From NCBI GenBank assembly GCA_963719225.1, contig CAVRAY010000001.1, positions 1,632,001-1,696,000 on the forward strand: a stretch of DNA of 64,000 nucleotides. Reading direction: 5' to 3'. Shown piece after piece: positions 1-64,000 of the stretch; positions within the stretch are counted from its first letter, which is position 1; every line of letters starts with the position of its first letter. The DNA is from Thermoanaerobaculia bacterium. GTDB taxonomy: Bacteria; Acidobacteriota; Thermoanaerobaculia; UBA5066. A program made the position numbers and the translations under genes. The notes below the pieces were generated by a model, which was given only the letters and a program-made list of their open reading frames with translations, ran no database searches and had not been told where the DNA came from.

Positions 1-1
1 C

Positions 2-877
2 CTTGCCGAGCCCGTGCGCCATGCCATCGCGGCCTGCGAAAGCGCGTTCTCCGTCGCACACCCTTCGCTTTCGGCGAACCTCCCGGTTTCTCCTCTCTGG
101 GTCAGAGGCGACCCGGACCGGCTCGAGCAGATCGTCCTCAACCTGCTCCAGAACGCGCTGAAATACACGCCGTCGGACGGCCACGTGTGGATCAGCCTCT
201 TCGAGGGAAACGACGAGGCCATCCTTCGCGTGCGGGACGACGGCTTCGGGATCCCAACGGATCTCCTCGAGAGGATCTTCGATCTCTTCGCGCAGGCGCC
301 GCAACCGCTGGCCCGGACACAGGGCGGGCTCGGCATCGGTCTCAGCCTCGTCCGGACGCTCGTCGAGCGCCACGGGGGGAAGGTGAGCGCGGCGAGCCAG
401 GGGCCCGGACTCGGAAGCGAGTTCGTGGTGAGACTGTCGCTCTCGGAGCCTCCCGAGAGGAGCGAAACACCCGCTCCCGGGCCCGCGCCGCACGTCGTCC
501 GTCCTCTCCGCGTCCTCGTCATCGAGGACAACGCCGACATGCGCGATTCGATGCGCGACCTCCTCCACCTGTGGGGCCACATGTCGGAAGGCGCGGCCGA
601 CGGCCTCGAAGGCCTCGCTCAGGTTCTCCTCTTCAAGCCGGATGTCGCGCTCGTCGACCTCGGGCTTCCCCGGATGGACGGGTACGAGGTCGCCCGCCAG
701 ATCAGAGGGCAGGAAGGGGGCGTCCGCGTGCTCCTCATCGCCCTGAGCGGCTACGGGCAGCCCGCGGACCGCGAGGCGGCCGATGCCGCTGGGTTCGACA
801 GGCACATCGTCAAGCCGCCCGACCTCGTGGAGCTGGAACGTCTGCTGGCGGAGGAAGCGATGCGGCGATTCAATTGA
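2..877 (+). CDS. Hybrid sensor histidine kinase/response regulator (5'-truncated by window edge)
   Basis: HATPase boxes (LNLLQNALKYT, VRDDGFGI, GGLGIGL) followed by a REC domain (VLVIEDN, DLGLPRMDG, KP); frame open to the left edge. Confidence 0.9.
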   Translation, partial: LAEPVRHAIAACESAFSVAHPSLSANLPVSPLWVRGDPDRLEQIVLNLLQNALKYTPSDGHVWISLFEGNDEAILRVRDDGFGIPTDLLERIFDLFAQAPQPLARTQGGLGIGLSLVRTLVERHGGKVSAASQGPGLGSEFVVRLSLSEPPERSETPAPGPAPHVVRPLRVLVIEDNADMRDSMRDLLHLWGHMSEGAADGLEGLAQVLLFKPDVALVDLGLPRMDGYEVARQIRGQEGGVRVLLIALSGYGQPADREAADAAGFDRHIVKPPDLVELERLLAEEAMRRFN

Positions 878-892
878 CCGTGCCGTTCGGGG

Positions 893-3184
893 TCATCCCT
901 CGAGGCCCAGCCTCTTCAGGAGCTCGAGGAATCGCGGCTCGCTCCGAAGAGGGTCGAAACGGGGATGGACCTTCAGCCAGACGAGCGTGGAGTCGTGCTC
1001 GTCGTACGCGCGCTCGAGCCATTCCAGCGCGAATCCGGTTTCCCCGAGGCGCGCGTAGATCGACGCGAGTCCCCAGGGAGAGACGTATTGCCGGTCGCGC
1101 CGCGCCTTGAGCTCCTCGAGAACGTCGAGAGCCTCCTGCCGCCGACCCGCGACCGCGCAGGCGTTCGCGAGCCCGATCGACGGATCCGCGACGGTGTTCC
1201 CGGCGAGCGCGACGGCCCTCTCGTAGTGCCGGATCGCCTCGTCGATCCTCCCGCACGACTCGAGGGCACGCGCGAGGTCGCTGTGGCCGGCCAGGAAGTC
1301 GGGATCGAGCTCCAGCGCCTTGCGGTACGCCTCGATCGCCTCGTCGTAGCGGCGCGCGTAGAAGAGGACGTCCCCGACGGCCGTGTGGATGATCACGGAG
1401 AGAGGATCGAGCTCCAGGGCGCGGCGCGCCTCGGTGATCGCCTCTTCGTGGCGGCCCAGCCCCGAGAGGAGCTGCCCGTACCAGCGGTGGCCCGTCGCGT
1501 AGCCGGGACTCAGCCGCACGGCGTCCCGGAATTCCCGCTCCGCCGAGGACCACTCCCAATCGTAAAAGCGGCGCACGAATCCGAGAGAGGCATGGGCTTC
1601 CGCGAGGTTGGGGTCGAGCTCGAGGGCGCGCAGAGCGGCGCTCTTGGCCTGCGGGAAGGCCTCGGAGGGCGGCAGCGCCTTGATGTTGCCGAGCACGCCG
1701 AAGGCATCGGCAATCCCTCCCCACGCAAGGGCATACGATGGATCCAGCTCGATCGCGCTCTCGTAGTTTTGGATCGCGGCGCGCATGCCTTCGGGTGTCC
1801 ACTTGTTCCAGAAGAAACGTCCTTTCAGATAGAGCTGATACGCCTCGGCGTTCCGCGTGTGCTGCTTGGCGACCTTCCGCCTTTCCGGAGCGCTCAGCTT
1901 GAAGCGCAGGTGCTCGCAGATCTCGTGTGAGATTCCCTCTTCGATCGCGAGGAGGTCCTGCATCGGCCGCTCGTAGCGTGCTCCCCAGAGTCGGAATCCG
2001 GAGGAGACGTCCACGAGCTCCGCCTGCACGCGCAGGAGGTCGCCGACCTTCGAAAGGCGGCCGGTCACGACGGCGCGTACGTCGAGCTCGCGGCCCGCGG
2101 CCAGAGGATCGATCTCGCGTCCGGAAAAGCGAAAAACGGTGCTCCGCGCCATGACGCGAAGCTTCGGGAGATGGGAGAGCGTGTCGATCAGGCGTTCCGT
2201 GATGCCGTCTCCGAGGTAGTCGTGTTCGCTCTCGCCGCCGGCGTTCACGAGGGGCAGCACCGCGACCGAATCGATGGCCTTTCTCTTCCGGCTTCGCGAA
2301 GGCCCCGAGGCAGAAGCTTCGAGGAGTTCGCGGAGTCGCGTCGCGAGGACGACAGCCGAGGAGGCGCGGCGGGCGGGGTCCTTCTCGAGACACTGCCGCA
2401 CGATGTCTTCGACGGCGGCGGGGACGTTTGCGCCGGACGTCTTCGGCGGCTGTTCGTGAAGAATCGCCGTCATGATCTCGGCCGCGGTCTCCTTCTGGAA
2501 CGCCCGGCGACCGGTCAACATTTCGTAGAGGATTGCGCCGAAGGAAAAAACATCCGAGCGCGCGTCGGCAGGCAAGCCGCGCACCTGTTCGGGGGACATG
2601 TAGCCGACAGTGCCGAGGACGGTCCCCGGCTCCGTCGGGCGCGTCAGCGTCGGCGCATCCGCCTCAGGAGAGGAAACGCCCGCCGTCAGGTCCTTCGCGA
2701 GGCCGAAATCCAGGACCTTCGCCCGGCCGTCGCTCGTGATCATGACGTTCTCGGGCTTCAGGTCGCGGTGGACGACGTTCTTCTGGTGTGCCGTCGCGAG
2801 GCCCTCCGCGATCTGCCGGGCGAGGTCGAGAGCCGTGCGCGTCGGAAGGGGTCCCGAAAACAGGCGGTGCCGGAGCGTTTCGCCTTCGACGAGCTCCATG
2901 ATCAGGAGATGACGCGTCGACGATGAGGAAGAGAGGGGACCGGGGATTTCTTCGAATGAGTAGATGGCAGCGATTCCGGGATGATTGAGCGCTGCGAGTA
3001 GCCGGGCCTCCCTCTCGAACCGCTCTTTCCTCTCTTCACCTTCTAGGAAATCCTCCGGCAGTACCTTTACCGCGACCTCCCTCGCGAGCCGCAGGTCTCT
3101 CGCCCGATAGACTTCGCCCATCCCGCCGGCCCCGAGGGGCTCGAGGATCTCGAAAGACCCGAACCGGGTACCCGAGGGAATCAA
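893..3184 (-). CDS. Ser/Thr protein kinase with TolB-N-like and TPR domains
   Basis: [30 protein letters not shown]; then SVAVLPL...GITE domain and TPRs. TTG start at 3184 chosen by analogy with the paralogue at 13790. Confidence 0.92.
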
Positions 3185-3257
3185 GATCCTGAAGCGTATG
3201 ACGACGTCGCGGGCCCGCGACTCGCCCTCTTCACCTTCTAGGAAATACAATCCCCGG

Positions 3258-4982
<1,725 letters not shown>

Positions 4983-5109
4983 GGAAGAGCGAAGAGAAGA
5001 TTCTCTTGGAAGGGTGGAAGACGGGGCCGGGCGGTCGCGCCATCGAGCTCTATTCACTTTCTAAGAAGATTCTCTTCATCCGCGGCCCGGTTCTTGCGAG
5101 GTAGACTGC

Positions 5110-7095
5110 ATGTCGATGCCGGAGAGACGCATTCTTTTCGCCCTGGCCGCCACCTTCGTTGTACTTGCCATGCCGGTCGGCGCCCAGACCGGCGGCGGGG
5201 CCGTCGGGAAGACCTCGGCGAAGGACGCCCTGACCCAGAAAGAGAGCCGCCGCCGCGAGGCGGTAGAGCACTATTTGCGCGCGAAGCTGTACGCGCAGGA
5301 CAGCGAGTTCGAAGCCGCCGTCCGGGAGTTCAAGAAGGCCGTCGAGCTGGATCCGACCGACGGCGCTCTCCGGCGCGAGTACGGGGAGCTGCTGCGTGAC
5401 CTTCCCGTCTACGCGGAGGCCGAGAAGGAAGCGCGCAAGGCCGTCGAGCTCGAGCCCCGGAGCGCCGGCGCGCACCGTCTCCTCGGCCAGATCCTCCTCT
5501 CGACGGCGAAGGACGCGCCACGCCTGGAACAGGCCGCCGCCGAGCTGAAGAAGGCAAACGAGCTCGCCCCCGCCGATCCCCAGGGAGCCATCGCGTACGC
5601 CCAGGTCCTCCTGCGGCTCGATAAGCCGAAGGAAGCGTCGAGCGTTCTCGAGGGGGTCCTCGATCGGGCGAACGGACCCGCGGTCCTGCTCCTCTACGGC
5701 GAAACGCTCGAACGCAGCGGCCAGCTCCAGCAGGCCGAGGAGGTCTACAAGGGGCTCGGGAGGCTCGACCCGGAGAACCGCGCGGCCCTCCTGGGCCTTC
5801 TGCGCGTCTACGACCGTGGCCGCCAGTTCGACAAGGCTGCTCCCATCCTCCAGGAGTTCCTCAAGTCCCAGCCGGGCAACCTCGGGCTCAAGACCCAGTA
5901 CGCAGGCCTCCTGCTCCGTGGGCGCCGTTTCGCCGAGGCGCGGAAGATGTTCGAGGAAGTGCTCGCCGCCGATCCCGGGAACCGTGAGGCCCTGCGTCTC
6001 TACGCGGCGCTGCTGTCCGAGACGCGCGAGCCCGACAAGGCCGACGAGATTCTGCGCAAGCTCCAGTCGCTCGAACCAGACGATCTCGAAGCGCCCTATC
6101 GACGCGCCGTGAACTTCCTCGAGGCGCGGAGAATTCCCGAGGCGGAAGCGGTTCTCCGCGAGCTGCGCGCGGCGCTCGTCGCGAAGAAGCCGGACGCTCC
6201 GGAGGTCGGGCAGATCGACGGGCAGCTCGGGTACGCCGCGTATCTGCGTAAGGACTACGCGGCCGCCATCGCCCGCCTCGAGCCGCACCTGAGGGGCGAA
6301 GACGGCCTCAACCTGCAGGCCTACAACCTCCTCCTGCAGATCGCGCGGGACCGCGAAGACTGGCCCGCCGGCCTGAAGCTCGCGAAGGACGCATACGACA
6401 AGGCGCCCAGAAAAACCGCCCTGCTGCGGGCGAACTATGCCGAGTTCCTCCTGCGCTCTGCGGCGGCGACCGACCAGGCCGAAGGCGCGAAGATGCTCGA
6501 CGAGCTCGCGGCGGAGGACAAGACGGGGACGCTCGCGGCCGCGGACGCCTGGCAGCGTCTCGACAAGTACGGCCGCGCGGCGGCGGCGGCGCGGGCGGGT
6601 CTCGAGCGCGACAAGGAGGATCCGGACCTCCTCTTCCGGCTCGCCGCTTCGCTGGAGCGGGAGAAGAAGGTCGCCGAATCGGTGGACGCGTTCGAGAAGC
6701 TCCTGAAGGTGCGGGGCGACCATGCGCCGGGCCTCAATTACCTCGGCTACATGTGGGCGGACCGCGGCGAAAACCTGCCGCGGGCCCTCGAGCTCATCCG
6801 CAAGGCCGTCGAGCTGGAGCCCGGAAACGGCGCCTACCTCGATTCCCTCGGCTGGGTCTATTACCGGCTCAACAAGCTGGACAAGGCCGAGGAGAATCTG
6901 CGCGCGGCGGCCCTCTTGAATCCCGACGACGCGACCGTCGAGGAGCACCTCGGCGACCTCTTCGAGAAGAAGGGGGATCTCGCGCTCGCGCGATCGAGCT
7001 GGAAGCACGCGCTCACGCTCAAGCCCGACGAGGACGTGAAGCGCCGCCTCGACGAAAAGCTCGAGAAGACCGAAGGCCGCGCCGCGCAGAAGTGA
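5110..7095 (+). CDS. Secreted tetratricopeptide repeat protein
   Basis: Signal peptide, many TPRs, C-terminal LNYLGY...YLDSLGWVY...EHLGD typical of the TPR gene upstream of lolB/ispE. Confidence 0.88.
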   Translation: MSMPERRILFALAATFVVLAMPVGAQTGGGAVGKTSAKDALTQKESRRREAVEHYLRAKLYAQDSEFEAAVREFKKAVELDPTDGALRREYGELLRDLPVYAEAEKEARKAVELEPRSAGAHRLLGQILLSTAKDAPRLEQAAAELKKANELAPADPQGAIAYAQVLLRLDKPKEASSVLEGVLDRANGPAVLLLYGETLERSGQLQQAEEVYKGLGRLDPENRAALLGLLRVYDRGRQFDKAAPILQEFLKSQPGNLGLKTQYAGLLLRGRRFAEARKMFEEVLAADPGNREALRLYAALLSETREPDKADEILRKLQSLEPDDLEAPYRRAVNFLEARRIPEAEAVLRELRAALVAKKPDAPEVGQIDGQLGYAAYLRKDYAAAIARLEPHLRGEDGLNLQAYNLLLQIARDREDWPAGLKLAKDAYDKAPRKTALLRANYAEFLLRSAAATDQAEGAKMLDELAAEDKTGTLAAADAWQRLDKYGRAAAAARAGLERDKEDPDLLFRLAASLEREKKVAESVDAFEKLLKVRGDHAPGLNYLGYMWADRGENLPRALELIRKAVELEPGNGAYLDSLGWVYYRLNKLDKAEENLRAAALLNPDDATVEEHLGDLFEKKGDLALARSSWKHALTLKPDEDVKRRLDEKLEKTEGRAAQK

Positions 7096-7883
7096 GGGGG
7101 ACCCGAGCGCGGCAGCCCCGATTGCTTCGGGTTGCCGGTGGGGCTCTGGTCGCGGTGGTTTTCTTCTTAGAAAGTGGGTGCGTCAGCGGGAGCGGGCCGC
7201 GCGCGTCGAGTGCTGCCGCCGCGGCCACATCGACGGCGGCATCTCCCTCTTCCCCTTTCAAAGAAAACTCTTCGACAGCGTCTCCCGCTGCTTCTCTTCT
7301 TGAAGCGTACGAGAGGGCGCGGGTCGCGGCCTGGGATCCCGCCCGCCGCTTCAAAGCGCTCTTCAAGGCGGAGGTGTCGCCGAAGGCCGGCGCGGTGGGT
7401 CGCGGCTACCTCTCCGTCTGGTGGGACGGGGCGAGCGGCTCGCTCACGTGGCGGTCTTCGGCGCCGATCGCCGGAAGAGGAAGAGGGGGATTTCTTAGAA
7501 AGGGAAGAGGGGACGCCGGTGCCGCCGCGGCAGGTGCCGGTGCCGGCGGCGCCGGTCGCTCGCCGCTTCCTGGGAAAACCTCCGCGGATGACCTGATCGC
7601 CTGCGTCCTGGGCACGCCGGATGCCCCCGCCTCGTCCTCATTACCAGTCGACGAAACTCCGAGAGGCTTACTGCTGCGCATCGACGGCTCGAAGAGCTCC
7701 GTCCTCCTGGACCGGGAGGGAAAGCCGATTGAATTCTCTTTTCCGAACGACGAGACCGTGAAGCTGCAGCCGGGGGAAGGCGTGCCGCGCCGCATCGAGG
7801 CGAGCGGGCCGGAGGGCCGGGCGGTCCTCACTCTCGAATCCTATTCGTCGTGGCCGGAGAACGAGCGAGTGCCCCCGGCATGA
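7092..7883 (+). CDS. Putative lipoprotein at the syntenic position of lolB
   Basis: GTG overlaps the TPR gene stop; hydrophobic stretch and lipobox-like LESG-C; lies between TPR gene and ispE. Confidence 0.6.
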   Translation: MRGTRARQPRLLRVAGGALVAVVFFLESGCVSGSGPRASSAAAAATSTAASPSSPFKENSSTASPAASLLEAYERARVAAWDPARRFKALFKAEVSPKAGAVGRGYLSVWWDGASGSLTWRSSAPIAGRGRGGFLRKGRGDAGAAAAGAGAGGAGRSPLPGKTSADDLIACVLGTPDAPASSSLPVDETPRGLLLRIDGSKSSVLLDREGKPIEFSFPNDETVKLQPGEGVPRRIEASGPEGRAVLTLESYSSWPENERVPPA

Positions 7884-8818
7884 CCGGGGCCGGAAGGGCC
7901 ATCGTCGTCGAAGCGTTCGCGAAGGTGAACTGCTCGCTGCGCGTGCTGGGGAAGAGACCCGACGGTTTCCACGAGCTCGACACCATCTTCCAGACGGTGG
8001 ATCTCACCGACACGATGTATTTCTTAGAAGGTAAAGAGAAAGACGGCGCGGCGGGCGAGGTCTCTCTCACAATCGAGGGCGGCGCGTCGAAGGATCTGCC
8101 CGCGGACTCGAGCAACCTGATTCTCCGCGCCGCCAACGCGTTGCGCGAGAGGTTCGCGGTGCGCGCAGGCGCCCGTATTCACCTTTCTAAGAGAATCCCG
8201 ATCGGCGGCGGGCTCGGCGGCGGCAGTTCCAACGCTGCAGCGACCTTGAGGGCGCTCGACTCTCTCTGGCACTTGAACTCCTCTGACGCCGATCTCCACC
8301 GGCTCGCAGCCTCCCTCGGATCCGACGTGCCTTTCTTCCTTCTCGGCGGTCGCGCCCGGGGCACCGGGCGCGGCGAAATCCTGGAATCTCTTCTGGACGG
8401 CCCCGAAGAATGGCTCGTTCTCGTCTTTCCCCCGTTCTCTCTTTCCACGGCAGCGGTTTACGGCGCGTTTTCCGCGCCCGCGTTGACAGATTCCGCAGCC
8501 CAAACTAACCTGCGCGCCTCCGACTCCGGTGGCGGCCCGGACCGGAACGACCTGGAATCGGCGGCGGAGTCCCTCCGGGGAGAGTTGCGCGGGATCCGTC
8601 TGGCCCTGTCGGACCTCGGCGCGACGAGCGCACGCCTGTCCGGGAGCGGCTCGACGGTGTTCGGGGTATTCGGCGACGAAGAAAGCGCCCGTCGGGCGTT
8701 CGAAGGGCTCGAGGGATTGCGAAAAGAAATGATGGCGACGACGACGATCGTGAAGACCGTGTCGAAGGCGGCATTCGCGCGCCGCGCGACACCCACTGTC
8801 AGGGCGCAACGCGGATGA
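7880..8818 (+). CDS. ispE: 4-diphosphocytidyl-2-C-methyl-D-erythritol kinase
   Basis: AFAKVN, DGFHEL, KRIPIGGGLGGGSSNAA, GSDVPFF, LSGSGSTVF. Confidence 0.95.
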   Translation: MTGAGRAIVVEAFAKVNCSLRVLGKRPDGFHELDTIFQTVDLTDTMYFLEGKEKDGAAGEVSLTIEGGASKDLPADSSNLILRAANALRERFAVRAGARIHLSKRIPIGGGLGGGSSNAAATLRALDSLWHLNSSDADLHRLAASLGSDVPFFLLGGRARGTGRGEILESLLDGPEEWLVLVFPPFSLSTAAVYGAFSAPALTDSAAQTNLRASDSGGGPDRNDLESAAESLRGELRGIRLALSDLGATSARLSGSGSTVFGVFGDEESARRAFEGLEGLRKEMMATTTIVKTVSKAAFARRATPTVRAQRG

Positions 8819-8856
8819 TCCCGCTTTGCGCGAGAATCGAGGGCCGGACTTCCGGA

Positions 8857-8931
8857 TGGGGAGTCGACAAGTGGTAAGTCAGCGGTCTTTGGAACCGCCA
8901 TTCGGAGGTTCGAATCCTCCCTCCCCAGCCA
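8857..8931 (+). tRNA. tRNA-Gln(TTG)
   Basis: Cloverleaf with anticodon arm GCGGT-CT-TTG-GA-ACCGC, GGTTCGAATCC T-arm, encoded CCA; conserved ispE-tRNA-Gln-prs order. Confidence 0.96.
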
Positions 8932-8956
8932 AACTCCGCATCGCGGACCCGAAGGC

Positions 8957-9913
8957 GTGATGGAGCGTTTCCCGTACGGCGATCTCAAAGTCTTCGGAGG
9001 GCGGTCGCATCCGGCCCTCACGGGTGAGATCTGCCGGAACCTCGGCCGCGAGGCCGGCCGCGTCACGCTCTACAATTTTTCCGACGGGGAGAATTACTGC
9101 CAGATCGAGGAGAACGTCCGGGGCGCGGACGTGTTCATCGTGCAGCCCACGGGGCCGCCGGCGAACCACAACATCATGGAGCTCCTCATCATGCTGGACG
9201 CCTTCAAGCGCTCCTCGGCGTCGCGCGTCACCGCCGTGCTCCCGTATTACGGCTATGCGCGGCAGGACCGCAAGGACAAGCCGCGTGTCCCGATCACCGC
9301 GAAGCTCATCGCAGACCTCATCGTGGCGGCAGGTGCCGACCGCGTCCTGTGCGTCGACCTCCATGCCGCGCAGATCCAGGGCTTCTTCAACATCCCCGTC
9401 GACCACCTCTTCGCGGCGCCGGTCCTCCTCGACGCGATCCGCGACGCGAACCTCGACCCGCTCACCGTCGTCTCGCCCGACGCCGGCGGCGTCGAGCGCG
9501 CGCGTGCGTTCGCGAAACGTCTGGGCGCCGGTCTCGCGATCGTCGACAAGCGGAGGAAAGGAAAGAACGAGGTCGAGGTCCTGCACGTCATCGGCGACGT
9601 GAAAGACCGGAACGTCGTGGTGGTGGACGACATCATCGACACGGCAGGGACGCTCATCAACACGGTCATCGCGCTGAGGGACGCGGGTGCGCGCCGCATC
9701 TTCGCCGGATGCGTGCATCCCGTGCTGTCCGGCCCCGCGATCGATCGCATCAACGCGAGCCCCATCGAGCGCGTTTTCTGTACGAACACGCTTCCGCTCG
9801 ACGAGAAGCTCGCCCGCTGCCCTCTCGTTCAGCCACTCTCCATCGCACCCCTCCTGGCGGAGGCGACCCAGCGCATTCACCAGGGTGCGTCCGTTTCCTC
9901 TTTGTTCGTTTAG
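8957..9913 (+). CDS. prs: Ribose-phosphate pyrophosphokinase
   Basis: FSDGE, YYGYARQDRK, DLHAAQIQGFF, VSPDAGG, VDDIIDTAGT. Confidence 0.97.
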   Translation: MMERFPYGDLKVFGGRSHPALTGEICRNLGREAGRVTLYNFSDGENYCQIEENVRGADVFIVQPTGPPANHNIMELLIMLDAFKRSSASRVTAVLPYYGYARQDRKDKPRVPITAKLIADLIVAAGADRVLCVDLHAAQIQGFFNIPVDHLFAAPVLLDAIRDANLDPLTVVSPDAGGVERARAFAKRLGAGLAIVDKRRKGKNEVEVLHVIGDVKDRNVVVVDDIIDTAGTLINTVIALRDAGARRIFAGCVHPVLSGPAIDRINASPIERVFCTNTLPLDEKLARCPLVQPLSIAPLLAEATQRIHQGASVSSLFV

Positions 9914-10015
9914 GCCGGTCGTGGGGAAGGCCAAAATCTGATATTCTCTTCAGTTCTCCAACTGGACCGTCCGCCCGGAGAATTCTCTCCGGACCGGGCG
10001 CCCTGAAAGGAAACC

Positions 10016-10777
10016 ATGCTCCAGGAACACATCGTCGTCGAAGTCGAGAAGCGACTCACCACCGGAAAGAACGCCGCGAATCGCTTGCGGGCCCAGGACC
10101 AGATCCCGGCCGTCCTCTACGGGGGCGGCAAGGACATGGACACCTGGTCGCTCCAGGTGCCGCGCAAGACGCTTGCGACCCTCCTCAACAAGGGTCTGCA
10201 CTCCAACGCGATCTTCAAGCTCAATCTGAAGGGCACGGATCAGACGCGCCACGTCATGATCCGCGACCTCGCTCTCGATCCCGTTTCGCGGAAAATGCTG
10301 CACGTCGACTTCGTGCGCGTGCTTCTCGACAGAAGGCTTCGGGTCAAGAGCGAGATCGCGATCGAGGGCGTGCCGAACGGCGTCAAGAATGCCGGGGGCA
10401 TCCTGAACATCGTCACGCACGAGATCCTCATCGAGTGCCTTCCCGCGGACATTCCCGAGTCGGTGAAGGTGGACGTCTCCGGCATGGAAATGCACGACTC
10501 TCTCCGCGTGTCGGACCTCAAGCTCGGCGACAAGATCAGGGTCCTCGAGAAGGCGGATCGCGTGATCGCGCACGTCGGCGTGCCGAAGGCCGAGGAGGTC
10601 GTCGCTCCGGCCGCGGCCGAAGTGGTCGGCGTGGAGGGCGCCGCCGCTCTCGCCGTCGAGCCCGAGGTGATCAAGAAGGGCAAGAAGGAAGAGGAAGGCG
10701 CCGAGCCCGCCGCGGCCGGGAAGGCCGCGGTGCCGGCGAAACCCGAGGGCAAGGCGGAGAAGAAGGAAAAGAAATAG
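10016..10777 (+). CDS. rplY: 50S ribosomal protein L25/Ctc
   Basis: GKNAANRLR...IPAVLYG, HVDF, Ctc C-domain, EPEVIKKGK tail; follows prs. Confidence 0.95.
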   Translation: MLQEHIVVEVEKRLTTGKNAANRLRAQDQIPAVLYGGGKDMDTWSLQVPRKTLATLLNKGLHSNAIFKLNLKGTDQTRHVMIRDLALDPVSRKMLHVDFVRVLLDRRLRVKSEIAIEGVPNGVKNAGGILNIVTHEILIECLPADIPESVKVDVSGMEMHDSLRVSDLKLGDKIRVLEKADRVIAHVGVPKAEEVVAPAAAEVVGVEGAAALAVEPEVIKKGKKEEEGAEPAAAGKAAVPAKPEGKAEKKEKK

Positions 10778-11388
10778 GAACGGACGACCTCTTCCTCGTG
10801 GTGGGACTCGGCAATCCCGGCGACCGGTATTCCGGAACGCGCCACAACGTCGGCTTCGACGTCGTGCAGGCGTTCGCCCGGAAGGCCGCCGGCCGTCCGC
10901 CGCGCCTCGACCGGCTCGACTGTCGCGCGCTCACCGGGCGAATCAGGGTCGGAGATCATCCCGTCGTCGTCGCGCGGCCCCAGACCTACATGAACGCCTC
11001 GGGTGAGTCCGTGAAGGGTCTCGCGCTCAAGTACGAGGTCTCTCTCGAGAGGCTCATCGTCGTCTCCGACGACACGGCACTGCCCGTAGGCACGATCCGG
11101 ATTCGCCGGTCGGGTTCCTCCGGCGGCCAGAAGGGGCTGCAGTCCGTGATCGACTGCTTCGGCACGAACGCGGTCCCGCGGCTTCGTCTCGGCGTGCGCG
11201 GGGAGAACTTCCAGCCGGGAGAGGCGCTCGATACGTACGTGCTTTCACGATTCTCGAAGAAGGAACGCCCCGTCGCGGACGAGGCGATCGAATCGGCGTG
11301 CGAGGCCCTCGCGCTCTTCGTGACCGAGGGCATCGACGCCGCCATGAACCGTTTCAACCGCACGCCGGAGGAAGATCCGGCGAGCTGA
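10774..11388 (+). CDS. pth: Peptidyl-tRNA hydrolase (start uncertain: ATA at 10774 or GTG at 10798)
   Basis: VGLGNPG..Y..TRHNVG, PQTYMNASG, GSSGGQKG, RLRLGV, AMNRFN. Confidence 0.93.
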   Translation: MGTDDLFLVVGLGNPGDRYSGTRHNVGFDVVQAFARKAAGRPPRLDRLDCRALTGRIRVGDHPVVVARPQTYMNASGESVKGLALKYEVSLERLIVVSDDTALPVGTIRIRRSGSSGGQKGLQSVIDCFGTNAVPRLRLGVRGENFQPGEALDTYVLSRFSKKERPVADEAIESACEALALFVTEGIDAAMNRFNRTPEEDPAS

Positions 11389-11508
11389 ATCTCAACCCCC
11401 GTTCGCCGGCGTGCCGGCGAACCACAACCTTGGCTCGGCACCGGACTCCGGTCCACAGCCGCGCCTCGTGACCGGCTCTTGCCGGCGCGATCCAGAAGGA
11501 GGATCCCC

Positions 11509-11958
11509 GTGACCACCCCGAACCTTCAACGCCAGTACGACATGGTCTTTCTCGTCGTTCCCGAGAAGGATGAGGCGGGAGCCGTCGCCGTCGTCGACGA
11601 GTTTCGAAAGCTCCTCGTCGACAACGGCGCCACGATCGAGAAGGACGAATCGATGGGGCGCCGCCGCCTCGCCTACACGGTCAAGAAGAGGACCGAGGCG
11701 ACGTACCACAACTTCCTGTTCCGGGCCCCGACGGCGTGCGTCGCCGAGGTGCAGCGCAAGATGAGGCTCTCGGAAAACATCCTCCGGTTCCTCTCCGTGC
11801 GGATCGACGAGGAGGTCAAGCACGGGCTGAAGGTGGCGCGCAACACGAAGCCGCGCCGTCCGCGTCCCGACTCGTCCGAAGCCCCATACGCCGGTCCGTC
11901 CCCTGCTTCCCCCAACCTGCCCCCGGCCGAGCCGGCCGGCGATTCCCGTCCCGAGTGA
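11509..11958 (+). CDS. rpsF: 30S ribosomal protein S6
   Basis: YDMVF, MGRRRLAYTVKK, ILRFL; AAGGAGG before the GTG start. Confidence 0.93.
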   Translation: MTTPNLQRQYDMVFLVVPEKDEAGAVAVVDEFRKLLVDNGATIEKDESMGRRRLAYTVKKRTEATYHNFLFRAPTACVAEVQRKMRLSENILRFLSVRIDEEVKHGLKVARNTKPRRPRPDSSEAPYAGPSPASPNLPPAEPAGDSRPE

Positions 11959-11982
11959 CCGGGAAGGATCAGGAGAAACACA

Positions 11983-12234
11983 ATGGCCGCCCCCGTTCGC
12001 AAGCCCGTCAAGAAGAAATTCTTCGTTCGCCGCAAGCGCGTCTGCAAATTCACGGTCGAGAAAATCGGATACATCGACTTCAAGGACGTGAAGCTCCTCG
12101 CGGGATTCGTCCCCGAGCGGGCGAAAATCCTCCCGCGCCGGATCAGCGGGACGTCGGCGTTCTACCAGCGCAAGCTGGCGACCGCCATCAAACGGGCGCG
12201 CTACCTCGCGCTTCTGCCTTACGTCTCCGATTAA
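11983..12234 (+). CDS. rpsR: 30S ribosomal protein S18
   Basis: [34 protein letters not shown]. Confidence 0.97.
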
Positions 12235-12274
12235 GCGGGCCCTCGCCGTTCTCGGGGCGGCGCTCGCGGCGGCT

Positions 12275-13207
12275 TTGACCGCGGCGGCTCCGCCCTTCGG
12301 CCTCGTTCTGGCGCCGCATGCGGCCGCGCGCCTGGGCCGCGCGGCGCTCGAGTCCCAGCGCCTGGCGACCGGCTTCCTTCTGCCGGCCCTCGCGGTTCCG
12401 ATCGCCCTCCTTCTCGGAGCCCTGCTCGTCCCGGAAGGCGCGATCGTCGCCTCGGTTCTCGCGATCGCGCTCGTCGCCCTTCCCGCGATCGCCCTCTTCG
12501 CGGCGGCGCGGGACGGCCGTCGCCGGGACGACGTCCTGCTCGTCGTCTTCGCGCTCACGGGGATCGGCGGCCTCGCGGCTCTCCTCGGCGTGTCCGTTGC
12601 CACGGGGCGGGACGCGGGGACGCTCCTCGCGGACCGCTGGGCCGCGCTCGTTCCGGAAATGCTCGCCAACTACCGATCCAGCGGCTGGAGCGAAACCTCG
12701 GTCGCGACGGTGGCGCGGATCTTCGAGTTCGGCCGGGTCCTGATCGAGGAGCAGCTCGCCGGTCTCGTTCTCGCGGCCGCCGTTCTTCATGCGGCCCTCG
12801 TCGTCTATGGGTTCGCGCGCGGCGCCGGCCTGGCCGAGGCGGACTGGTCCGAAGCGTCCTTCAGCCGTTTCCGCACACCGCTCGCGGCGGCCGCCGCGTT
12901 CGTTCCTGCCGGTCTTCTCGCGGCCGTGGGCGGCGCGGAGCTGCGCCGGCCCGCCGTCGATCTCCTGCTGCCGCTCGGCGTCTTGTTTTTTCTGAGAGGT
13001 CTCGCCATAATCCGCGCTCTTCTCGACCGCGGAAGAGCCGGCCTCGTCGGCCGGGTGCTCGTCTACGTGCTGGTCTTTCAGATGCCGTTTCCCCTTCTTC
13101 TCGCGCTTTCGGGCCTCTTCGACGAATTCGTCGACGTGAGGACGCGGCTCGAAAAGAGAGGAACCGGCGGCGAGTCCGCGGGTCCGCCCGGACCCGACGG
13201 ATTCTGA
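12275..13207 (+). CDS. DUF2232/YybS-like membrane protein
   Basis: Multi-pass hydrophobic protein ending FFLRGLA...GLFDEFVDVR, between rpsR and rplI. Confidence 0.75.
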   Translation: MTAAAPPFGLVLAPHAAARLGRAALESQRLATGFLLPALAVPIALLLGALLVPEGAIVASVLAIALVALPAIALFAAARDGRRRDDVLLVVFALTGIGGLAALLGVSVATGRDAGTLLADRWAALVPEMLANYRSSGWSETSVATVARIFEFGRVLIEEQLAGLVLAAAVLHAALVVYGFARGAGLAEADWSEASFSRFRTPLAAAAAFVPAGLLAAVGGAELRRPAVDLLLPLGVLFFLRGLAIIRALLDRGRAGLVGRVLVYVLVFQMPFPLLLALSGLFDEFVDVRTRLEKRGTGGESAGPPGPDGF

Positions 13208-13243
13208 CCGGCGGAAATTCCCAGAAAAGCTGAGGAGCTCACG

Positions 13244-13693
13244 ATGAAAGTGGTCCTGACCGACGACGTGAAGGGGCTCGGGCACCGGGGCGACGTGGTG
13301 AACGTCGCCGAGGGCTACGGCCGGAACTTCCTCCTGCCGAAGGCTCTCGCGTATCCCGCCACCGACGGAAACCTGAAGAGGCTGGAGCAGGAAAAGAAAC
13401 GCTACGACGCCCGCATCGAGCACGAGAAGGACCAGGCCGCCGCCGTGGCGAAATCCATCGAGGGCGCGAAGATCGTCCTGCACAAGAAGGCTGGCGACAA
13501 CAACGCGCTCTATGGCTCGGTGACGCCGTCCGAAGTGGCCGACGCCCTCGAAGCCAAGGGCATCACGGTCGACAAGAGGAAGATCGACCTGGAGGAGCCC
13601 ATCAAGCGCCTCGGCATCCACACGGTTCACGTGAAGCTCCATCGCGACGTAACGGTGGGCGTCACGGTCGAAGTCCTTCCGCTCGTCGTCTGA
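13244..13693 (+). CDS. rplI: 50S ribosomal protein L9
   Basis: MKVVL.DDVKGLG..GDVVNVAEGYGRNFLLP, LYGSVT, IDLEEPIK. Confidence 0.97.
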   Translation: MKVVLTDDVKGLGHRGDVVNVAEGYGRNFLLPKALAYPATDGNLKRLEQEKKRYDARIEHEKDQAAAVAKSIEGAKIVLHKKAGDNNALYGSVTPSEVADALEAKGITVDKRKIDLEEPIKRLGIHTVHVKLHRDVTVGVTVEVLPLVV

Positions 13694-13789
13694 CACGGAA
13701 ACCGCCCGGAAAGAATCCTGGAGCCCGCGGCACCTTCGACTCCGTGTCCGCCGGGCTGACGACGTCCCGTACAATCGCGACACGTTCTC

Positions 13790-16390
13790 ATGACGCTCGC
13801 GCCAGGCACACGCCTCGGTCCTTATGAGGTTCTCGCCTCGCTCGGCGCGGGAGGAATGGGCGAGGTCTACCGGGCGAAAGACCCGAAACTCGCGAGAGAG
13901 GTCGCGGTAAAGGTTCTGCCTGGGGATTTCTTAGAAGGGGAAGAGAGACGGGAGCGATTCGAGCGGGAGGCGCGCGCGCTCGCGAGACTCAATCACCCTG
14001 GCATCGCCTCCGTATATTCATTCGAGGAAATCCCCGGTTCTTCCTCTTCCTCAACTTCTTCCTCTTCGTCTTCCTTGTCCCGCCACATCCTCGTCATGGA
14101 GCTGCTCGAGGGCGAGACGCTGCGCGCGCGCCTCGCGGGCGGGCCGCTGTCGGTCCGCAAGGCGGTGGACTTCGCGGTCCAGGTCGCACGGGGCCTCGCT
14201 GCGGCGCACGAGAAGGGCGTCGTCCACCGCGACCTCAAGCCGGAAAACCTCTTCGTGACGAGGGACGGCCGGGTCAAGATCCTCGACTTCGGTCTCGCGA
14301 AGTCCGTCGAAGCCGGCGCCGGGAGCGGCGGGACGAACCTCCCGACGATGTCGAAGGGCACGGAGCCGGGCGCGGTTCTCGGGACGCTCGGCTACATGTC
14401 GCCGGAGCAGCTCCGGGGCCTCCCCGCGGACCACCGGACCGACCTCTTCAGCTTCGGTGCGGTGCTCTACGAGATGCTTTCCGGGCGGAAAGCGTTCCGG
14501 GGCGACACGGCGGCCGACACCGTCTCGGCGATCCTGCGCGAAGAGCCGCCCGATCTCTCCGCGACGAACCGGACGATCCCGCCTGCGCTCGAGCGGATCG
14601 TGCGCCACTGCCTCGAGAAGAGTCCGGATGAAAGAGCCCATTCCGCGCACGACCTCGCGTTCGACCTCGAGTCCCTCTCGACGGCGTCTTCCGGGTCCAT
14701 CGCGCCGTCTCGAGCGGTCGCCTTCCGAAAACCCTCCCGGCAAGCTCTCATCCTCGCTTCCGTATGCGCCGCGGCCGGCTTGCTCGGCGGGCACGTCGTC
14801 TGGAGGACGCCCGTGCCGGCGCCGCCGACGTTCCACCGGCTCACGTTTCGGCGCGGGAACGTCCTCGGGGCGCGTTTCGCGCCCGACGGCCGGACGGTCG
14901 TGTACGGCGCGGCGTGGGGAGGCGCACCCTCGGAGATCTTCACGGTGCGCACGGAGGGTCCTGAGTCGCGGCCGCTGGGGTTCTCGTCCGCGACCGTGTT
15001 GTCCGTGTCTTCCGGCGGCGAGCTCGCGATCCTCACACGAGAGGGCATGACGGACCCGGGCGCCTGGGGAACGCTTGCGCGAGTGCCGCTTTCGGGCGGG
15101 GCTCCGCGGCCGCTTCTCGAGGAGGTCAACGACGCCGACTGGACGCCCGACGGCAAGGAACTGGCGGTCGTACGCGTCCGCACGGAAGGCGGTCGACGCA
15201 TCGAGCTTCCACCCGGGAAGACTCTCTACGAGACGTCGCGCAGGCTCGGGTCCCTGCGTGTCTCGCCGGACGGCTCGAAGGTCGCCTTCGTCGAGTACGG
15301 AGACGGGGACGCTTCGCTGCGCGTGGTCGACCGCGCGGGGAAAGCGCGCACGATCGCGGGACCGATGGCATCTTTCTCCGGCCGCTTTGCCTGGAACCCG
15401 TCGGGCCGCGAAGTCTGGTATTTCGGCGGGAGTGGCCGGAAGGACGCGGCGCTCCGCGCCGTGGATCTCTCGGGTCGGGTACGGACGCTCTATCGCTCGA
15501 CGGGCTTTCTCTTCGTGCACGATGTTTTCCCGGACGGGCGCGTGCTCCTCGAGCACGCCGCAAGCGTGCGCGGGCTCATGTTCGCGCGCACCGGCGACCG
15601 GCAGGAGACGGAGCTATCCTGGTTCGACAGCTCGCGGATCGTGGCGGTGGCTGCGAGGGGGCGCGCGGTCCTGTTCAACGAGGGCGGCGAGGCGCTGGGC
15701 GGCCGGCTGCAGGCCTTCTTCCGGAAGACGGACGGCTCGTCCGCCGTACGTCTCGCCGACGGCGAAGGGCTTGCTCTCTCCCCGGACGCGACGCGCGTCA
15801 TCATGCGCACCGGAGACGGCCTGACGATTGCCCCGGTGGGCGCCGGTGCGCCGGTTCCCGTTGGGCTCGGCCCGATCGCAGGCGTGACGTCCGCTTCGTT
15901 CTTCTCCGACGGAAGGCGGCTCCTTCTCCATGGAGCCGAGAAGGGAAAGCGTCCGCGGTTCTGGATCGTCGAACCCGGAGGCATCCCTCGTCCGATCTCG
16001 CCCGAAGGCACGCTCGGGGACGCCGGGCTCATGTCGCCTGACGAACGGAGGGTGATCGGCTGGGCGGCCGACACGTCGATCCTCTCGATCGTCTCGACCG
16101 AGGGAGCTGCGGCACGCACCCTCGCCGGAACGCAGTACGACGAACCCCTCGGCTGGACGGCCGACGGCCGGTCGATCTACATCCGCCCGAGCCCCGGACA
16201 GCTGGGGATGATCGGCACGCTCGACGTGGACACGCTTGCACGCAAGCCCTGGAAATCGTTCGCACCGCCGGATCCCTCGAGCGTCTCGTCCTTCCCGGGA
16301 GTCGCGTTCGCTCCGGATGGATCCGCGTATGCCTACACGTACCAGCGCGTGCTGACGTCCGACCTCTACGTGGTCGAAGGGCTGAAGTGA
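13790..16390 (+). CDS. Ser/Thr protein kinase with C-terminal TolB/PD40-like beta-propeller
   Basis: Complete kinase motifs, short hydrophobic segment, then repeated (F/W/V)-(S/A/T)-P-D-G blades. Confidence 0.92.
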   Translation: MTLAPGTRLGPYEVLASLGAGGMGEVYRAKDPKLAREVAVKVLPGDFLEGEERRERFEREARALARLNHPGIASVYSFEEIPGSSSSSTSSSSSSLSRHILVMELLEGETLRARLAGGPLSVRKAVDFAVQVARGLAAAHEKGVVHRDLKPENLFVTRDGRVKILDFGLAKSVEAGAGSGGTNLPTMSKGTEPGAVLGTLGYMSPEQLRGLPADHRTDLFSFGAVLYEMLSGRKAFRGDTAADTVSAILREEPPDLSATNRTIPPALERIVRHCLEKSPDERAHSAHDLAFDLESLSTASSGSIAPSRAVAFRKPSRQALILASVCAAAGLLGGHVVWRTPVPAPPTFHRLTFRRGNVLGARFAPDGRTVVYGAAWGGAPSEIFTVRTEGPESRPLGFSSATVLSVSSGGELAILTREGMTDPGAWGTLARVPLSGGAPRPLLEEVNDADWTPDGKELAVVRVRTEGGRRIELPPGKTLYETSRRLGSLRVSPDGSKVAFVEYGDGDASLRVVDRAGKARTIAGPMASFSGRFAWNPSGREVWYFGGSGRKDAALRAVDLSGRVRTLYRSTGFLFVHDVFPDGRVLLEHAASVRGLMFARTGDRQETELSWFDSSRIVAVAARGRAVLFNEGGEALGGRLQAFFRKTDGSSAVRLADGEGLALSPDATRVIMRTGDGLTIAPVGAGAPVPVGLGPIAGVTSASFFSDGRRLLLHGAEKGKRPRFWIVEPGGIPRPISPEGTLGDAGLMSPDERRVIGWAADTSILSIVSTEGAAARTLAGTQYDEPLGWTADGRSIYIRPSPGQLGMIGTLDVDTLARKPWKSFAPPDPSSVSSFPGVAFAPDGSAYAYTYQRVLTSDLYVVEGLK

Positions 16391-16393
16391 CCG

Positions 16394-18793
16394 TCAGCCC
16401 GGCGGACCGGGGCCGGGCTTTGGCGGAGGTGCGGCGAGCTTCGGGGCGTCCGTCACGGTGACTTCGTCGCTCTTCGTCTCCCCGCGTTTCGGCGAGTAGA
16501 TCGCCCGCTGGAGGTATTCGGGAAGCCTCGCGACCGCGTGCGGCTGGTCGCCGCACATCTCCGTGGGCTGCGTGCCGCTCACGAACGCCATGAGCACGAC
16601 CTTCGCGCAGGAGGGTGCCGCGCGGTAACCGGTGGCCTCGTCGACGGCCACGAGAACGACGCCCTGCGGCGTCTCGAAATCCTCGGCCTGGGTCACGAGG
16701 CCTGCATCGCGCATCTTCTCGACGATCTTGACGAAGATCGGAAGAGCCACGTCGGCGCCCGCGGACCTCGGCCCGAGCGTTTTCTTCGTGTCATGCCCGA
16801 CCCACACGGCGATCGTGTGGCGCGGCGTCATGCCGATGAACCAGGCGTCCGTGAAGTCGTTCGTCGTGCCCGTCTTTCCGGCGAGAGGGAGCTTGAGCCG
16901 GGCCGCGGAGCCCGCGGTGCCGCGCGCCACGACACCCCGCATCATGTTCAGCAGGACGTAGGCGGCGGCGGGCGATGTGGCCTCCTTCGGCTCGGGCGTG
17001 TTCTGCTCGAGCAGGATTCCGTCCGCGTTGCGGATCCGCTCGACGAGGTAGGGCTTGTACGCCACGCCGCCGCTCGCGATGGCGGAGTAGGCGGCGGCCA
17101 TCTCGATCGGAGTCACCTCGAAAGAGCCGAGAGCGAGAGAGGGATAAGCGAGGAGGTTCTGCCGGACCCCGAGCCTGCGCGCCGCCTCGATGACCTTTTT
17201 CGTGCCCACGAGCAGATCCACGCGCACCGTCGCGACGTTCAGGGAATGCTCGAGCGCGTATTGGTACGTCACGATGCCGTTGTATTTGCGCTCGTAGTTC
17301 TGCGGCTGCCAGGGCGGCTCTCTGGGGTCCATGACGATCGAGAGCGGCGCGTCGAGGACCGTGTCCGCGGGAGTGAATCCCTGCTCGATGGCCGCCAGGT
17401 ACACGGCGGGCTTGAACGCGGAGCCGACCTGACGAAGCGCCTGGACGGCCCGGTCGAATTTCGAGCGGTTGAAATCGTATCCCCCGGTGAGCGCCCGGAC
17501 CGCGCCGGTGCCGTTCTCCAGGATGACGACCGCTCCTTCGACGTGGGGATCCTGCGCGACGAGCGTCTCCTCCTTGCCCGTGTCGTTCACGAACGTCTCG
17601 ATCTGGATCAGGTCTCCCCGCTGGACGGCTTTCGCGGGACTTTCGGCGCGCGTCCACCGGAACGCCGCCGCAGGGACGGTGAAGCGCTTCGTGTCGACCC
17701 GCACCTCGACCCCCGCTTTCGAGGCCGACAGGACGACGCCCGTGAGCGTGTCGGAGGGAGGAACCCCGTCGAACCAGGACGGGTCTCGGTACTTCTCCGG
17801 GTCGATCCCTTCGGAGACGAGGTTGCGCGGCTTGCGGAAGCCCGCGCGGCGGTCGACGCGCCGAAGACCGCTTCGCAGAGCCTCCTCCGCCCACGTCTCG
17901 AGCCGGGGGTCGAGTGTCGTGTCGACCCGCAGTCCCTCGCGATAGAGGTCTCCCTCCCCGTACTCCTTCTCGAGATACTGGCGGACCTCCTCGCAGAAAT
18001 AGAGGCCGAGCGTCGTCTCGCGCGACGAGCGGATGACCTCCACGGGAGTCGCCTGAGCCGCCGCCCGCTGCGCGTCCGAAAGGAATCCCTCCTCGGCCAT
18101 GCGGCGAAGAACGAGGTCGCGGCGGTTTTTCGCAGCGGTCGCGTTGTTGAAGGGCGAGTAGTACGCGGGACGCTGAATGACGCCTGCCAGGAGCGCCGCC
18201 TCGGGCAAGGTCAGCGTCTTGGCGCCATGTCCGAAGTACCAACGCGATGCCGCCTCGACGCCGTAGGTCCCGTGCCCGAACGGGATCTGGTTCAGGTACA
18301 TCGTCAGGATCTGGTCCTTCGAGAACTGTTTCTCGATCTCGACCGTGAGGAAGATCTCGTTGATCTTCCGCGCCCACGTCTTCTCGGGCGTCAGGAAGAC
18401 GGCGCGGGCGAGCTGTTGCGTCAAGGTGGAGGCGCCCTGCGACATCCGGCGCGTCGCGAGGTCCCGCATCGCTGCGCCTCCGATCCGGATGAGGTCGAGG
18501 CCGCTGTGGTCGAAAAAGCGCGCGTCCTCGGCGGCGAGCAGCGCCTTGACCATCACGTCCGGAATTTCCTGCCGCTCGACGAGGGTTCGGCGCTCGATCG
18601 CGAAGCGCGCGATGACGGAGCCGTCGGCGCCGCGCAGCTCGGTGATGATGTCGGGCCGGTACGTGGCGAGCTCGGAAACCTTCGGCACGCGGATCACGCG
18701 CGACAGGGCGTATCCGGCTCCGGCGCCGAGGCCGGCCGTGAGAAGGACCGGCAGGAAAAGGACGGCCAGGGCCGCCGCGCGGCGCGCGCTCAC
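16394..18793 (-). CDS. Penicillin-binding protein 1A family (transglycosylase/transpeptidase)
   Basis: AAEDARF, GASTLTQQL; transpeptidase GSAFK, SLN, GKTGT. Confidence 0.94.
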   Translation of the reverse strand: MSARRAAALAVLFLPVLLTAGLGAGAGYALSRVIRVPKVSELATYRPDIITELRGADGSVIARFAIERRTLVERQEIPDVMVKALLAAEDARFFDHSGLDLIRIGGAAMRDLATRRMSQGASTLTQQLARAVFLTPEKTWARKINEIFLTVEIEKQFSKDQILTMYLNQIPFGHGTYGVEAASRWYFGHGAKTLTLPEAALLAGVIQRPAYYSPFNNATAAKNRRDLVLRRMAEEGFLSDAQRAAAQATPVEVIRSSRETTLGLYFCEEVRQYLEKEYGEGDLYREGLRVDTTLDPRLETWAEEALRSGLRRVDRRAGFRKPRNLVSEGIDPEKYRDPSWFDGVPPSDTLTGVVLSASKAGVEVRVDTKRFTVPAAAFRWTRAESPAKAVQRGDLIQIETFVNDTGKEETLVAQDPHVEGAVVILENGTGAVRALTGGYDFNRSKFDRAVQALRQVGSAFKPAVYLAAIEQGFTPADTVLDAPLSIVMDPREPPWQPQNYERKYNGIVTYQYALEHSLNVATVRVDLLVGTKKVIEAARRLGVRQNLLAYPSLALGSFEVTPIEMAAAYSAIASGGVAYKPYLVERIRNADGILLEQNTPEPKEATSPAAAYVLLNMMRGVVARGTAGSAARLKLPLAGKTGTTNDFTDAWFIGMTPRHTIAVWVGHDTKKTLGPRSAGADVALPIFVKIVEKMRDAGLVTQAEDFETPQGVVLVAVDEATGYRAAPSCAKVVLMAFVSGTQPTEMCGDQPHAVARLPEYLQRAIYSPKRGETKSDEVTVTDAPKLAAPPPKPGPGPPG

Positions 18794-18825
18794 GTCTCAT
18801 TCTCGCACGTGGTAATTTCGCGGCG

Positions 18826-19269
18826 ATGAGCGGGACTCCTCCTCCGGTTCCCTCCGCCCCCGGGACGCCTCCGCAGATTCCCATGACGCTGCCGCCCTTC
18901 GAGGACGCGGCGGCCCGCGCACGGAGGCAGGGCTGTTTGAAATGGGGGCTCGTCGGCTGCGCGGGCGCTTCGGTGGCCGTGATCGTCGGGCTCCTCTTCC
19001 TCATGAGCAACGCGAAGAAACTGATGGACTTCGCGTTCGACCAGATGGGCGACCAGATTCTCGTCGCATGCACGCCCGACGTGACGCCCTCCGAGAAGGA
19101 AAGTTTCCGGGGGGCGATGAGATCCTTCGCCGCGAAGGCGAAGGACCGGAAGGTGACGGCGCAGCAGGTCGCCGCGTTTCAGGGCCGCGTGAAAACGGCG
19201 ATCGCCGACAACCGGGTCACGAGGGAGGAGCTCCTTGCCCTCACGGTCTTCCTGAAGGACCCGCCCTGA
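18826..19269 (+). CDS. Hypothetical single-pass membrane protein
   Basis: Pro-rich N-terminus, GCLKWGLVGC plus TM segment, helical C-domain; fills the gap before uvrB. Confidence 0.7.
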   Translation: MSGTPPPVPSAPGTPPQIPMTLPPFEDAAARARRQGCLKWGLVGCAGASVAVIVGLLFLMSNAKKLMDFAFDQMGDQILVACTPDVTPSEKESFRGAMRSFAAKAKDRKVTAQQVAAFQGRVKTAIADNRVTREELLALTVFLKDPP

Positions 19270-19290
19270 CGAAATCGCCGCGGTGAATCC

Positions 19291-21272
19291 GTGCCGGATT
19301 TCGAGTTCCTCTCCCCGCTGACCCCGCAGGGCGACCAGCCTCACGCCATCGAGCAGCTCGTCGCGGCCTATCGCGAAAGCCGCCAGAAGCAGGTTCTCCT
19401 CGGCGTCACGGGCTCCGGAAAGACGTTCACGATGGCGAAGGTCGTCGAGGCGCTGAACCGCCCCACGCTCGTCCTCTCCCACAACAAGACGCTCGCCGCC
19501 CAGCTCTACCAGGAATTCCGGAGCTTCTTTCCGAAGAACCGTGTGGAGTACTTCGTCTCCTACTACGACTATTACCAGCCCGAGGCGTACGTGCCGCAGT
19601 CGGACACGTACATCGAGAAGGAAACGCAGGTCAACGACGAGATCGACAAAATGCGCATCGCCGCGACGGCCGCGCTCTTCGAGAGGCGCGACGTGCTGAT
19701 CGTCGCCTCCGTGTCGTGCATTTACGGCCTCGGCAGCCCGGAGTCGTTCGGGAAGATGGCGATCGAGCTCCAGAAGGGCGCGCGCTACGGAATGACGTGG
19801 TATCTCAAGCAGCTCGTCGAGGCGCAGTACGAGCGGACGAGCCTCGACCTCGAGCGCGGCGGCTTCCGGGTTCGCGGCGACGTCCTCGAGATCCAGCCGT
19901 CGTACGAGGACCTCGGCCTGAGAGTCGAGTTCTTCGGCGACGAGATCGACCGCATCACGCGCTTCGAGATCGTGACCGGCAGGACGGTCGGGGAGATCGC
20001 GCGCTTCGAGCTCTTTCCGAAATCCCACTACGTGACCCCCGAAGAGATCCGGAAAGGGCGCTGGGATCGATCGAGGCTGAGCTCGTCGTGCGGCTCGAGG
20101 AACTTCACGCGCAGAACAAGCTGCTCGAGGCGCAGCGCCTCGAGCAGCGGACCCGATTCGACCTCGAGATGATGCGGGAGATCGGCTACTGCGCGGGCAT
20201 CGAGAATTACTCGCGCCACCTCTCGGGACGCCGGCCGGGGGAGCCGCCGCCCACGCTCCTGGACTATTTCCCGGCGGATTACCTCACGATCATCGACGAG
20301 AGCCACCAGACGGTGCCGCAGCTCCGCGCCATGTATCACGGCGACCAGTCCCGCAAGAAGACGCTCGTGGAGTACGGCTTCCGGCTTCCGTCCGCCCTCG
20401 ACAACCGCCCGCTGAAGTTCGAGGAGTGGCTCGAGCGCGCGGGCCAGCGGCTCTTCGTCTCCGCCACCCCTGCCGCGTACGAGCTCGCGGAGACGGGAGG
20501 AGAGGTCGTCGAGCAGCTCCTGAGGCCGACGGGCCTCCTCGACCCGCCCATCGAGGTGAAGCCCGTGAAAGGCCAGGTGGACGATCTCCTGTCGCGCGTG
20601 AAGGAGCGCACGGCGAAAGGCGAGCGAACGCTCGTCACGACGCTCACGAAGCGGATGGCCGAGGACCTGACGAACTACTACCTCGAGCTCGGCGTGCGCG
20701 TGCGGTACCTCCACAGCGACATCGAGACGCTCGAGCGCGTCCAGATCATCGGCGACTTCCGCCGCGGCGTCTTCGACGTTCTCGTGGGCGTGAACCTGCT
20801 GCGCGAGGGGCTCGACCTGCCCGAGGTTTCCCTCGTGGCCGTTCTCGACGCCGACAAGGAAGGCTTCCTGAGATCCGAGACGTCGCTCATCCAGACGGCC
20901 GGGCGCGCGGCGCGGAACGTGAACGGGATCGCCGTCTTCTACGCGGACCGCATCACGGATTCCATGCGGCGGGCAATGGACGAGACCGAGCGCCGCCGGA
21001 TACTCCAGCGCGCGTACAACGAGGAGCACGGCATCGTGCCGGAGACGATCGTCAAGTCGCTCGACTCGCCTCTCCTCCAGATGGCCGAGCTCGACTACCT
21101 CGAACCGAGCCGCCTCGACCGGCGGGTGAAGGCGAAGGACGCGCCGTCTCTCGACCGCGAGATCGCGGACCTCGAGAAGGAGATGAAGACGGCGGCGAAG
21201 GAGCTCGAGTTCGAGAAGGCCGCGCAGCTCCGCGACCGCATCCGGGAGCTCCGCGCGATGAAGCTTTTCTGA
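19291..21272 (+). CDS. uvrB: Excinuclease ABC subunit B, split by a one-base frameshift near 20052
   Basis: First frame has [22 protein letters not shown]; second frame has [33 protein letters not shown] tail; adding one G at atccgg^aaagg joins them. Confidence 0.93.
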
Positions 21273-21343
21273 CGGCTGCCGGGGCCTTTCGGCCGCCTCT
21301 GGTCGGGACGCGGCGCCCGAATTAGACTGCGAGAGGGGTTTCG

Positions 21344-21898
21344 ATGAAGATCACACGAACGCTGGTCATCGCGGTGTCCGTTACCCTCGGCTCTTTGCCT
21401 GGACAGTCGCTCGCGCAGAAAGCCGCGGAGTCGACCGTGACCCTCGACCGGGCGGCTCAGAGCGCGGAGGCGACCAATGATCAACGGCAGGCGCTGGTGC
21501 CGGATCCCGGAAAGCGTTTCCTCTGGGTCGCGGCGACTCTGTCCGGCGCACCGAAAGACATCGACCTGACGAAGGTCACGCTCGTCGGCGGATCGGACAA
21601 GGCCTCACTGATCGGCGTCGACAGCGCATTCGGCGGCGAGCCGAAGCAGTTCTCGATGATCGCGCCGGCGCGCTCGAAGGACGGCAAGCTCCTCGAGCCG
21701 CTCGAAGAGACGAGGTCGATCGGCACCATCGGCTTCGCATTCACGCCGGGAAAGGTCGCCACGCTCAAGGTGATCGGGCCTCCGCAGTCGTTCTGTCTCC
21801 TGTTCAGCGTTTCGCACGGGTTCCGCACGGGCACGATCAGCGGGCTCGGCGCCAAGGCTCTTCCGCTGCCTGCACTCGCGGCGACCGGTCACCCTTGA
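21344..21898 (+). CDS. Hypothetical secreted protein
   Basis: Signal peptide, beta-rich body, purine-rich RBS. Confidence 0.7.
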
Positions 21899-21908
21899 GG
21901 AGCCCGAC

Positions 21909-22961
21909 ATGAGATCCCGCCTCGCTCTTCTCGTCTGCATGTCGGCGCTGGCCGGCGCGAGCCTGCCGGCCGCTGCAGCGGAAGTGCGGCTCCAGTACCG
22001 CGTCGTGTACGCCACCGCGAAAGACCTCGGCCGCCAGCTCGAGTCCGCCGGAAAGGAAGGCTTCGCCTGTCTCGCGGTCGCACGGCCCGATCCAGCTGTA
22101 GCGGTGCCCGGAGTCGTCGTCCTGCTCGGCCGCACCGCTTCATCCCCGGGGTCTCCCGTCTCGCATCGCGTCGTCGCCGCCGGATGGGCGGGCACGGACC
22201 TGGCCGAGCCGCTCGATCGCGCCGGCGGCGAGGGCTTTCGTCTCTGCGGCGCCGTCCTCGACGAGGAGCCGGGTCGGACGTCTCTCGTCGCCGTTCTGAC
22301 GCGGAAGGACGGCGCTCCGGCACCGGCTCGCTACGACGTCGAGGTCCTCAAGAACTACAAGGAGAGCCTCGTTCGCCTGAACGTCCGCGCGGCCGACGGA
22401 TTCGTGCCCGTCGCGGCGGCGCCGGTCAACGACAACCGGGTGCCCGAAATGCGGTCGTGGCTCGTCGTCGCCGAGAAGACCGGCTCACTCCCGCGTGAGG
22501 TGGCCGTCCGTTCGAGCTCGGGCCCGGACGGTTTTCAGAAGGTCCTCAACGAGCAGGGCGGCCAGGGCTATCGCGTCGACCTGATCTGGAAGGAAGGCAA
22601 CGACGCCGTGGCGATGATGTCGCGCCCACGCGGCGACGCGAAAGGAGCCGCCGTTTTCGCGGTCGACGCCGCGACGACCGACAAGATCCACTGGCTGAAG
22701 GGGCTCTACCTCGCCGACGTGGCCCATCGCGGCGAGGAGCGTCTCGTCATCCGCGACAGCGGCAGGTCCTCGTCGATCGAGGTGGAGGAGGATCCGTTGC
22801 CGCCGCTCTCGAAGCTGGGAACTGCCGATGCGGAGGCGCTCGAGGTGCTCGGCAACCATCTCTCGCGTCACGGCGGCTTCGTACCCGCGTCCGCACGCAT
22901 TCGTCGCGGGCCGGGCGGAACCTTCGTTCTCGCGACGGTGATCACACAACGCGGGCCGTGA
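21909..22961 (+). CDS. Secreted protein with four internal repeats (DUF4177-like)
   Basis: Signal peptide; repeats ending LESAGKEGF, LDRAGGEGF, LNVRAADGF, LNEQGGQGY. Confidence 0.65.
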   Translation: MRSRLALLVCMSALAGASLPAAAAEVRLQYRVVYATAKDLGRQLESAGKEGFACLAVARPDPAVAVPGVVVLLGRTASSPGSPVSHRVVAAGWAGTDLAEPLDRAGGEGFRLCGAVLDEEPGRTSLVAVLTRKDGAPAPARYDVEVLKNYKESLVRLNVRAADGFVPVAAAPVNDNRVPEMRSWLVVAEKTGSLPREVAVRSSSGPDGFQKVLNEQGGQGYRVDLIWKEGNDAVAMMSRPRGDAKGAAVFAVDAATTDKIHWLKGLYLADVAHRGEERLVIRDSGRSSSIEVEEDPLPPLSKLGTADAEALEVLGNHLSRHGGFVPASARIRRGPGGTFVLATVITQRGP

Positions 22962-23113
22962 GGCGGAAAGTTTTCGCTGGAGGCTCGTTTCGATAGAGAT
23001 TTTTTTCGCCGCGCGATACGATTCGCCTCAGGGGGTTTCCTCGATCCCATCGGGGGGATCCCGGGCGGCCGCCATGATTCTCGGACGCGCGTCGTCCCGC
23101 GACCGCGGAGGGA

Positions 23114-23749
23114 CTGATCGGGACTCGAATTCTCCTTGCCGACGACCATGAAGTCGTTCGTCAGGGTGTCCGCGCGCTCCTCGAGAAGGAGGGATACGAC
23201 GTCGTTGCCGAGGCCGGCGATGGCCGTGACGCCATTCGCCTCGCGCAGACGCATCGTCCCGACGTCGCGCTGCTCGACCTGACGATGCCGGTTCTGAACG
23301 GGATCGAGGCCGGCCGGGCCATCCGCGAGGCGTGTCCCGACGTGAAGCTCGTGGCCCTGACCGAGCATACGGAGGACAACTTCGTGCTCGACGCGCTCGA
23401 GGCGGGCTTTCGCGGTTACGTCTCGAAGCTGCAGGCGGTCACGGAGCTCGTCAAGGCGCTCGAAGAAGTCAAGGGCGGCTCGGTCTTCCTGAGTCCCGGG
23501 CTTTCCGACGTCGTCGTCGAGACCTACCTCGGCAAGGTACAGCCTCCAAAGGACTCCCTCACGCCGCGCGAGCGGGAAGTTCTGCAGCTCGTCGCCGAGA
23601 GCAAGACGACCAAGGACATCGCGCGCGTGCTCGGGATCGGCGTCAAGACGGTCGAATCGCACCGCACGCGGATCATGGCGAAGCTCGGGATCCACGAGAC
23701 CGCGGGTCTCGTGAGATACGCGATCCGGCGCGGATTGATCAAAGCCTGA
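23114..23749 (+). CDS. NarL/LuxR-family response regulator (non-canonical start, CTG 23114 or ATC 23117)
   Basis: In-frame RILLADDHEVVRQG...DLTMPVLNG upstream of the tracked ATG; LTPREREVLQL...KTVESHR HTH; GGAGG at 23107. Confidence 0.9.
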   Translation: MIGTRILLADDHEVVRQGVRALLEKEGYDVVAEAGDGRDAIRLAQTHRPDVALLDLTMPVLNGIEAGRAIREACPDVKLVALTEHTEDNFVLDALEAGFRGYVSKLQAVTELVKALEEVKGGSVFLSPGLSDVVVETYLGKVQPPKDSLTPREREVLQLVAESKTTKDIARVLGIGVKTVESHRTRIMAKLGIHETAGLVRYAIRRGLIKA

Positions 23750-23880
23750 GCGGCTCCTAAGGGATTCTTCGGCGTCAAAGACGGGATTCGCCCCATGTTC
23801 GCGCGGCGCTCGAGGGCCTAGGTTTTCCTTGGCACCGGGTGACCCGGAATCCTGCCAATACCGACGAAAAGGAGAACCTC

Positions 23881-24333
23881 ATGGAAACCGCGAAAGTCGA
23901 CATCCGGAAACTCCAGCTTCTCAACGATCGCATCAATCAGTGCATCGATGCGTTGAATCAGGTTCGCGTCTCGGTACACGGCCTCTCCCATGCGTCCGCG
24001 GGCAACCCGGCGGGCCTGGGATCTCCCCTCGCGCAATCGCCCTTCGGCCAGCAATCGCCCTACGCGCAGATTCCCTACGGCGCGCAGGCCTTCGGGGCGG
24101 GTTACGTTCCGGGCCTCGGCCAGCAGACCGGGTTTCAGCAGGGATTCATCTCGCCTCAGGTCCCGGTCGGGATCGGCCAGGGCTTCAGTCCCGCGTTCGG
24201 GCTGAGCCACACGACGCAGGAGGGCCTCGAGAGCCGCCCGGTGTGGACGGATCCGCTCATGGCGGCGCGCATCGCGCAGACGTTCCCGTACCTTTATCTC
24301 TCGGTGTCGCCGGCAGTGGGAACGATCTACTAG
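23881..24333 (+). CDS. Hypothetical protein: N-terminal coiled coil plus Q/G/P/F/Y low-complexity region
   Basis: AAGGAG RBS; METAKVDIRKLQLLNDRINQCIDALNQVR helix, GLSH twice, QSPFGQQSPY-like repeats. Confidence 0.8.
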   Translation: METAKVDIRKLQLLNDRINQCIDALNQVRVSVHGLSHASAGNPAGLGSPLAQSPFGQQSPYAQIPYGAQAFGAGYVPGLGQQTGFQQGFISPQVPVGIGQGFSPAFGLSHTTQEGLESRPVWTDPLMAARIAQTFPYLYLSVSPAVGTIY

Positions 24334-24447
24334 CCGCTTGCCGCGCGCCCGGGTTTATCCGGCGCCGGGAGGAAGCGAATCAGCGCCAGTGGCGGGGCCG
24401 CCCGGTGCGGCCCCGCTGCTTCTCTCCGAGCCGAAAAAGGAGTTGGT

Positions 24448-24993
24448 ATGAACAAGAACGTGGAAACCCTTCCGAACACGGGCATCGACGAGACGATCGG
24501 ACGCATCGAGGACCTCTACCAGAAGGTGACGGGAGTTCCCGTCCCGGCCGGCGATGCTCTCTATTCGCCGATCCCGGCCGAAAGAGATCCCGCCGAGCAC
24601 GTCGAGGAACAGCTCAACCGCCTGCTGGGAATGCTGGGCGGCTGGACGTCGCCGGTGAGTCCTGTGTGGGCGCCGCCGATCTCGATCTCCGAGAGCGAGT
24701 CCGAGATCGTCGTCGAGGCCGATCTTCCCGGAGTCGGCCGGGATCAGGTGACGGTGACGGTCCACGGGAACGCCCTCGTGATCACGGGATCGCGCCTTCT
24801 CTCGCGCGACAACGCGACGCAGCTCCGGCAGAGCGAGCGGCCCCTCGGGCCGTTCCGCCGGGTCGTGATGATACCGGGCATGCGGTCGGGCGAGCCCGTC
24901 GCCCAGATGAAGGACGGCGTCCTCGAGGTCCGGATCCAGAAGGACACGCAGGCGGTGAAGCCGCGGCAGATCGTCGTGAATCACGTGAACTGA
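24448..24993 (+). CDS. Hsp20/alpha-crystallin family small heat-shock protein
   Basis: P.SISE, VEADLPGV, L.ITG.R, ER..G.F.R, A.MKDGVLEVRI.K; AAGGAG RBS. Confidence 0.9.
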   Translation: MNKNVETLPNTGIDETIGRIEDLYQKVTGVPVPAGDALYSPIPAERDPAEHVEEQLNRLLGMLGGWTSPVSPVWAPPISISESESEIVVEADLPGVGRDQVTVTVHGNALVITGSRLLSRDNATQLRQSERPLGPFRRVVMIPGMRSGEPVAQMKDGVLEVRIQKDTQAVKPRQIVVNHVN

Positions 24994-25021
24994 ACGACGG
25001 CCCGAGCCCGCGGCGCGCCAG

Positions 25022-26986
25022 TTAACCGACCCAGACGTCCTTTCCGAAGGCGTGGACGACCGCCTCGTCGAGATCCGAGACGAACGCGACGATCTCGCGG
25101 CAGATGTCGGCCGGAACGAGGGAGCTTCCTTCGAGCTCGCGGCGGTTGCCAGCGGGCAGGAGGATCTTCGCGAGGTTGCGGTTGTAGGCCCCTCGCACCT
25201 TGTACTCGGGCTCTCCGATCGGCTTCACGACGAGGACGTCGTGGGCGTCGGCGACGAGGGCCCCCGTCGACGCGACTGTTTGCGGCACGGGTTTGTCGAG
25301 GAACACGGAGAGGAAGGCCAGCGCCGACGGAAGGCCGGCGGAGAGCCCTCCGGACGGCTCGTCCTCCTTCGTGACCTTGTACGTGTAGCCGTAGTCGAGG
25401 ATGTCGCGCGTTTTTTCCGGCCATTTCGCGCGCGCGTATTCCCGCGCCGAGAAGAACGTATTTCGGACGCCCTGCGTCATCTCGGGCGTGAGGTTTCCGA
25501 GAATCTCCTCGAGGAATCCGCCGCGGCCGCGCTCGGCGGGCCGGCGGGCGGACCAGACTTCGTGCACGAGACCTCGCGGCTTTCCGGCGAGGTGATAGAC
25601 GGCGGCGGCGAGGACGCGACCCACCGGATGCTGCGCGCGTTCCACGGCGTCTTCCAGAGCCGCGGCACGCTTGGCGCAGCGCTCGGCCTCTGCCTTGTGG
25701 CCGAAGATCCCGTGGAAGGCCGCCAGCTGCCGCCAGAGCGACGGCCGGAGCGGTGATGCGTGAAGTGCGGCCTCGAGGCATTCGAGGGTCGTGCGCGCTG
25801 TCTCGGGCCGGCTGAAGTACGCGGCGACGGCGCGCGACGGTTTCTGCCCGTGCCGCTCGAGGAGCCGGCCGATGACGCGAAGGTCGTCGGGCGACTTCTG
25901 GAGGCTCGCGAGGTGGAGGGAGACCGCTTCCTCATCCGCGCCCGCGAGCGCGGCCAGATCGCCGCGGTACTTGAGTCCGAGCGCGTCGTCGTCCCCGTCG
26001 AAGAGCTCGCCGGCGCTTCGACGGTCGCCGCCGAGGGCGAGCGCGATCGCGCTTTCCCGCGGAAAGTCCGGCGCCGCCGATGCCGCGTCCGGAAAGCGGA
26101 TCGTGCTCAGCTTGTCGAGCGGCAGGTAGTGCCGTGCGGCCGCTCGAACGACGTCGGCGAAGGAGGGCCGGTGCATGCGCCGGCGGAAGAGCTCGAGGAA
26201 GCGCCGTTCGTAGCCGGCCGCTTCCTCCTTCCGGCCGAGGAGCCGATAGAGAGACGCCAGGTGCCCCAGCACGGAGACCTTCTCGTAGCTCCTTTCGAAA
26301 TGCTGGTAGACGTTCACGGCCTTCTCCAGGAGATCCTTCGTTCCGATCCGCTCGTAGAGCCGCGCGAGCGCCAGCACCCGGTCGCTGTCGGTCTCGAAGC
26401 CGCGGTCCTTGCCGAGCGATTCCAGGATGGCGCGGGCGGCGTCGAGGTCGCCCGAGAGCTCGGCGATCCAGGCGTTCGCGAGGACGGCGAGCTTGTAGAC
26501 GTCGACGTCCGACGCGCGGTACTTGCGCGCGATCTCCTCGCAGCGCTGGCGCGCCTCGTCCGGACGCTGCTCGAGGAAGAGCCGGAACGCGCGCTCGAGC
26601 TCCAGGAGCGCCGCGGGTTTCCGCCAGAACTGGAACGGCCCGAGCGCGACGTAGTTTCCGGGGCCGCGCTCGCTTTCCCTCGCGAACTGCAGGAGAGAGC
26701 TCAGGCGGATCAAGGCGCCCTGCGCGCGCGGCGCCTTCTCGTGCACCTGCGACCAGCAGGCGATCGCCTCGGAAAGCTCCCCGCGAATGTGCTTGATCTT
26801 CGCGAGGAGGTCGAGCGCCGTCAGATCCTCGGGACGCTCCTCGAGGACGCCTTCGACCTCGGGCTCTGCGTCGTAAAGCTCGCCGAGCTCGACGAGGATG
26901 GAGGCATGGCGGAGGCGGTCGTCGGCGGAATCCGAGATCTCGGCCTGTCCGGAAGCGGCGTCGGTCGTCTCGCGCATGACCCCCAT
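25022..26986 (-). CDS. TPR protein with C-terminal Lon-type (S16) protease domain
   Basis: Helical repeats; C-terminal SGGLSAG (cf. Lon DGPSAG), VASTG, VKPIGEPEYK (cf. PIGG..EK), ILLPAGN; no AAA Walker motifs seen. Confidence 0.75.
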   Translation of the reverse strand: MGVMRETTDAASGQAEISDSADDRLRHASILVELGELYDAEPEVEGVLEERPEDLTALDLLAKIKHIRGELSEAIACWSQVHEKAPRAQGALIRLSSLLQFARESERGPGNYVALGPFQFWRKPAALLELERAFRLFLEQRPDEARQRCEEIARKYRASDVDVYKLAVLANAWIAELSGDLDAARAILESLGKDRGFETDSDRVLALARLYERIGTKDLLEKAVNVYQHFERSYEKVSVLGHLASLYRLLGRKEEAAGYERRFLELFRRRMHRPSFADVVRAAARHYLPLDKLSTIRFPDAASAAPDFPRESAIALALGGDRRSAGELFDGDDDALGLKYRGDLAALAGADEEAVSLHLASLQKSPDDLRVIGRLLERHGQKPSRAVAAYFSRPETARTTLECLEAALHASPLRPSLWRQLAAFHGIFGHKAEAERCAKRAAALEDAVERAQHPVGRVLAAAVYHLAGKPRGLVHEVWSARRPAERGRGGFLEEILGNLTPEMTQGVRNTFFSAREYARAKWPEKTRDILDYGYTYKVTKEDEPSGGLSAGLPSALAFLSVFLDKPVPQTVASTGALVADAHDVLVVKPIGEPEYKVRGAYNRNLAKILLPAGNRRELEGSSLVPADICREIVAFVSDLDEAVVHAFGKDVWVG

Positions 26987-27031
26987 TGTAGTGAGTGCGA
27001 ATGAGACGCAAAACCCTTGCAGCAGAAGCTC

Positions 27032-27059
27032 TTGACAGCCACTCGGGGGGAAACAGAAT
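27032..27059 (+). promoter_or_regulatory. Sigma70-type promoter upstream of the small ORF and ligase
   Basis: TTGACA (27032-27037), 16-nt spacer, CAGAAT (27054-27059) in an intergenic region. Confidence 0.55.
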
Positions 27060-27143
27060 CAGCTCAAATGGCGCCGCAATGCGCAGAAACCGCCAGGACG
27101 AGTAACTGGTTCCCCAATAGAACGATGGGAAGGAAGGTGGACC

Positions 27144-27323
27144 ATGGCACGCATCAAGTCCGGTAAGAAGATGTTGTCGCGAAAGGTCGCGATCGAGTCC
27201 ATGAACTTCGCCCAGGCTCGGAAGCTGCTCGACAAGGAAGGTTTTGCCCGGGTCGTCATCGTCCAGCGCAACGCTCTGGACCCGAGCAAGATCGTTTCCA
27301 TCGGGTTTCACGAAGCCGGTTAA
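27144..27323 (+). CDS. 59-aa small protein (not in ORF track)
   Basis: ATG preceded by GGAAGGAAGG; MARIKSGKKMLSRKVAIESMNFAQARKLLDKEGFARVVIVQRNALDPSKIVSIGFHEAG*; GC-ending codons; promoter upstream. Confidence 0.7.
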   Translation: MARIKSGKKMLSRKVAIESMNFAQARKLLDKEGFARVVIVQRNALDPSKIVSIGFHEAG

Positions 27324-27353
27324 GAGAGACGCGCACACCCGGCGGCCCCTTTC

Positions 27354-28817
27354 ATGAACCGAGAGGCTGCGCTCGGCCTGGAAGAGCTGCGGAAGGTACT
27401 CGAAGAACAGCGACGGGAAGGTGCCGCACCCCGGCCGGGGACCGATGCGGAGAGTGCAAGAGCCGGAGTCAGACGGCTCCTCGCCCGAGAGTTGCTCCTT
27501 TTGAAGCAGACGCTCGTCTACGCGGGCGCGAACGTGCCTTATTACGAGGAGCTGTTTCGGGAACAGCGGTTCGACCCGGACGATTTCCAGACCGTCGCCG
27601 ATCTCCGGCAGTTGCCGCCGCTCCAGAAGCACACGATCGCATCGAACCTCGAGTCATTCCTCAGCCGGAGGGCGATGGTCAATTCGATCGTCTGCACCTC
27701 GGGGACGACGGGCCTGCGGCTTCCCAGATTCATCAGCGAAGAAGAAGACGAGGCTTGCCGGCTGCTGGACAGGATCGACTTCGCCGCTTCGGGCAGGCGG
27801 CAGGAGAAGAAGGCGATTCTCCTGCGCGTGTTTCCCGCGATGCGGCGGTATAGCCGCCCCAGCCGAAACGAGACCTACCTCCAGATTGCAGTGACGCTCA
27901 ACTGGGATTACCCCAGGTACTACACCCGTGTCGATTACTACGATTTTGTCCTCCGGCAGCTCTTCGAGGAGTTCCCGGTGCCGGGAACCGAGGGCCGGGT
28001 GACGGTCGTTCACGTCACGCCTCCTTTCGTGATCCGGTTGCTGACGGAGGAGATGGCGGCGCGTTCCCTGTCTTTTCAAGACACGCGTGTCCGGACGATC
28101 GTCTGCTCCGGCGGTCTGCTGACCGACAGGATCCGCAGGCTCATCGAGCAGAAATGGGGCGCCCAGGCGCTTTCGGTCTACAGTATGACCGAGTCCAACG
28201 CCACGGCCGCGGAGTGTCCGACCTTCCGGAACCGCTACCACTTCAACGCGGCGGTCTATCTCGAGGTGGTCGATCCACTCACCCAGGCGCCGGTTCCGGA
28301 AGGCCATGAAGGCCAGCTCCTCGTGACGACGCTCTTTCCCTTCCAGCAGGCGCAGCCCTTCATCCGCTACAACAGCGGCGACGTCGTGAGGAACTGCGGA
28401 GCGCAGTGCGATTGCGGCGCCATCGCGCCGACTGTCGAGTTCCGCGGGCGACGTGAGCATTGCCTCGACCTGACGGACGTGATTCCCGCCTCCGCAGGAC
28501 ATCGCTTCGTCGCGTCAGCGGACATCCACAACCTCCTCGAGGACATCCCCGAGGTCCCGTCCTTGCTCTACCCGCGGTTCGACCTGAAGCGCGTGAACGG
28601 AAAGAAGGGTTCCGTGGTGGTCCAGCTGAATGTGGAAGCGAGTCACCTCACCGACCCGGCGATGGCCGAGAGGCTCACGCAGCAGGTCACCACCGCCCTG
28701 CAGGCGCAGTACCCGGAGTGGGATTCGCTGATCAGGCGCGGCCGGTTGGCCTGGGACATTCGCTGGCATCACCGGGGCGAAATGGAATCGTTCTTCCGCC
28801 TCTATCCGCCCAGTTGA
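27354..28817 (+). CDS. PaaK/F390-synthetase-like adenylate-forming ligase
   Basis: NVPYY, TSGTTG, YSMTE, YLEVVDP, GQLLVTTL, PFIRYNSGD, CDCG, GR. Confidence 0.88.
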   Translation: MNREAALGLEELRKVLEEQRREGAAPRPGTDAESARAGVRRLLARELLLLKQTLVYAGANVPYYEELFREQRFDPDDFQTVADLRQLPPLQKHTIASNLESFLSRRAMVNSIVCTSGTTGLRLPRFISEEEDEACRLLDRIDFAASGRRQEKKAILLRVFPAMRRYSRPSRNETYLQIAVTLNWDYPRYYTRVDYYDFVLRQLFEEFPVPGTEGRVTVVHVTPPFVIRLLTEEMAARSLSFQDTRVRTIVCSGGLLTDRIRRLIEQKWGAQALSVYSMTESNATAAECPTFRNRYHFNAAVYLEVVDPLTQAPVPEGHEGQLLVTTLFPFQQAQPFIRYNSGDVVRNCGAQCDCGAIAPTVEFRGRREHCLDLTDVIPASAGHRFVASADIHNLLEDIPEVPSLLYPRFDLKRVNGKKGSVVVQLNVEASHLTDPAMAERLTQQVTTALQAQYPEWDSLIRRGRLAWDIRWHHRGEMESFFRLYPPS

Positions 28818-29794
28818 GGAGTACCGCTCTCATTCCGGAATTGGCAGGACGTTTCACACCCCATTTGGTCGTATTGCGCCCAATGTGACCCGAGGCAGCC
28901 TTTTCGGCAGACTGCAGAAACCCGACACGTCCTGGCCATCCACTCTTCGATCTCCCGCCGCGCCACAGCCAGCCGGGCGGCGGACAGGGTGTACGCCGCC
29001 GGCCCCGCCACGTCCCACAGTCCTTTGCCCTTGAAGAGGATGCAGGGCAGCAGGTTGCCGAGCGCGTCGATTCCGAAGATGTCCAGCCCGGCGCGGCATT
29101 CCTGAAACGGCACGTCGTTGAAGATCCTCTTCGTGTTGATTCGATAGCGTTCCCGGAATTCCGCCTGAAGCTCCCGCACGGCTTCTCTCACCGCGAAGCG
29201 TTCGGTTTCCGAAAGTCCCAACGCCTCGTCGTCGTTCAAGAGACCCAGAAGCGTGATGGATTCGGATCCGAGCTCGTGGCCCAGCCGGACGATCTCGCGC
29301 AGCTTCTCGTGGTTGCACCGGGTGACCACGGTGATCAAATGGACCTCGCACCCGGACCGGCTGAGGTGCTCGATCGCCTGCGTGACCCGGTCGAAGCCGC
29401 TCGCGTCGCCCCGCATCGCGTGGTAGGACGCCGCGTCCCATCCGTCCAGCGAGACGGAGATCTCGCTCAAGTATCCGGAGAGCTTCTTCGCCTGGTCGGC
29501 GTCCACGACCGTCCCGTTCGTACAGAGATCCACGCCGTGGCCGAGCCCATGGAGGTAGGCGACGATCTCGTAAATGTCTCTTCTCAACAGCGGCTCGCCA
29601 CCCGACAGAACGACATCGTCGATCCCGATGGCGGACAACCGGTCGGCGATGGCCTTGATCTCGGCGAGCGGCAATTGCGTCCGTCCCTCTTTCTCCACGT
29701 AGCAATGACGACACTCCAGGTTGCATCCCCGCGTGATCTCCCACAGCAATCGGGTCTTCCCGCCACCCGGCCTGAACAAGCACATGTTTTCCAT
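28802..29794 (-). CDS. Radical SAM protein with SPASM/twitch domain
   Basis: CNLECRHC, SGGEPLLR, TNG, SLDG; C-terminal CRAG...GNLLPC...C....CRKGC. Confidence 0.9.
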   Translation of the reverse strand: MENMCLFRPGGGKTRLLWEITRGCNLECRHCYVEKEGRTQLPLAEIKAIADRLSAIGIDDVVLSGGEPLLRRDIYEIVAYLHGLGHGVDLCTNGTVVDADQAKKLSGYLSEISVSLDGWDAASYHAMRGDASGFDRVTQAIEHLSRSGCEVHLITVVTRCNHEKLREIVRLGHELGSESITLLGLLNDDEALGLSETERFAVREAVRELQAEFRERYRINTKRIFNDVPFQECRAGLDIFGIDALGNLLPCILFKGKGLWDVAGPAAYTLSAARLAVARREIEEWMARTCRVSAVCRKGCLGSHWAQYDQMGCETSCQFRNESGTPQLGG

Positions 29795-31011
29795 CAGCGC
29801 CTACACTGCCCGAGCCGGAGCCCGCGATAGACCTCGTGAAACGAATCGCAGATGTGATCGATCTGCGAAGCCGTCAGGGCTTCGTGGGTCGGGAGCGTGA
29901 TGATCGAACCAATCCACGCCTCCGCGTTGCGGCAGCGGCCGGCCTGGTATTGCGGCGCGTACCGGGAGCATGAAAAAGGGCAGTCCGTGAGGCCGTAGCC
30001 TGTTCGATTCGTCAGGATCGGGTACTCGTACGCCGGCCGGTAGCCGTATTCCAGCGTATCGGAAACGATCCCTTTTGCTTTCAGCCCTGCGGCGAAAGCC
30101 TCGGTCCCGTCCCGGTCCAGACCACGAAGATGGACGACGAGCGCGTACGCATTGGCCTTGCTGCCGGGGACCGATTCATAGGCTTCGGCCGCGGTGCAGT
30201 CGGCCAGCCGCTCCGTGATGCTCCGGGCGTGGGCGGATCTTTTTCGAATCTTCTCGTGGAGCTTCGCAACTTGACTGATGCCAAACGCGGCGGTGAACGC
30301 GTTGACTTTGTAATTCCATCCCAGGACGTGACCGGCGCGCCGGTGAATCGCGTCCCACCCCGCGCCCTTGCGGTACACCATCCCGTATCGCTGAATCTCG
30401 CGCATCCGATCCGCGAGATCGTCATCGTCCGTGAGCGTAAAGCCCCCTTCTCCGGTGGAAATCAGCTTTCGCTCGTGCGTGCTCGCGCAAGCCGCCACCC
30501 CGAAGGTGCCGAGCTTCCTCCCGTTGACGGAGGCTCCGACCGAGAGCGCGATGTCCTCGACGACCGGCACCCCGCGTGCTTCGCAGACGCGGGCGACGGC
30601 CTCGACATTCATGGGGTAGCCCCACATCGGCACACATACCACGGCCTTCGTGCGCGGGCCGAGCTTCGCTTGCAGATCGTCGAGGTCAAAATCGAAGCGA
30701 TCGGGTTCGACGTCCGCGAAGACGGGGATCGCATTCTGAAAGAGAACCGCCAGGACCGATTCGATCGTGCCCGCCGGCGACAGGATCACTTCGTCCCCCG
30801 GGCCGATCTCGAGGGCGGCGAGGGCGCCGTGAATCGCCGTGGTGCCCGACGAGAACGCCAGGGCATGCCGGACGCCGAAATACCTGGCAAGAGAGGTTTC
30901 GTACTCTCTGACGAGCTCGCTGCCCCCGGACACCGTCCGGCAGCCCGCGGCACGCTTCAACTGGGCCAGGTCGCAGTCGTCGACGTCGACGTGAAAAGAG
31001 CGCAGGTTCAT
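29794..31011 (-). CDS. DegT/DnrJ/EryC1/StrS-family PLP aminotransferase
   Basis: SSGTTAIH, GDEVI, PVFADV, EDIA, STHERKLISTGEGG (catalytic Lys), GWNYK, ITLPTH. Confidence 0.92.
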   Translation of the reverse strand: MNLRSFHVDVDDCDLAQLKRAAGCRTVSGGSELVREYETSLARYFGVRHALAFSSGTTAIHGALAALEIGPGDEVILSPAGTIESVLAVLFQNAIPVFADVEPDRFDFDLDDLQAKLGPRTKAVVCVPMWGYPMNVEAVARVCEARGVPVVEDIALSVGASVNGRKLGTFGVAACASTHERKLISTGEGGFTLTDDDDLADRMREIQRYGMVYRKGAGWDAIHRRAGHVLGWNYKVNAFTAAFGISQVAKLHEKIRKRSAHARSITERLADCTAAEAYESVPGSKANAYALVVHLRGLDRDGTEAFAAGLKAKGIVSDTLEYGYRPAYEYPILTNRTGYGLTDCPFSCSRYAPQYQAGRCRNAEAWIGSIITLPTHEALTASQIDHICDSFHEVYRGLRLGQCRR

Positions 31012-32216
31012 GTCGCCTGCCGGAAGGAGGCATGGACCCGGCGAAACGCGTCACTGATGTGGGCGATCTCGGGGTCGCCGAGCCCCTCGTGCGTGGGAAG
31101 GGTGACGATCGAAGCCGCGAGCTCCTCCGCGTTGGGGCACCGGTCCGTCCGATACGGCGCCGGGAACCGGGGGCAGGAAAACGGACAGTCGGTGTTCCCA
31201 TATCCGGCCTGCCCCTGGAACAGCGGATACTCGTAGAGCGCCCTGTAGTCGTACTCGAGCGTATCCGACACGATCCCTTCGGCGGCGAGCGCGCGGGCAA
31301 AATCGACGGCGGTCCTGCCGTGCACCGGGTCGATGTGCACGACCAGCGCGTAGTAGTTCGCGCGACTCCCAGCGGCGGGCCTGTACACGCGTGTGCCTGC
31401 CAGGTCGAGCAGCGAGCCCGCGATCCGCTCCGCGTTCCGGGTCCTGCGCCGGATCTTTGCCTCGAGCTTCCCGACCTGACTGATCCCGATCGCGGCTGTG
31501 AAGGCGTTCAGCTTGTAGTTCCAGCCCAGGGAGTGGCCGCCGCCGTCCCTCATGTGATCCAAATCCTTGCCGGAGGCCGCCGTCATCCCGTACCGCTGGA
31601 ATTCGCGCATGCGCCCGGCGAGCGTGGCATCGTCGGTGATCGTGAAGCCGCCTTCGCCGGTGCAGATCAGCTTTCGCTCGTGCGTGCTGGCGCAACCCAC
31701 CGCGCCGAACGTTCCGAGCTTCCTTCCTTCGAAGCAGGCGCCGGTCGCCTGCGCGATGTCCTCGATCAGCGGAACGCCTCGCCGTTCGCAGAGGCGCGCC
31801 AACGCCGCGACGTCCTGCGGATAGCCCCACAGGGGCACGCAGGCAACGGCTTTCGTCCGGGGCCCGATCTTGCGCCCGAGATCGTTCAAGTCCAGGTCGA
31901 AGCAACCCGGCTCGACGTCGCAAAAGACGGGCCTGGCATTCTGAAAGAGGACCGGCAGGCCGGTCATGACGGGCGCCGCCGCGGTCACGATGACCTCGTC
32001 GCCGGGCCCGACCCCGACCGCCGCCATCGCCCCGTGAATCGCAGCGGTTCCGGACGAGAACGCGACCGCGAAGCGCGTGCCGAAATAGCGCGCCAGATGC
32101 TCCTCGTATTCACGGACCGTTTCGCTGCTGCCGGAGATCCGGTCGGAGTGCAGCAGTCGCTCGAGCTGGTCCACCTCGCTCTGGTCGAAAGAGACGGCGC
32201 AGGAATCGACCCTCAT
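31008..32216 (-). CDS. DegT/DnrJ/EryC1/StrS-family PLP aminotransferase (paralogue)
   Basis: SSGTAAIH, EDIAQA, STHERKLICTGEGG, GWNYK, VTLPTH. Confidence 0.92.
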   Translation of the reverse strand: MRVDSCAVSFDQSEVDQLERLLHSDRISGSSETVREYEEHLARYFGTRFAVAFSSGTAAIHGAMAAVGVGPGDEVIVTAAAPVMTGLPVLFQNARPVFCDVEPGCFDLDLNDLGRKIGPRTKAVACVPLWGYPQDVAALARLCERRGVPLIEDIAQATGACFEGRKLGTFGAVGCASTHERKLICTGEGGFTITDDATLAGRMREFQRYGMTAASGKDLDHMRDGGGHSLGWNYKLNAFTAAIGISQVGKLEAKIRRRTRNAERIAGSLLDLAGTRVYRPAAGSRANYYALVVHIDPVHGRTAVDFARALAAEGIVSDTLEYDYRALYEYPLFQGQAGYGNTDCPFSCPRFPAPYRTDRCPNAEELAASIVTLPTHEGLGDPEIAHISDAFRRVHASFRQAT

Positions 32217-33280
32217 GAGGAGCGCCTTTGGACGGCATCCGCGGTCGAATGCACGACGTTCGTCAGGCGCACGTTCCTCTTCAGGTAGGGGCAGATGGGA
32301 ATCGCGCTGTCTTCAGGGTCGCATCTGGGATCCCGCTCGAATCGTCCTCCGAGGCGATTGGAATAGAGCCAGCAGCCGCCCTGGCAGCCTTCGAAGCGGC
32401 CGCACGCGTGACAGGTCTGCATGGGCGCGTCATATTGCTGCCAGTTGCGGGCGTCGTTCCAGATGCTTTCGAGCGTCGCGTCGCGCACGTTTCCCAGGAA
32501 CATGCCGGCATCGAGAAGAAACGTGCACGGGCTGACGTGCCCGTCACAGAGGAGCTGGCAGTACTTCTTCTGCCGTATCCGGCAGCCCAGCTGGTTCGCG
32601 GCCACGTCCTTCCACTCGAGAAAGACCTGTTCCACCACCACGTCGGTTCGGGCGGAGCCCTTCGCCTCGCAGAGAGCCGTCACATCCTCGATGAACCCGA
32701 GCCACTCCCGCTTTCCGATGGTCTCGTCGAGACGACCTGCGCCGGCGCCGAAAGGGGTGAAGTGGAAGAAGGAATGGACCTTCACGCCCAGCTCGAGCGT
32801 GCTGTCCAGCAGGCCCGCGATCGAACGGAGGTTGCGCTGCATCACGACGGTGTTCACCCGCACGGGAATGCCAAGCGCCTGGGCAGCCTGCACGGCGTTC
32901 CAGGCCTTTGCATGCGTCCCGTGGCCGCGGATGCTGTCGTTGACCTGCTCGGGGCCGTCGATGCTGATCATCAGTTCGTCGATCCCGAGCGCGGCCAGCC
33001 GCGCCAGCCCTTTCCGGTCCAGCAGCGTGCCGTTCGATTGAACGCGGACTCGCGCGCCCTGAACGATCGCTTCGGCCACGATCGTCAGGACATCCGGTCG
33101 GAGGAACGGCTCTCCTCCCGTGACGTGGATTTCCCGCGCTCCCAGCGCGATCGCTTCCGCGAGAACCTCGCAGATCCGGGCGGTCGGCAGCTCGGGCATC
33201 GCACGGCGGCCCGAGTCGAAGCAGCAGTGCATGCAACGAAGGTTGCAGCGGTTGGTGACGTGGAGATCGAGCTCTTCCAT
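32213..33280 (-). CDS. Radical SAM/SPASM protein
   Basis: CNLRCMHC, TGGEPF, SIDG; SPASM C...DGHVSPC...CHAC....CQGGC...DPRC; ATG coupled to the upstream stop (TGATG). Confidence 0.9.
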   Translation of the reverse strand: MEELDLHVTNRCNLRCMHCCFDSGRRAMPELPTARICEVLAEAIALGAREIHVTGGEPFLRPDVLTIVAEAIVQGARVRVQSNGTLLDRKGLARLAALGIDELMISIDGPEQVNDSIRGHGTHAKAWNAVQAAQALGIPVRVNTVVMQRNLRSIAGLLDSTLELGVKVHSFFHFTPFGAGAGRLDETIGKREWLGFIEDVTALCEAKGSARTDVVVEQVFLEWKDVAANQLGCRIRQKKYCQLLCDGHVSPCTFLLDAGMFLGNVRDATLESIWNDARNWQQYDAPMQTCHACGRFEGCQGGCWLYSNRLGGRFERDPRCDPEDSAIPICPYLKRNVRLTNVVHSTADAVQRRSS

Positions 33281-34503
33281 CAATGGGGCCGGCCGATCCA
33301 CGTGCACAGGTAGTCCCTGTGCACGAGGGACTTCTGCACGTCCAGCTCCTCGACCCGTGGAAACGGCGGCAGGCGCGAAGCCTCGCCCTCCGAGAATCGC
33401 ACCGGGCAATAGGGATCGCTGGCACACAGCGTGCGCTCGCCGGTCCGGTAAAGGTGGCTATAGAAGGCCCGGGCCGCACATCCGCCGCGGCAGGTCTCGA
33501 GCCATCGGCACTCCGCACAGCCGTCGATCCGTCCCGGGTTCGCATGGCGGCGCCGGAACGCGCGGAACTGCGGCGAAGCCAGAATGGTTCGTACGTCCTG
33601 CCTGAGCAGGTCGCCGGCCTTGTAGTCGTGAATGTAGATGCACGGCGAGATCGGCATCTCTCCGGCCGGCGTCACGCTGTGGATGCGGAAGCTGCTTCGA
33701 CCGCACGGACATCCGGCGCCCTTGTATCCCGCGACCGCCGCGAGCAAGGGGTCGCCCAGGTCGACCTGGCGGGTGCCGGCGAGGAGCCGTTGGAACCCCG
33801 CGTAGAACTGGGCCGGTGAAAGTTGCGCGGCCTGGTGCTCTGGTGCGACCGGCCGTAGGGTGTTGACCCGAATGTTGGCGGCGTACGCACGGGCGAGCTC
33901 CAGAAAGCCGTCGACGTGCCGCGGACCGAAGTTCCAGTTCATGGCACAGAGAATCACGCTTCGTTCGATCCCGTACTTCTGGCAGATGGAGAGAGCCTCC
34001 ACGGCCAGCGGAAACATGCGGGCGCCGCGGTTCGTGTCGTGCTCCTCCGGAAACGGGCTGTCGAACGAGATGTCCACGTCGTTGAGAAGCCGCAGGACGT
34101 CCGGGTGCTTGCGCTCGAGGTGCAGCACCGTGACCCCGCTGCTCGTCAGGCCGACCTTGATGCCTCGGTCGACCAGGGTCCTGACGATGTACGGGAGAAG
34201 CGACTTGCTGGCATCGGGGCCCGACGTGTAGAGCGGTTCGTTGCCGCCCAGGTTCACGGTTTCCACACCCAGATCGGCCAGCTGGCCCACGACCCTGTCG
34301 ACCATCGACTGTTCGAGGTCGATGCCGGGTCGCCGCGCGCTCGCCGAATAACAGTGCCGGCATTGGTTCGGACAGTAGTTCCCCAGCGACCAGCCCACGT
34401 TGCGCACGGCCATGGGGCCTTCCGGAAGGCCCGGGAAATCCTCTCCCGGTGCCGGCGCCTCGAAATGCCGCTGCGGATCGATCGAACTGGGCAGATGGCT
34501 CAT
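33280..34503 (-). CDS. Radical SAM/SPASM protein
   Basis: CPNQCRHC, GGNEP; SPASM CPCG...SPC...CAEC.....CRGGC...DPYCP. Confidence 0.9.
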   Translation of the reverse strand: MSHLPSSIDPQRHFEAPAPGEDFPGLPEGPMAVRNVGWSLGNYCPNQCRHCYSASARRPGIDLEQSMVDRVVGQLADLGVETVNLGGNEPLYTSGPDASKSLLPYIVRTLVDRGIKVGLTSSGVTVLHLERKHPDVLRLLNDVDISFDSPFPEEHDTNRGARMFPLAVEALSICQKYGIERSVILCAMNWNFGPRHVDGFLELARAYAANIRVNTLRPVAPEHQAAQLSPAQFYAGFQRLLAGTRQVDLGDPLLAAVAGYKGAGCPCGRSSFRIHSVTPAGEMPISPCIYIHDYKAGDLLRQDVRTILASPQFRAFRRRHANPGRIDGCAECRWLETCRGGCAARAFYSHLYRTGERTLCASDPYCPVRFSEGEASRLPPFPRVEELDVQKSLVHRDYLCTWIGRPH

Positions 34504-34650
34504 CGCCTGCCTTACCGCTTGCGGAAGAAGAATGGATTGCGCCCGAAGTGCGCCGGCCGGGATCTCCAGCGATCGACGTTACGCACCGGAAGGCGGCGCC
34601 GGAATGGATCAAATGAATCAACGCTCGCTTCGGGCGGAGGGCGCGAGAAA

Positions 34651-34727
34651 TGGTGGGCCCGACAGGAATCGAACCTGCGACACGCGGTTTAGGAAACCGC
34701 TGCTCTATCCAACTGAGCTACGGGCCC
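34651..34727 (-). tRNA. tRNA-Arg(CCT), integration target
   Basis: GGGCCCGTAGCTCAGTTGGATAGAGCAGCGGTTTCCTAAACCGCGTGTCGCAGGTTCGATTCCTGTCGGGCCCACCA; anticodon CCT. Confidence 0.96.
34689..34727 (-). repeat. att core (5' half of tRNA-Arg), left copy
   Basis: Identical to 48839-48877. Confidence 0.95.
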
Positions 34728-35960
34728 ACCTTTTGTTTCTAACGACTTAGCAAAAGCGGCCTCGGACGAAACGGGTTCATTCTCGCTCGCGACCCGTACC
34801 AAAGCCGTACCGGCTTTCCGCGAGTGTACCTTGCCCGCGAGCCGGAGAACGCGGTCCGTCCGCGCCGAGATCCGCTTCGCCTCCTGCCACCTCTCGGAGT
34901 CGCCCCGGCCGCTCTCGTCGTAGTGCCGCTCCGTGACGGCCGTTCCTCGGTGCCCGAGGTTCGCCGAGACGGCCGAGAGCGTCTCGCCGCTTGTGCGGAG
35001 GAGAGTCGCGTTCTCGGCGCGAGCCCATCCCACCGTCGTCTTCTTCGGGACGCCCGCGCGCTCGCACGCGGCCTCAAGTGTGCGCCGGAGCGACGAGAGC
35101 GAGAGCGGGTGCCGGGCCTTCTCGCGGCGGCCGTCGGGGTGAGCCTGCCTGTAGCTCTCGACGGCGAGGAGCGGCGCGTCGGGCGCGAGCGGCGGCAGCG
35201 TGCTGATGTAGAGCTTGAGCGACCGCGCGAGGCCGGGGGAGACCGGCTTCTCGACGATCTCGCGGCGCCGGCTCTTCCGCCCCTTGTTGCGGCGGACGAG
35301 GAGGACTCGGTGCCGGAGGTCTACGTCTCCGACCTGTAGGCGCCGGACCTCGGCCTCGCGGATGCCGGTGTAGAGGCCGATCTCAAGAGCCGTCCGCGCG
35401 ACGGTGCCGAGCGGAAGCTCGCGGAGGAGGCGCCCAAGCTCGTCGGCCTTGAGCGTCTTCGGCTCGCGCGCCGGCAACTCAAGCGGCGGCATCGGCGGCA
35501 CCGGCAGCTGCGCGATCTTGAGCGCGGTCCGAAGGATGACGAGCCCGTTATGTATCGCGCGGCCGGCCGACGAGGTCGCGCGCTTGCCCCAAGCGATGAA
35601 GTCGACGAGGTCCTCGCGCCGGAGGTCCGCGTCGGCGGCCTCGCCGCGCCACCGGACGAAGAGCCCGCGCGCCTGGGCGATGCTCCGAAGGTGCGCGGCC
35701 GACTTCCCGAGGACCGAGCACTCGCGCGCGTAGGCGTCGAGAACGCCGCGGATCGTCGGCGGGGGAGTCGGGTCCGGCACGCTGATGCCGAAGCTCCGAA
35801 GGGCGGCGCGGCTCTGGAGGGTGTCGCGGAGCAGCTCGGCCTCCTCGCGCGTTCGGAACGTCTTCTTCACCTCTCGGCCGTTCACCTGAATGCGCAGCTT
35901 CCATTTCCCGCGCTTCGACCTCGCGATGCCGTCGACGGTTCCGGTTCGGGTCGTCCTCAT
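34689..35960 (-). CDS. Tyrosine recombinase/integrase
   Basis: CAGGAGG RBS; arm-binding-like N-terminus, TGIREAEV (R), NKG (K), GWAR (HxxR variant), LGH, TERHY (Y); stop lies inside the att/tRNA. Confidence 0.88.
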   Translation of the reverse strand: MRTTRTGTVDGIARSKRGKWKLRIQVNGREVKKTFRTREEAELLRDTLQSRAALRSFGISVPDPTPPPTIRGVLDAYARECSVLGKSAAHLRSIAQARGLFVRWRGEAADADLRREDLVDFIAWGKRATSSAGRAIHNGLVILRTALKIAQLPVPPMPPLELPAREPKTLKADELGRLLRELPLGTVARTALEIGLYTGIREAEVRRLQVGDVDLRHRVLLVRRNKGRKSRRREIVEKPVSPGLARSLKLYISTLPPLAPDAPLLAVESYRQAHPDGRREKARHPLSLSSLRRTLEAACERAGVPKKTTVGWARAENATLLRTSGETLSAVSANLGHRGTAVTERHYDESGRGDSERWQEAKRISARTDRVLRLAGKVHSRKAGTALVRVASENEPVSSEAAFAKSLETKGGPVAQLDRAAVS

Positions 35961-36189
35961 GAGTTCCTCCTGTCTTCGGGAAGGGGCGGGCGGGGAGTTG
36001 CGGCGCGAGGCTTCCGCACGCCGAGCCTGTCGCACGCGGCCGTCCACGCGCTCTCCTCCGTCTCGTGATCCGGCGCGCCCGAGCGGCGCGCTTCGTCGCG
36101 TCGATAGCCTCGGTGCGAGTCTGCGTCGTCATCGTGACCTTCTCGTTCTTGGTTCCTTCGTCGTGCGTGCGGGCGCGCTTCACGGCCCG

Positions 36190-37479
36190 TCAGACCCCAT
36201 CGAAGCGCTCGGCGCGAAGACTTTCTAGTGCCCCTGAAATGCCGGGCATGAGAGAGCTTGCGGTGATGCCCATGCTCCTGAGTTCCCTCAAGGCATTCCT
36301 TGCATCCTCCGCCGGAAGGTCAAACCACTCCAAGGCGTTCGGCACAAAGCCGGCGCTCGCATCTCCGTACGTACTGAGGAAGTGTATTGATTGCTGCGGC
36401 ACAGCCCGAGGATTGAAGGTTGCAGACGCCCTTACGAAGAGAGGATGACGTTCAGGGCCCGCAATTCTCCAAGGCGACGTTAAGTCGTCCCCAACCAGCC
36501 CGGATCCGATCTTCGTCCTATCGAGCTTGTAAATCCGGACGCGGTGCTCCGTGCGCCCCGCTAGACCGCACTCGCATCTCGGCCGGAGCGCGTTCGCGAA
36601 CGCGAAGTACGCAGCGATCATCGGCGAGAGTGACCAGTCAAGAAGAGGCGTCGGATAACCGTGATGCTGGGCGAGCGCGACGAGAAGAGCGTAGGTCTTT
36701 GGATCGCTTGCATCGAGGAGTTGCCCCATCGACGTCGACACAATCTCGGCGACGGCGGCCAGGTCCTCTTTTTCGAATCTGGCAAGGTCATACCGGCCCG
36801 ATCGGAAGAACGCCGTCGTCAGAGGGCGCATATTGCAGCCCTCTCCGCGGTAGAGAAACCGCGTGCGTGGCGCCTGTTCACCTCGAGCAAGCTCGAGTGT
36901 TTGGTCCCGAAACTCGTCCCAAGAACGATCACTATTCGCTCGCGACAAGACCCTCGCTACGACCTTTTCGAGATGGAAGTCCCCGCTCTTATCGGGTGAG
37001 TCGCCGCCGCTCCCTTTCTCATAGGAGACGGACCACTGTCCTACTAACGAATCACCTTCAACGGGCATCCACTCCGGCCTGAGGGGCTTAGCCGGATCAC
37101 TCGAAACCGGGACAATCTTCGCCGATGCCGTACACCTGTTTGGCAACGTCACGTTCGAGAAGGCTGACCGGGGCCGCACCGTCCACCCGCGCCGATCGTA
37201 GAAAACTGCCTCCGAGTCGCTGGTAACGAATTTGAAGCCCCCCCCAGGTGTTGGCCATGCATGGACAGGTAGCAGAACGAAAGGCGTATCACCGTGGGGG
37301 TCAGGGGAATCGATGTACGCGTGCCCGTTGATGTACGCGTGCCCGTCAGGGAGGGTTTGCAGGGATTGCTGGTCAAACGTGAGAACCAGTTGACGGAATC
37401 GGTCGACGAGCCCACCCCACCGGCCGACTAGAGCCGAAATTTCGGTTACAGCGCTCACTCCTTCGCCTCCGGCGCTCAC
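36190..37479 (-). CDS. FRG-domain protein
   Basis: FLYRGE, AQHHGYPTPLLDWSLSPMIAAYFA, NPRAVPQQS, LRSMGITASSLMPG; visibly more AT-rich than flanks. Confidence 0.88.
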   Translation of the reverse strand: MSAGGEGVSAVTEISALVGRWGGLVDRFRQLVLTFDQQSLQTLPDGHAYINGHAYIDSPDPHGDTPFVLLPVHAWPTPGGGFKFVTSDSEAVFYDRRGWTVRPRSAFSNVTLPNRCTASAKIVPVSSDPAKPLRPEWMPVEGDSLVGQWSVSYEKGSGGDSPDKSGDFHLEKVVARVLSRANSDRSWDEFRDQTLELARGEQAPRTRFLYRGEGCNMRPLTTAFFRSGRYDLARFEKEDLAAVAEIVSTSMGQLLDASDPKTYALLVALAQHHGYPTPLLDWSLSPMIAAYFAFANALRPRCECGLAGRTEHRVRIYKLDRTKIGSGLVGDDLTSPWRIAGPERHPLFVRASATFNPRAVPQQSIHFLSTYGDASAGFVPNALEWFDLPAEDARNALRELRSMGITASSLMPGISGALESLRAERFDGV

Positions 37480-37706
37480 GTTCGCGCCTTCTTCTTCGTG
37501 CTCACGACGCTCGGCGTTGGCCCGACCGCGATCCGATCCGCTACCGCGCGCCGCACCATCTCTGCGACCGACGACAGGCCCTCGCGCTTCGCGGCCCTAC
37601 GCCACGCCGCGAGCGTCCCTTTCGGGAGCTTCACGACGAACGCTTCGATGTGCGTTCGGCCACGCGGCCGACCCGGCTTTCGCTTCTTCGCCTGTTTCGT
37701 GGCCAT
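37476..37706 (-). CDS. Small ribbon-helix-helix-like DNA-binding protein with AT-hook-like motif
   Basis: KPGRPRG, FVVKLP...WRRAAKREGLSSVAEMVRRAV; stop overlaps the FRG start. Confidence 0.7.
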   Translation of the reverse strand: MATKQAKKRKPGRPRGRTHIEAFVVKLPKGTLAAWRRAAKREGLSSVAEMVRRAVADRIAVGPTPSVVSTKKKART

Positions 37707-37829
37707 AGTTTTAGTCTATCTCAAAACTCGGAAGCGCGCCACGCGACGCCCGGCGGTCGGTCGGGATGCCGAGGTCGGAGAGGTCGCGCGGCTGGCGCTC
37801 GAAGCGCCCTGCTTTATCCTTGCGTTAAC

Positions 37830-38328
37830 GTGGCTGAACAGCTCGCGACCATCTGCCCTAAGTGCGGCTTTCAACACCCGGCCCCGGCGCAGGCATGCGC
37901 GAAGTGCGGGGTTATCTTTGCGCGCTTCTCTCCTGAAAAGGTCCGCGTCCCGGCCGCCCAAGTTGTGGTCTCGACAACGACACTCGGAGAGCCGTTCGAC
38001 ACGCTCCGACCCGTCTACGCCGTCACGACGAATATGCAGGGCGTCTTGGACGCTGCCGCTCGGAAGCTCGGGGTCGACGTCAAGGCGGTGACGGATTCCG
38101 AGGTGTTCTCGGCGTTCCTGCTCGGCGACTCGGTCGCAAACTACAAGGCGTTCCCGATCGCTTTCGCGGTCGTGCGTCGAAGAACTGAAGCGCCAGACGG
38201 CCCGGCTTGGCGGAGACGCAGTCGTTGGGTTGCGGATGAACTTCGACCTCGATCGGTCGGGAGGCGGTCTTCAGGGCTTCACGATGCAGCTCTTCGGGAC
38301 CGCAGTGCGGCGCCGTCAGTCGTCCTGA
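37830..38328 (+). CDS. Zinc-ribbon plus YbjQ/UPF0145-like protein (frameshift near 38172)
   Basis: CPKCG...CAKCG; shifted frame gives EELKRQTARLGGDAVVGLRMNFD...QLFGTAVR. Confidence 0.65.
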
Positions 38329-38359
38329 GGCTCGGCCGTCGCGCTACCATCGCCACCTC

Positions 38360-38572
38360 GTGAGCACCGGCACCGTCAACATGTCCTTCGCCCCGATCGG
38401 AGCGAACCTGCCGGACTTCGACAATTACTACTGCCGCGACTGCCGGCGCATCGTTCACGTAAGGAAGGGATCGCCCGGCTTTCGCGCGTGCCCGACTCCG
38501 GGCTGCACGGGCCCGACGGGCTTCGGGATGTACTGGAAGACGCCGAGGCCGCGAGCCGGCGTGAAGCGCTGA
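38360..38572 (+). CDS. Small Cys-rich putative zinc-binding protein
   Basis: YYCRDC...CPTPGC. Confidence 0.5.
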   Translation: MSTGTVNMSFAPIGANLPDFDNYYCRDCRRIVHVRKGSPGFRACPTPGCTGPTGFGMYWKTPRPRAGVKR

Positions 38573-38812
38573 GACGCGCGGGAGAACGGCCTCGCCCGTC
38601 ACGGACGCGGGCGAGCTGCTGCGCGCGGGCGGCGCGATCCTTCGGGATGCCGAGGTCGGAGAGGGTCGGAGCAGACGGGACGCCGCGCCTCGTCTGCTGA
38701 GACTTCGGCTCGCCTCTCGCAGCCCGAGGCGCCGCGTAGAATTGCGTTGAATCGCTATCAGGATCGTCAGGACGGAGACCGCCACGCCCCCTGACCATAT
38801 GGAGACTCGAAC

Positions 38813-39343
38813 ATGAGGAAGACTTTCTTGACCGCCGTAGCCATGCGCTTTCTGACATTAGCGGTGGCGCTATCGTCCGGTGTAGTTCTCGCACAGAAGC
38901 CCGCCGACGTTCACGGCTGGGGAAAAGTGAAGTGGGGGATGACCCTCGCGCAGATCCAGAAGCTCTATCCAGAGGCGGAGCCGTTCACGAAGACGTGGGA
39001 AGACGGAAGAAAGTCGTCTGGACTGAGAATCCCCAAATTCGACCTGATCCACTTCCCGTTCGAGGTCACGTTCTGGAAGAAGGACGCCGACAAGAGGCTC
39101 GATTCAATCAGCCTCAGTACCGAGGCGGGCATGGTCGTGTTTAGGGAACTTGAAAAGCAGCTGACGCTCAAGTACGGCTCTCCTACGTTGAAGGATGATT
39201 CGAAGCCTCGGAAACGCTCCCGCACGTGGATGTTTCCGTCAACTGAGATTGAACTCTTGTTTTTGGAGTGGTTGCCTCCAGCTCCATCGGAAGTGAACCT
39301 CGGCTACTCGCCCGTCGATAAGGGTTCGCGCGACAAGTTGTAG
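38813..39343 (+). CDS. Hypothetical secreted protein (cargo)
   Basis: Signal peptide, GWGKVKWGMT, LTLKYGSP; AT-richer than the backbone. Confidence 0.7.
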   Translation: MRKTFLTAVAMRFLTLAVALSSGVVLAQKPADVHGWGKVKWGMTLAQIQKLYPEAEPFTKTWEDGRKSSGLRIPKFDLIHFPFEVTFWKKDADKRLDSISLSTEAGMVVFRELEKQLTLKYGSPTLKDDSKPRKRSRTWMFPSTEIELLFLEWLPPAPSEVNLGYSPVDKGSRDKL

Positions 39344-39656
39344 TCGATTCTCTTGAAGGGGGTCGAGAAGTGGCCCGCCGGGCGGCGCCATCGCCCAGCC
39401 GACGAGAGCCGCCCCAACGGGCCGCACGTTCCGTCAGGGCAGACCCTTCGATGCACGATGACGAGGAAGGTTCGTGTTTTCACCGGTAGCTCCTTTCAAG
39501 GGGAAACCCGTTCCAACGGTGAAACGGGTTTTGCGCGCGAAGGTAGGGGCGGGCGCTCGCAACGCCCGCGCAGTAGCGGGGTCCGCCGAACCCTCGGCCA
39601 CGAGGACCGCGACCGGCGACGCGCAACGGCGCACCGCGACGGCGGAGGTGGGAGAT

Positions 39657-39908
39657 TCACCACGGGAACTTCGTGCCGCCGAGGACGGGGCGCGGCTCGA
39701 AGCCGTCGTCGGGCGCGAGCTTTGTGAGCGACTCGGCGTCCTTCTCGGCTCTCGCGGCTTCGCGGAAGTCGCACTGTCCAAAATCGTTCGCGCTGTAGAT
39801 GAGTGTCGATTCTTGGCCGAGTCGCTCGTCGGATGCGGCGACGGCGGCCTTGAGGTCGCTCTCGCTCGGTCGGTCGATCGGGCCGAAGGTGAGACCGAAG
39901 AGTTTCAT
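39657..39908 (-). CDS. Hypothetical protein, 83 aa
   Basis: AAAGGAG RBS; co-oriented with the element backbone. Confidence 0.6.
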   Translation of the reverse strand: MKLFGLTFGPIDRPSESDLKAAVAASDERLGQESTLIYSANDFGQCDFREAARAEKDAESLTKLAPDDGFEPRPVLGGTKFPW

Positions 39909-39959
39909 GATGACGTGCTCCTTTCGTTGGTCGTTGGTCGATGGTTGGGAAGGGACGGG

Positions 39960-40448
39960 CTATTTGAAAACTTCGGGATGGCTGCCGAACGCGCTGCCGA
40001 GCGGGTTCAGCACCAATTCGTAGTCGACGAGCCGCGTCAACCGGCGAGCGGCGGTGACGGCCTCGGGCGCGAAGACGACGGAGACCGAAGGCACCGGGCG
40101 AGCGCCGAGCGTTTTCAACTCGGCCTGAAGAGCCCACGCCTCGCGGATGGCGGCGTCGCGCTTGTCGAGGGCACAAGCCGCGCCAACGAGCGCCGCACCG
40201 AGCGCCGCGACGACGCGCGCGACGTCATCCGAGATGGCCGCGTGCTCTCTTGTCGCGGCGTCGATCCTCGCCTGCTTCTCGTGCTCGGCCTTCTCGCGCG
40301 CCTCCTCCTCCCCGCGTGCCTTCCGCTCCTCGTCGAGGCGCACCTCCTCTGCCTCCGCCTCCCGGAGGCGCCTCGACGAGGCCGCGAGCGTCCGCACCTC
40401 TTCTTCGGTCATCGTCTCGGCCGGTTTCGCAAAGGGGTTCATGCTCAT
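39960..40448 (-). CDS. Hypothetical coiled-coil protein
   Basis: CAGGAGG RBS; E/A/R-rich helix; start overlaps the upstream stop. Confidence 0.65.
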   Translation of the reverse strand: MSMNPFAKPAETMTEEEVRTLAASSRRLREAEAEEVRLDEERKARGEEEAREKAEHEKQARIDAATREHAAISDDVARVVAALGAALVGAACALDKRDAAIREAWALQAELKTLGARPVPSVSVVFAPEAVTAARRLTRLVDYELVLNPLGSAFGSHPEVFK

Positions 40449-40977
40449 GCGTACCTCCTGTCGGTTTCGATGATTGCGGCGATCTCGTCGCCGTCGAGAT
40501 GCTTCCGATCCGCGAGCGCCTCGGCGATGAGCCGCCACGCGCGACGGTGTTCGGCGATGACCGTCCACGCCCCGACTGCGGCGTCGCAGACGATCTCGTG
40601 GACGCGCGGCGCGAGGCGTTCGAGAAGGGCCGCGAGCGCCGGGCCGTCCTCGGGCACGAGGCCGCCCGTCCGCGCGTGCTCTTCGAGTGCGATGTTCTGC
40701 GCGTGGCGGTACGCGATCCCGAGGTCGCGGCGCGAGCATTCGAGATCTGCGGCGAGCCCGAGCCTCATCCGATCGGACATGAGCCCGGCGACCGCGACGA
40801 GGACCATGACCCTCGGGGTCCCCGGCTGCGTCAAACCCCGCCGGCCGCGAACGGTCGCGAAGTCGGCGCCGTCGCCCTTCTCGGCGACGACGACGTAGCG
40901 GCCTCGTGAAAATCGACCTCGCCGGGCGCAGAGCGAGGGCACGCGACGAAGCGCGGCACGACGAGCGCGCTCACCAT
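40445..40977 (-). CDS. Peptidase M41-like small protein (frameshift near 40898)
   Basis: FHEAA(H)VVVA restored by one base; C-terminal LIAEALADRKHLDGDEIAAII resembles the FtsH protease tail. Confidence 0.5.
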
Positions 40978-41723
40978 TTCTCCCTGTCGGCGACGGTGAG
41001 CAGCGCCTCGGGCAACACGCCGGACCTCGCCGGCCTGAAGGTGCACGTGTCGCCAGCGCGGAAACTCGACCTTCAGCCCCAAGAACGCGACCGTGCATCC
41101 GTTGTGTCCGTCCTCCCATTCGCTAAAGAGCACGCGCAGGCGGGAGAACTTCCGCTCGATTTCGAGGACGACTTCCTCGGCATCCGGCGCGCGCGGAACG
41201 AAAGGCCCCTCGCTCACGCGACCTCCTCGGCCACCGGCGCCAGGTTTTTCTTTGCACGACTCGCCCTCGGCTTTCGCTCGCGGCGCATCGCTTCGGAGGC
41301 GGCGTCGCGCTCTTTTCGATCTTCTCGGCGAAGGCGCGCCCGCGACGGAGCGCCTCGGAGACGGCAGCCTCACGGCCAAGCAACGTCTCCATCGCCGTCT
41401 CGGCGAAGCGGTCGCCGCGCGCCTCGCCGGAGAAGACGACCTCGCCGCACTCCTCCGTGACACCGACGCCGCGACGCCCGAGGGCCGCGATGAGGACGGC
41501 GACCTCGTCAACCTCGGTTGCGCTCGCGCGGCAGCCTGCCGCACGCCTCGGCCCCCCCGTTCGGGAGGGCGGCCCGGTCCGGCGCCTGCTCTTCGGCCAC
41601 GCAGGCTCCGGCAGATGCCGCGAGGGGATGCGCGAGGCTCCACGGCTGACTGATGCAAATGAACCGTTCACGTCGGCCGGGCACTCGCCGCATCCTGCGT
41701 GTGTAAACACTGGAGGCATGACG

Positions 41724-42041
41724 ATGCGTAGGAAGTTGCTGAACCTCGGCGTTCTTGTGATCGCCCTCGGGGTAGGCGCAGGGTGCAGCAGCACGGCCAT
41801 CCCCGGTGCCGAAAACGTGCGCATCACCGAGGACCCGAAGGACGTCGCCGCGTGCAAGCTGATCGAGGCGCGGCCGTCCGCCTACGTGTTCAACACGAAG
41901 GCCGTCAGGGTCACGCTGCAGGACTTCGCCATGCAGCACGGCGGCGATACCGTCCTGCTTCGCGTCCCGAACGCGGGCGTTATTTACAACTGCAAGGGTG
42001 TAGACACGCGCCAGCCGGTCCCCGTCGCGCCGCCGAAGTAG
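41724..42041 (+). CDS. Small lipoprotein (DUF4156-like), cargo
   Basis: GGAGG RBS; lipobox GAG-C; VAACKLI...GGDTVLL...IYNC. Confidence 0.7.
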   Translation: MRRKLLNLGVLVIALGVGAGCSSTAIPGAENVRITEDPKDVAACKLIEARPSAYVFNTKAVRVTLQDFAMQHGGDTVLLRVPNAGVIYNCKGVDTRQPVPVAPPK

Positions 42042-42250
42042 GAGCGAGGGCGGACCTGGGCCTTCTTCGCGCTCGTCGTGACGAACGGTGAGCTTCCCAA
42101 TCAGCACCGCGCACTCGTCGACCTCGCTCGCGCGGCAGCCTGCCACACGCCCGAGCATCTCGGCCGGGGCCGAGGCCGCGCCTCCCGGCAGTTCGCCTGC
42201 GTGCGGCCTGCCGGCAGCGGAGGCGCCCGGCTTCGCAGACTTCGGCGCGC

Positions 42251-43718
42251 TCACCAGTCACCGTCCCACGCCGAGCGCGTCGGCGGGCTGCCCCAGGCCA
42301 CGAGCTTCTCCGCCGCCTCGGGCGTCAGCCAGGCGCTCGGCTGCCGATCGCCGCCGATGTCGTCCAACGTGAACGACCGGCCACCGGCCGCGACGCTCAA
42401 CGCGACGAGGAGCGAGTCGAAGAGGTCCGGCGAGTCCGACGGGTCGACGCAGCGAATCTTTCCGCTGCTCGTGATCAGGTACTTCATCCCGAGAAGCTCG
42501 CGGCGGAGGCCGTCGTGCTTCGGAAGGCGGAAGAGGCCCGCTTCGAGGAGGCCGCGAAGCGCCCACGCAAGTTCAGCCTTCACGTTGACGAAGCGGTCCG
42601 GTTCGAGGGCGCGGTCGCTCGCGCGGAACGCGACGATGCCGAGCGCCTTCTCCTCGCGCAGCGCGTCGGCGACGCCCTGCCCGATCGCCACCGTGTCGAT
42701 CGCGAGGACGCGCGCGCCGGCCTCGCGCAACCGCATCAACGTCTTCCCGCGCGTCACGGCGGTGTCGCGCTCGTGCCAGCCCTCGACCGAACGAAGTTGA
42801 AAGCGGCCGAGAGCGTCGGGGCCGGCGAGAAGCGAGAGCGCCGAGGCGTCGCCCGCGACGCTGCCCGCAACGTCGAGACCGGCGACGGGCACGCCGTCCA
42901 CCTCGAAGCCGGCGTCTTCGGCTCTCGCAATCCAGGAGTACGGGAACAAGCTGCCTTCGTCGTCGGCGATGTAGCGCGCGAGGCACCTGCTTTGATACTC
43001 GGGCGACTGCTCGCCCCATTCGGCGAGGCGAGCGGCCTTCCATTCCGCCTTGCCCGGCAGGCCCTCGGCGATCAGGTCGTCGATCGTCACGACGGCGCGA
43101 ACGACACTCGGCCCACCCTTGACGTCGCGCTCATAGAACGGGCCGGAAGGAATCGACGGGGTCGAGATCATCACGTCGAGCGTCTCGGGCGCGTCGAGGA
43201 GCGCCTCGGTCGACTCGAAGATCGCGGGCTCGATCGCCTTCGCCTCGTCTGCGATTCGGAGCGCCGCCACCGGGGAGTGTCTGCCTTCCAAGTTCACGGC
43301 GTGATCCGTCGAGAGGCCGACGAGGTCCCACGCGACGCCGAACGTCAGTTCCGTCTGCAAGAGGCGGCCGACGCCGGCCGAGGCGAGGAGGCTGCCGCCG
43401 TAAAGGCGCGCCAGCTCGACCCAGAGGACGCCTTCCACGGCCGCCCACGTCGGCGCCGTCGTCAGGCCGCGAGCGCCGGGCCTCGTCGCCATCCACCACA
43501 GACCGAGTGCCGCCGCCTCAAGTCGTCTTACCAGCGCCGTGTGCCGTTCGCGCGTGAACCCGGAGATGCTGCTTGCCGCGAACGAGGCGCGCGCGGATCT
43601 CCTCGCAGTGCGCGGCCTGCCAACGCCGAGGCTCGCCGCGAAGGACGAGGCGCCAGAAGAGCGCCGGATCGTCGCGACACTCCGCGAGGACGAGGGCGAG
43701 GTCGCGAGCGGTCGTCAC
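42251..43718 (-). CDS. Terminase large subunit (frameshift near 43520)
   Basis: PRRWQ, Walker A AHGAGKT, TAPT, Walker B IADEA, ISTP, nuclease GLDVA, AIDTVAIG, SPDLFDS. Confidence 0.85.
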
Positions 43719-44313
43719 GAGCCGGCTCCGTCTTCGGGGTCCGACGCGGCGCCCGGCACAGAGACGCGCGGTTTTACTAACCTCGGATCGCCCCCCTTAA
43801 GTCCCGCCGCCAGAACGCCAGCCGGTAAAGCGGGTACGACATCGGGACGGGTCGCAGAGGTTTCCTCGCCCCTCGTCGCCTCGACCTTGAGGGCCGACGC
43901 GGGCTCGGCCGAACCTTCTACAACGCCCTGCGCCAGCTGCGCGCAGGCTTGTGTGACCTGAGCGGCTTCGAGCCCGGCTCTTCTCTGCCGAGCTTCGGCA
44001 AGGGCGCGCGCAAGCTCGGCGCTCAAGTCGCCGAAGCCGCCGCCCAGCGTGACCGACTGTTTCGGAGCGCCCCAGCTCCAGAGCAGAATCGCACGAGCCG
44101 CCTCGAATCGAATGCGCCCGCTGCGCGACGAGAGCAACGCCCGGAGCGTCTCGGCGGCCTGCGCACTCATCGCGTCGGCGACCTCGATACCGGCGCGCGT
44201 TCGACGATCCTTCAGGCCACGCGGGCGGCCGGGATTCTTCGGCGGGAACGGCCGGCCGATTCGCGTCTCGGGCGATCCGTTCGCGCGGCGGGCACGCCCG
44301 TCGTCTCCGTCAT
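43715..44313 (-). CDS. Putative terminase small subunit (start or frame uncertain)
   Basis: GRPFPPKNPGRPRG in frame upstream of the tracked ATG, helical AARAILLWSWGAPKQ; directly upstream of and coupled to terL. Confidence 0.5.
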
Positions 44314-44320
44314 TCAGCCT

Positions 44321-44431
44321 TCTCCGTTCCGAGGCGTTCCGACCCGTTCCGACCAGTTCCTAGAGCGCGTCGGGAACACGTCACCCTCTCCGGCGCCGGG
44401 ACGCCGCGAGGCGTTCCCACGAGGCGTTCCC
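44321..44431. repeat. Iteron-like GTTCC repeat cluster (candidate origin)
   Basis: Four tandem 10-mers ending GTTCC (44321-44360), inverted GGGAAC near 44372, two GAGGCGTTCCC (44408, 44421). Confidence 0.65.
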
Positions 44432-44486
44432 GGCGCCCCGGGGGTACGGGGGGGAAATGACATCTCAAAACTCACCCCTTCGGCGG

Positions 44487-45763
44487 TCACGGGAGGGCCT
44501 CCCCGGGCGCCTCGACGTTTTGACGCGTTCCCGCTCCTGCCTCGTCCGTCGCGACCCAGACCCGAACGGTCCGCCGGTCGCCGTTCGCGTTCAGGCGTAC
44601 TACCGTTTCGAGGCGGATTCGGCCCTGCGCGTGACGCTGCCCGGCGAGATCGCCGACCCACTGCTTACGGCGACCGAGCGCCTTCGCCAGCTCCTCGACG
44701 GTGAGCCCGTCCCGGTGCCGGCGGAGGAGGAGGTCGAAGTCCTCCAGTTGCGCCGGTCGCGCTCCTCTGCCTTCGCGCTCGCCTCTGCCTTGCGGCGCTC
44801 CGGCGACGAGGGCTGCTCCTCGTCGGTCGACTCGGCGACCCGGTAGACGGCGAGGTCGCGGGAGTAGACGAGGGCGAGCGGCGACGGCTCGTCGCCGCTC
44901 CGAACCTTGTCGAAGACGAGGAGGCGCGCGTCGCGGTCGGAGCCCTTCGGGTGCTCGAAGATGAGCGAGAGGTCCGGGTCGTCGCGCATCGCCGACGTTC
45001 CCCGGATACGGTGACGGGATTCCTTTCCGTCTGTCGGCTTCGAGAAGTGGTGGAGGACGAGGAAGGCGATGCCGTGCTTCTCGGCGAGGCCGAGGAGCGG
45101 GCGGACGACGCCGGCCCGAAAGCGCGAGGCGTCGTTCTCGTCGTCGAAGTAGAAGCGCCCGAGCGGGTCGGCGACGACGAGCTTGATGCCGACGGCGGCG
45201 CAACGCGCGACCGTCGCGGCGAACTCCGGCGAGCGAAACTCCGCCGGCCGCGCTCCGCGCGACGGGACGTAGAAGTCCGGGGCCTCGATACCGAGCGCGT
45301 CGGCCGCCACGCGAATGCGGCGCTTGAATAGCTGCCGGTTTCCCTCCGCGAGCCAGTGAAAGACCGGAGCCGGCGAATGCGAGCGCCATCCGAACGCGCC
45401 GCGCCCTACGGAGAGGAGCAGCCCGGCGTTGACGGCGAGCGTCGTCTTACCGACGCCTCCCTCCCCGGAAAGCATCGCTAGCCCGCCCGCCGGGAGGAGC
45501 CCTTCGAGGAGCCACGCGACCGGCTCCTCCTCCTCGCCCAAGGCGGCGGAGAGGAGCACCGGCTCGACGCCACCATCGGCCGCGACGACGCGCCGGCCGT
45601 CCGACGCGGGCGAGGCGGGTTCCGTCGCGGGCACCACGAACTCCTCGCCCCAGTCGTTCCCGGCCTCCGTCGTCGAGTCGGCGTCGCGTGCCGCCTCCTC
45701 GCGCGTCGCGCCGAGACGTGCGACCTCCTCGATGATGTGGCTCGGCCGGTTCGGCTCGGTCAT
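44487..45763 (-). CDS. AAA_25/RepA-like replicative helicase with C-terminal HTH (frameshift near 44754)
   Basis: WLLEGLLP, GEGGVGKT, LVVADP, LVLHH, IRGTSA; shifted frame continues GLTVEELAKALGR. Confidence 0.82.
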
Positions 45764-46281
45764 CCGCGCCCCCGCGCCCGCTTCTGCTCCCGAGCGACAC
45801 GAGCGAAAACCTCGAGGATCTCCTCCTCGTTAGGCACCGGGCCGGCGTAGTTCGTCACCCAGGCCCCGACGAGGACGAGCGCGACGAGGTGAGCGACGCC
45901 CTTGTCGAGAAGGTAGCGCGTCAGGGTCGCGATCGCGTCCGCCCGCTCCTCGCCGAACGCGAGGCGCGTGGCGATCTTCAGCACGGCGCCGTCGGGCGTC
46001 TTCTCGAAGAAGTCCGCCCCCCGCTTCCCGACGAGTTCCCCGAGCCACGCCGGCGCGCGCTCGCCGATCAACGCGCGGGCCGCGAGCCTCCGGTTCCGCG
46101 CCGCCGCGATAGCGGCCCGCCGCTTCTCCTCGGAGGACATCGCCGCGCGCCGCGACTCCGCCTCTCGGACGAACGCGCCCGCGTTGAACGCGAGGACGTC
46201 CGCGAGGCGCTCGTCGGCGGTGCCGTCTAGCGCGGCGCGGGCCGCCTCGTCGTTCGCAGGCACCTCGATGACGTCGCTCAC
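45760..46281 (-). CDS. Primase C-terminal (PriCT-1)-like protein
   Basis: GEERADAIATLTRYLL..G...PVPNEEEILEVF; coupled to the helicase gene. Confidence 0.5.
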   Translation of the reverse strand: MSDVIEVPANDEAARAALDGTADERLADVLAFNAGAFVREAESRRAAMSSEEKRRAAIAAARNRRLAARALIGERAPAWLGELVGKRGADFFEKTPDGAVLKIATRLAFGEERADAIATLTRYLLDKGVAHLVALVLVGAWVTNYAGPVPNEEEILEVFARVAREQKRARGRG

Positions 46282-47313
46282 GCGCGGTCCGCTCCGAGCA
46301 CGAGGTCCGCCGCGACCTCGTCGTCGTCCGGCCGCGCCCTCTCGTCCGCGACCTGCTGCGCCTGGACCGAATCGGGCGCCTCCTTCCCCCATGAATCAAA
46401 GCCGGCAATCGTGCGTCTCGAAAACATGTCCAGCCGCCTCCCGGCCGTGACGCGCCGGACGAGGTCGTAGAACGCCTCGGGCTTCTCGCTGTGCTTGCCG
46501 CGCGGCGCCTCGAAGCAGGTCGGGAACGCCTTCGTGTCCATGAACAACGGCGAGCCCTTGCGCGCGTAGAGGGCGAACTCGCAGTTGTACGCCGGACCTC
46601 CGAGCGGCTGGTAGCCGCCCGGCTTGTGCCAGACAAACGTGCAGACGTACGTCAGGCCCCACGTCCGAAGCAGGCCGAACGCGTCCGGAAGAAACCGATG
46701 CGTCGTCCAGAGCCAGAAATGGGCGTCCTCTGCCAGCGGCGGCGCTATCGCCGCGATCTCGTCGAGGCTCATCGTCGGGTACTGAAAACCCGGGTGACTC
46801 GGGCTATCGCGCTCCATCCACTCGACGGGCCACGGTGGGTCGTCGACGGCGGCGTCGTAGGTCCCGGCAAGGGCCTTTGTTTCGCGGGCCTCGACGTCGT
46901 CGAGCTTCCGCCGCGCCTCGTCGCACCTAGCTGCCTGCCGAAGGCGACGATGTCTTTTCGCTCCGTCTCGGGCGTCACTTCGCCGGACTCGATGGCCGCG
47001 AGGAGCTTCTCCTCGGGCCACCGGGAGAGTTGATAGAGCGTTCCCACGAGGGCGGTAAAGCGAAACGGTGTTTCGCATTTGAGAGGACTGGGTTACGGGC
47101 AATGGCCATGAGCATCTGCGCCGCGCGTGGCCCGAAGGGCAATTCCGCCTCGACCATCGCCTCGAAGTCGCCGTGCTGTAGAGCCTCCTTCGCCCCGAGG
47201 AGAAGCCGGCCGGTGCCAACGATCCCTTCGACGAGCCCGGACCACATGGCGTAGATCGCGTCGCGCCAGTCGGCGGCCGTAGACAGCGCGGCCGGCATGA
47301 TGGCGGCGCTCAC
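46278..47313 (-). CDS. DUF3102-like/MT-A70 adenine methyltransferase fusion (frameshifts near 47044 and 46943)
   Basis: GRLLLGAKEALQHGDF...LPF; DPPW, YPTMSLDEI, WLWTT, FVWHK, HSEKP, LDMFSR. Confidence 0.8.
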
Positions 47314-47618
47314 GCGGTCCTCCGGCGTACTAGCGGGGCGGGCGTCAACGCGGCCTCCGTCACCCTGCGCCACGCGGCGACCATCCTCGGCGTCGAGACC
47401 CAACGGCCCGACGAGTCGCGGCGCACGAGCAGGTCGAGCCGATGCCGCGCGCGCTCCGACGGCGAGCGGAGCCACCTTCTCAAGGTCGCGACGCTGCGCC
47501 GGATCGACGACGCGACCTCGTCGAGCCCGATCTCGCGATCGGCGCCGCCGACGAGCGCGATGCGCTCAAGCTCCGCGACGCGGCGCGCGAGGTCCGCGAT
47601 GAGGGCGGCCTCGCTCAT
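47310..47618 (-). CDS. HTH DNA-binding protein (excisionase/AlpA-like)
   Basis: IGLDEVASSIRRSVATLRRWL. Confidence 0.6.
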   Translation of the reverse strand: MSEAALIADLARRVAELERIALVGGADREIGLDEVASSIRRSVATLRRWLRSPSERARHRLDLLVRRDSSGRWVSTPRMVAAWRRVTEAALTPAPLVRRRTA

Positions 47619-47839
47619 CGCGAGCCGCCCGCAGCGATCTTGTCGACGGCCTCGTCGAGACGGCGGAGCACGTCGGGGTCCACGCGCTCGGGGAATCTTT
47701 CGGCGATGGACGCCGTCGTCAAGCTCACGTGCGCGACCCTCGCCGTCTCGGCCAACGTGAGGCCGGCTCCGTTGACGGCGACGCGGAGACGCTTCAGGCG
47801 AAGCTCGGTCGCGGGCGAGAAGATGCGGCGTCGTTCCAT
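47615..47839 (-). CDS. Cro-like HTH protein
   Basis: LKRLR...GLTLAETARVAHVSLTTASIAER. Confidence 0.6.
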   Translation of the reverse strand: MERRRIFSPATELRLKRLRVAVNGAGLTLAETARVAHVSLTTASIAERFPERVDPDVLRRLDEAVDKIAAGGSR

Positions 47840-47911
47840 CGGCGCCGCTAATTACGAATCTAAATCGGGGCGCCGCGCCGGACGAGATGTCGCGGATCTC
47901 GTCCGGGATTT

Positions 47912-48652
47912 CTAGCGCTTCGGTCGCCCGCCCGCGCTCTTGGTCGCCCGCTCGACGCGCTTTCTAATCGCCTCGGCCAACCGCTCCAGCACCAGCGGGT
48001 CGCGCTCTACAGCCACCTTTGCGGCTTCCGGGTCGCGCGACCGTCGGTCGATCCTCTCGGCCCAAAGGACGAGCCCCTGCTTTGCGGCGCTCCGTCCACG
48101 GCGCCGCATCTCGTCGACGTGACGCGCTACCTGTCTTCTCAAGTCCGCGATCGCTCGCGAGTCCCCGGCCGTCGCCGACGAAAGGCTCGCTCCGGCTCCC
48201 CGAAGAAGACTCTTCGAGAACGCGAGCGCGTCGAGGAGGTCGACGTCGCGCCGCCGCTCACGGAGGGATGCTTTTACGCCCGGATCGAGGACCCGTCGCC
48301 GCCTGAGCGCGCTTACCACATCGTCGAAGGCGTCGGGCATGCGGCCGTCCTCGTGCAACATCGCGAGGTTGATGAACGCCTCCTGGACGCTCGAAGCTCG
48401 GACGACGGTCATGTCCTCGGCGAGCAGTTCGCCGAGGCGGTACACGAGGTCGGTTCGGTGCAACCCGCGAGCCGCGAGCCACTCGCGGACACGAATCTCC
48501 GCCGCGTACGCGCCGGAGAGGTGCCAGAAGGCCGAGACGCCAAGCTCTCCGAGGCCCTCTGCGGTCCGGCGAAGCCTCGACGCGTGCACGTCTCTCGTTG
48601 CCGCCGTCGCCGTCTTCGGTTTCGCGCCCACGTTCCCTCGCTCCCCTCGCAC
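47912..48652 (-). CDS. Hypothetical protein
   Basis: Long ORF co-oriented with the backbone; no recognised motif. Confidence 0.5.
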   Translation of the reverse strand: MRGERGNVGAKPKTATAATRDVHASRLRRTAEGLGELGVSAFWHLSGAYAAEIRVREWLAARGLHRTDLVYRLGELLAEDMTVVRASSVQEAFINLAMLHEDGRMPDAFDDVVSALRRRRVLDPGVKASLRERRRDVDLLDALAFSKSLLRGAGASLSSATAGDSRAIADLRRQVARHVDEMRRRGRSAAKQGLVLWAERIDRRSRDPEAAKVAVERDPLVLERLAEAIRKRVERATKSAGGRPKR

Positions 48653-48838
48653 CGTGAGAGCCGAGGCGGGCGCGGGAGCGAGGAGAACCGCCTTCGGCGT
48701 CGGGAGCTACCCGGCGCCGCCCGCCCGGCGAGGAGAAGTCTAGATTGAGAACGAAGCGAAGAGCGCAACCCGTACTGTTGTCGTACCGCATCGATTCCGG
48801 CGACTCACGGCAAAGGGTTTACCGGCGAGGCGGGCTAA

Positions 48839-48877
48839 TTAGGAAACCGCTGCTCTATCCAACTGAGCTACGGGCCC
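48839..48877 (-). repeat. att core, displaced 5' half of tRNA-Arg
   Basis: TTAGGAAACCGCTGCTCTATCCAACTGAGCTACGGGCCC, 39/39 identical to 34689-34727; no T-arm or 3' half follows. Confidence 0.95.
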
Positions 48878-48977
48878 GGACCTCTGGCCCCGATCTGGCC
48901 GCGGCGAGCGAGTGTATCCGATCGACCCGCCGCGGAGTCCCTTGCGCCCGCCGCTGAGCGGGGTATCGTTAGCCGTC

Positions 48978-50480
48978 ATGGCCGGCTGGCGGCGGGCGAT
49001 CCTCGGCGCGTTCTGCATAAGCGCCCACGCGGCTCTGGCAGGCGGGCCGCCGCCCCTCGAGGCGGTCAGGGAGTGCCGCTGGGACGGCCCGACGCTCCTC
49101 GTCGACCTGCCGTGCGCTCTCCGGCTGGCGCGGCAGAACAGTTTCGACATCCTCGACCAGGAAACTTTCCTCAAGGCAAGCGAGCGGCGCGAAAAGCTCG
49201 CCGAGCGGGACTTCGCGGTTCTGTTGACGCCCTCGGTTTCGGCGGTCACGACGGGAAGCTCCCCTCAGAGCACGGCCGGGGGTACCGGGACGGCCACGGC
49301 GACACCCTCGACCGACTTCTACCGGGCAGGCCTCGGCCTCTCGAAGCTCTTCGGCATCGGGACCAACGTGAGCGTTCAGCCCTTCTACGAGTTCGGAGAA
49401 GGCAACCGGGCATCGGGCGTCCTCGCCGGCATCTCGCAGCCGTTCCTGCGCGGCGTGGCGCCGGTCTACGTCCGGAGCGCGCTGGACGCCGCAAAGTCAC
49501 AGGAGAGGGTCGCCGGCTGGTCGCAGATCCAGTCGTGCCTCGGCACGCTCGTCGGGGTCGTCGGACAGCTTTCCAGCCTCGGTGAGATACAGGAACGGCA
49601 TCGCCTCTTCTCGGAATCGCTGCTGTCGATGGAAACGAAGCTGACGATCACGGAAGCGCGCGAGCGCGCCGGCCTCGCATCCAGCCTCGATGTCCTTCGC
49701 ACGCGTATCGAGCGGACGAACCTCCGGGACCTCGTCGCCTCCGTCTCCGAGCAGCTCGAAGGTGCCGTCGACGCACTCCGCTTCACCCTTCGACTCCCGC
49801 AGGGCCTGCCGATCCGGGGCCTGGTGGGACCGAGGGACGAGCCGAAGCGGCCGGAGCCGGACGTGGAAACGTCCGGGCGATTCGACGTGAAGATCGCCTC
49901 GGAGGCGCTCTCGGAAGCGCGCCGGCAAGTCCGCGTCACGCGTCACGCGATCCTTCCCGACCTGAGCGCAGCATTCACCATGACGTATCGCAAGTCGGAA
50001 GCCCCCGAGCTACCCGCGACCCTGGCCTCCCCGTCTGGCACCACGTGGGCCCTCTCCGTCAGCAGCTCCGGTGAGATCCGGCGGTCCGCCGAACGGGCCG
50101 CGTACCAGGATGCCCTCGATCGCGTGGAGGTCGCGACCCGCGCCCTCATCCAGACGCAGGAGCGGGCACGGGACGAAATCCGCTCTCTCGGCCGCCTTCT
50201 CGACCGGCTCCACAAGCAGGAGGCGATTCAAAGGGAGCAGATCGAGCAGGCGGCTTCCAAGCTCGCGATCGCCGAGGCCAAGTTCCGGAACGGCCTCGCG
50301 AGCAATTTCGACTTCCTCGAGGCGGAGTCGGAGCTTCGGAACGCGCAGGTCAACCTCCTGGTGGCGCAGCGGGACCTGGTTCCCGCCGCGTATCGCCTCC
50401 TGAATGGGATGGGCCTTTACGACGAATGGCTGAAGGAGACCTATGCCGTGGATTGCGCGGCTTCGACGTCTTCTCACTGA
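48978..50480 (+). CDS. TolC-family outer membrane efflux protein
   Basis: Signal peptide, ISQPFLRG, GLASSLDVL, ILPDLS, GLASNFDFLEAE. Confidence 0.85.
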   Translation: MAGWRRAILGAFCISAHAALAGGPPPLEAVRECRWDGPTLLVDLPCALRLARQNSFDILDQETFLKASERREKLAERDFAVLLTPSVSAVTTGSSPQSTAGGTGTATATPSTDFYRAGLGLSKLFGIGTNVSVQPFYEFGEGNRASGVLAGISQPFLRGVAPVYVRSALDAAKSQERVAGWSQIQSCLGTLVGVVGQLSSLGEIQERHRLFSESLLSMETKLTITEARERAGLASSLDVLRTRIERTNLRDLVASVSEQLEGAVDALRFTLRLPQGLPIRGLVGPRDEPKRPEPDVETSGRFDVKIASEALSEARRQVRVTRHAILPDLSAAFTMTYRKSEAPELPATLASPSGTTWALSVSSSGEIRRSAERAAYQDALDRVEVATRALIQTQERARDEIRSLGRLLDRLHKQEAIQREQIEQAASKLAIAEAKFRNGLASNFDFLEAESELRNAQVNLLVAQRDLVPAAYRLLNGMGLYDEWLKETYAVDCAASTSSH

Positions 50481-51909
50481 GGATCGCCGCGCGGCCCTCG
50501 CGGTGACGGCGGCGCTCGTCGGGACCACTGCGCTCTGGCTGGTCGGGCCGTGGCCGTCGCGCGCCTCACGTGGAGGGGAGGAGCCCAACCGCACGTGGGT
50601 CGTCAAGCAGACCGATGTCCGAAGCGGGGTCTGGGCAATGGGCGAGCTGGCGGCGAGCCGCTCCGTGGTCGTCAAGAATCGCCTGCCTGGCGCAGATGGA
50701 CGGATCCTCTGGATCGTCGACGACGGCGCCGAGGTGAAGGAGGGGGACGTGCTGGTCCGCCTCGATTCGAGCGGTTTCGAGGCCGAGCTGGCGCGCCTCC
50801 GCGCGGAGCTCGTCGCCCAGAAGGCGACGGTCGAGGCCGCACGCCAAACCCGGCTTGGGGAGGCGACGCGGATCGAGCAGCTGAACGCCGTGGCCTCTTC
50901 AAAGGTGGCCGGCGCGAACCTTCGTCGAAAGACCCTCGAGCAGGGTGAGGGCCCGATGGAGGAAGGCAAGCTGCAGGCGGAGCTTCAGAAGGCCCAGGAA
51001 GAGGAGAAACGCTGGAAGGGCTACGTCGAGGACCTGACGAGAGTCCAGGAGTCGGGAAGAAACGTGGCAGGCGAGCTGAAGACGGCCTCGGAAAAGCTGT
51101 CCGAGCTTCGCGAGAAGACGGCGCTCGCGCGAAAGCAGCTCGAAGGCTTCAAGGAGTTCGTCCTCCCCGCCAGGCTCGAAGAGGCGCGCGTCGGCGTCGG
51201 CGACGCGGAGGCGGAGCGCCGCCGGAGCGAGGAAGCCGGGCGGTATGCCGTCGGACGGGCGGACTCCGAGGTCGAAAAAGCGCGGGCTCAGGTCTTTGCG
51301 CTCGAAGCCAGAATCCGGGATCTCGAACGGATCATCTCGGATGCCGCGATTCGGGCGCCGGGCTCGGGCCTCGTGGTCCTCCGCGAGAACAACATCGAAG
51401 GGCGCGCGCGCAAGGCCCAGGTCGGCGACCGCGTCTACCAGGATTTTCCCCTTCTCGAGCTGCCGGACCCCTCGACGATGGAGGTCCGGGCCCGTGTCCG
51501 CGAGCTGGATCTGGAAACCCTCCGGTCGTCCAAGGCCGGGGAGGTCCTCGTCGAGGCGGTCCCGGGCGAGGTTTATCGCGCCGAGCTCAAACAGATCGGC
51601 GCGCTCGCGCTGCGGCGGGATGGCGAGGAGGAGAAGTACTTCAACGTCAGCCTCACGATCCTGCGACCCGACGCCCGGCTGCGTCCGGGGATGACGGCGC
51701 GCGTCTTCCTGGTCCGCGAGGAACGGCGGGGGGTCCTCGCGATCCCGCGAGAGTTCATCGCGAACCGCGGCGGCCGACCCGTCAGTCAGGTCCGTGACGC
51801 GCGGGGAAAGCTCACCGAGAGACCGATCCAGCTCGGCGCCGAGGGGCGCATCCTGGTCGAAGTCCGGTCGGGGCTGAAGGAAGGCGACGTTGTCGTCGCA
51901 TGGCGCTGA
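50443..51909 (+). CDS. Efflux periplasmic adaptor (MacA/HlyD-like)
   Basis: DGAEVKEGDVLVRLD, long coiled coil, IRAPGSGLV, LRPGMTA, GLKEGD. Confidence 0.9.
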   Translation: MPWIARLRRLLTEDRRAALAVTAALVGTTALWLVGPWPSRASRGGEEPNRTWVVKQTDVRSGVWAMGELAASRSVVVKNRLPGADGRILWIVDDGAEVKEGDVLVRLDSSGFEAELARLRAELVAQKATVEAARQTRLGEATRIEQLNAVASSKVAGANLRRKTLEQGEGPMEEGKLQAELQKAQEEEKRWKGYVEDLTRVQESGRNVAGELKTASEKLSELREKTALARKQLEGFKEFVLPARLEEARVGVGDAEAERRRSEEAGRYAVGRADSEVEKARAQVFALEARIRDLERIISDAAIRAPGSGLVVLRENNIEGRARKAQVGDRVYQDFPLLELPDPSTMEVRARVRELDLETLRSSKAGEVLVEAVPGEVYRAELKQIGALALRRDGEEEKYFNVSLTILRPDARLRPGMTARVFLVREERRGVLAIPREFIANRGGRPVSQVRDARGKLTERPIQLGAEGRILVEVRSGLKEGDVVVAWR

Positions 51910-52591
51910 GCCGGCGCCGAGCGGAATTCTCTGTCGCGTCGAGCAGCTCTCGCGGACGTTTCGCACCGCGACACGCGAGATCCCCGCGCTGCGGAGCGTG
52001 AGCCTCACGATCCTCCGAGGCGCGCGAGTCGGGATCATGGGCCCGTCGGGTTCGGGCAAGTCGACGCTGCTCGGGATTCTCGGCTGTCTCGACCGCCCTT
52101 CCTCGGGCCGTTACGTTCTGGACGAACAGGACGTCTCCGGGCTCTCGGACGACGCGCTCTCCGATATCCGGGCGGAGACGGTGGGGTTCGTCTTCCAGAG
52201 CTTCAACCTGATCGGGGAGCTCGACGTCCTGGAGAACATCGGCCTCCCGCTCGAGTACCGTGGCGTCGGCCGCGCGGAAGCCCTTTCGCGTGCAAAGGAC
52301 GTCGCGACGCGGGTCGGCCTCGGAGACAGGCTCGACCACCTGCCGGGGCAACTCTCGGGGGGCGAGCAGCAACGCGTTGCGATCGCCCGGGCCTTCGTCG
52401 GCCGGCCGAGACTTCTTCTGGCCGACGAGCCCACCGGCAACCTCGACTCGGAGACGAGCGCGGAAATCATCGGTCTCCTCCTCGAGCTCAATCGCGAAGG
52501 CGTCGCCCTCGTCGTCGTGACGCACAACGAAGAGCTCTCGCCGATTTTCCAGAGCATCCTTCGGATCCGGGACGGGCGCCTTGTCGCCTAG
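51890..52591 (+). CDS. ABC transporter ATP-binding protein (MacB/LolD-like)
   Basis: [34 protein letters not shown]. Confidence 0.95.
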
Positions 52592-53828
52592 GCTCGCCGC
52601 AGGTCCGGCGCTGCGGCTGGGGCTCCGGCAGATTCGTGCCCACCGGCTTCGCTCGGCGCTCTCGGCGCTCGGCGTTCTTCTCGGGGTCGCATCGGTCACG
52701 ATGGTCGTCGCCGTCGGAGAAGGCACGCGGCGGGACATTCAGGCCCGGTTCGCCGCTCTCGGAACCGATACGGTCATCGTCACGAGGCGGGAGCTCTCGA
52801 GGGAGGAAGGGAGCGCGGGCCGCCGTCTCCACGAAAAGGGCCTGGCCGTGCGCGACGCGCTCGATCTTCCGCTCGCCTGCGAGGGCGTCACTGACGCGGT
52901 GCCCGAGGTCGAGGTCGATGCGGAGCTGGCCGAAGGCCGCAGCCGGGGCGGGCTCAAGGTGCTGGGGACCACGCGAGCGGGACTCAGAATTCGAGGCGTG
53001 GTCGCCGTCCAGGGCCGCCTTTTCTCGGAGGAAGAGGAGGAGGCGGGTGCGCGGGTGGCGCTCGTCTCCGAATCGCTCTGGAACAGGCTCGGCGGGTCGA
53101 CTTCGCCCGGCGCCCCTCTGGTCCTCCGTTTGTCACACGCGCTCCTCGAGGTGGTGGGTGTTTTTCGCTCGGCAGGGTCGGTCCCCGAAGAACTCACGGC
53201 CGTACGGTCGTCGGCCCCGGAGATCCTGATCCCCGTGCGCGCGACGGCGGGACTCGGGGCGGCCGCGGACGGAATTCGCGGAATTCTCCTGACCCGGCTC
53301 CTCGTCAAGCTGCGATCCGACGACGCAGACCTTCGCGCCGCCGCCGCCGTGGAGGACGCGCTCCTTCTCGCCCACGGCGGGATTCGGGACTTCTCGGTCG
53401 TCTCGCCCGTGCGCCTCCTGCGCGAAAGAGAAAAGGCGAGCCGGAGCCTTCGCTCCATGCTCACCCTCACGGGTGGAATCTCCCTGGTCGTGGGCGGGAT
53501 CGGGATCCTCAACGTCATGCTGGCGAGCGTGAGTGAACGGCGCCGTGAGGTCGGGATCCACCGCGCCCTAGGTGCCCGGCGCCGGCAGGTCCTCCTCCTC
53601 TTCCTGACCGAGGCCGTTCTGCTGACGGTCCTGGGCGGAGCGGCGGGAATGGCGTCGGGAGCGCTCCTTTCGGTCCTGGCGGCGCGCGTCGCGGGGTTTC
53701 AGGCCGCGATCTCGCCCGCCGTTCTCGGCATCGGCTTCGTGACCTCGGTCGCCGTCGGCATCGCCGCAGGCCTCTATCCCGCGATTCGGGCCTCGTGGAT
53801 GGAGCCCATGGACGCGATCCGCGCCTGA
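52581..53828 (+). CDS. ABC transporter permease (MacB/FtsX-like)
   Basis: [39 protein letters not shown]. Confidence 0.93.
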
Positions 53829-53937
53829 CGGCCGGGAGCTCGCGCTCCGATGGGTGCGACTAAAATGTCCCACGTTGGCGGACCGGACGCGCATTCTCTC
53901 GCGATGGGAGCCCTCCGGTCGTCTGGACCCGTGACGA

Positions 53938-55905
53938 ATGGATCACCCTGATTCGCCGGTCTTCGACGAGAAATTCGAGTTCCTCGGCAAGCTCGGCGAG
54001 GGCGGGATGGGCGCCATCTACAAGGTTCGCCACCGCCTGCTGAACCAGATCTTCGTCATCAAGATGATGACGCCCAAGTCGGAGGCGAGCCCCGAGCTTC
54101 AGAAACGGTTCCTTCGCGAGGCCCAGACCGCCACGCGCCTGAGGCATCCGAGCATCGTCTCCATCTTCGATTTCGCTCTTCGCGAGGACGGCTCGGCCTA
54201 CATGGTCATGGAGTACCTCGAGGGAGCGAACCTGGCGGACGCGTTGCGGCGCTGCGGCCCCATGCCCGTCCCGCTCATGCTTCTCGTCGCCGACCAGGTT
54301 CTCGCGGCGATGGGCTTCATGCACGAGAAAGGGGCGATCCACCGCGACATTGCGCCCGACAACATCATGCTCACGCGAGAGGAGGCGGGCTTCGTCCGGG
54401 CGAAGGTGATCGATCTCGGCATCGCGAAGATTCTCAACGCCGAAGAAGATCTGTCGGTCAAGAATGAATTCATCGGGAAGCTCCGGTACTCGTCTCCGGA
54501 GCAGCTCCAGCCGCGGAACCGCGCCGGAGTGATCAGCGGCCGGACGGACGTCTATTCGTTCGGCGCCGTCGCGTACGAGCTGATCACCGGCGTGAAAGCG
54601 ATGCGCGGAGACAACGTCCTCGCGCTGATTCATGCACATCAGACGGGCCAGATCGTTCCCTTCGACGAGAGCGATCCGCGGGGAAACGTGTCGCCGGAGC
54701 TCCGCGAGGTTCTTCTTCGGGCGATGTCGGTGAACCCCGATGATCGTTTCGCGACCGCCGAGGAGTTCCGGCACGCGCTCACGTCGATGCTCGAGGGAAA
54801 CCCCCTCGAGGACCCGGCTGCTCGCTCCTACATCCAGGCAGCCCTTTCCCTCTCACCCGACGATTACCTTCTCGTCGAGGGGAGCCCCCGTTTCGGGAGC
54901 GGCGCCCCTACGGGCGCGACGCGACCCCGCTCGCCGGCGAGCGATTCCGCCTCCAGGGCCGTGACCCGGCCAGCCCCTTCCGATGAGCTCGAGCCGACGA
55001 AGAGCACGTCCCCCCTCTCGGCACCGCCAGCGCACGACGCGCGGCTCCAAATCTCCTCTCACGCGCCGCCGGCGAAACGGTCCTGGCTCGCGATCCTCGC
55101 GCTCGTGGGTGGGGTCGTCGTCATTGCGGGAGCGCTGGTGGCGCTCTGGCCAGGCCGATCACGGCCGCCGACGCGCTCGCGAGACGAGACGCTCGCCCGG
55201 CTGCCAGAGCCGCCGCCCGCCCTGCCGACTCCCGTCGCGACGGCGGCAAGACCCTCGAGCACACCCGTTCCCGTCGCGACCCCGGCGCCTCGCCCGACCT
55301 CGACATCTGCACCGGCGCCTACGCGCGCTGTGATGCCGGACCGCAGGCCGACGCTCGTTGCTCAGGTCTTCAAGACTCACCGGCCGGAAAACCTGCGGCC
55401 GTTGGAAAGAACCACCCCTTCTGCCGTGTCTGCCGGAGATCAGCTCCTTCCGGCGAACACGCGCTTCTGTCCGCTCCTCGACGCGACGTATTACCAGCAG
55501 GGGATCGTGAAAGAGAAGCCGAAGGGTTTCGCTTCCGAGTCAGGCGAGTTCTTCCGGCGCGCCCGGGACGACGCGGGCCGGATCCAGATCCGGCTGTCGG
55601 TATCGCCAAAACAGCCCGCGGACGGAGACTTCTTCCAGATCGTCGGCGACGTCGTGAACGGCGGCGATCTCGGCCTGGTCATCGAGCGCGTCGAGGAGTC
55701 GTCGGTTTCAGCGGCCGAGGGCTACCAGAAGGTCTCGGGCTTGAGTCTCCCCCTCGAGATCCCGAGTGGGGGAGCGGCTCGGATCTACACCTATCGCGGC
55801 ATCATCTCCGGGCGAAGCCCGTTCGTGAAGGAGCTGCGGATCGTGGATTCGCGAGCCGATTCCTGGAAGACCGCAATACGATTTCGGGCTTGTCCAGCGC
55901 CCTGA
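53938..55905 (+). CDS. Membrane-anchored Ser/Thr protein kinase
   Basis: GEGGMG, HRDIAPDN, DLG, YSSPEQ; TM helix, Pro-rich linker, C-terminal beta domain. Confidence 0.9.
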   Translation: MDHPDSPVFDEKFEFLGKLGEGGMGAIYKVRHRLLNQIFVIKMMTPKSEASPELQKRFLREAQTATRLRHPSIVSIFDFALREDGSAYMVMEYLEGANLADALRRCGPMPVPLMLLVADQVLAAMGFMHEKGAIHRDIAPDNIMLTREEAGFVRAKVIDLGIAKILNAEEDLSVKNEFIGKLRYSSPEQLQPRNRAGVISGRTDVYSFGAVAYELITGVKAMRGDNVLALIHAHQTGQIVPFDESDPRGNVSPELREVLLRAMSVNPDDRFATAEEFRHALTSMLEGNPLEDPAARSYIQAALSLSPDDYLLVEGSPRFGSGAPTGATRPRSPASDSASRAVTRPAPSDELEPTKSTSPLSAPPAHDARLQISSHAPPAKRSWLAILALVGGVVVIAGALVALWPGRSRPPTRSRDETLARLPEPPPALPTPVATAARPSSTPVPVATPAPRPTSTSAPAPTRAVMPDRRPTLVAQVFKTHRPENLRPLERTTPSAVSAGDQLLPANTRFCPLLDATYYQQGIVKEKPKGFASESGEFFRRARDDAGRIQIRLSVSPKQPADGDFFQIVGDVVNGGDLGLVIERVEESSVSAAEGYQKVSGLSLPLEIPSGGAARIYTYRGIISGRSPFVKELRIVDSRADSWKTAIRFRACPAP

Positions 55906-55946
55906 AAAGAGCGCAATAATGGAGGCTGGGCCAGAAAGGACGAAGA

Positions 55947-57410
55947 GTGAGAACCCGCCAGCCGAAGCCTCTTTCCCTTTTCACGGTCGGCACGTTCGGT
56001 GTGCTTTCTCTTGCCCCCGTGCCGGCAGACGCACAAGCCCCGACCGCGAGCCGGCTGAAGATCGCTCACGCGCCGCTGGAGTGCATCACCACTCAGGCGC
56101 TCCCGGTCGTGGAGGCCGCCGTGGCGCCGGAACCGGACCTCTCCATCGGAAAGGTCTACTTCCGGGCAGCGCAGGCGGGCCCGGATTACTACTACGTCGT
56201 GCTGAAAGGACCGCCAAAGCAGCTGGCGGGATTCATGCCGAGGCCGGATCCGGCGACCAAGGTCGTCGATTACTACGTCGAAGCCGCAGACAAGGCGAGC
56301 CTGAGGCGCCGCACGCCCGGCTATGCGCCGAAGGTCGTCGAAGACACGAAGTGCGAGCGGCGAAGGATGGCGGCCCCGATTCCGCTGGCGGGCGCGGGGC
56401 TGACGATCGGCCTCACCCGGGCCGGTCAGACGCCGTACCCTCCCGGCTTCAACAAGGCGGACATCGCAAAGGTCATTCTCGTGACCGGCGCCATCGTCGA
56501 GGCGGCGGCCGCCGCGAGCGGGGCAACGACCGCTGGCGTTGCCGCTCCTGCAACGGCTGCAGCGGCACCTGGGACGACCGGTACGAACGCCGGTGAGGCA
56601 GCCGGGCCGCCGGCCCCGCCGCCCCCTCCGCCCCCGCCCTCGGGAGGGATCAGCACCGGCCTCCTCGTGGGAGGCGGCGCGGCGATCGTGGCCGGCGTCG
56701 TCATCGCGGCCGGATCCTCGGGCGGATCATCCGGATCGTCGGCGACCTCCACCCCGACGAGCGCGCCGACACAAACGCCTACGCTGACTCCGACGCAGAC
56801 GCCGACGTTTTCGGCGACCTCACCAGGGGCCACCCCGACGAGAACGCCGACGACGACGCCGACCGTGGCGCCGACAAACACGCCGACGAGGACGCCGACG
56901 GCGGCGCTGACCGCGACGCCTACGGCGACTCCGACGCCGACGTCGACGCCGCTGCTGACCGCGACGCCGACGCGGACGCCCACGGCCACGCCGACTCCGA
57001 CCCCGACTCCGACGCGGACCCCCACGTGGACTCCCAGCGTGACGCCGACGAACACACCGGCTCCCGCCCCTCTCGTGTTCCGGGTGTCGTGGAGCGTCAA
57101 CACCGGCTGTCGAGACCTCAACCTTCAGGTCTTCGATCCCTTTGGGGGGCTCCTCGTCCCGACGACGAACGTCAACCAGAACTGCGTGAGCTGCGTACCG
57201 AGCCCGTTCGAGGAGGTCACCATCTCGAAGCCCGTCTCCGGAGGCACCTATCGCTACGTGGCCATGGACGTCTCCGCGCCGACGTGCAACTGCAGGGCCG
57301 GCTCGATCCCGTCTCAGTTCACCGTGTACAAGTCGGGCCTCATCGTTCAAACGTTCACGTCGGCTTCATCCTGCGGTACGACCACGGAGGGCTTCTCTTA
57401 CACTTATTGA
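55947..57410 (+). CDS. Secreted or surface Pro/Thr-rich protein with Cys-rich C-terminal domain
   Basis: Signal peptide, internal Gly/hydrophobic segment, ~100-aa (T/A/R)-T-P-T linker, VSW...DLNLQV.DP domain with several Cys. Confidence 0.8.
56750..57060 (+). repeat. Coding low-complexity repeat (ACGCCGACG-like units, PT linker)
   Basis: Imperfect 6/12-bp periodicity encoding TPT repeats. Confidence 0.8.
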
Positions 57411-57467
57411 GGGCCAGCGAGCGGGTGTGGAACAGGGATTTGCTTCTCACATGCCGGATTCGACAGA

Positions 57468-57836
57468 ATGGCCGTCGTGAAGAAGAAGAAGCCGGACGTC
57501 GGGGACTCCGCGACGAAGGAACACCGAAAGGGAAACCGGGCCAAGGCGGTCATCCCCATCGGGGTCCGCGTCGGAGGGCGGCCGCTGACCGCGGGCTGCA
57601 CGCTCAACGTGGGCGAGGGCGGCGCGCTTCTCATCTGCTCGGAAGACTTCGAGATCGGTACGGAGATGCAGGTCACGAACCTCAAGTCGGACGAGTTCTT
57701 CACCTGCCGGGTGGTGCGGCGCGCCGGCTTCCACGAATCGGGCCGGTTCGGCCTCGGCGTGGAGATCCTGAACGCCGACGGGGAGGCCGCCGACGCCCCC
57801 TCGTCTCACGAGCGAGGCAGGAAGAAGCGCCCCTAG
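57468..57836 (+). CDS. PilZ-domain protein
   Basis: RKGNR (RxxxR), NVGEGG (D/NxSxxG-like), CRVVR, GLGVEI. Confidence 0.8.
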   Translation: MAVVKKKKPDVGDSATKEHRKGNRAKAVIPIGVRVGGRPLTAGCTLNVGEGGALLICSEDFEIGTEMQVTNLKSDEFFTCRVVRRAGFHESGRFGLGVEILNADGEAADAPSSHERGRKKRP

Positions 57837-57863
57837 CCGCCCGATGGTCCGCGGGTCGGCACT

Positions 57864-59051
57864 TCAGGGGCGGACGGCCTTCGCCCGCGTTTTTTCCAGA
57901 AGCTTGACCTTCACGCGTTCCGCGTTCGCCTTGAAGACGCCGGCATTCGGGTCGCCGCGCTTTTCGCCGAGCTCTTCCGCCTTCTGGTAGCTCCGGAGCG
58001 CGTCTTCGAGCGCCCCGCTCCTCTCGAGCGCCTCGCCGAGGCTGTCGTGGACGTTCGCCGATTCGGGGTACGTCGCGGCGTTGTACCGGAAGAAGGTGAG
58101 CGCGAGGGGGATGTTCTGTCCGAGCGCCTGGTAACCGAGGCGGTTCATGGTGATCTCGGGCGGGGAGATGGTCCAGCCGAGACGCTCGCTGAGATCCGCG
58201 TACCGCTTCTTGACTTCGTCCAGCGTACCCACGATCCGCTCTGTCTCCGGGTTCACGGGCAGGGCCCAGCCCTCGAAGATCATCCGGAGCGCGGCGTAGT
58301 GGCTCCTCAAGACGACCGAGCCGTGGTTCTCGTCGGGATAGATCGCGCTGGCCCAGCGCAGCCCCTTCGACCTGGTTTTTCCGAGCGCGGACGAGAGCTG
58401 TCGGAGACCGTCCTTGAGGGCGGCCCCTTCGTCTCCGAGGGTGAAGAAGAGAGCGCGTGTCTTCACGCCGTCCCCCGAGAGGAACGGCGTCAGGAGCTTG
58501 AGCTCCTTGCCTCCGTCCCAGATGAGCCAGGGGCTGACCGCGATCACGGCCTGGAAGAGGCCAGGCCTGGCGCGCATCGAATGGAGCGCGAAGAGGCCGC
58601 CGGCCGAGTGTCCCGCGAAGATCCGGAAGGGGGCCGTGCGGTATCCGGCCTCGACGAACGGAATGAGCTCCTTCTCGAAGAAATCCAGGAACCGGTCCGC
58701 GCCTCCGCTCGTCGCGGAGCTCGGGTCGTGCGAAGGCGAGAGGTCGCGCGTGCGGTCGGTGTTCGTCACGCCCACGACGATCACGTCGGGCACGACGCCG
58801 GCTCGCGCGAGGAACCGGGCCGTCGCGCTCGTGTGCTCGAATTGCGCCTCGGCGTCGGTCAAGTAGAGGACGGGATAGACGCGGGTCGTGCGCGCGTAGC
58901 CGTCGGGCAGCGAAACGAAGACGGTTCGCTCCTCACCCATCACCTTGGAGGGAAACGGAAGGCGCTCGCCCCGCACGAGGGGAGTCCCCGCATGCGAGAC
59001 GGAAGCCGCGAAGACAGGGACGAGAACGAATTGGAGCAGGCGACGGCTCAT
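57864..59051 (-). CDS. Secreted alpha/beta-hydrolase (IroE/esterase-like) with TPR tail
   Basis: YPVLYLTD, RTRDLSP, GHSAGG nucleophile elbow, ENHGS; C-terminal TPR. Confidence 0.88.
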   Translation of the reverse strand: MSRRLLQFVLVPVFAASVSHAGTPLVRGERLPFPSKVMGEERTVFVSLPDGYARTTRVYPVLYLTDAEAQFEHTSATARFLARAGVVPDVIVVGVTNTDRTRDLSPSHDPSSATSGGADRFLDFFEKELIPFVEAGYRTAPFRIFAGHSAGGLFALHSMRARPGLFQAVIAVSPWLIWDGGKELKLLTPFLSGDGVKTRALFFTLGDEGAALKDGLRQLSSALGKTRSKGLRWASAIYPDENHGSVVLRSHYAALRMIFEGWALPVNPETERIVGTLDEVKKRYADLSERLGWTISPPEITMNRLGYQALGQNIPLALTFFRYNAATYPESANVHDSLGEALERSGALEDALRSYQKAEELGEKRGDPNAGVFKANAERVKVKLLEKTRAKAVRP

Positions 59052-59120
59052 TTCCAGCCTCCGGCGTCGGGGGGTGATACGCCCCGCGCAAGCGGAAGTT
59101 GCCGCCCCCGAAGGGCCGGA

Positions 59121-59348
59121 TCAGCCCGCCTTCTCGGCCTTCACGTGGACGAGGTGGATCACCTTGCTCGCGCGTACTGCCGCGGTCGTGCCGAGCGGCA
59201 GGAAATCGTCTTCCTGGCGCGCGACGTACTTCGCGAACCCGTCGGTCACCTCGGCGACGTCGTCGAGCTCGTGGAACATCCCGAACTCGAGCGTTTCCGG
59301 CAGGCCCTCCACCGTGAGCCGAAAGGTGTGCAGGTAGTTGTGTTCCAT
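59121..59348 (-). CDS. Hypothetical protein, 75 aa
   Basis: GGAGG RBS; MEHNYLHTFRLTVEG...; coding-like codon use. Confidence 0.65.
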   Translation of the reverse strand: MEHNYLHTFRLTVEGLPETLEFGMFHELDDVAEVTDGFAKYVARQEDDFLPLGTTAAVRASKVIHLVHVKAEKAG

Positions 59349-59368
59349 GAGGGGCCCTCCACCGTCGA

Positions 59369-61045
59369 TTGTCGCGCAGGACGCGATCCGGAGGCGGCGT
59401 CGTATCGTTACGGCGCTTGAAAGAGTCGTCAGGTTCCCTCCGGATCCCGCTCCTCCTCGCGGCGGCGGCGGCCGTGCTTTACCTCGTCGCCGCGGCCGGG
59501 CGCGATTTCTGGGCGCCCGACGAGCCCGATTTCGCCGAGCACGTGAGGGAGATGCTCGAGAGGAGAAGCCTCCTCCTGCCCTACCAGAACGGGAAGCCCT
59601 ATTCGGAGAAGCCGATCTTCTTCTACTGGGCGGTCGCGGCGACGACGCCGCTCTCGGGCGGCGACGTGAAACCGCTTGCGACACGCCTGCCTTCCGTCCT
59701 CGCGGGCGCGACGCTCGTCTTTTGCGCGGCCTCTTTTGCCGGCCGGCGCGGGGGAGATCGGGAGGCCCTCGTCGCGGGCGCGGCAACCGCGGTCGCGCCG
59801 ATCGTCTTCTGGCAGTCGCAGTTTCTGCAGGTGGATGCGCTCTTTTCCTGTTTTCTGATGCTCGCGCTTGTTTCGGTGTTTTTCTTAGAAGGTGAAGAGG
59901 GACGGCCCCGGGCGACGGGTTGGCTCTGGGCGCTGCGGGTGGCGCTCGCAGCGGCGGTCCTGACCAAGGGCCCGCTCGCGATCGTCATCCTGGGTCTGGT
60001 CGTCCTCGCCCGTTGCACGATGGCGAGGTCTTTGCGCCTGCTTGGCCGGCTGCAACCCTTTCGAAGCATCCTCGTCTTTCTTCTCCTGGTCGTCCCCTGG
60101 TACTTCTTCGCCGCGCGGGCCGGCGGGCCGGCCTATGCCTACGACCTGGTCGTGAACCAGAACTGGAACCGATTCTTCCGGGCGTTCGATCACATCCAGC
60201 CGTGGTGGTTCTATTGCGAGAGCATCTGGGGGGACTTCTTCCCGTGGACGGCATTGGCGCTCGCGGCGCCCTTCCTCCTCTCGCGCGCGGGCGTGCTTCG
60301 CGAAAGACCCGATCTGCGGTTCGCGACGACGGCCGTCGCCGTGACGTTCGTGTTCCTTTCGCTGTCCGGGTCCAAACAGGGGAAATACCTGCTCGCCGCA
60401 TACCCGTTCGCGGCGGTGATCGTCGCGGCTCTCGCGGGAGAGGCGGAGCGCAGGGCCCAGGCGGGGAAAAGCGGCCTTCTGCGGGTCGTGCGCGGCTGGG
60501 TCGCGTTCGCGGCGGTCCTTCTCTTCCTCGCGGCGGTGGCTCTCGCGCCGGTCATCCGGCGGCTCGCCCCCGAGCAGTTCGGCCTCGTGCCCTTCGGCGC
60601 TATCCCGATCGGCCTCGGCGCCGCCGCGACGATCGCCGTCCTCGTCTGGCGAAAACGCGAAGCGGTTGCCGGACTGCTCGCTCTCGCGGCGACCCTCGCG
60701 GCGGGGGAGGTCGTGGCGGGCGCCGTCGTCTTCCCGGCCATCGACACGCTGAAGACCGGAAGGCCCTTTTACGAACGCCTCCGGCCGCGCGTCTCTCACG
60801 GCGAGCCGCTCGCATACTTCGGCGGAACGTATCGCTGCTATCCCATCCTCGTGCTGAGGCGGAAGACCGAGCACTTCCGGGACGACGTCGCGCTCGCCCA
60901 GTGGCTCGAGAAGACTCCCGGAGGACTCGTCCTCGCCGACGAAAGCGAGCGTCAGCACTGGACGGACGCGCGCCTTTCCCGGCTCGTCGTCCTCGACCGG
61001 CAGCGCGTGGGCAGCGACGAGGCTCTCCTCCTGGGCAGGCCATGA
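59369..61045 (+). CDS. ArnT/PMT-like glycosyltransferase (GT-C fold)
   Basis: APDEPDFA, YSEKP, RLPS, LTKGP, PWY, H.QPWWFY, KQGKYLL; many TM segments. Confidence 0.9.
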   Translation: MSRRTRSGGGVVSLRRLKESSGSLRIPLLLAAAAAVLYLVAAAGRDFWAPDEPDFAEHVREMLERRSLLLPYQNGKPYSEKPIFFYWAVAATTPLSGGDVKPLATRLPSVLAGATLVFCAASFAGRRGGDREALVAGAATAVAPIVFWQSQFLQVDALFSCFLMLALVSVFFLEGEEGRPRATGWLWALRVALAAAVLTKGPLAIVILGLVVLARCTMARSLRLLGRLQPFRSILVFLLLVVPWYFFAARAGGPAYAYDLVVNQNWNRFFRAFDHIQPWWFYCESIWGDFFPWTALALAAPFLLSRAGVLRERPDLRFATTAVAVTFVFLSLSGSKQGKYLLAAYPFAAVIVAALAGEAERRAQAGKSGLLRVVRGWVAFAAVLLFLAAVALAPVIRRLAPEQFGLVPFGAIPIGLGAAATIAVLVWRKREAVAGLLALAATLAAGEVVAGAVVFPAIDTLKTGRPFYERLRPRVSHGEPLAYFGGTYRCYPILVLRRKTEHFRDDVALAQWLEKTPGGLVLADESERQHWTDARLSRLVVLDRQRVGSDEALLLGRP

Positions 61046-61755
61046 CGTCCCTCCGCGACTTCCTCGCTTTCGAGACAGATCCGGACCGCCACCCCGGCCG
61101 TCACGAGGTCGTGAACGCGACGCTCGAGCGCGGAAGCGAGCGGATCCCGGTCGTCGTCAAGAAGGTGCGGCTCGACCTCCGGCAGCGAATGACGACGCCG
61201 AAGGCCATGCGCTCCTTCGCGACGGCCCGTGCCCTTCTGGCCCGCGCGCTCGACACGCCTGAGCCCCTGGCCGCCGAGGTCGTGGGAGACGAAAGCTGGT
61301 ACGTGGCACGCCGGCTCGAGGGAGCGTCGCAGATCCGCGCCTGGTTCCTGCATCGCGACGACCCGAGGCGCCCCTCCCCGCCGTTGCCGTTTTCGTTCGA
61401 GGAGGTCGTCGCGGCCCTCGGAAGGCTCGGGCGGCGGATGCACGACGCGGGCGTGTTCTTTCGGGACTTCTCCGACGGAAACGTTCTCGTGACGAGCGAC
61501 GCCGGCCGCCTCCGGCTGTGGCTCGTGGACCTGAACCGCGCCCGGGTCGGCGAGGCTCCCGTCGCGCCTCTCTCGCGGTATCGGGACCTCGCGCGTCCGG
61601 GTCTGAACCGGCTCGAGGATCTCAACCTCCTTCTTTCCAGCTACTTCCTGCCCGAACCGCCTCCGTCGCGAGCGGTCCTCGCGGTACGCTGGCTCCGGCG
61701 AAGGGTCGTTTTGTGGGACGATTTCAAGGCCTTTGCGAGACCCTGGAGACGATGA
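61042..61755 (+). CDS. Kdo/LPS kinase (InaA/WaaP)-like protein
   Basis: TPEPLA, MHDAGVFFRDFSDGNVL, LVDLNR. Confidence 0.8.
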   Translation: MTSLRDFLAFETDPDRHPGRHEVVNATLERGSERIPVVVKKVRLDLRQRMTTPKAMRSFATARALLARALDTPEPLAAEVVGDESWYVARRLEGASQIRAWFLHRDDPRRPSPPLPFSFEEVVAALGRLGRRMHDAGVFFRDFSDGNVLVTSDAGRLRLWLVDLNRARVGEAPVAPLSRYRDLARPGLNRLEDLNLLLSSYFLPEPPPSRAVLAVRWLRRRVVLWDDFKAFARPWRR

Positions 61756-61909
61756 AGGCTCGCGCGCATGCCGTAAACCGCGGGAGAGGAAAGTGCGTCC
61801 AATCGGCGTGAGCGGAACCGCGCTGGCCCCGGTCCTGACTTTTCCCCGTGGAATCGGAGACGAAAGGCACGCTCGCCATGACACTTCCGGAAGACAGGCG
61901 GCGGGATCC

Positions 61910-62509
61910 GTGAGCCTCGACGAACGCGCGGCCAAGAGGGAGCGCGAGGCCAAGATCCTCACGCGCGTCGTCGCGGGGGACGTGGACGCCTTCGAGTATT
62001 TCGTCGTCACGTACCAGAAGCGGATCACGCGCTTCGTCTACACCCTTCTTCGCGATCCGGCCGACGCCGACGGGATCACGCAGGACATCTTCGTGAAGGC
62101 GTTTCGCGCCCTTCCCGAGTTCCAGGGACAATCGGCTTTCGAGACGTGGCTCACGCGCATCGCGATCAACGCCGTGCGCGACCACATCCGCCGCCGGAAG
62201 CCGGTCTTGCACTTCTCGGAGCTGCGGACCGACCCGGACGACGACGGCCCCGAGCTCCCGGCCGGGTTCGATCCGGCCGACGGCACGTCGCCCGAGCGCG
62301 ACCTCCTGTCCCGCGACATCCGCCGCCGGATCGCCGAGGCGCTCGTCTCTCTCTCGCCGCGCCAGCGATCGGTGTTCGTCATGAAACACTACGAAGAAAA
62401 GTCTATCGCCGAGATCGGGGAAGTCACCGGCCTCGACGAGGGCACGATCAAGTCGCACCTTTTTCGCGCAGCCCGCAAGCTGCGCGAGCGCCTGGAGGAC
62501 CTCCGATGA
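61910..62509 (+). CDS. ECF RNA polymerase sigma factor
   Basis: GDVDAF, QDIFVKAF, FETWLTRIAIN, LSPRQR, GTIKSHLFRA. Confidence 0.93.
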   Translation: MSLDERAAKREREAKILTRVVAGDVDAFEYFVVTYQKRITRFVYTLLRDPADADGITQDIFVKAFRALPEFQGQSAFETWLTRIAINAVRDHIRRRKPVLHFSELRTDPDDDGPELPAGFDPADGTSPERDLLSRDIRRRIAEALVSLSPRQRSVFVMKHYEEKSIAEIGEVTGLDEGTIKSHLFRAARKLRERLEDLR

Positions 62510-63024
62510 ACCCGAGCCGCCACCTCACCCCCGACGAGATCGTCGACCACGTCTTCCCGGTCAACGCCCGCGCCGGCGCCGACTCCGGGCACCTCGCGAC
62601 GTGCGCGGCCTGCCGGGATCGCGTCGCCGCGCTGCACGACGCGTGGCTCCTCGACCGCGGTGCCGTGAGCGGGGCCGTCGACGACCTGCCCTCCGGCTTC
62701 TGGGAGAGTCAGACCGCGGCGACGATGTCGGCCGTACGCGCCCTCCCCGTCCATTCCGCCGTGAACGAGGTCGGCGTCTTCCCGTCGCGGATGCGCGGCA
62801 TCCTGAGGCATCCGGCCCTCGCTTTCTCGAGCCTCGCCGCGGCCTTGCTCCTCGTCGGCGGGCTTTCACTCCTGCGCTCCGGCTCGACGACGCCTCCCGT
62901 GATGACGGCGGCCGCGACTCCTGCCGCCGTGAACGACGCCTCCGACGACGAGCTGCTCGTCTCGGTCGACCGTGCGCTCGAGGACTCTTCGCTCGCTGGC
63001 CTGGTCGTGGAAGAGACGTTGTGA
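62506..63024 (+). CDS. Zinc-binding anti-sigma factor
   Basis: HLATCAAC (HxxxCxxC), TM helix; ATGA-coupled to the sigma gene. Confidence 0.8.
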   Translation: MNPSRHLTPDEIVDHVFPVNARAGADSGHLATCAACRDRVAALHDAWLLDRGAVSGAVDDLPSGFWESQTAATMSAVRALPVHSAVNEVGVFPSRMRGILRHPALAFSSLAAALLLVGGLSLLRSGSTTPPVMTAAATPAAVNDASDDELLVSVDRALEDSSLAGLVVEETL

Positions 63025-63590
63025 ACGGCGCGGTGAGGGGCACGGCGAGACGCGCGCCGAAGGGTGTCGCGAGACTTCTCCCGGCAGCCGCGATCGCGTT
63101 CCTCGCCGCGGCGCCTGCGCGCCCCGCCCGTGCCCAGATGCCGGAGGTGCCTCCGGGCAAATGGTGGAAACGTCCGCTCATCGTCCGGATGCTGAATATC
63201 ACGGCCGATCAGCAGGCGAAGCTGGAGGCCATCTTCTCCCGCCATCGGCGCGAGTTCGTGGATCTCAAAGCCGACGTCGAGCGACGTCGGATCGACGTCG
63301 AGGACCTCGTCGCGAAAAAGGACTCGGACGCCCGAAATGTCTCGGAGGCGGTCGATGCGCTGGAGGTGTCCCGGTTCAAGCTGCGCAAGGCGGCCACCAT
63401 GATGTTTCTCGAGCAGAAGGACGTTCTTTCGGCGTCACAGTGGCAGCAGATCCTCGACAAGCGCGACGAGTGGCGCAGGCAGAGGCAGATGGAAAGACGG
63501 GGAGGGAGCCGGCGCGAGCTTTCACCCGACGAGGAAGCCGGGCCGCGCTCCGGCCGCGAACGCCCGCAACCACCTCCGCAAGAGAAGTAG
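63021..63590 (+). CDS. Spy/CpxP/ZraP-like periplasmic protein
   Basis: Signal peptide, GKWW, LNITADQ and VLSASQ (LTxxQ-like motifs). Confidence 0.82.
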   Translation: MNGAVRGTARRAPKGVARLLPAAAIAFLAAAPARPARAQMPEVPPGKWWKRPLIVRMLNITADQQAKLEAIFSRHRREFVDLKADVERRRIDVEDLVAKKDSDARNVSEAVDALEVSRFKLRKAATMMFLEQKDVLSASQWQQILDKRDEWRRQRQMERRGGSRRELSPDEEAGPRSGRERPQPPPQEK

Positions 63591-63592
63591 CC

Positions 63593-64000
63593 TCAAGGCG
63601 CGGGGGCGCCGAGAGCCTTCGGCGCTCCGCCCCGCCCGCGGGCCGCCGCGAGCGCGAAGAGCGCGAGAAGGCCCGGCAGGGCCAGGAAGACCGCGTAGGG
63701 GATGCGAGATCCGCCGGCCTGAAGGCGGTACTGGAGAGCCGTCGCGCCGGCGACGAGGAGGGCGCCGGGCACGAGGCGCAGCGGTTTCCAGCGTGCGAAG
63801 ACGACGAGGGCCAGCGCCAGGAATCCGCGTCCGGCGGTCACACCTTCCACGAACGTCGGAGAGACGGTGAGCACGAGGAGACCGCCGCCTGAAGCGCCGA
63901 GCGCTCCCGCCGCGACCGAGGCGGCGGTCCGCACGGCGACGACGGAGCCGCCCGTCGCCGCGAGAGCGAGAGGGTTGTCGCCCGCGGCCGCCAGCGCGAG
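63593..64000 (-). CDS. Nucleoside/sugar ABC permease (5'-truncated by window edge)
   Basis: AGDNPLA, TAGRGFLALALVVFARWKP, APKALG. Confidence 0.85.
   Translation of the reverse strand, partial: LALAAAGDNPLALAATGGSVVAVRTAASVAAGALGASGGGLLVLTVSPTFVEGVTAGRGFLALALVVFARWKPLRLVPGALLVAGATALQYRLQAGGSRIPYAVFLALPGLLALFALAAARGRGGAPKALGAPAP

Follow-up and report, generated by a model that had tools for sequence, protein, structure and literature searches.

Facing pairs of a degenerate motif bracket short, mosaic patches of DNA in a genus of Thermoanaerobaculia

Why should one short AT-rich word recur in protein kinases, ispE, a glycosyltransferase, and intergenic DNA of the same bacterial chromosome? An earlier note on the window (the whole stretch of 64,000 nucleotides analyzed here) had pointed to ten sites of such a word, all of which we recovered at their coordinates and on their strands, and had offered a DNA-level signal that overrides codon bias, such as an uptake sequence or a site for a chromosome-organising protein. 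In the host genome, which belongs to the class Thermoanaerobaculia, a position weight matrix (PWM) of 27 columns found 869 windows scoring at least 16 bits versus 16.6 in an order-5 Markov simulation; after overlaps were merged, 864 motif copies remained, versus approximately 17 expected. The string TTTCTTAGAA alone occurred 197 times versus 1.15 expected under an order-4 Markov model. The motif is a degenerate site of approximately 25 bits with the asymmetric core T-T-T-C-T-T-M-G-A-A-R-G. The initial description, TTC-N3-GAA with a purine tail, was right about a purine-rich flank, but the core is longer and asymmetric, both flanks are purine-rich, and TTC-N3-GAA by itself has 60 matches in the window.

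Codon usage was excluded as the source of the motif by the Markov, PWM, and shuffle counts. Called genes held 557 sites versus 101–108 after five within-gene synonymous shuffles, the control that the earlier note had proposed to accompany a genome-wide PWM scan, and versus 60–72 in five genome-wide resamplings. The motif does force otherwise rare codons, as had been claimed (68 of the 222 TTA codons in called genes sit within motif cores), and it occupies both strands and different frames, indeed all six of them. Since the motif is present at orthologous columns in 28 other genomes, an assembly artefact could be excluded, and this conservation, the six-frame usage, and the shuffles support a DNA-level signal that overrides codon bias. 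An RNA-level function was set aside given the nearly even split between sense and antisense sites in called genes (294 and 279; 111 and 93 for unpaired sites), as was an RNA family, the window holding just two tRNAs. The likeness of the motif to the reverse complement of the junction between the 16S 3' end and the ITS (12.8 bits) was treated as coincidence, the variable middle base arguing against pairing of the motif with that junction. Every one of the 29 genus genomes carried the motif, as did, sparsely, all eight genomes of the sister genus; it turned up once in 26 other genomes of the family. Two non-acidobacterial matches were lone sites in DNA of 40–45% GC, and carriage by phages was dismissed because viral contigs yielded just two matches, each a lone site surrounded by AT-rich DNA. 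Literature searches, with subscription journals mostly outside their coverage, returned no paper on the motif or on its arrangement in facing pairs.

This arrangement is pronounced. Among neighbouring sites within 600 bp, a plus-strand site was followed by a minus-strand site 370 times and the reverse order was seen 33 times, with 79 and 66 cases of the two same-strand orders, and 558 of the 864 sites belong to adjacent facing pairs at most 300 bp apart (median 106 bp). The members of a pair, hereafter arms, mostly lie 60–300 bp from one another, few being closer than 59 bp. The earlier note had recorded a degenerate copy near 5000 facing the copy at 5050, which we confirmed (centred at 5007 on the plus strand, 23.9 bits), and missed the facing-pair arrangement because it overlooked partner arms at 2952 (+) and 14025 (-) and weak partners at 7651 (-) and 60064 (-). 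The arms, blocks, and host genes of the window are as follows.

893..3250, - strand: host gene for a Ser/Thr kinase with TPR repeats
2941..2967, + strand: arm of 28.0 bits, facing 3030-3056, within the Ser/Thr kinase
3030..3056, - strand: arm of 32.0 bits in a 93-bp kinase-type pair, encoding FLEGEE in the kinase
3225..3251, - strand: extra arm of 28.1 bits at the 5' end of the kinase reading frame, at its junction with a divergent mutase gene
4983..5082, unstranded: intergenic pair block with arms centred at 5007 (+) and 5063 (-)
7157..7183, + strand: arm of 18.3 bits, facing 7246-7272
7158..7883, + strand: host reading frame between the TPR gene and ispE, without a Pfam family ("lipoprotein" was the earlier note's label)
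7246..7272, - strand: arm of 33.9 bits
7485..7511, + strand: arm of 35.7 bits, encoding FLRKGR in the gene between the TPR gene and ispE
7636..7662, - strand: decayed partner arm of 8.3 bits, scoring at least 14 bits in 9 of 17 relatives
7880..8818, + strand: host gene ispE (TIGR00154 above cut-off)
8014..8040, + strand: ispE left arm of 33.9 bits, kept in 17 of 18 genomes
8041..8173, unstranded: ispE spacer, ordinary ispE coding sequence
8174..8200, - strand: ispE right arm of 24.9 bits, encoding IHLSKR, kept in 18 of 18 genomes
13790..16390, + strand: host gene for a Ser/Thr kinase
13921..13947, + strand: arm of 34.4 bits in this second kinase
14010..14036, - strand: partner arm of 22.3 bits, 93-bp kinase-type pair
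59369..61045, + strand: host gene for an ArnT/PMT-like glycosyltransferase
59875..59901, + strand: arm of 34.0 bits in the ArnT/PMT-like gene
60049..60075, - strand: weak partner arm of 13.4 bits, 178 bp away

Contigs of close relatives lack the intergenic block at 4983..5082 as a block, as do 17 of 19 genome rows; G017 has a homologous block. The arm at 7246..7272 together with part of its spacer is lacking in G012, G014, and G020. Of the two ispE arms, the left one sits in a loop 2–7 residues longer than that of the outgroups, and the right one was created by substitution. The radical SAM cluster and the integrated element had been described as lacking a good copy; no site of at least 12 bits lies in 14100-59400, but ordinary genes are found in this stretch as well, and the gap is thus not peculiar to those two features.

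Arms within pairs matched at 15.33 of the 27 columns versus 15.24 ± 0.13 for shuffled partners, without arm-to-arm covariation, and pair spacings showed no period of 10–11.3 bp; on this basis, the two arms of a pair are read as separate double-stranded sites. A rigid DNA loop is ruled out by the lack of helical phasing, and a selected hairpin by the lack of both covariation and a spacer fold: the spacers, most of which are unique host sequence, fold no better than shuffles (z -0.16 vs. -0.46 in controls). The arms did pair with each other in the predicted folds of 64 of 70 blocks, a pairing that the consensus alone allows.

The spacers are mosaic. All of the ten in-gene spacers compared by trees, which came from three terminus-side regions only, rejected the species tree, each with a dLnL exceeding the largest of its 20 simulations (121 vs. 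31 for the ispE spacer). The mis-framed gene call hisA (C1:2668791) and the hisD spacer, which was too short, were excluded from these trees; hisA remained in the rate-matched, distance-ratio, and identical-run comparisons. Per column, dLnL was 0.72–3.28 in the ten spacers versus a mean of 0.28 and a 95th percentile of 0.63 in 86 control windows, one of which reached 1.19 and exceeded six of the ten spacers; because the spacers are indel-rich, misalignment may inflate some dLnL values, the rluD spacer being free of indels. The excess of tree conflict persisted at matched substitution rate, and the ratio of within- to between-clade distance rose from 0.51 to 0.81–0.87 at and inside the arms, with values of 0.53–0.66 beyond 120 nt outside them. 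In the rluD spacer, G017 and G019, which show 22% difference elsewhere, share an identical run of 56 nt, and two paralogous kinases are identical at 55, 58, and 58 of 60 bases at the pair versus 30–46 of 60 elsewhere. Very recent imports are just modestly enriched at spacers: near-identical 45-nt windows between distant genomes stood at 0–0.002 inside spacers versus 0.0005 far from them, and many identical runs of at least 36 nt lay outside spacers, chiefly in ileS and trpE.

Blocks are also present or absent as whole units among close relatives. Junction rows that were at least 50 bp longer had gained arms in 33 of 54 cases (27 of them a pair) versus 8 of 590 short rows, the rows not being independent of one another. 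One block family occurs in five unrelated contexts with a spacing of 74–75 bp, and a kinase-derived pair block (78% like the kinase pair blocks) stands behind sucA in a single relative, 1 of 26 loci, the same junction being empty of the block in its kin G013, G020, and G001. Such ectopic blocks are rare, with three convincing families among 693 blocks; two more cross-context families were weak and were left out of the count. Contig C1 held two cross-context duplicates among 229 blocks versus none in six sets of 229 control segments. An invertible segment (inverton) would call for matching inverted repeats and inverted forms of the spacer; among the joints listed from the relatives' contigs, none inverted a spacer, and there was no excess arm identity.

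The asymmetric arm, the facing geometry without helical phase or covariation, the mosaic spacers, the gains and losses of blocks, and the ectopic copies are in our judgement best explained, with a probability of about 0.5, by arms that delimit short donor DNA of approximately 100–300 bp, which is preferentially recombined, the pairs spreading by drive in the manner of uptake sequences but paired. A sequence-specific protein would bind each arm on double-stranded DNA and would protect or deliver the DNA between the arms. The bracketed piece of 100–350 bp is likely favoured as donor DNA for recombination into the chromosome, where it would replace the matching patch in another species or a paralog and, rarely, insert elsewhere via microhomology. 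Molecular drive would spread the pair-bearing alleles, which would persist wherever the arms are tolerated by proteins. The route between cells may be natural transformation; the host genome has ComEC, ComEA, DprA, and pilin-like genes. Competence genes are spread across the family where examined (DprA in 56 and the ComEA-linked pilin in 58 of its 63 genomes) and therefore do not account for a motif limited to two genera. Of the two functions suggested at the outset, a plain organising site fits less well than the uptake-sequence kind, given the mosaic and mobile DNA enclosed by paired copies; the unit, however, is two arms facing each other and not a single dispersed word. A further reading, plausible although we would bet against it, is a dedicated exchange of micro-cassettes, in which facing arms would make any 60–300 bp between them transferable, through excision or protection by a putative protein, so that segments of housekeeping enzymes would be shuffled across species 20% apart and occasionally placed at new sites; such an element would be defined by its brackets and have no fixed content.

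No reader protein emerged. ParB2, AddAB, RAYT, reverse transcriptase, resolvase, and the ComEA-linked pilin do not track the motif, and a search for an additional tyrosine recombinase common to motif-bearing genomes, by count alone, found none.

The donor-DNA reading does not predict that motif density rises fourfold toward dif (6.8 to 31 per 100 kb in contig C1; dnaA at C2:326 kb, parS at C2:333.8 kb, dif at C1:2,037,576). This rise, which is also seen in intergenic DNA (23 to 90 per 100 kb), keeps the organiser suggestion alive, although its plain form fits less well. The pairs would then serve as binding sites at which a chromosome-organising protein forms loops or clamps of 60–300 bp, mostly in the terminus half, the mosaic spacers being a side effect of shaded mismatch repair or stalled forks and the inserted blocks being kept by selection for more sites. 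We regard this as unlikely, albeit a genuine contender: the scarcity of pairs closer than 59 bp, the retention of arms at orthologous columns in most genomes, and the faster change at fourfold-degenerate sites near arms (from 2.59 to 3.1–3.9 steps) are in its favour, but helical phasing is absent, and motif-free gaps of up to 150 kb adjoin genes with seven arms. Moreover, at the dif-flanking pairs of this genome, 4 of 20 genus loci and 5 of 7 sister-genus loci have no site, and a conserved role at dif was dropped as the arms there vary freely; the one candidate reader screened for this role, the ParB beside dif, is family-wide, and its helix-turn-helix is unchanged in genera without the motif. 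An extra assumption is needed for entire blocks, arm to arm, at empty sites. Against the donor-DNA reading, on the other hand, selection for pairs could preserve random insertions that chance to carry one.

Improbable, in our estimate, is that the arms of a pair are the two termini of a REPIN- or MITE-like non-autonomous element, mobilized within the cell by a putative cutting or copying enzyme, with in-gene pairs having arisen in place and the host segment a passenger. The doublets with variable spacers, the blocks that come and go as units, the family at five unrelated sites, and the predicted pairing of arms would suit it, and in REPIN/RAYT systems, as described in parts of PMC3116915, the unit is likewise two inverted short motifs with a variable spacer of approximately 70–110 bp, and blocks appear and vanish as units and recur at unrelated sites. 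REPINs, however, are characterized in the same parts of PMC3116915 as extragenic, RAYT-dependent hairpins with compensatory changes, whereas two thirds of the sites here (573 of 864) are in called genes, the spacers are mostly host sequence, and there is neither covariation, nor a spacer hairpin, nor a motif-tracking Y1 transposase. PF01797 is absent from this genome and from three of the four other genus genomes searched, resolvase is absent from this genome, and reverse transcriptase is present in just 4 of the 29 genus genomes. Exchange between species would, in addition, still require a step between cells.

Very unlikely is a Chi-like role, in which each arm would be a long stop signal for the AddAB helicase-nuclease and facing arms would halt resection from both ends of a linear fragment, leaving the bracketed piece ready for RecA. 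The facing geometry fits what is generally understood of Chi, and the genus has its own type of AddB in 28 of 28 relatives (approximately 30–38% like that of the family) and an AddA 32–36% like that of the sister genus. However, the sister genus combines the motif with family-type AddAB, which also disqualifies AddAB as the reader; AddAB alleles differ by approximately 50% within the genus with the motif unchanged; and known Chi sites are 5–8 nt long. Chi and Ter are orientation-dependent, and matS and Ter are terminus-biased. The bias of the motif toward dif resembles that of terminus sites of the matS/MatP and Ter/Tus type, but unlike Chi and matS/Ter, its unpaired sites lack replication polarity (145 leading, 157 lagging), and approximately 300 close pairs are spread across half of the chromosome in place of tens of single sites. 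Least credible of all is that pairs steer breaks or nicks into the interarm stretch of the cell's own chromosome, with repair from any available DNA, in the way that Type III or ISP restriction enzymes act at sites arranged head-to-head. Change is concentrated between the arms, and colliding translocating enzymes need no phasing, but such breaks would erode sites rather than multiply them and would not produce new pairs at empty sites.

The motif presumably bears no sequence likeness to the DUS of Neisseriaceae or the USS of Pasteurellaceae. As described in parts of PMC2397512 and PMC2817400, these systems resemble the donor-DNA reading in being lineage-specific words of hundreds of copies in core genes and poorly conserved protein parts, with more divergent flanks, a link to recombination, and competence genes. 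Unlike them, most arms here face a partner 60–300 bp away. For DUS, one copy suffices, inverted pairs within 21 nt act as terminators, conversion fragments average 1.1–1.7 kb, and DUS regions share the history of the core genome (parts of PMC2397512), whereas the mosaic here is confined to approximately 100–350 bp and conflicts with the species tree. HIP1 of cyanobacteria (PMC5861425, PMC4390886) is also an over-abundant DNA word within coding sequence across a lineage but is an exact 8-bp palindrome tied to methylases, in contrast to the degenerate, asymmetric site in oriented pairs seen here.

If the donor-DNA reading is correct, it would join a dispersed, protein-overwriting signal of the uptake-sequence kind with a doublet-defined mobile unit of the REPIN kind, a combination not seen before, and genes would be exchanged in tracts far below the usual length for transformation, which would suit degraded soil DNA (parts of PMC4255686). 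The approximately 300 predefined patches per genome would make molecular drive versus selection, a question still debated for DUS and USS (parts of PMC2397512), directly testable, and a protein that moves any bracketed 100–300 bp would offer a new means of targeted allele replacement. The bracketed patches should be masked in single-gene trees of the genus.

The motif is real, and all ten sites listed in the earlier note were recovered at their positions in the window (C1:1,632,001-1,696,000) of the genome under study (G000; 4.75 Mb, 68% GC, two contigs, C1 and C2). The consensus of the 27-column PWM comprises a purine-rich flank, W-T-T-T-C-T-T-M-G-A-A-R-G, and then K-R-A-A-R-R-R-G. Scanning the genome returned 869 matches at ≥16 bits versus 16.6 in simulated sequence (864 sites after merging), and the claim that the motif overrides codon usage withstood two kinds of synonymous codon shuffle, which left 101-108 and 60-72 in-gene sites versus the 557 observed. 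Called genes hold at least 573 of the 864 sites, a lower bound because our home-made gene caller missed some genes. The PWM gives 12.8 bits to the 16S 3′ end plus ITS start at C1:905,529, read as the reverse complement. Two further features of the window are:

Window 29794-34413: cluster of two DegT-family aminotransferase genes and two radical SAM/SPASM genes.
Window 34651-48000: integrated element with an integrase gene (34689-35960, - strand), adjoining tRNA-Arg(CCT), and with terminase-like and AAA_25 genes; zero motif copies, as the earlier note held.

The unit is a facing pair of arms, an arm being one copy of the asymmetric motif. Within 600 bp in G000, a + arm was followed by a - arm 370 times and the opposite order occurred 33 times; adjacent facing pairs account for 558 of the 864 sites, and among the other 306 a weak partner lay downstream at 110 and upstream at 9. 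Exact matches in other genomes had a facing partner in 90 of 115 cases. Pair spacing (59 bp at the 5th percentile, median 106, 235 at the 95th) had no helical period. Since two arms of the same pair resemble each other no more than arms drawn at random do, and spacers (the DNA that they bracket) fold no better than shuffles, the arms are probably read one by one on double-stranded DNA. The spacer in ispE is ordinary coding sequence. Its left arm lies in a loop that has grown by 2-7 residues, and its right arm arose by substitution; neither arm is present at five loci from outgroups, a set that includes two sister-genus loci. Across 43 aligned genes in three 20-kb regions, in-gene arms were found at shared columns in the majority of 11-21 genomes, with variable bases.

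The motif is confined to two genera and lies outside the known classes against which it was tested. Half of a species-level genome collection, scanned for an exact 21-mer, yielded 117 loci, 115 titled Thermoanaerobaculia or Acidobacteria and two that were lone matches in AT-rich DNA. An exact 12-mer was present in 29/29 genomes of the genus (27-245 copies each) and occurred twice in total in 32 genomes of other genera, including the unpublished G037, with zero matches. A relaxed 15-mer was found in 8/8 sister-genus genomes (7-32 copies) and once in 26 other family genomes, and the PWM found zero sites of ≥16 bits in 116,561 bases of outgroup DNA. In openly accessible papers, we found no description of the motif or of such pairs.

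Blocks, that is, arms plus spacer, are gained and lost. At window 4983-5082 stands a block that close relatives' contigs and 17 of 19 genome rows lack as a unit; the relative G017 has a homologue of it. Over four regions, arms had been gained in 33 of the 54 junction rows that were lengthened, in 27 cases as a pair, versus 8 of 590 short rows. After the mutase gene in locus L155 (genome G007), a different, motif-free palindromic insertion of ~150 bp occupies the position of the G000/G017 block.

Ectopic copies also occur. In genome G006, the gap separating sucA from the following gene holds a block with 78% identity, over 143 nt, to the kinase pair blocks; the same junction measures ~20 bp in G013, G020, and G001, and a pair is present there in 1 of 26 loci. 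Its spacer still encodes a kinase motif, and therefore the kinase was the donor; the right joint has a few bases in common with the empty site. The gene following sucA varies among most of these 26 loci (L265-L290), a gene-turnover hot spot that is almost motif-free. A 74-75 bp block family occupies the tdk-nth junction and four unrelated contexts, one inside a ligD-like gene (names from our reading of translations). Cross-context duplicates on C1 numbered 2 among 229 blocks, versus none in six control sets, and ectopic copies are rare overall (3 convincing families in 693 blocks).

Spacers are mosaic. In 60-nt windows across 14 genomes, the share of parsimony steps saved by a local tree was 9.4% in 491 windows far from sites, 13.1% in 109 windows near them, and 20.5% in 10 spacer windows, a rise that persisted at matched rate. 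All ten spacers long enough for testing rejected the species tree, each beyond the largest of 20 simulations, with a dLnL (the clash between spacer tree and species tree) of 0.72-3.28 per column versus a mean of 0.28, 95th percentile of 0.63, and maximum of 1.19 in 86 control windows; the signal faded ~100 nt beyond the arms. The rluD gene has two protein haplotypes dispersed across clades, and in it two genomes 22% apart have an identical run of 56 nt. Two G000 kinase paralogs reach 92-97% identity over a 180-nt stretch at their pair, versus 50-77% in other parts, and at an arm in dnaE a relative ~96% alike has a diverged patch of 107 bp and equal length. Counting against the mosaic reading, very recent imports showed no more than a modest enrichment, and long stretches of identity lie outside spacers too. 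In a run of tandem Ser/Thr kinase genes (C1:2,293,328-2,319,611), nine with a 93-bp pair, the pyrimidine-rich outer flank grows into poly-Ser inserts of variable length.

The motif is also unevenly placed. The landmarks are dnaA and parS (C2, 326-334 kb) and dif (C1:2,037,576, near the GC skew switch). Along C1 there are 31 sites per 100 kb close to dif and 6.8 per 100 kb far from it, counted without C2:610-800 kb. That stretch repeats C2 ~6-222 kb in inverted orientation at 73-85% identity and has a higher GC (0.71); it probably stems from a second, related genome whose DNA was joined into the contig. The assembly's listed contamination is 6.2%. Unpaired sites had no strand bias, and the two pairs flanking dif in G000 are not conserved in relatives' dif loci. 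A chromosome organiser with a repair shadow is an unlikely explanation. In other bacteria, the DNA in vesicles is reported to be enriched for the surroundings of dif (PMC7901474, PMC10913375), a lead to the terminus bias and no more. A second parA-parB operon directly adjoins dif (C1:2,037,865-2,039,524; L196, L168-L197), a linkage conserved in all four genera with fetched loci (30 loci), as in a terminus-tied ParAB system. A transposase-like gene (C1:2,033,909-2,034,967) is missing from close relatives' contigs, with a motif arm at their joint.

The pairs belong neither to DUS/USS nor to REPIN. The uptake-sequence idea of the earlier note survives in part: the motif resembles DUS/USS in lineage specificity, overwriting of coding sequence, and a tie to recombination, but departs from the single-site and tract-length features of DUS/USS (PMC2397512; PMC2817400). 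It has the doublet unit in common with REPINs (PMC3116915), but is not confined to extragenic DNA and lacks the hairpin and the RAYT, which makes a REPIN-like element with a putative enzyme improbable. Among candidates for a reader, a putative protein recognising the arms, ParB beside dif is family-wide and so does not match the two genera; DprA and the pilin encoded next to comEA also occur family-wide. A Y1 transposase, a reverse transcriptase, and a resolvase have a patchy distribution or are missing. The genus has an AddAB type of its own, but the sister genus bears the motif with the family type, and a Chi-like stop is accordingly highly improbable. The genus AddAB (C1:1,934,774-1,941,162; L201, L303-L320), ~30-38% like the family's, has been swapped in place for alleles ~50% alike, contrary to the species tree; genes on both flanks carry pairs. 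Least credible is a break hot spot in the resident chromosome, which would not produce whole pairs at empty sites.

The arrival of such whole pairs argues for action on the donor side, and we put at roughly 0.5 the probability that arms mark the bracketed donor piece for preferential recombination, a moderately supported mechanism. Each arm would be bound by a putative protein, and the bracketed piece, protected or delivered, would recombine into the matching site in another species or a paralog, and rarely elsewhere; the short spacing may reflect donor fragment length. Transformation is the likely route, since G000 has ComEC, ComEA, and DprA and a soil bacterium is transformable by fragments down to 20 bp (PMC4255686). 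Some pairs occupy orthologous positions in the genus and the sister genus, and the system therefore predates the expansion. Under the proposed mechanism, pairs would spread through drive and come to rest in tolerant protein parts.

Follow-up and report, generated by a model that had tools for sequence, protein, structure and literature searches.

Organization of the cluster

The 64,000-nucleotide stretch of DNA analyzed here (the window) carries seven genes at positions 27144-34503, spanning ∼7.4 kb in total, next to a tRNA gene:

27032..27059, plus strand: sigma70-like promoter match (TTGACA-16-CAGAAT, 10/12 consensus match), upstream of the small ORF and ligase unit
27144..27323, plus strand: conserved small protein of 59 aa without a known family; may be a carrier or a partner of the ligase (homologues, alignment)
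27354..28817, plus strand: PaaK/F390-synthetase-fold adenylating enzyme, 487 aa, a distinct subfamily (homology, AF2, Foldseek)
28802..29794, minus strand: rS3, twitch-type radical SAM enzyme, 330 aa; predicted keto-forming dehydrogenase/dehydratase (family alignment)
29794..31011, minus strand: AT2, DegT-family PLP aminotransferase of the STHERK type, catalytic Lys kept, D-x-x-L rather than D-x-x-Q
31008..32216, minus strand: AT1, DegT-family PLP aminotransferase of the STHERK type, D-x-x-Q
32213..33280, minus strand: rS2, radical SAM/SPASM enzyme, 355 aa with its start corrected; its family recurs beside rS1
33280..34503, minus strand: rS1, radical SAM/SPASM enzyme, 407 aa; its family is widespread and unnamed
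34651..34727, minus strand: tRNA-Arg(cct), a neighbor marking a variable cargo slot, on the strand of rS1 and 147 bp upstream of it

The minus-strand genes, ordered rS1-rS2-AT1-AT2-rS3, are translationally coupled, with TGATG at the rS1/rS2 and AT2/rS3 junctions and ATGA at rS2/AT1 and AT1/AT2, and they converge on the plus-strand 59-aa ORF and PaaK-fold ligase; the ligase and rS3 overlap by 16 bp at their 3' ends. Coordinates and junctions thereby confirm the coupled five-gene operon facing a small ORF and a ligase that an earlier note had described, as well as its position beside tRNA-Arg. For rS2, a start at 33427 was rejected and corrected to 33280. The promoter match is weak because two such sites were found against 1.1 expected in shuffles. 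As the earlier note had also stated, no cyclase, glycosyltransferase, peptidase, or exporter is encoded within 27144-34503; nucleotide-handling, phosphatase, and resistance genes are likewise absent from the cluster.

The slot beside the tRNA that holds the cluster is swappable, a position of variable cargo. An integrase element lies on the opposite side of the tRNA, and placement of the cluster inside it was rejected, as the att repeat bounds 34689-48877; no duplicate of the tRNA 3' end was found in the 64-kb window. All cluster junctions are bridged in related strains, and the ligase, aminotransferases, and rS1 are found together again in more distant records, so that the proposal of a functional gene set passed the check on co-occurrence elsewhere by which it could have failed. 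A genome-collection scan with AT1 alone returned 1/62 pattern hits, an unrelated DegT at 30%, and rS1 was not found in 60 relatives, 400 genomes of the phylum, or 400 of the class (overlapping samples). The rS1 family gave a single locus in a viral scan (L087), and therefore no general phage link. Plasmid searches yielded nothing at 1e-25 for rS2 and, for rS3, only 25-32% matches too distant to inform, two of which adjoin PqqD genes.

The rS1 family and its genomic neighborhoods

The SPASM family of rS1 (50-80% identity) is unnamed and spread over several phyla, and no characterized member was found in it; a literature search conducted mostly outside subscription journals found no description of the family or of the cluster's gene set. 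Eight SPASM cysteines are invariant in 120/120 homologues, as are Cys400 and 12 Arg/His/Lys residues, the latter being consistent with an anionic substrate. Structurally, the top Foldseek match of the rS1 model is BlsE (E 1.7e-12), a weak match at 16% identity, TM 0.50, and rmsd 10, but peptide-modifying SPASM enzymes reach a higher TM (0.55-0.60).

Genomic neighborhood analysis points to nucleotides. Nucleotide-handling genes, labeled via Pfam (Tmk-like kinase, PNP phosphorylase, NUDIX, NPP, adenosine deaminase, HD, nucleotidyltransferase, RNR), occur within 8 kb in 17/30 non-redundant groups of rS1-family loci and were not seen in the other 13. With circularity removed by taking queries from another group only, the count is 9/30; the background is 43/2000 random host-genome windows (2%). 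An HD-like protein family that had raised the count to 20/30 was dropped, removing three groups, because a marginal Pfam hit was seen in only one of its members. A B12 radical enzyme is present in half of the rS1-family loci; for the one member tested, OxsB is the best PDB match. L012 independently combines rS1 with a PaaK-like ligase, a pair of rS2-like enzymes, and an ORF bearing a NUDIX-box-like motif.

rS2, rS3 and the pairing with DegT

The earlier note had counted three radical SAM/SPASM enzymes. This holds for rS1 and rS2, which match the Pfam SPASM domain (E 2e-6 and 2.6e-8, respectively; rS2 Cys set C233/252/290/293/299/303/320), but not for rS3, which has no Pfam SPASM match and lacks the full SPASM cysteine set. 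rS1 and rS2 combine CxxxCxxC with a C-terminal motif of the Cx9-15Gx4C...Cx2Cx5Cx3Cx14-18C type, the signature of two auxiliary clusters. Across 11 rS3-family members only four extra cysteines are kept (C5, C233, C251, C290); C296/300/313/317 are confined to the window's copy, and no CxxC is present. As judged from the alignment, this pattern is twitch-like, not SPASM. By Pfam, all three enzymes lack a B12-binding domain. BlsE is a top-three sequence match for both rS2 and rS3, limited to the barrel. Identification of rS3 as a prokaryotic viperin was rejected, since it scores 67.5 bits against an NCBIfam cut-off of 180 and PADLOC pVip matches span only the barrel.

A DegT gene lies next to the rS3-family gene in 5/8 rS1-locus groups with rS3, compared with DegT in 1/22 groups without; conversely, five of the six DegT-bearing groups contain an rS3-like gene. 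These five represent one shared cluster type, and because their DegT clade differs from that of AT1/AT2, the pairing arose at least twice. Genomic context thus supports the oxidation, amination, and acylation logic proposed in the earlier note, the chemistry itself being predicted.

The aminotransferases

AT1 and AT2 are members of the DegT/DnrJ/EryC1/StrS family (PF01041, E 7e-77 and 2e-73) and close paralogues, 57% identical over 399 aa, both carrying STHERKLI and GYGxTDCPFSC. The PLP-binding Asp (D153) and the Schiff-base Lys (K182) are invariant in 25 aligned sequences; AT2 has a Leu in place of the usual Gln/His after the Asp. The loop, previously described as unusual, is not confined to this pair: STHxxK marks a wider aminotransferase subfamily, and a CP(F/W) motif is shared by many unrelated DegT proteins. 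In a quick tree built without bootstrap, with triad-layout proxies standing in for Pur4/AdgC, AT1 and AT2 fall among the STHxxK aminotransferases and are separated from canonical DegTs (SH-aLRT 98-99).

On plasmids, STHxxK members sit with a Gfo/Idh/MocA dehydrogenase and a NUDIX gene in three of four regions inspected (Pantoea, Mycetohabitans, Rhizobium); in the fourth, the aminotransferase lies beside a zinc alcohol dehydrogenase. This is the layout of pur10/pur4/pur7 and adgB/C/D, the 3'-amino-3'-deoxynucleoside module (PMC9239236, PMC11641026). GalE and a NudK-like gene are present in the plasmid triad clusters, and these triads, themselves uncharacterized, could act on NDP-hexoses.

In an alternative, the same oxidation, amination, and acylation would have a cyclitol, a sugar phosphate, or an NDP-hexose as substrate and yield a nucleobase-free aminocyclitol or acylated diamino sugar (BtrN/BtrR-like or kanosamine-like). 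A dehydrogenase and DegT pair also makes kanosamine, and 2-deoxystreptamine synthesis includes two aminations, which two aminotransferases would suit. rS3 is twitch-type, as is BtrN, and at L066 a DHQ-synthase-like enzyme, Gfo/Idh/MocA, a carbamoyltransferase, and GT2 lie beside rS1 and an rS3-like gene, the DHQ-synthase-like enzyme, carbamoyltransferase, and GT2 pointing to a cyclitol. Yet the cluster has no cyclase, BtrN similarity is marginal (E 1e-4 for rS2; BtrN not among the matches listed for rS1 and rS3), BtrR/RbmB-type entries rank only in the middle of the AT1 PDB matches (E 1e-33 to 1e-35), and nucleotide genes dominate rS1 neighborhoods. We regard this alternative as possible but distinctly less probable than a nucleotide substrate.

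DegT and PaaK/CapK-like genes are also common in glycan loci, and the cluster might instead provide an envelope glycan made by genes elsewhere with an acyl decoration or with an amino sugar of an unusual kind. Glycosyltransferases occur in 5/30 rS1 groups and a PMT-type membrane transferase in L010/L012, but no glycosyltransferase, flippase, or nucleotidyltransferase is found in or adjoining the cluster, the host genome's four canonical DegTs are located elsewhere and fall in the other clade, and the slot beside the tRNA is swappable. A role in glycan decoration is accordingly improbable.

The ligase and the 59-aa protein

The ligase has 13 homologues at 48-78% identity, the next PaaK lying at ≤27%. 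Its AF2 model (pLDDT 81) matches PaaK-type ligases best in Foldseek (E 7e-26), and the ANL motifs TSGTTG, YSMTE, RYNSGD, and GR are preserved; at 60-113 bits it falls below the PaaK/F390-synthetase equivalog cut-offs (300-800). The 59-aa protein has homologues at 66, 52, 49, and 47%, no Pfam match, and no usable Atlas match.

A further reading takes the small protein as a RiPP precursor or carrier, with the radical enzymes modifying it or a ligase-tethered substrate. The ORF is conserved, with a near-terminal Glu invariant in 5/5 sequences, and in two other runs it again accompanies the ligase; among the structural matches of rS1, SPASM peptide maturases are the most frequent; and the best PDB sequence match of AT1, 8GYH, is identical in sequence to 8GYJ, that is, Fic25, which aminates a carrier-bound amino acid. 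Against this, the CxxxCxxC motif begins at residue 44, 12, and 24 in the three radical enzymes, leaving no N-terminal room for an RRE. The 59-aa sequence has neither Cys nor a carrier motif, its profile found no homologue in the other loci examined, all rS1 loci included, and no NCBIfam maturase cut-off is reached, the generic SPASM-domain model alone passing. The cluster contains no RRE/PqqD, no peptidase or exporter, and no precursor conserved beside a maturase. Since radical-SAM maturases without an RRE exist, the missing RRE lowers the probability of this reading, to which we assign only a slim chance.

Comparison with characterized pathways

In butirosin 2-deoxystreptamine synthesis, the radical SAM dehydrogenase BtrN and the DegT-type BtrR alternate oxidation and transamination. 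The analogy drawn in the earlier note stands mechanistically, in that a DegT adjoins a radical SAM enzyme that carries an auxiliary cluster, but not in sequence. Unlike BtrN/BtrR(S), the cluster has two distinct aminotransferases and two full SPASM enzymes (rS1, rS2), and contains no DOI synthase, BtrN orthologue, or glycosyltransferase. In blasticidin S, BlsE is paired with BlsH, and this radical enzyme acts on a nucleoside sugar, as is proposed for the cluster; the matches to BlsE are nonetheless limited to the barrel, and the cluster has no CGA synthase. A supposed N-terminal auxiliary Cys in BlsE was not borne out.

The puromycin/A201A/ADG module (Pur10-Pur4-Pur7-Pur3; AdgB-E) oxidizes a sugar hydroxyl before PLP transamination, and its dehydrogenase, aminotransferase, and NUDIX layout recurs around the nearest plasmid relatives of AT1/AT2. 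This likeness is one of layout, Pur4 entering the comparison by gene order rather than sequence. None of the seven genes encodes a homologue of the Pur10/AdgB dehydrogenase, Pur7 NUDIX, Pur3 phosphatase, Pur6, or MFS proteins; the cluster has instead three radical SAM enzymes, two aminotransferases, and a PaaK-fold ligase. The supposition that Pur6 is an AMP ligase was not borne out.

Albucidin (AlbA/AlbB = AlsA/AlsB) and oxetanocin (OxsA/OxsB) are minimal radical-SAM pathways whose substrate is a nucleotide of the host (PMC7074753, PMC13331322), and the albucidin region shares Tmk-like, PPDK-like, or RNR genes with some rS1-family loci. The cluster has no OxsB/AlsB-type B12 radical enzyme, and OxsB (744 aa) is longer than the tested B12 partner of the rS1 family (531 aa). 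Identity of rS1 with AlbA was rejected by description, AlbA being biotin-synthase-like and rS1 having no such match. The small thmABC (4'-thiothymidine) clusters and albomycin AbmM are further cases in which the sugar of a nucleotide is remodeled by a radical SAM enzyme and no scaffold-forming enzyme takes part (PMC12691670). Compared by description, thmA-C clusters are reported from Enterobacterales and Vibrio (PMC12691670), a taxon range unlike that of the named rS1 homologues, which makes identity of rS1 with ThmA unlikely, and the cluster has no kinase or NTPase. No described pathway was found to match it, in line with the earlier note's failure to recognize one.

A candidate route to a new aminonucleoside

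The seven genes likely make a new amino sugar or amino-nucleoside by radical oxidation, amination, and acylation. Among the substrates considered earlier (sugar, cyclitol, nucleoside, or peptide), a nucleotide or nucleotide-linked sugar is favored and a peptide disfavored; the rS1 neighborhoods, the STHxxK triad layout, the invariant cationic residues, the BlsE match, and L012 bring the nucleotide reading to about an even chance. The fuller proposal, that a laterally acquired cluster oxidizes such a sugar by radical chemistry, transaminates it, and acylates it to a new aminonucleoside, we hold with equally balanced confidence, and from it we infer substrate, reactions, their order, and product as follows.

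rS1 would perform the family-defining first radical step on a phosphorylated sugar. rS3, possibly also rS2, would then produce a ketone by oxidizing or dehydrating a carbon of the sugar, standing in for the NAD-dependent Gfo/Idh/MocA enzyme (the Pur10/AdgB role) found beside this aminotransferase subfamily elsewhere. No NAD dehydrogenase is encoded in the cluster; the DegT's ketone must therefore be made by a radical enzyme or brought in from outside. Transamination of the ketone(s) would fall to AT1 and AT2, acting at two positions or forming a pair whose active sites are unequal. The ligase may activate a carboxylic acid with ATP and acylate the new amine (or transfer AMP), possibly helped by the 59-aa protein; completion and export of the product would be left to phosphatases and transporters of the host. 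The radical chemistry would here be oxygen-independent.

More speculatively, rS1 may be the ‘gateway enzyme’ of a large unrecognized class of nucleotide-derived natural products whose tailoring modules are swapped across phyla. On this tentative extension, the product would be a di-aminated, acylated nucleoside, radical enzymes would replace the puromycin-type NAD dehydrogenase, the C-terminal Cys of rS1 would quench a radical, and the 59-aa protein would be the ligase's carrier.

Nucleoside and amino-sugar antibiotics without a scaffold-forming signature gene escape standard genome mining; albucidin had to be found through mutagenesis (PMC7074753). As a conserved marker, rS1 gives access to many clusters of this kind, and the size of this compact 7.4-kb version makes whole-cluster expression feasible. 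The potential yield is three uncharacterized radical-SAM families, one aminotransferase subfamily, and possibly a new antimetabolite.

Gene organization and conservation

The cluster comprises seven genes (27144-34503) encoding three radical SAM enzymes (rS1 to rS3), two DegT-family aminotransferases (AT1 and AT2), an adenylating ligase of the PaaK/F390-synthetase fold and a small protein.

Genes of the cluster
27144-27323, plus strand: small ORF, 59 aa
27354-28817, plus strand: ligase, 487 aa
29794-28802, minus strand: rS3
31011-29794, minus strand: AT2
32216-31008, minus strand: AT1
33280-32213, minus strand: rS2
34503-33280, minus strand: rS1

The earlier note had described a minus-strand operon with overlapping starts and stops and a pair of closely paralogous aminotransferases sharing an STHERKLI loop and a GYG.TDCPFSC insert. 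Both descriptions hold: a TGATG or ATGA overlap occurs at every junction of the minus-strand operon, which places the rS2 start at 33280, and AT1 and AT2 are 57% identical with both motifs in common. Among the best 25 matches per protein, none of the six enzymes reached an NCBIfam family cut-off, except rS1 with a generic SPASM-domain model. GC3 values of 0.78-0.86 were obtained for the cluster genes, slightly lower than the 0.86-0.875 of uvrB and the TPR-Lon gene.

The region was compared with four of seven public runs, from three studies, whose contigs are roughly 90-96% identical and represent close relatives. No contig of these four runs spans the full cluster; the junctions are bridged piecewise.

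Junctions bridged by public contigs
Small ORF-ligase: X2 record 9, X4 record 24
Ligase-rS3: X3 record 19
rS3-AT2: X2 record 12
AT2-AT1: X1 record 5
AT1-rS2-rS1: X1 record 7

More distant co-occurrence was read from identical record sizes among the top matches of three separate protein searches. A 13,900-bp size is common to matches of rS1 (80%), one aminotransferase (56%) and the ligase (74%), a 9,462-bp size to rS1 (69%), two aminotransferases and the ligase (64%), and a 10,007-bp size to rS1 and the ligase (both 52%), providing indirect support for linkage. The cluster is real, conserved and uncharacterized; the literature searched yielded no description of this gene set, and subscription journals or supplements may contain one.

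Genomic context

The 5' half of tRNA-Arg(cct) is repeated exactly over 39 nt (34689-34727 and 48839-48877), and the two copies delimit a 14.2-kb integrase element beyond the tRNA (34689-48877). The cluster lies outside this element. A second copy of the tRNA 3' end was not found in the window. The flanking TPR-Lon gene occurs in 3 of 28 congeners; in these, other genes fill the ∼1.3, 2.9 or 11.9 kb that separate it from the tRNA. Searches for rS1 in overlapping samples of 60 relatives, 400 phylum genomes and 400 class genomes were negative. Therefore, the cluster represents sporadic cargo.

The integrative element encodes a tyrosine integrase, an FRG-domain protein, an AAA_25 ATPase and an MT-A70 methyltransferase, and in several congeners an integrase or a partial tRNA copy likewise lies at this tRNA-Arg. 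Within 23839-26986, genes for a low-complexity Gln/Gly/Pro protein and HSP20 converge on the TPR protein, which has a Lon-protease-like C-terminal domain. The uvrB-like gene (19291-21272) is split into two overlapping frames (19291-20172 and 19716-21272), which reflects either a frameshift or an error in sequencing. In the ORF at 55947-57407, a Thr/Pro-rich linker is encoded by successive 12-nt repeats (56750-57052).

The rS1 family and its neighborhoods

Of 7,995 proteins scored, the rS1 search retrieved 592; the 119 homologues listed are 50-80% identical, and the named ones among them belong to Actinomycetota, Alphaproteobacteria and Acidobacteriota. Copies also occur on plasmids of Streptomyces, Phaeobacter and Enterococcus. 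Eight SPASM cysteines and 12 Arg/His/Lys residues are invariant in 120/120 sequences, as is Cys400 in the C-terminal YLCTW strand. Active-site cysteines serve as H-atom donors in epimerizing and cyclizing radical enzymes. The AF2 model (pLDDT 89.7) matches BlsE, PqqE, anSME and sactipeptide maturases at only 12-18% identity, so no solved enzyme is orthologous to rS1; the best E-value of a profile search of the PDB was only about 1e-4.

A metagenome scan kept 80 of 226 relatives; the window and three plasmid loci brought the total to 84. The 82 gene-called loci form 48 groups at 85% identity; 30 of these, not counting the window, have flanks of 4 kb or more. Neighbors were labeled from two Pfam-scanned selections of 124 and 57 proteins, and the labels were extended by BLAST. 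A second radical SAM gene is present in 26/30 groups, a B12 radical enzyme in 15, a small pyrophosphatase in 14, an rS3-like gene in eight, an rS2-like gene in six, a DegT in six, a glycosyltransferase in five and an AMP-binding enzyme in three. Nucleotide-handling genes occur in 17/30 groups (a doubtful HD-like family left out), or 9/30 when queries come from another group; the same queries match 43 of 2,000 random host windows, a rough BLAST-based control from one genome. Thus, rS1 acts as a fixed core around which the tailoring genes can be exchanged, and most of its contexts are nucleotide-related.

A recurrent cluster type (L040, L044, L054, L031 and L035) combines rS1 with a nucleotidyltransferase, an HD-like protein, one or two rS3-like genes and an oppositely oriented DegT, most also with a PPDK-like kinase. 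In L087 (6075-12773), a cassette of B12-rSAM, rS1, MFS and pyrophosphatase genes occupies one end of a low-GC viral contig, adjoining a transposase-like ORF.

Radical SAM partners and aminotransferases

rS2 and rS3 are each 22-35% identical to families recurring beside rS1. rS2 has the full SPASM set and carries an additional conserved C-terminal PxC. The rS3 family keeps a CxY/FR motif on the N-terminal side of the barrel together with C233, C251 and C290, which makes four ligands for a single predicted auxiliary cluster. DegT genes accompany 5/8 rS1 groups with an rS3-like gene versus 1/22 without. These five groups represent one cluster type whose DegT falls among canonical DegTs; since AT1 and AT2 do not, rS3-type enzymes have become paired with an aminotransferase at least twice. 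rS3 would make the ketone for the aminotransferase, which fits this repeated pairing.

In a quick tree of 67 rows built without bootstrap, about a dozen close aminotransferase homologues (54-80%) group as one clade (SH-aLRT 100), and the split from canonical DegTs (SH-aLRT 98-99) places this clade with the STHxxK members. Among four plasmid regions with STHxxK members, three have Gfo/Idh/MocA and NUDIX neighbors (a further STHxxK paralogue is present in two of these), and one has a zinc dehydrogenase; a fifth, weaker match near a DOI synthase in Sodalis is only a putative member. The glutamine of D-x-x-Q usually contacts the PLP hydroxyl; AT1-type copies retain it, whereas AT2-type copies have D-x-x-L, so the two active sites may differ. 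Tandem genes encoding a hetero-oligomeric aminotransferase have a precedent, in which one partner is truncated (PMC11726168). Some homologues (P0124-P0127) mix AT1- and AT2-type motifs, which suggests gene conversion between tandem paralogues.

Plasmids of Pantoea ananatis and Mycetohabitans share a cluster (L088 8396-20664; L089 8854-20177) encoding Gfo/Idh/MocA, two STHxxK DegTs, NUDIX, an FAD oxygenase, a desaturase, MTA phosphorylase, HADs and MFS. This uncharacterized cluster, of which the literature searched held no description, is a candidate aminonucleoside or amino-sugar pathway.

The ligase and the small protein

The ligase belongs to a subfamily of its own: 13 homologues are 48-78% identical, and the next matches, to PaaK, reach no more than 27% over comparable length. 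The adenylation motifs are retained, the basic motif at the C terminus of the two aligned PaaK rows is missing, and the predicted fold resembles those of PaaK, AjiA1, NatL2 and ClxA. Known products of PaaK-fold ligases are CoA esters, amides and esters; in the F390 synthetase reaction, AMP is moved onto a hydroxyl group. The small ORF, single-copy in the genome, has four short homologues with a conserved pattern among five matches. It is absent from the other rS1 loci and linked with the ligase rather than with rS1, which disfavors its reading as a RiPP precursor.

Product class

An aminocyclitol or amino sugar is a doubtful product, although L066 (4700-14687) speaks for it: this candidate aminoglycoside-like cluster, a clear exception to the nucleotide contexts of rS1, joins rS1 with a DHQ-synthase-like cyclase, an rS3-like gene, Gfo/Idh/MocA, a carbamoyltransferase and GT2. 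An aminonucleoside is the better candidate, with the chances for and against it evenly balanced. In the puromycin and ADG pathways, 3'-amino-3'-deoxynucleosides are made by an aminotransferase working with an NAD dehydrogenase, a NUDIX hydrolase and a phosphatase (PMC9239236, PMC11641026). BtrN is a twitch dehydrogenase (PMC10337720). For albucidin (PMC7074753, PMC13331322) and 4'-thiothymidine (PMC12691670), as few as two or three genes of this kind can be enough when they act on a nucleotide of the host. Because of the latter two cases, the missing scaffold enzyme is a weaker objection. The STHxxK plasmid loci resemble puromycin/ADG in gene layout only, and membership tests place the cluster in none of the puromycin/ADG, BtrN and BlsE pathways. 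By analogy, it would work most like a hybrid, a puromycin/ADG amination module combined with radical oxidation of the BtrN/BlsE type.
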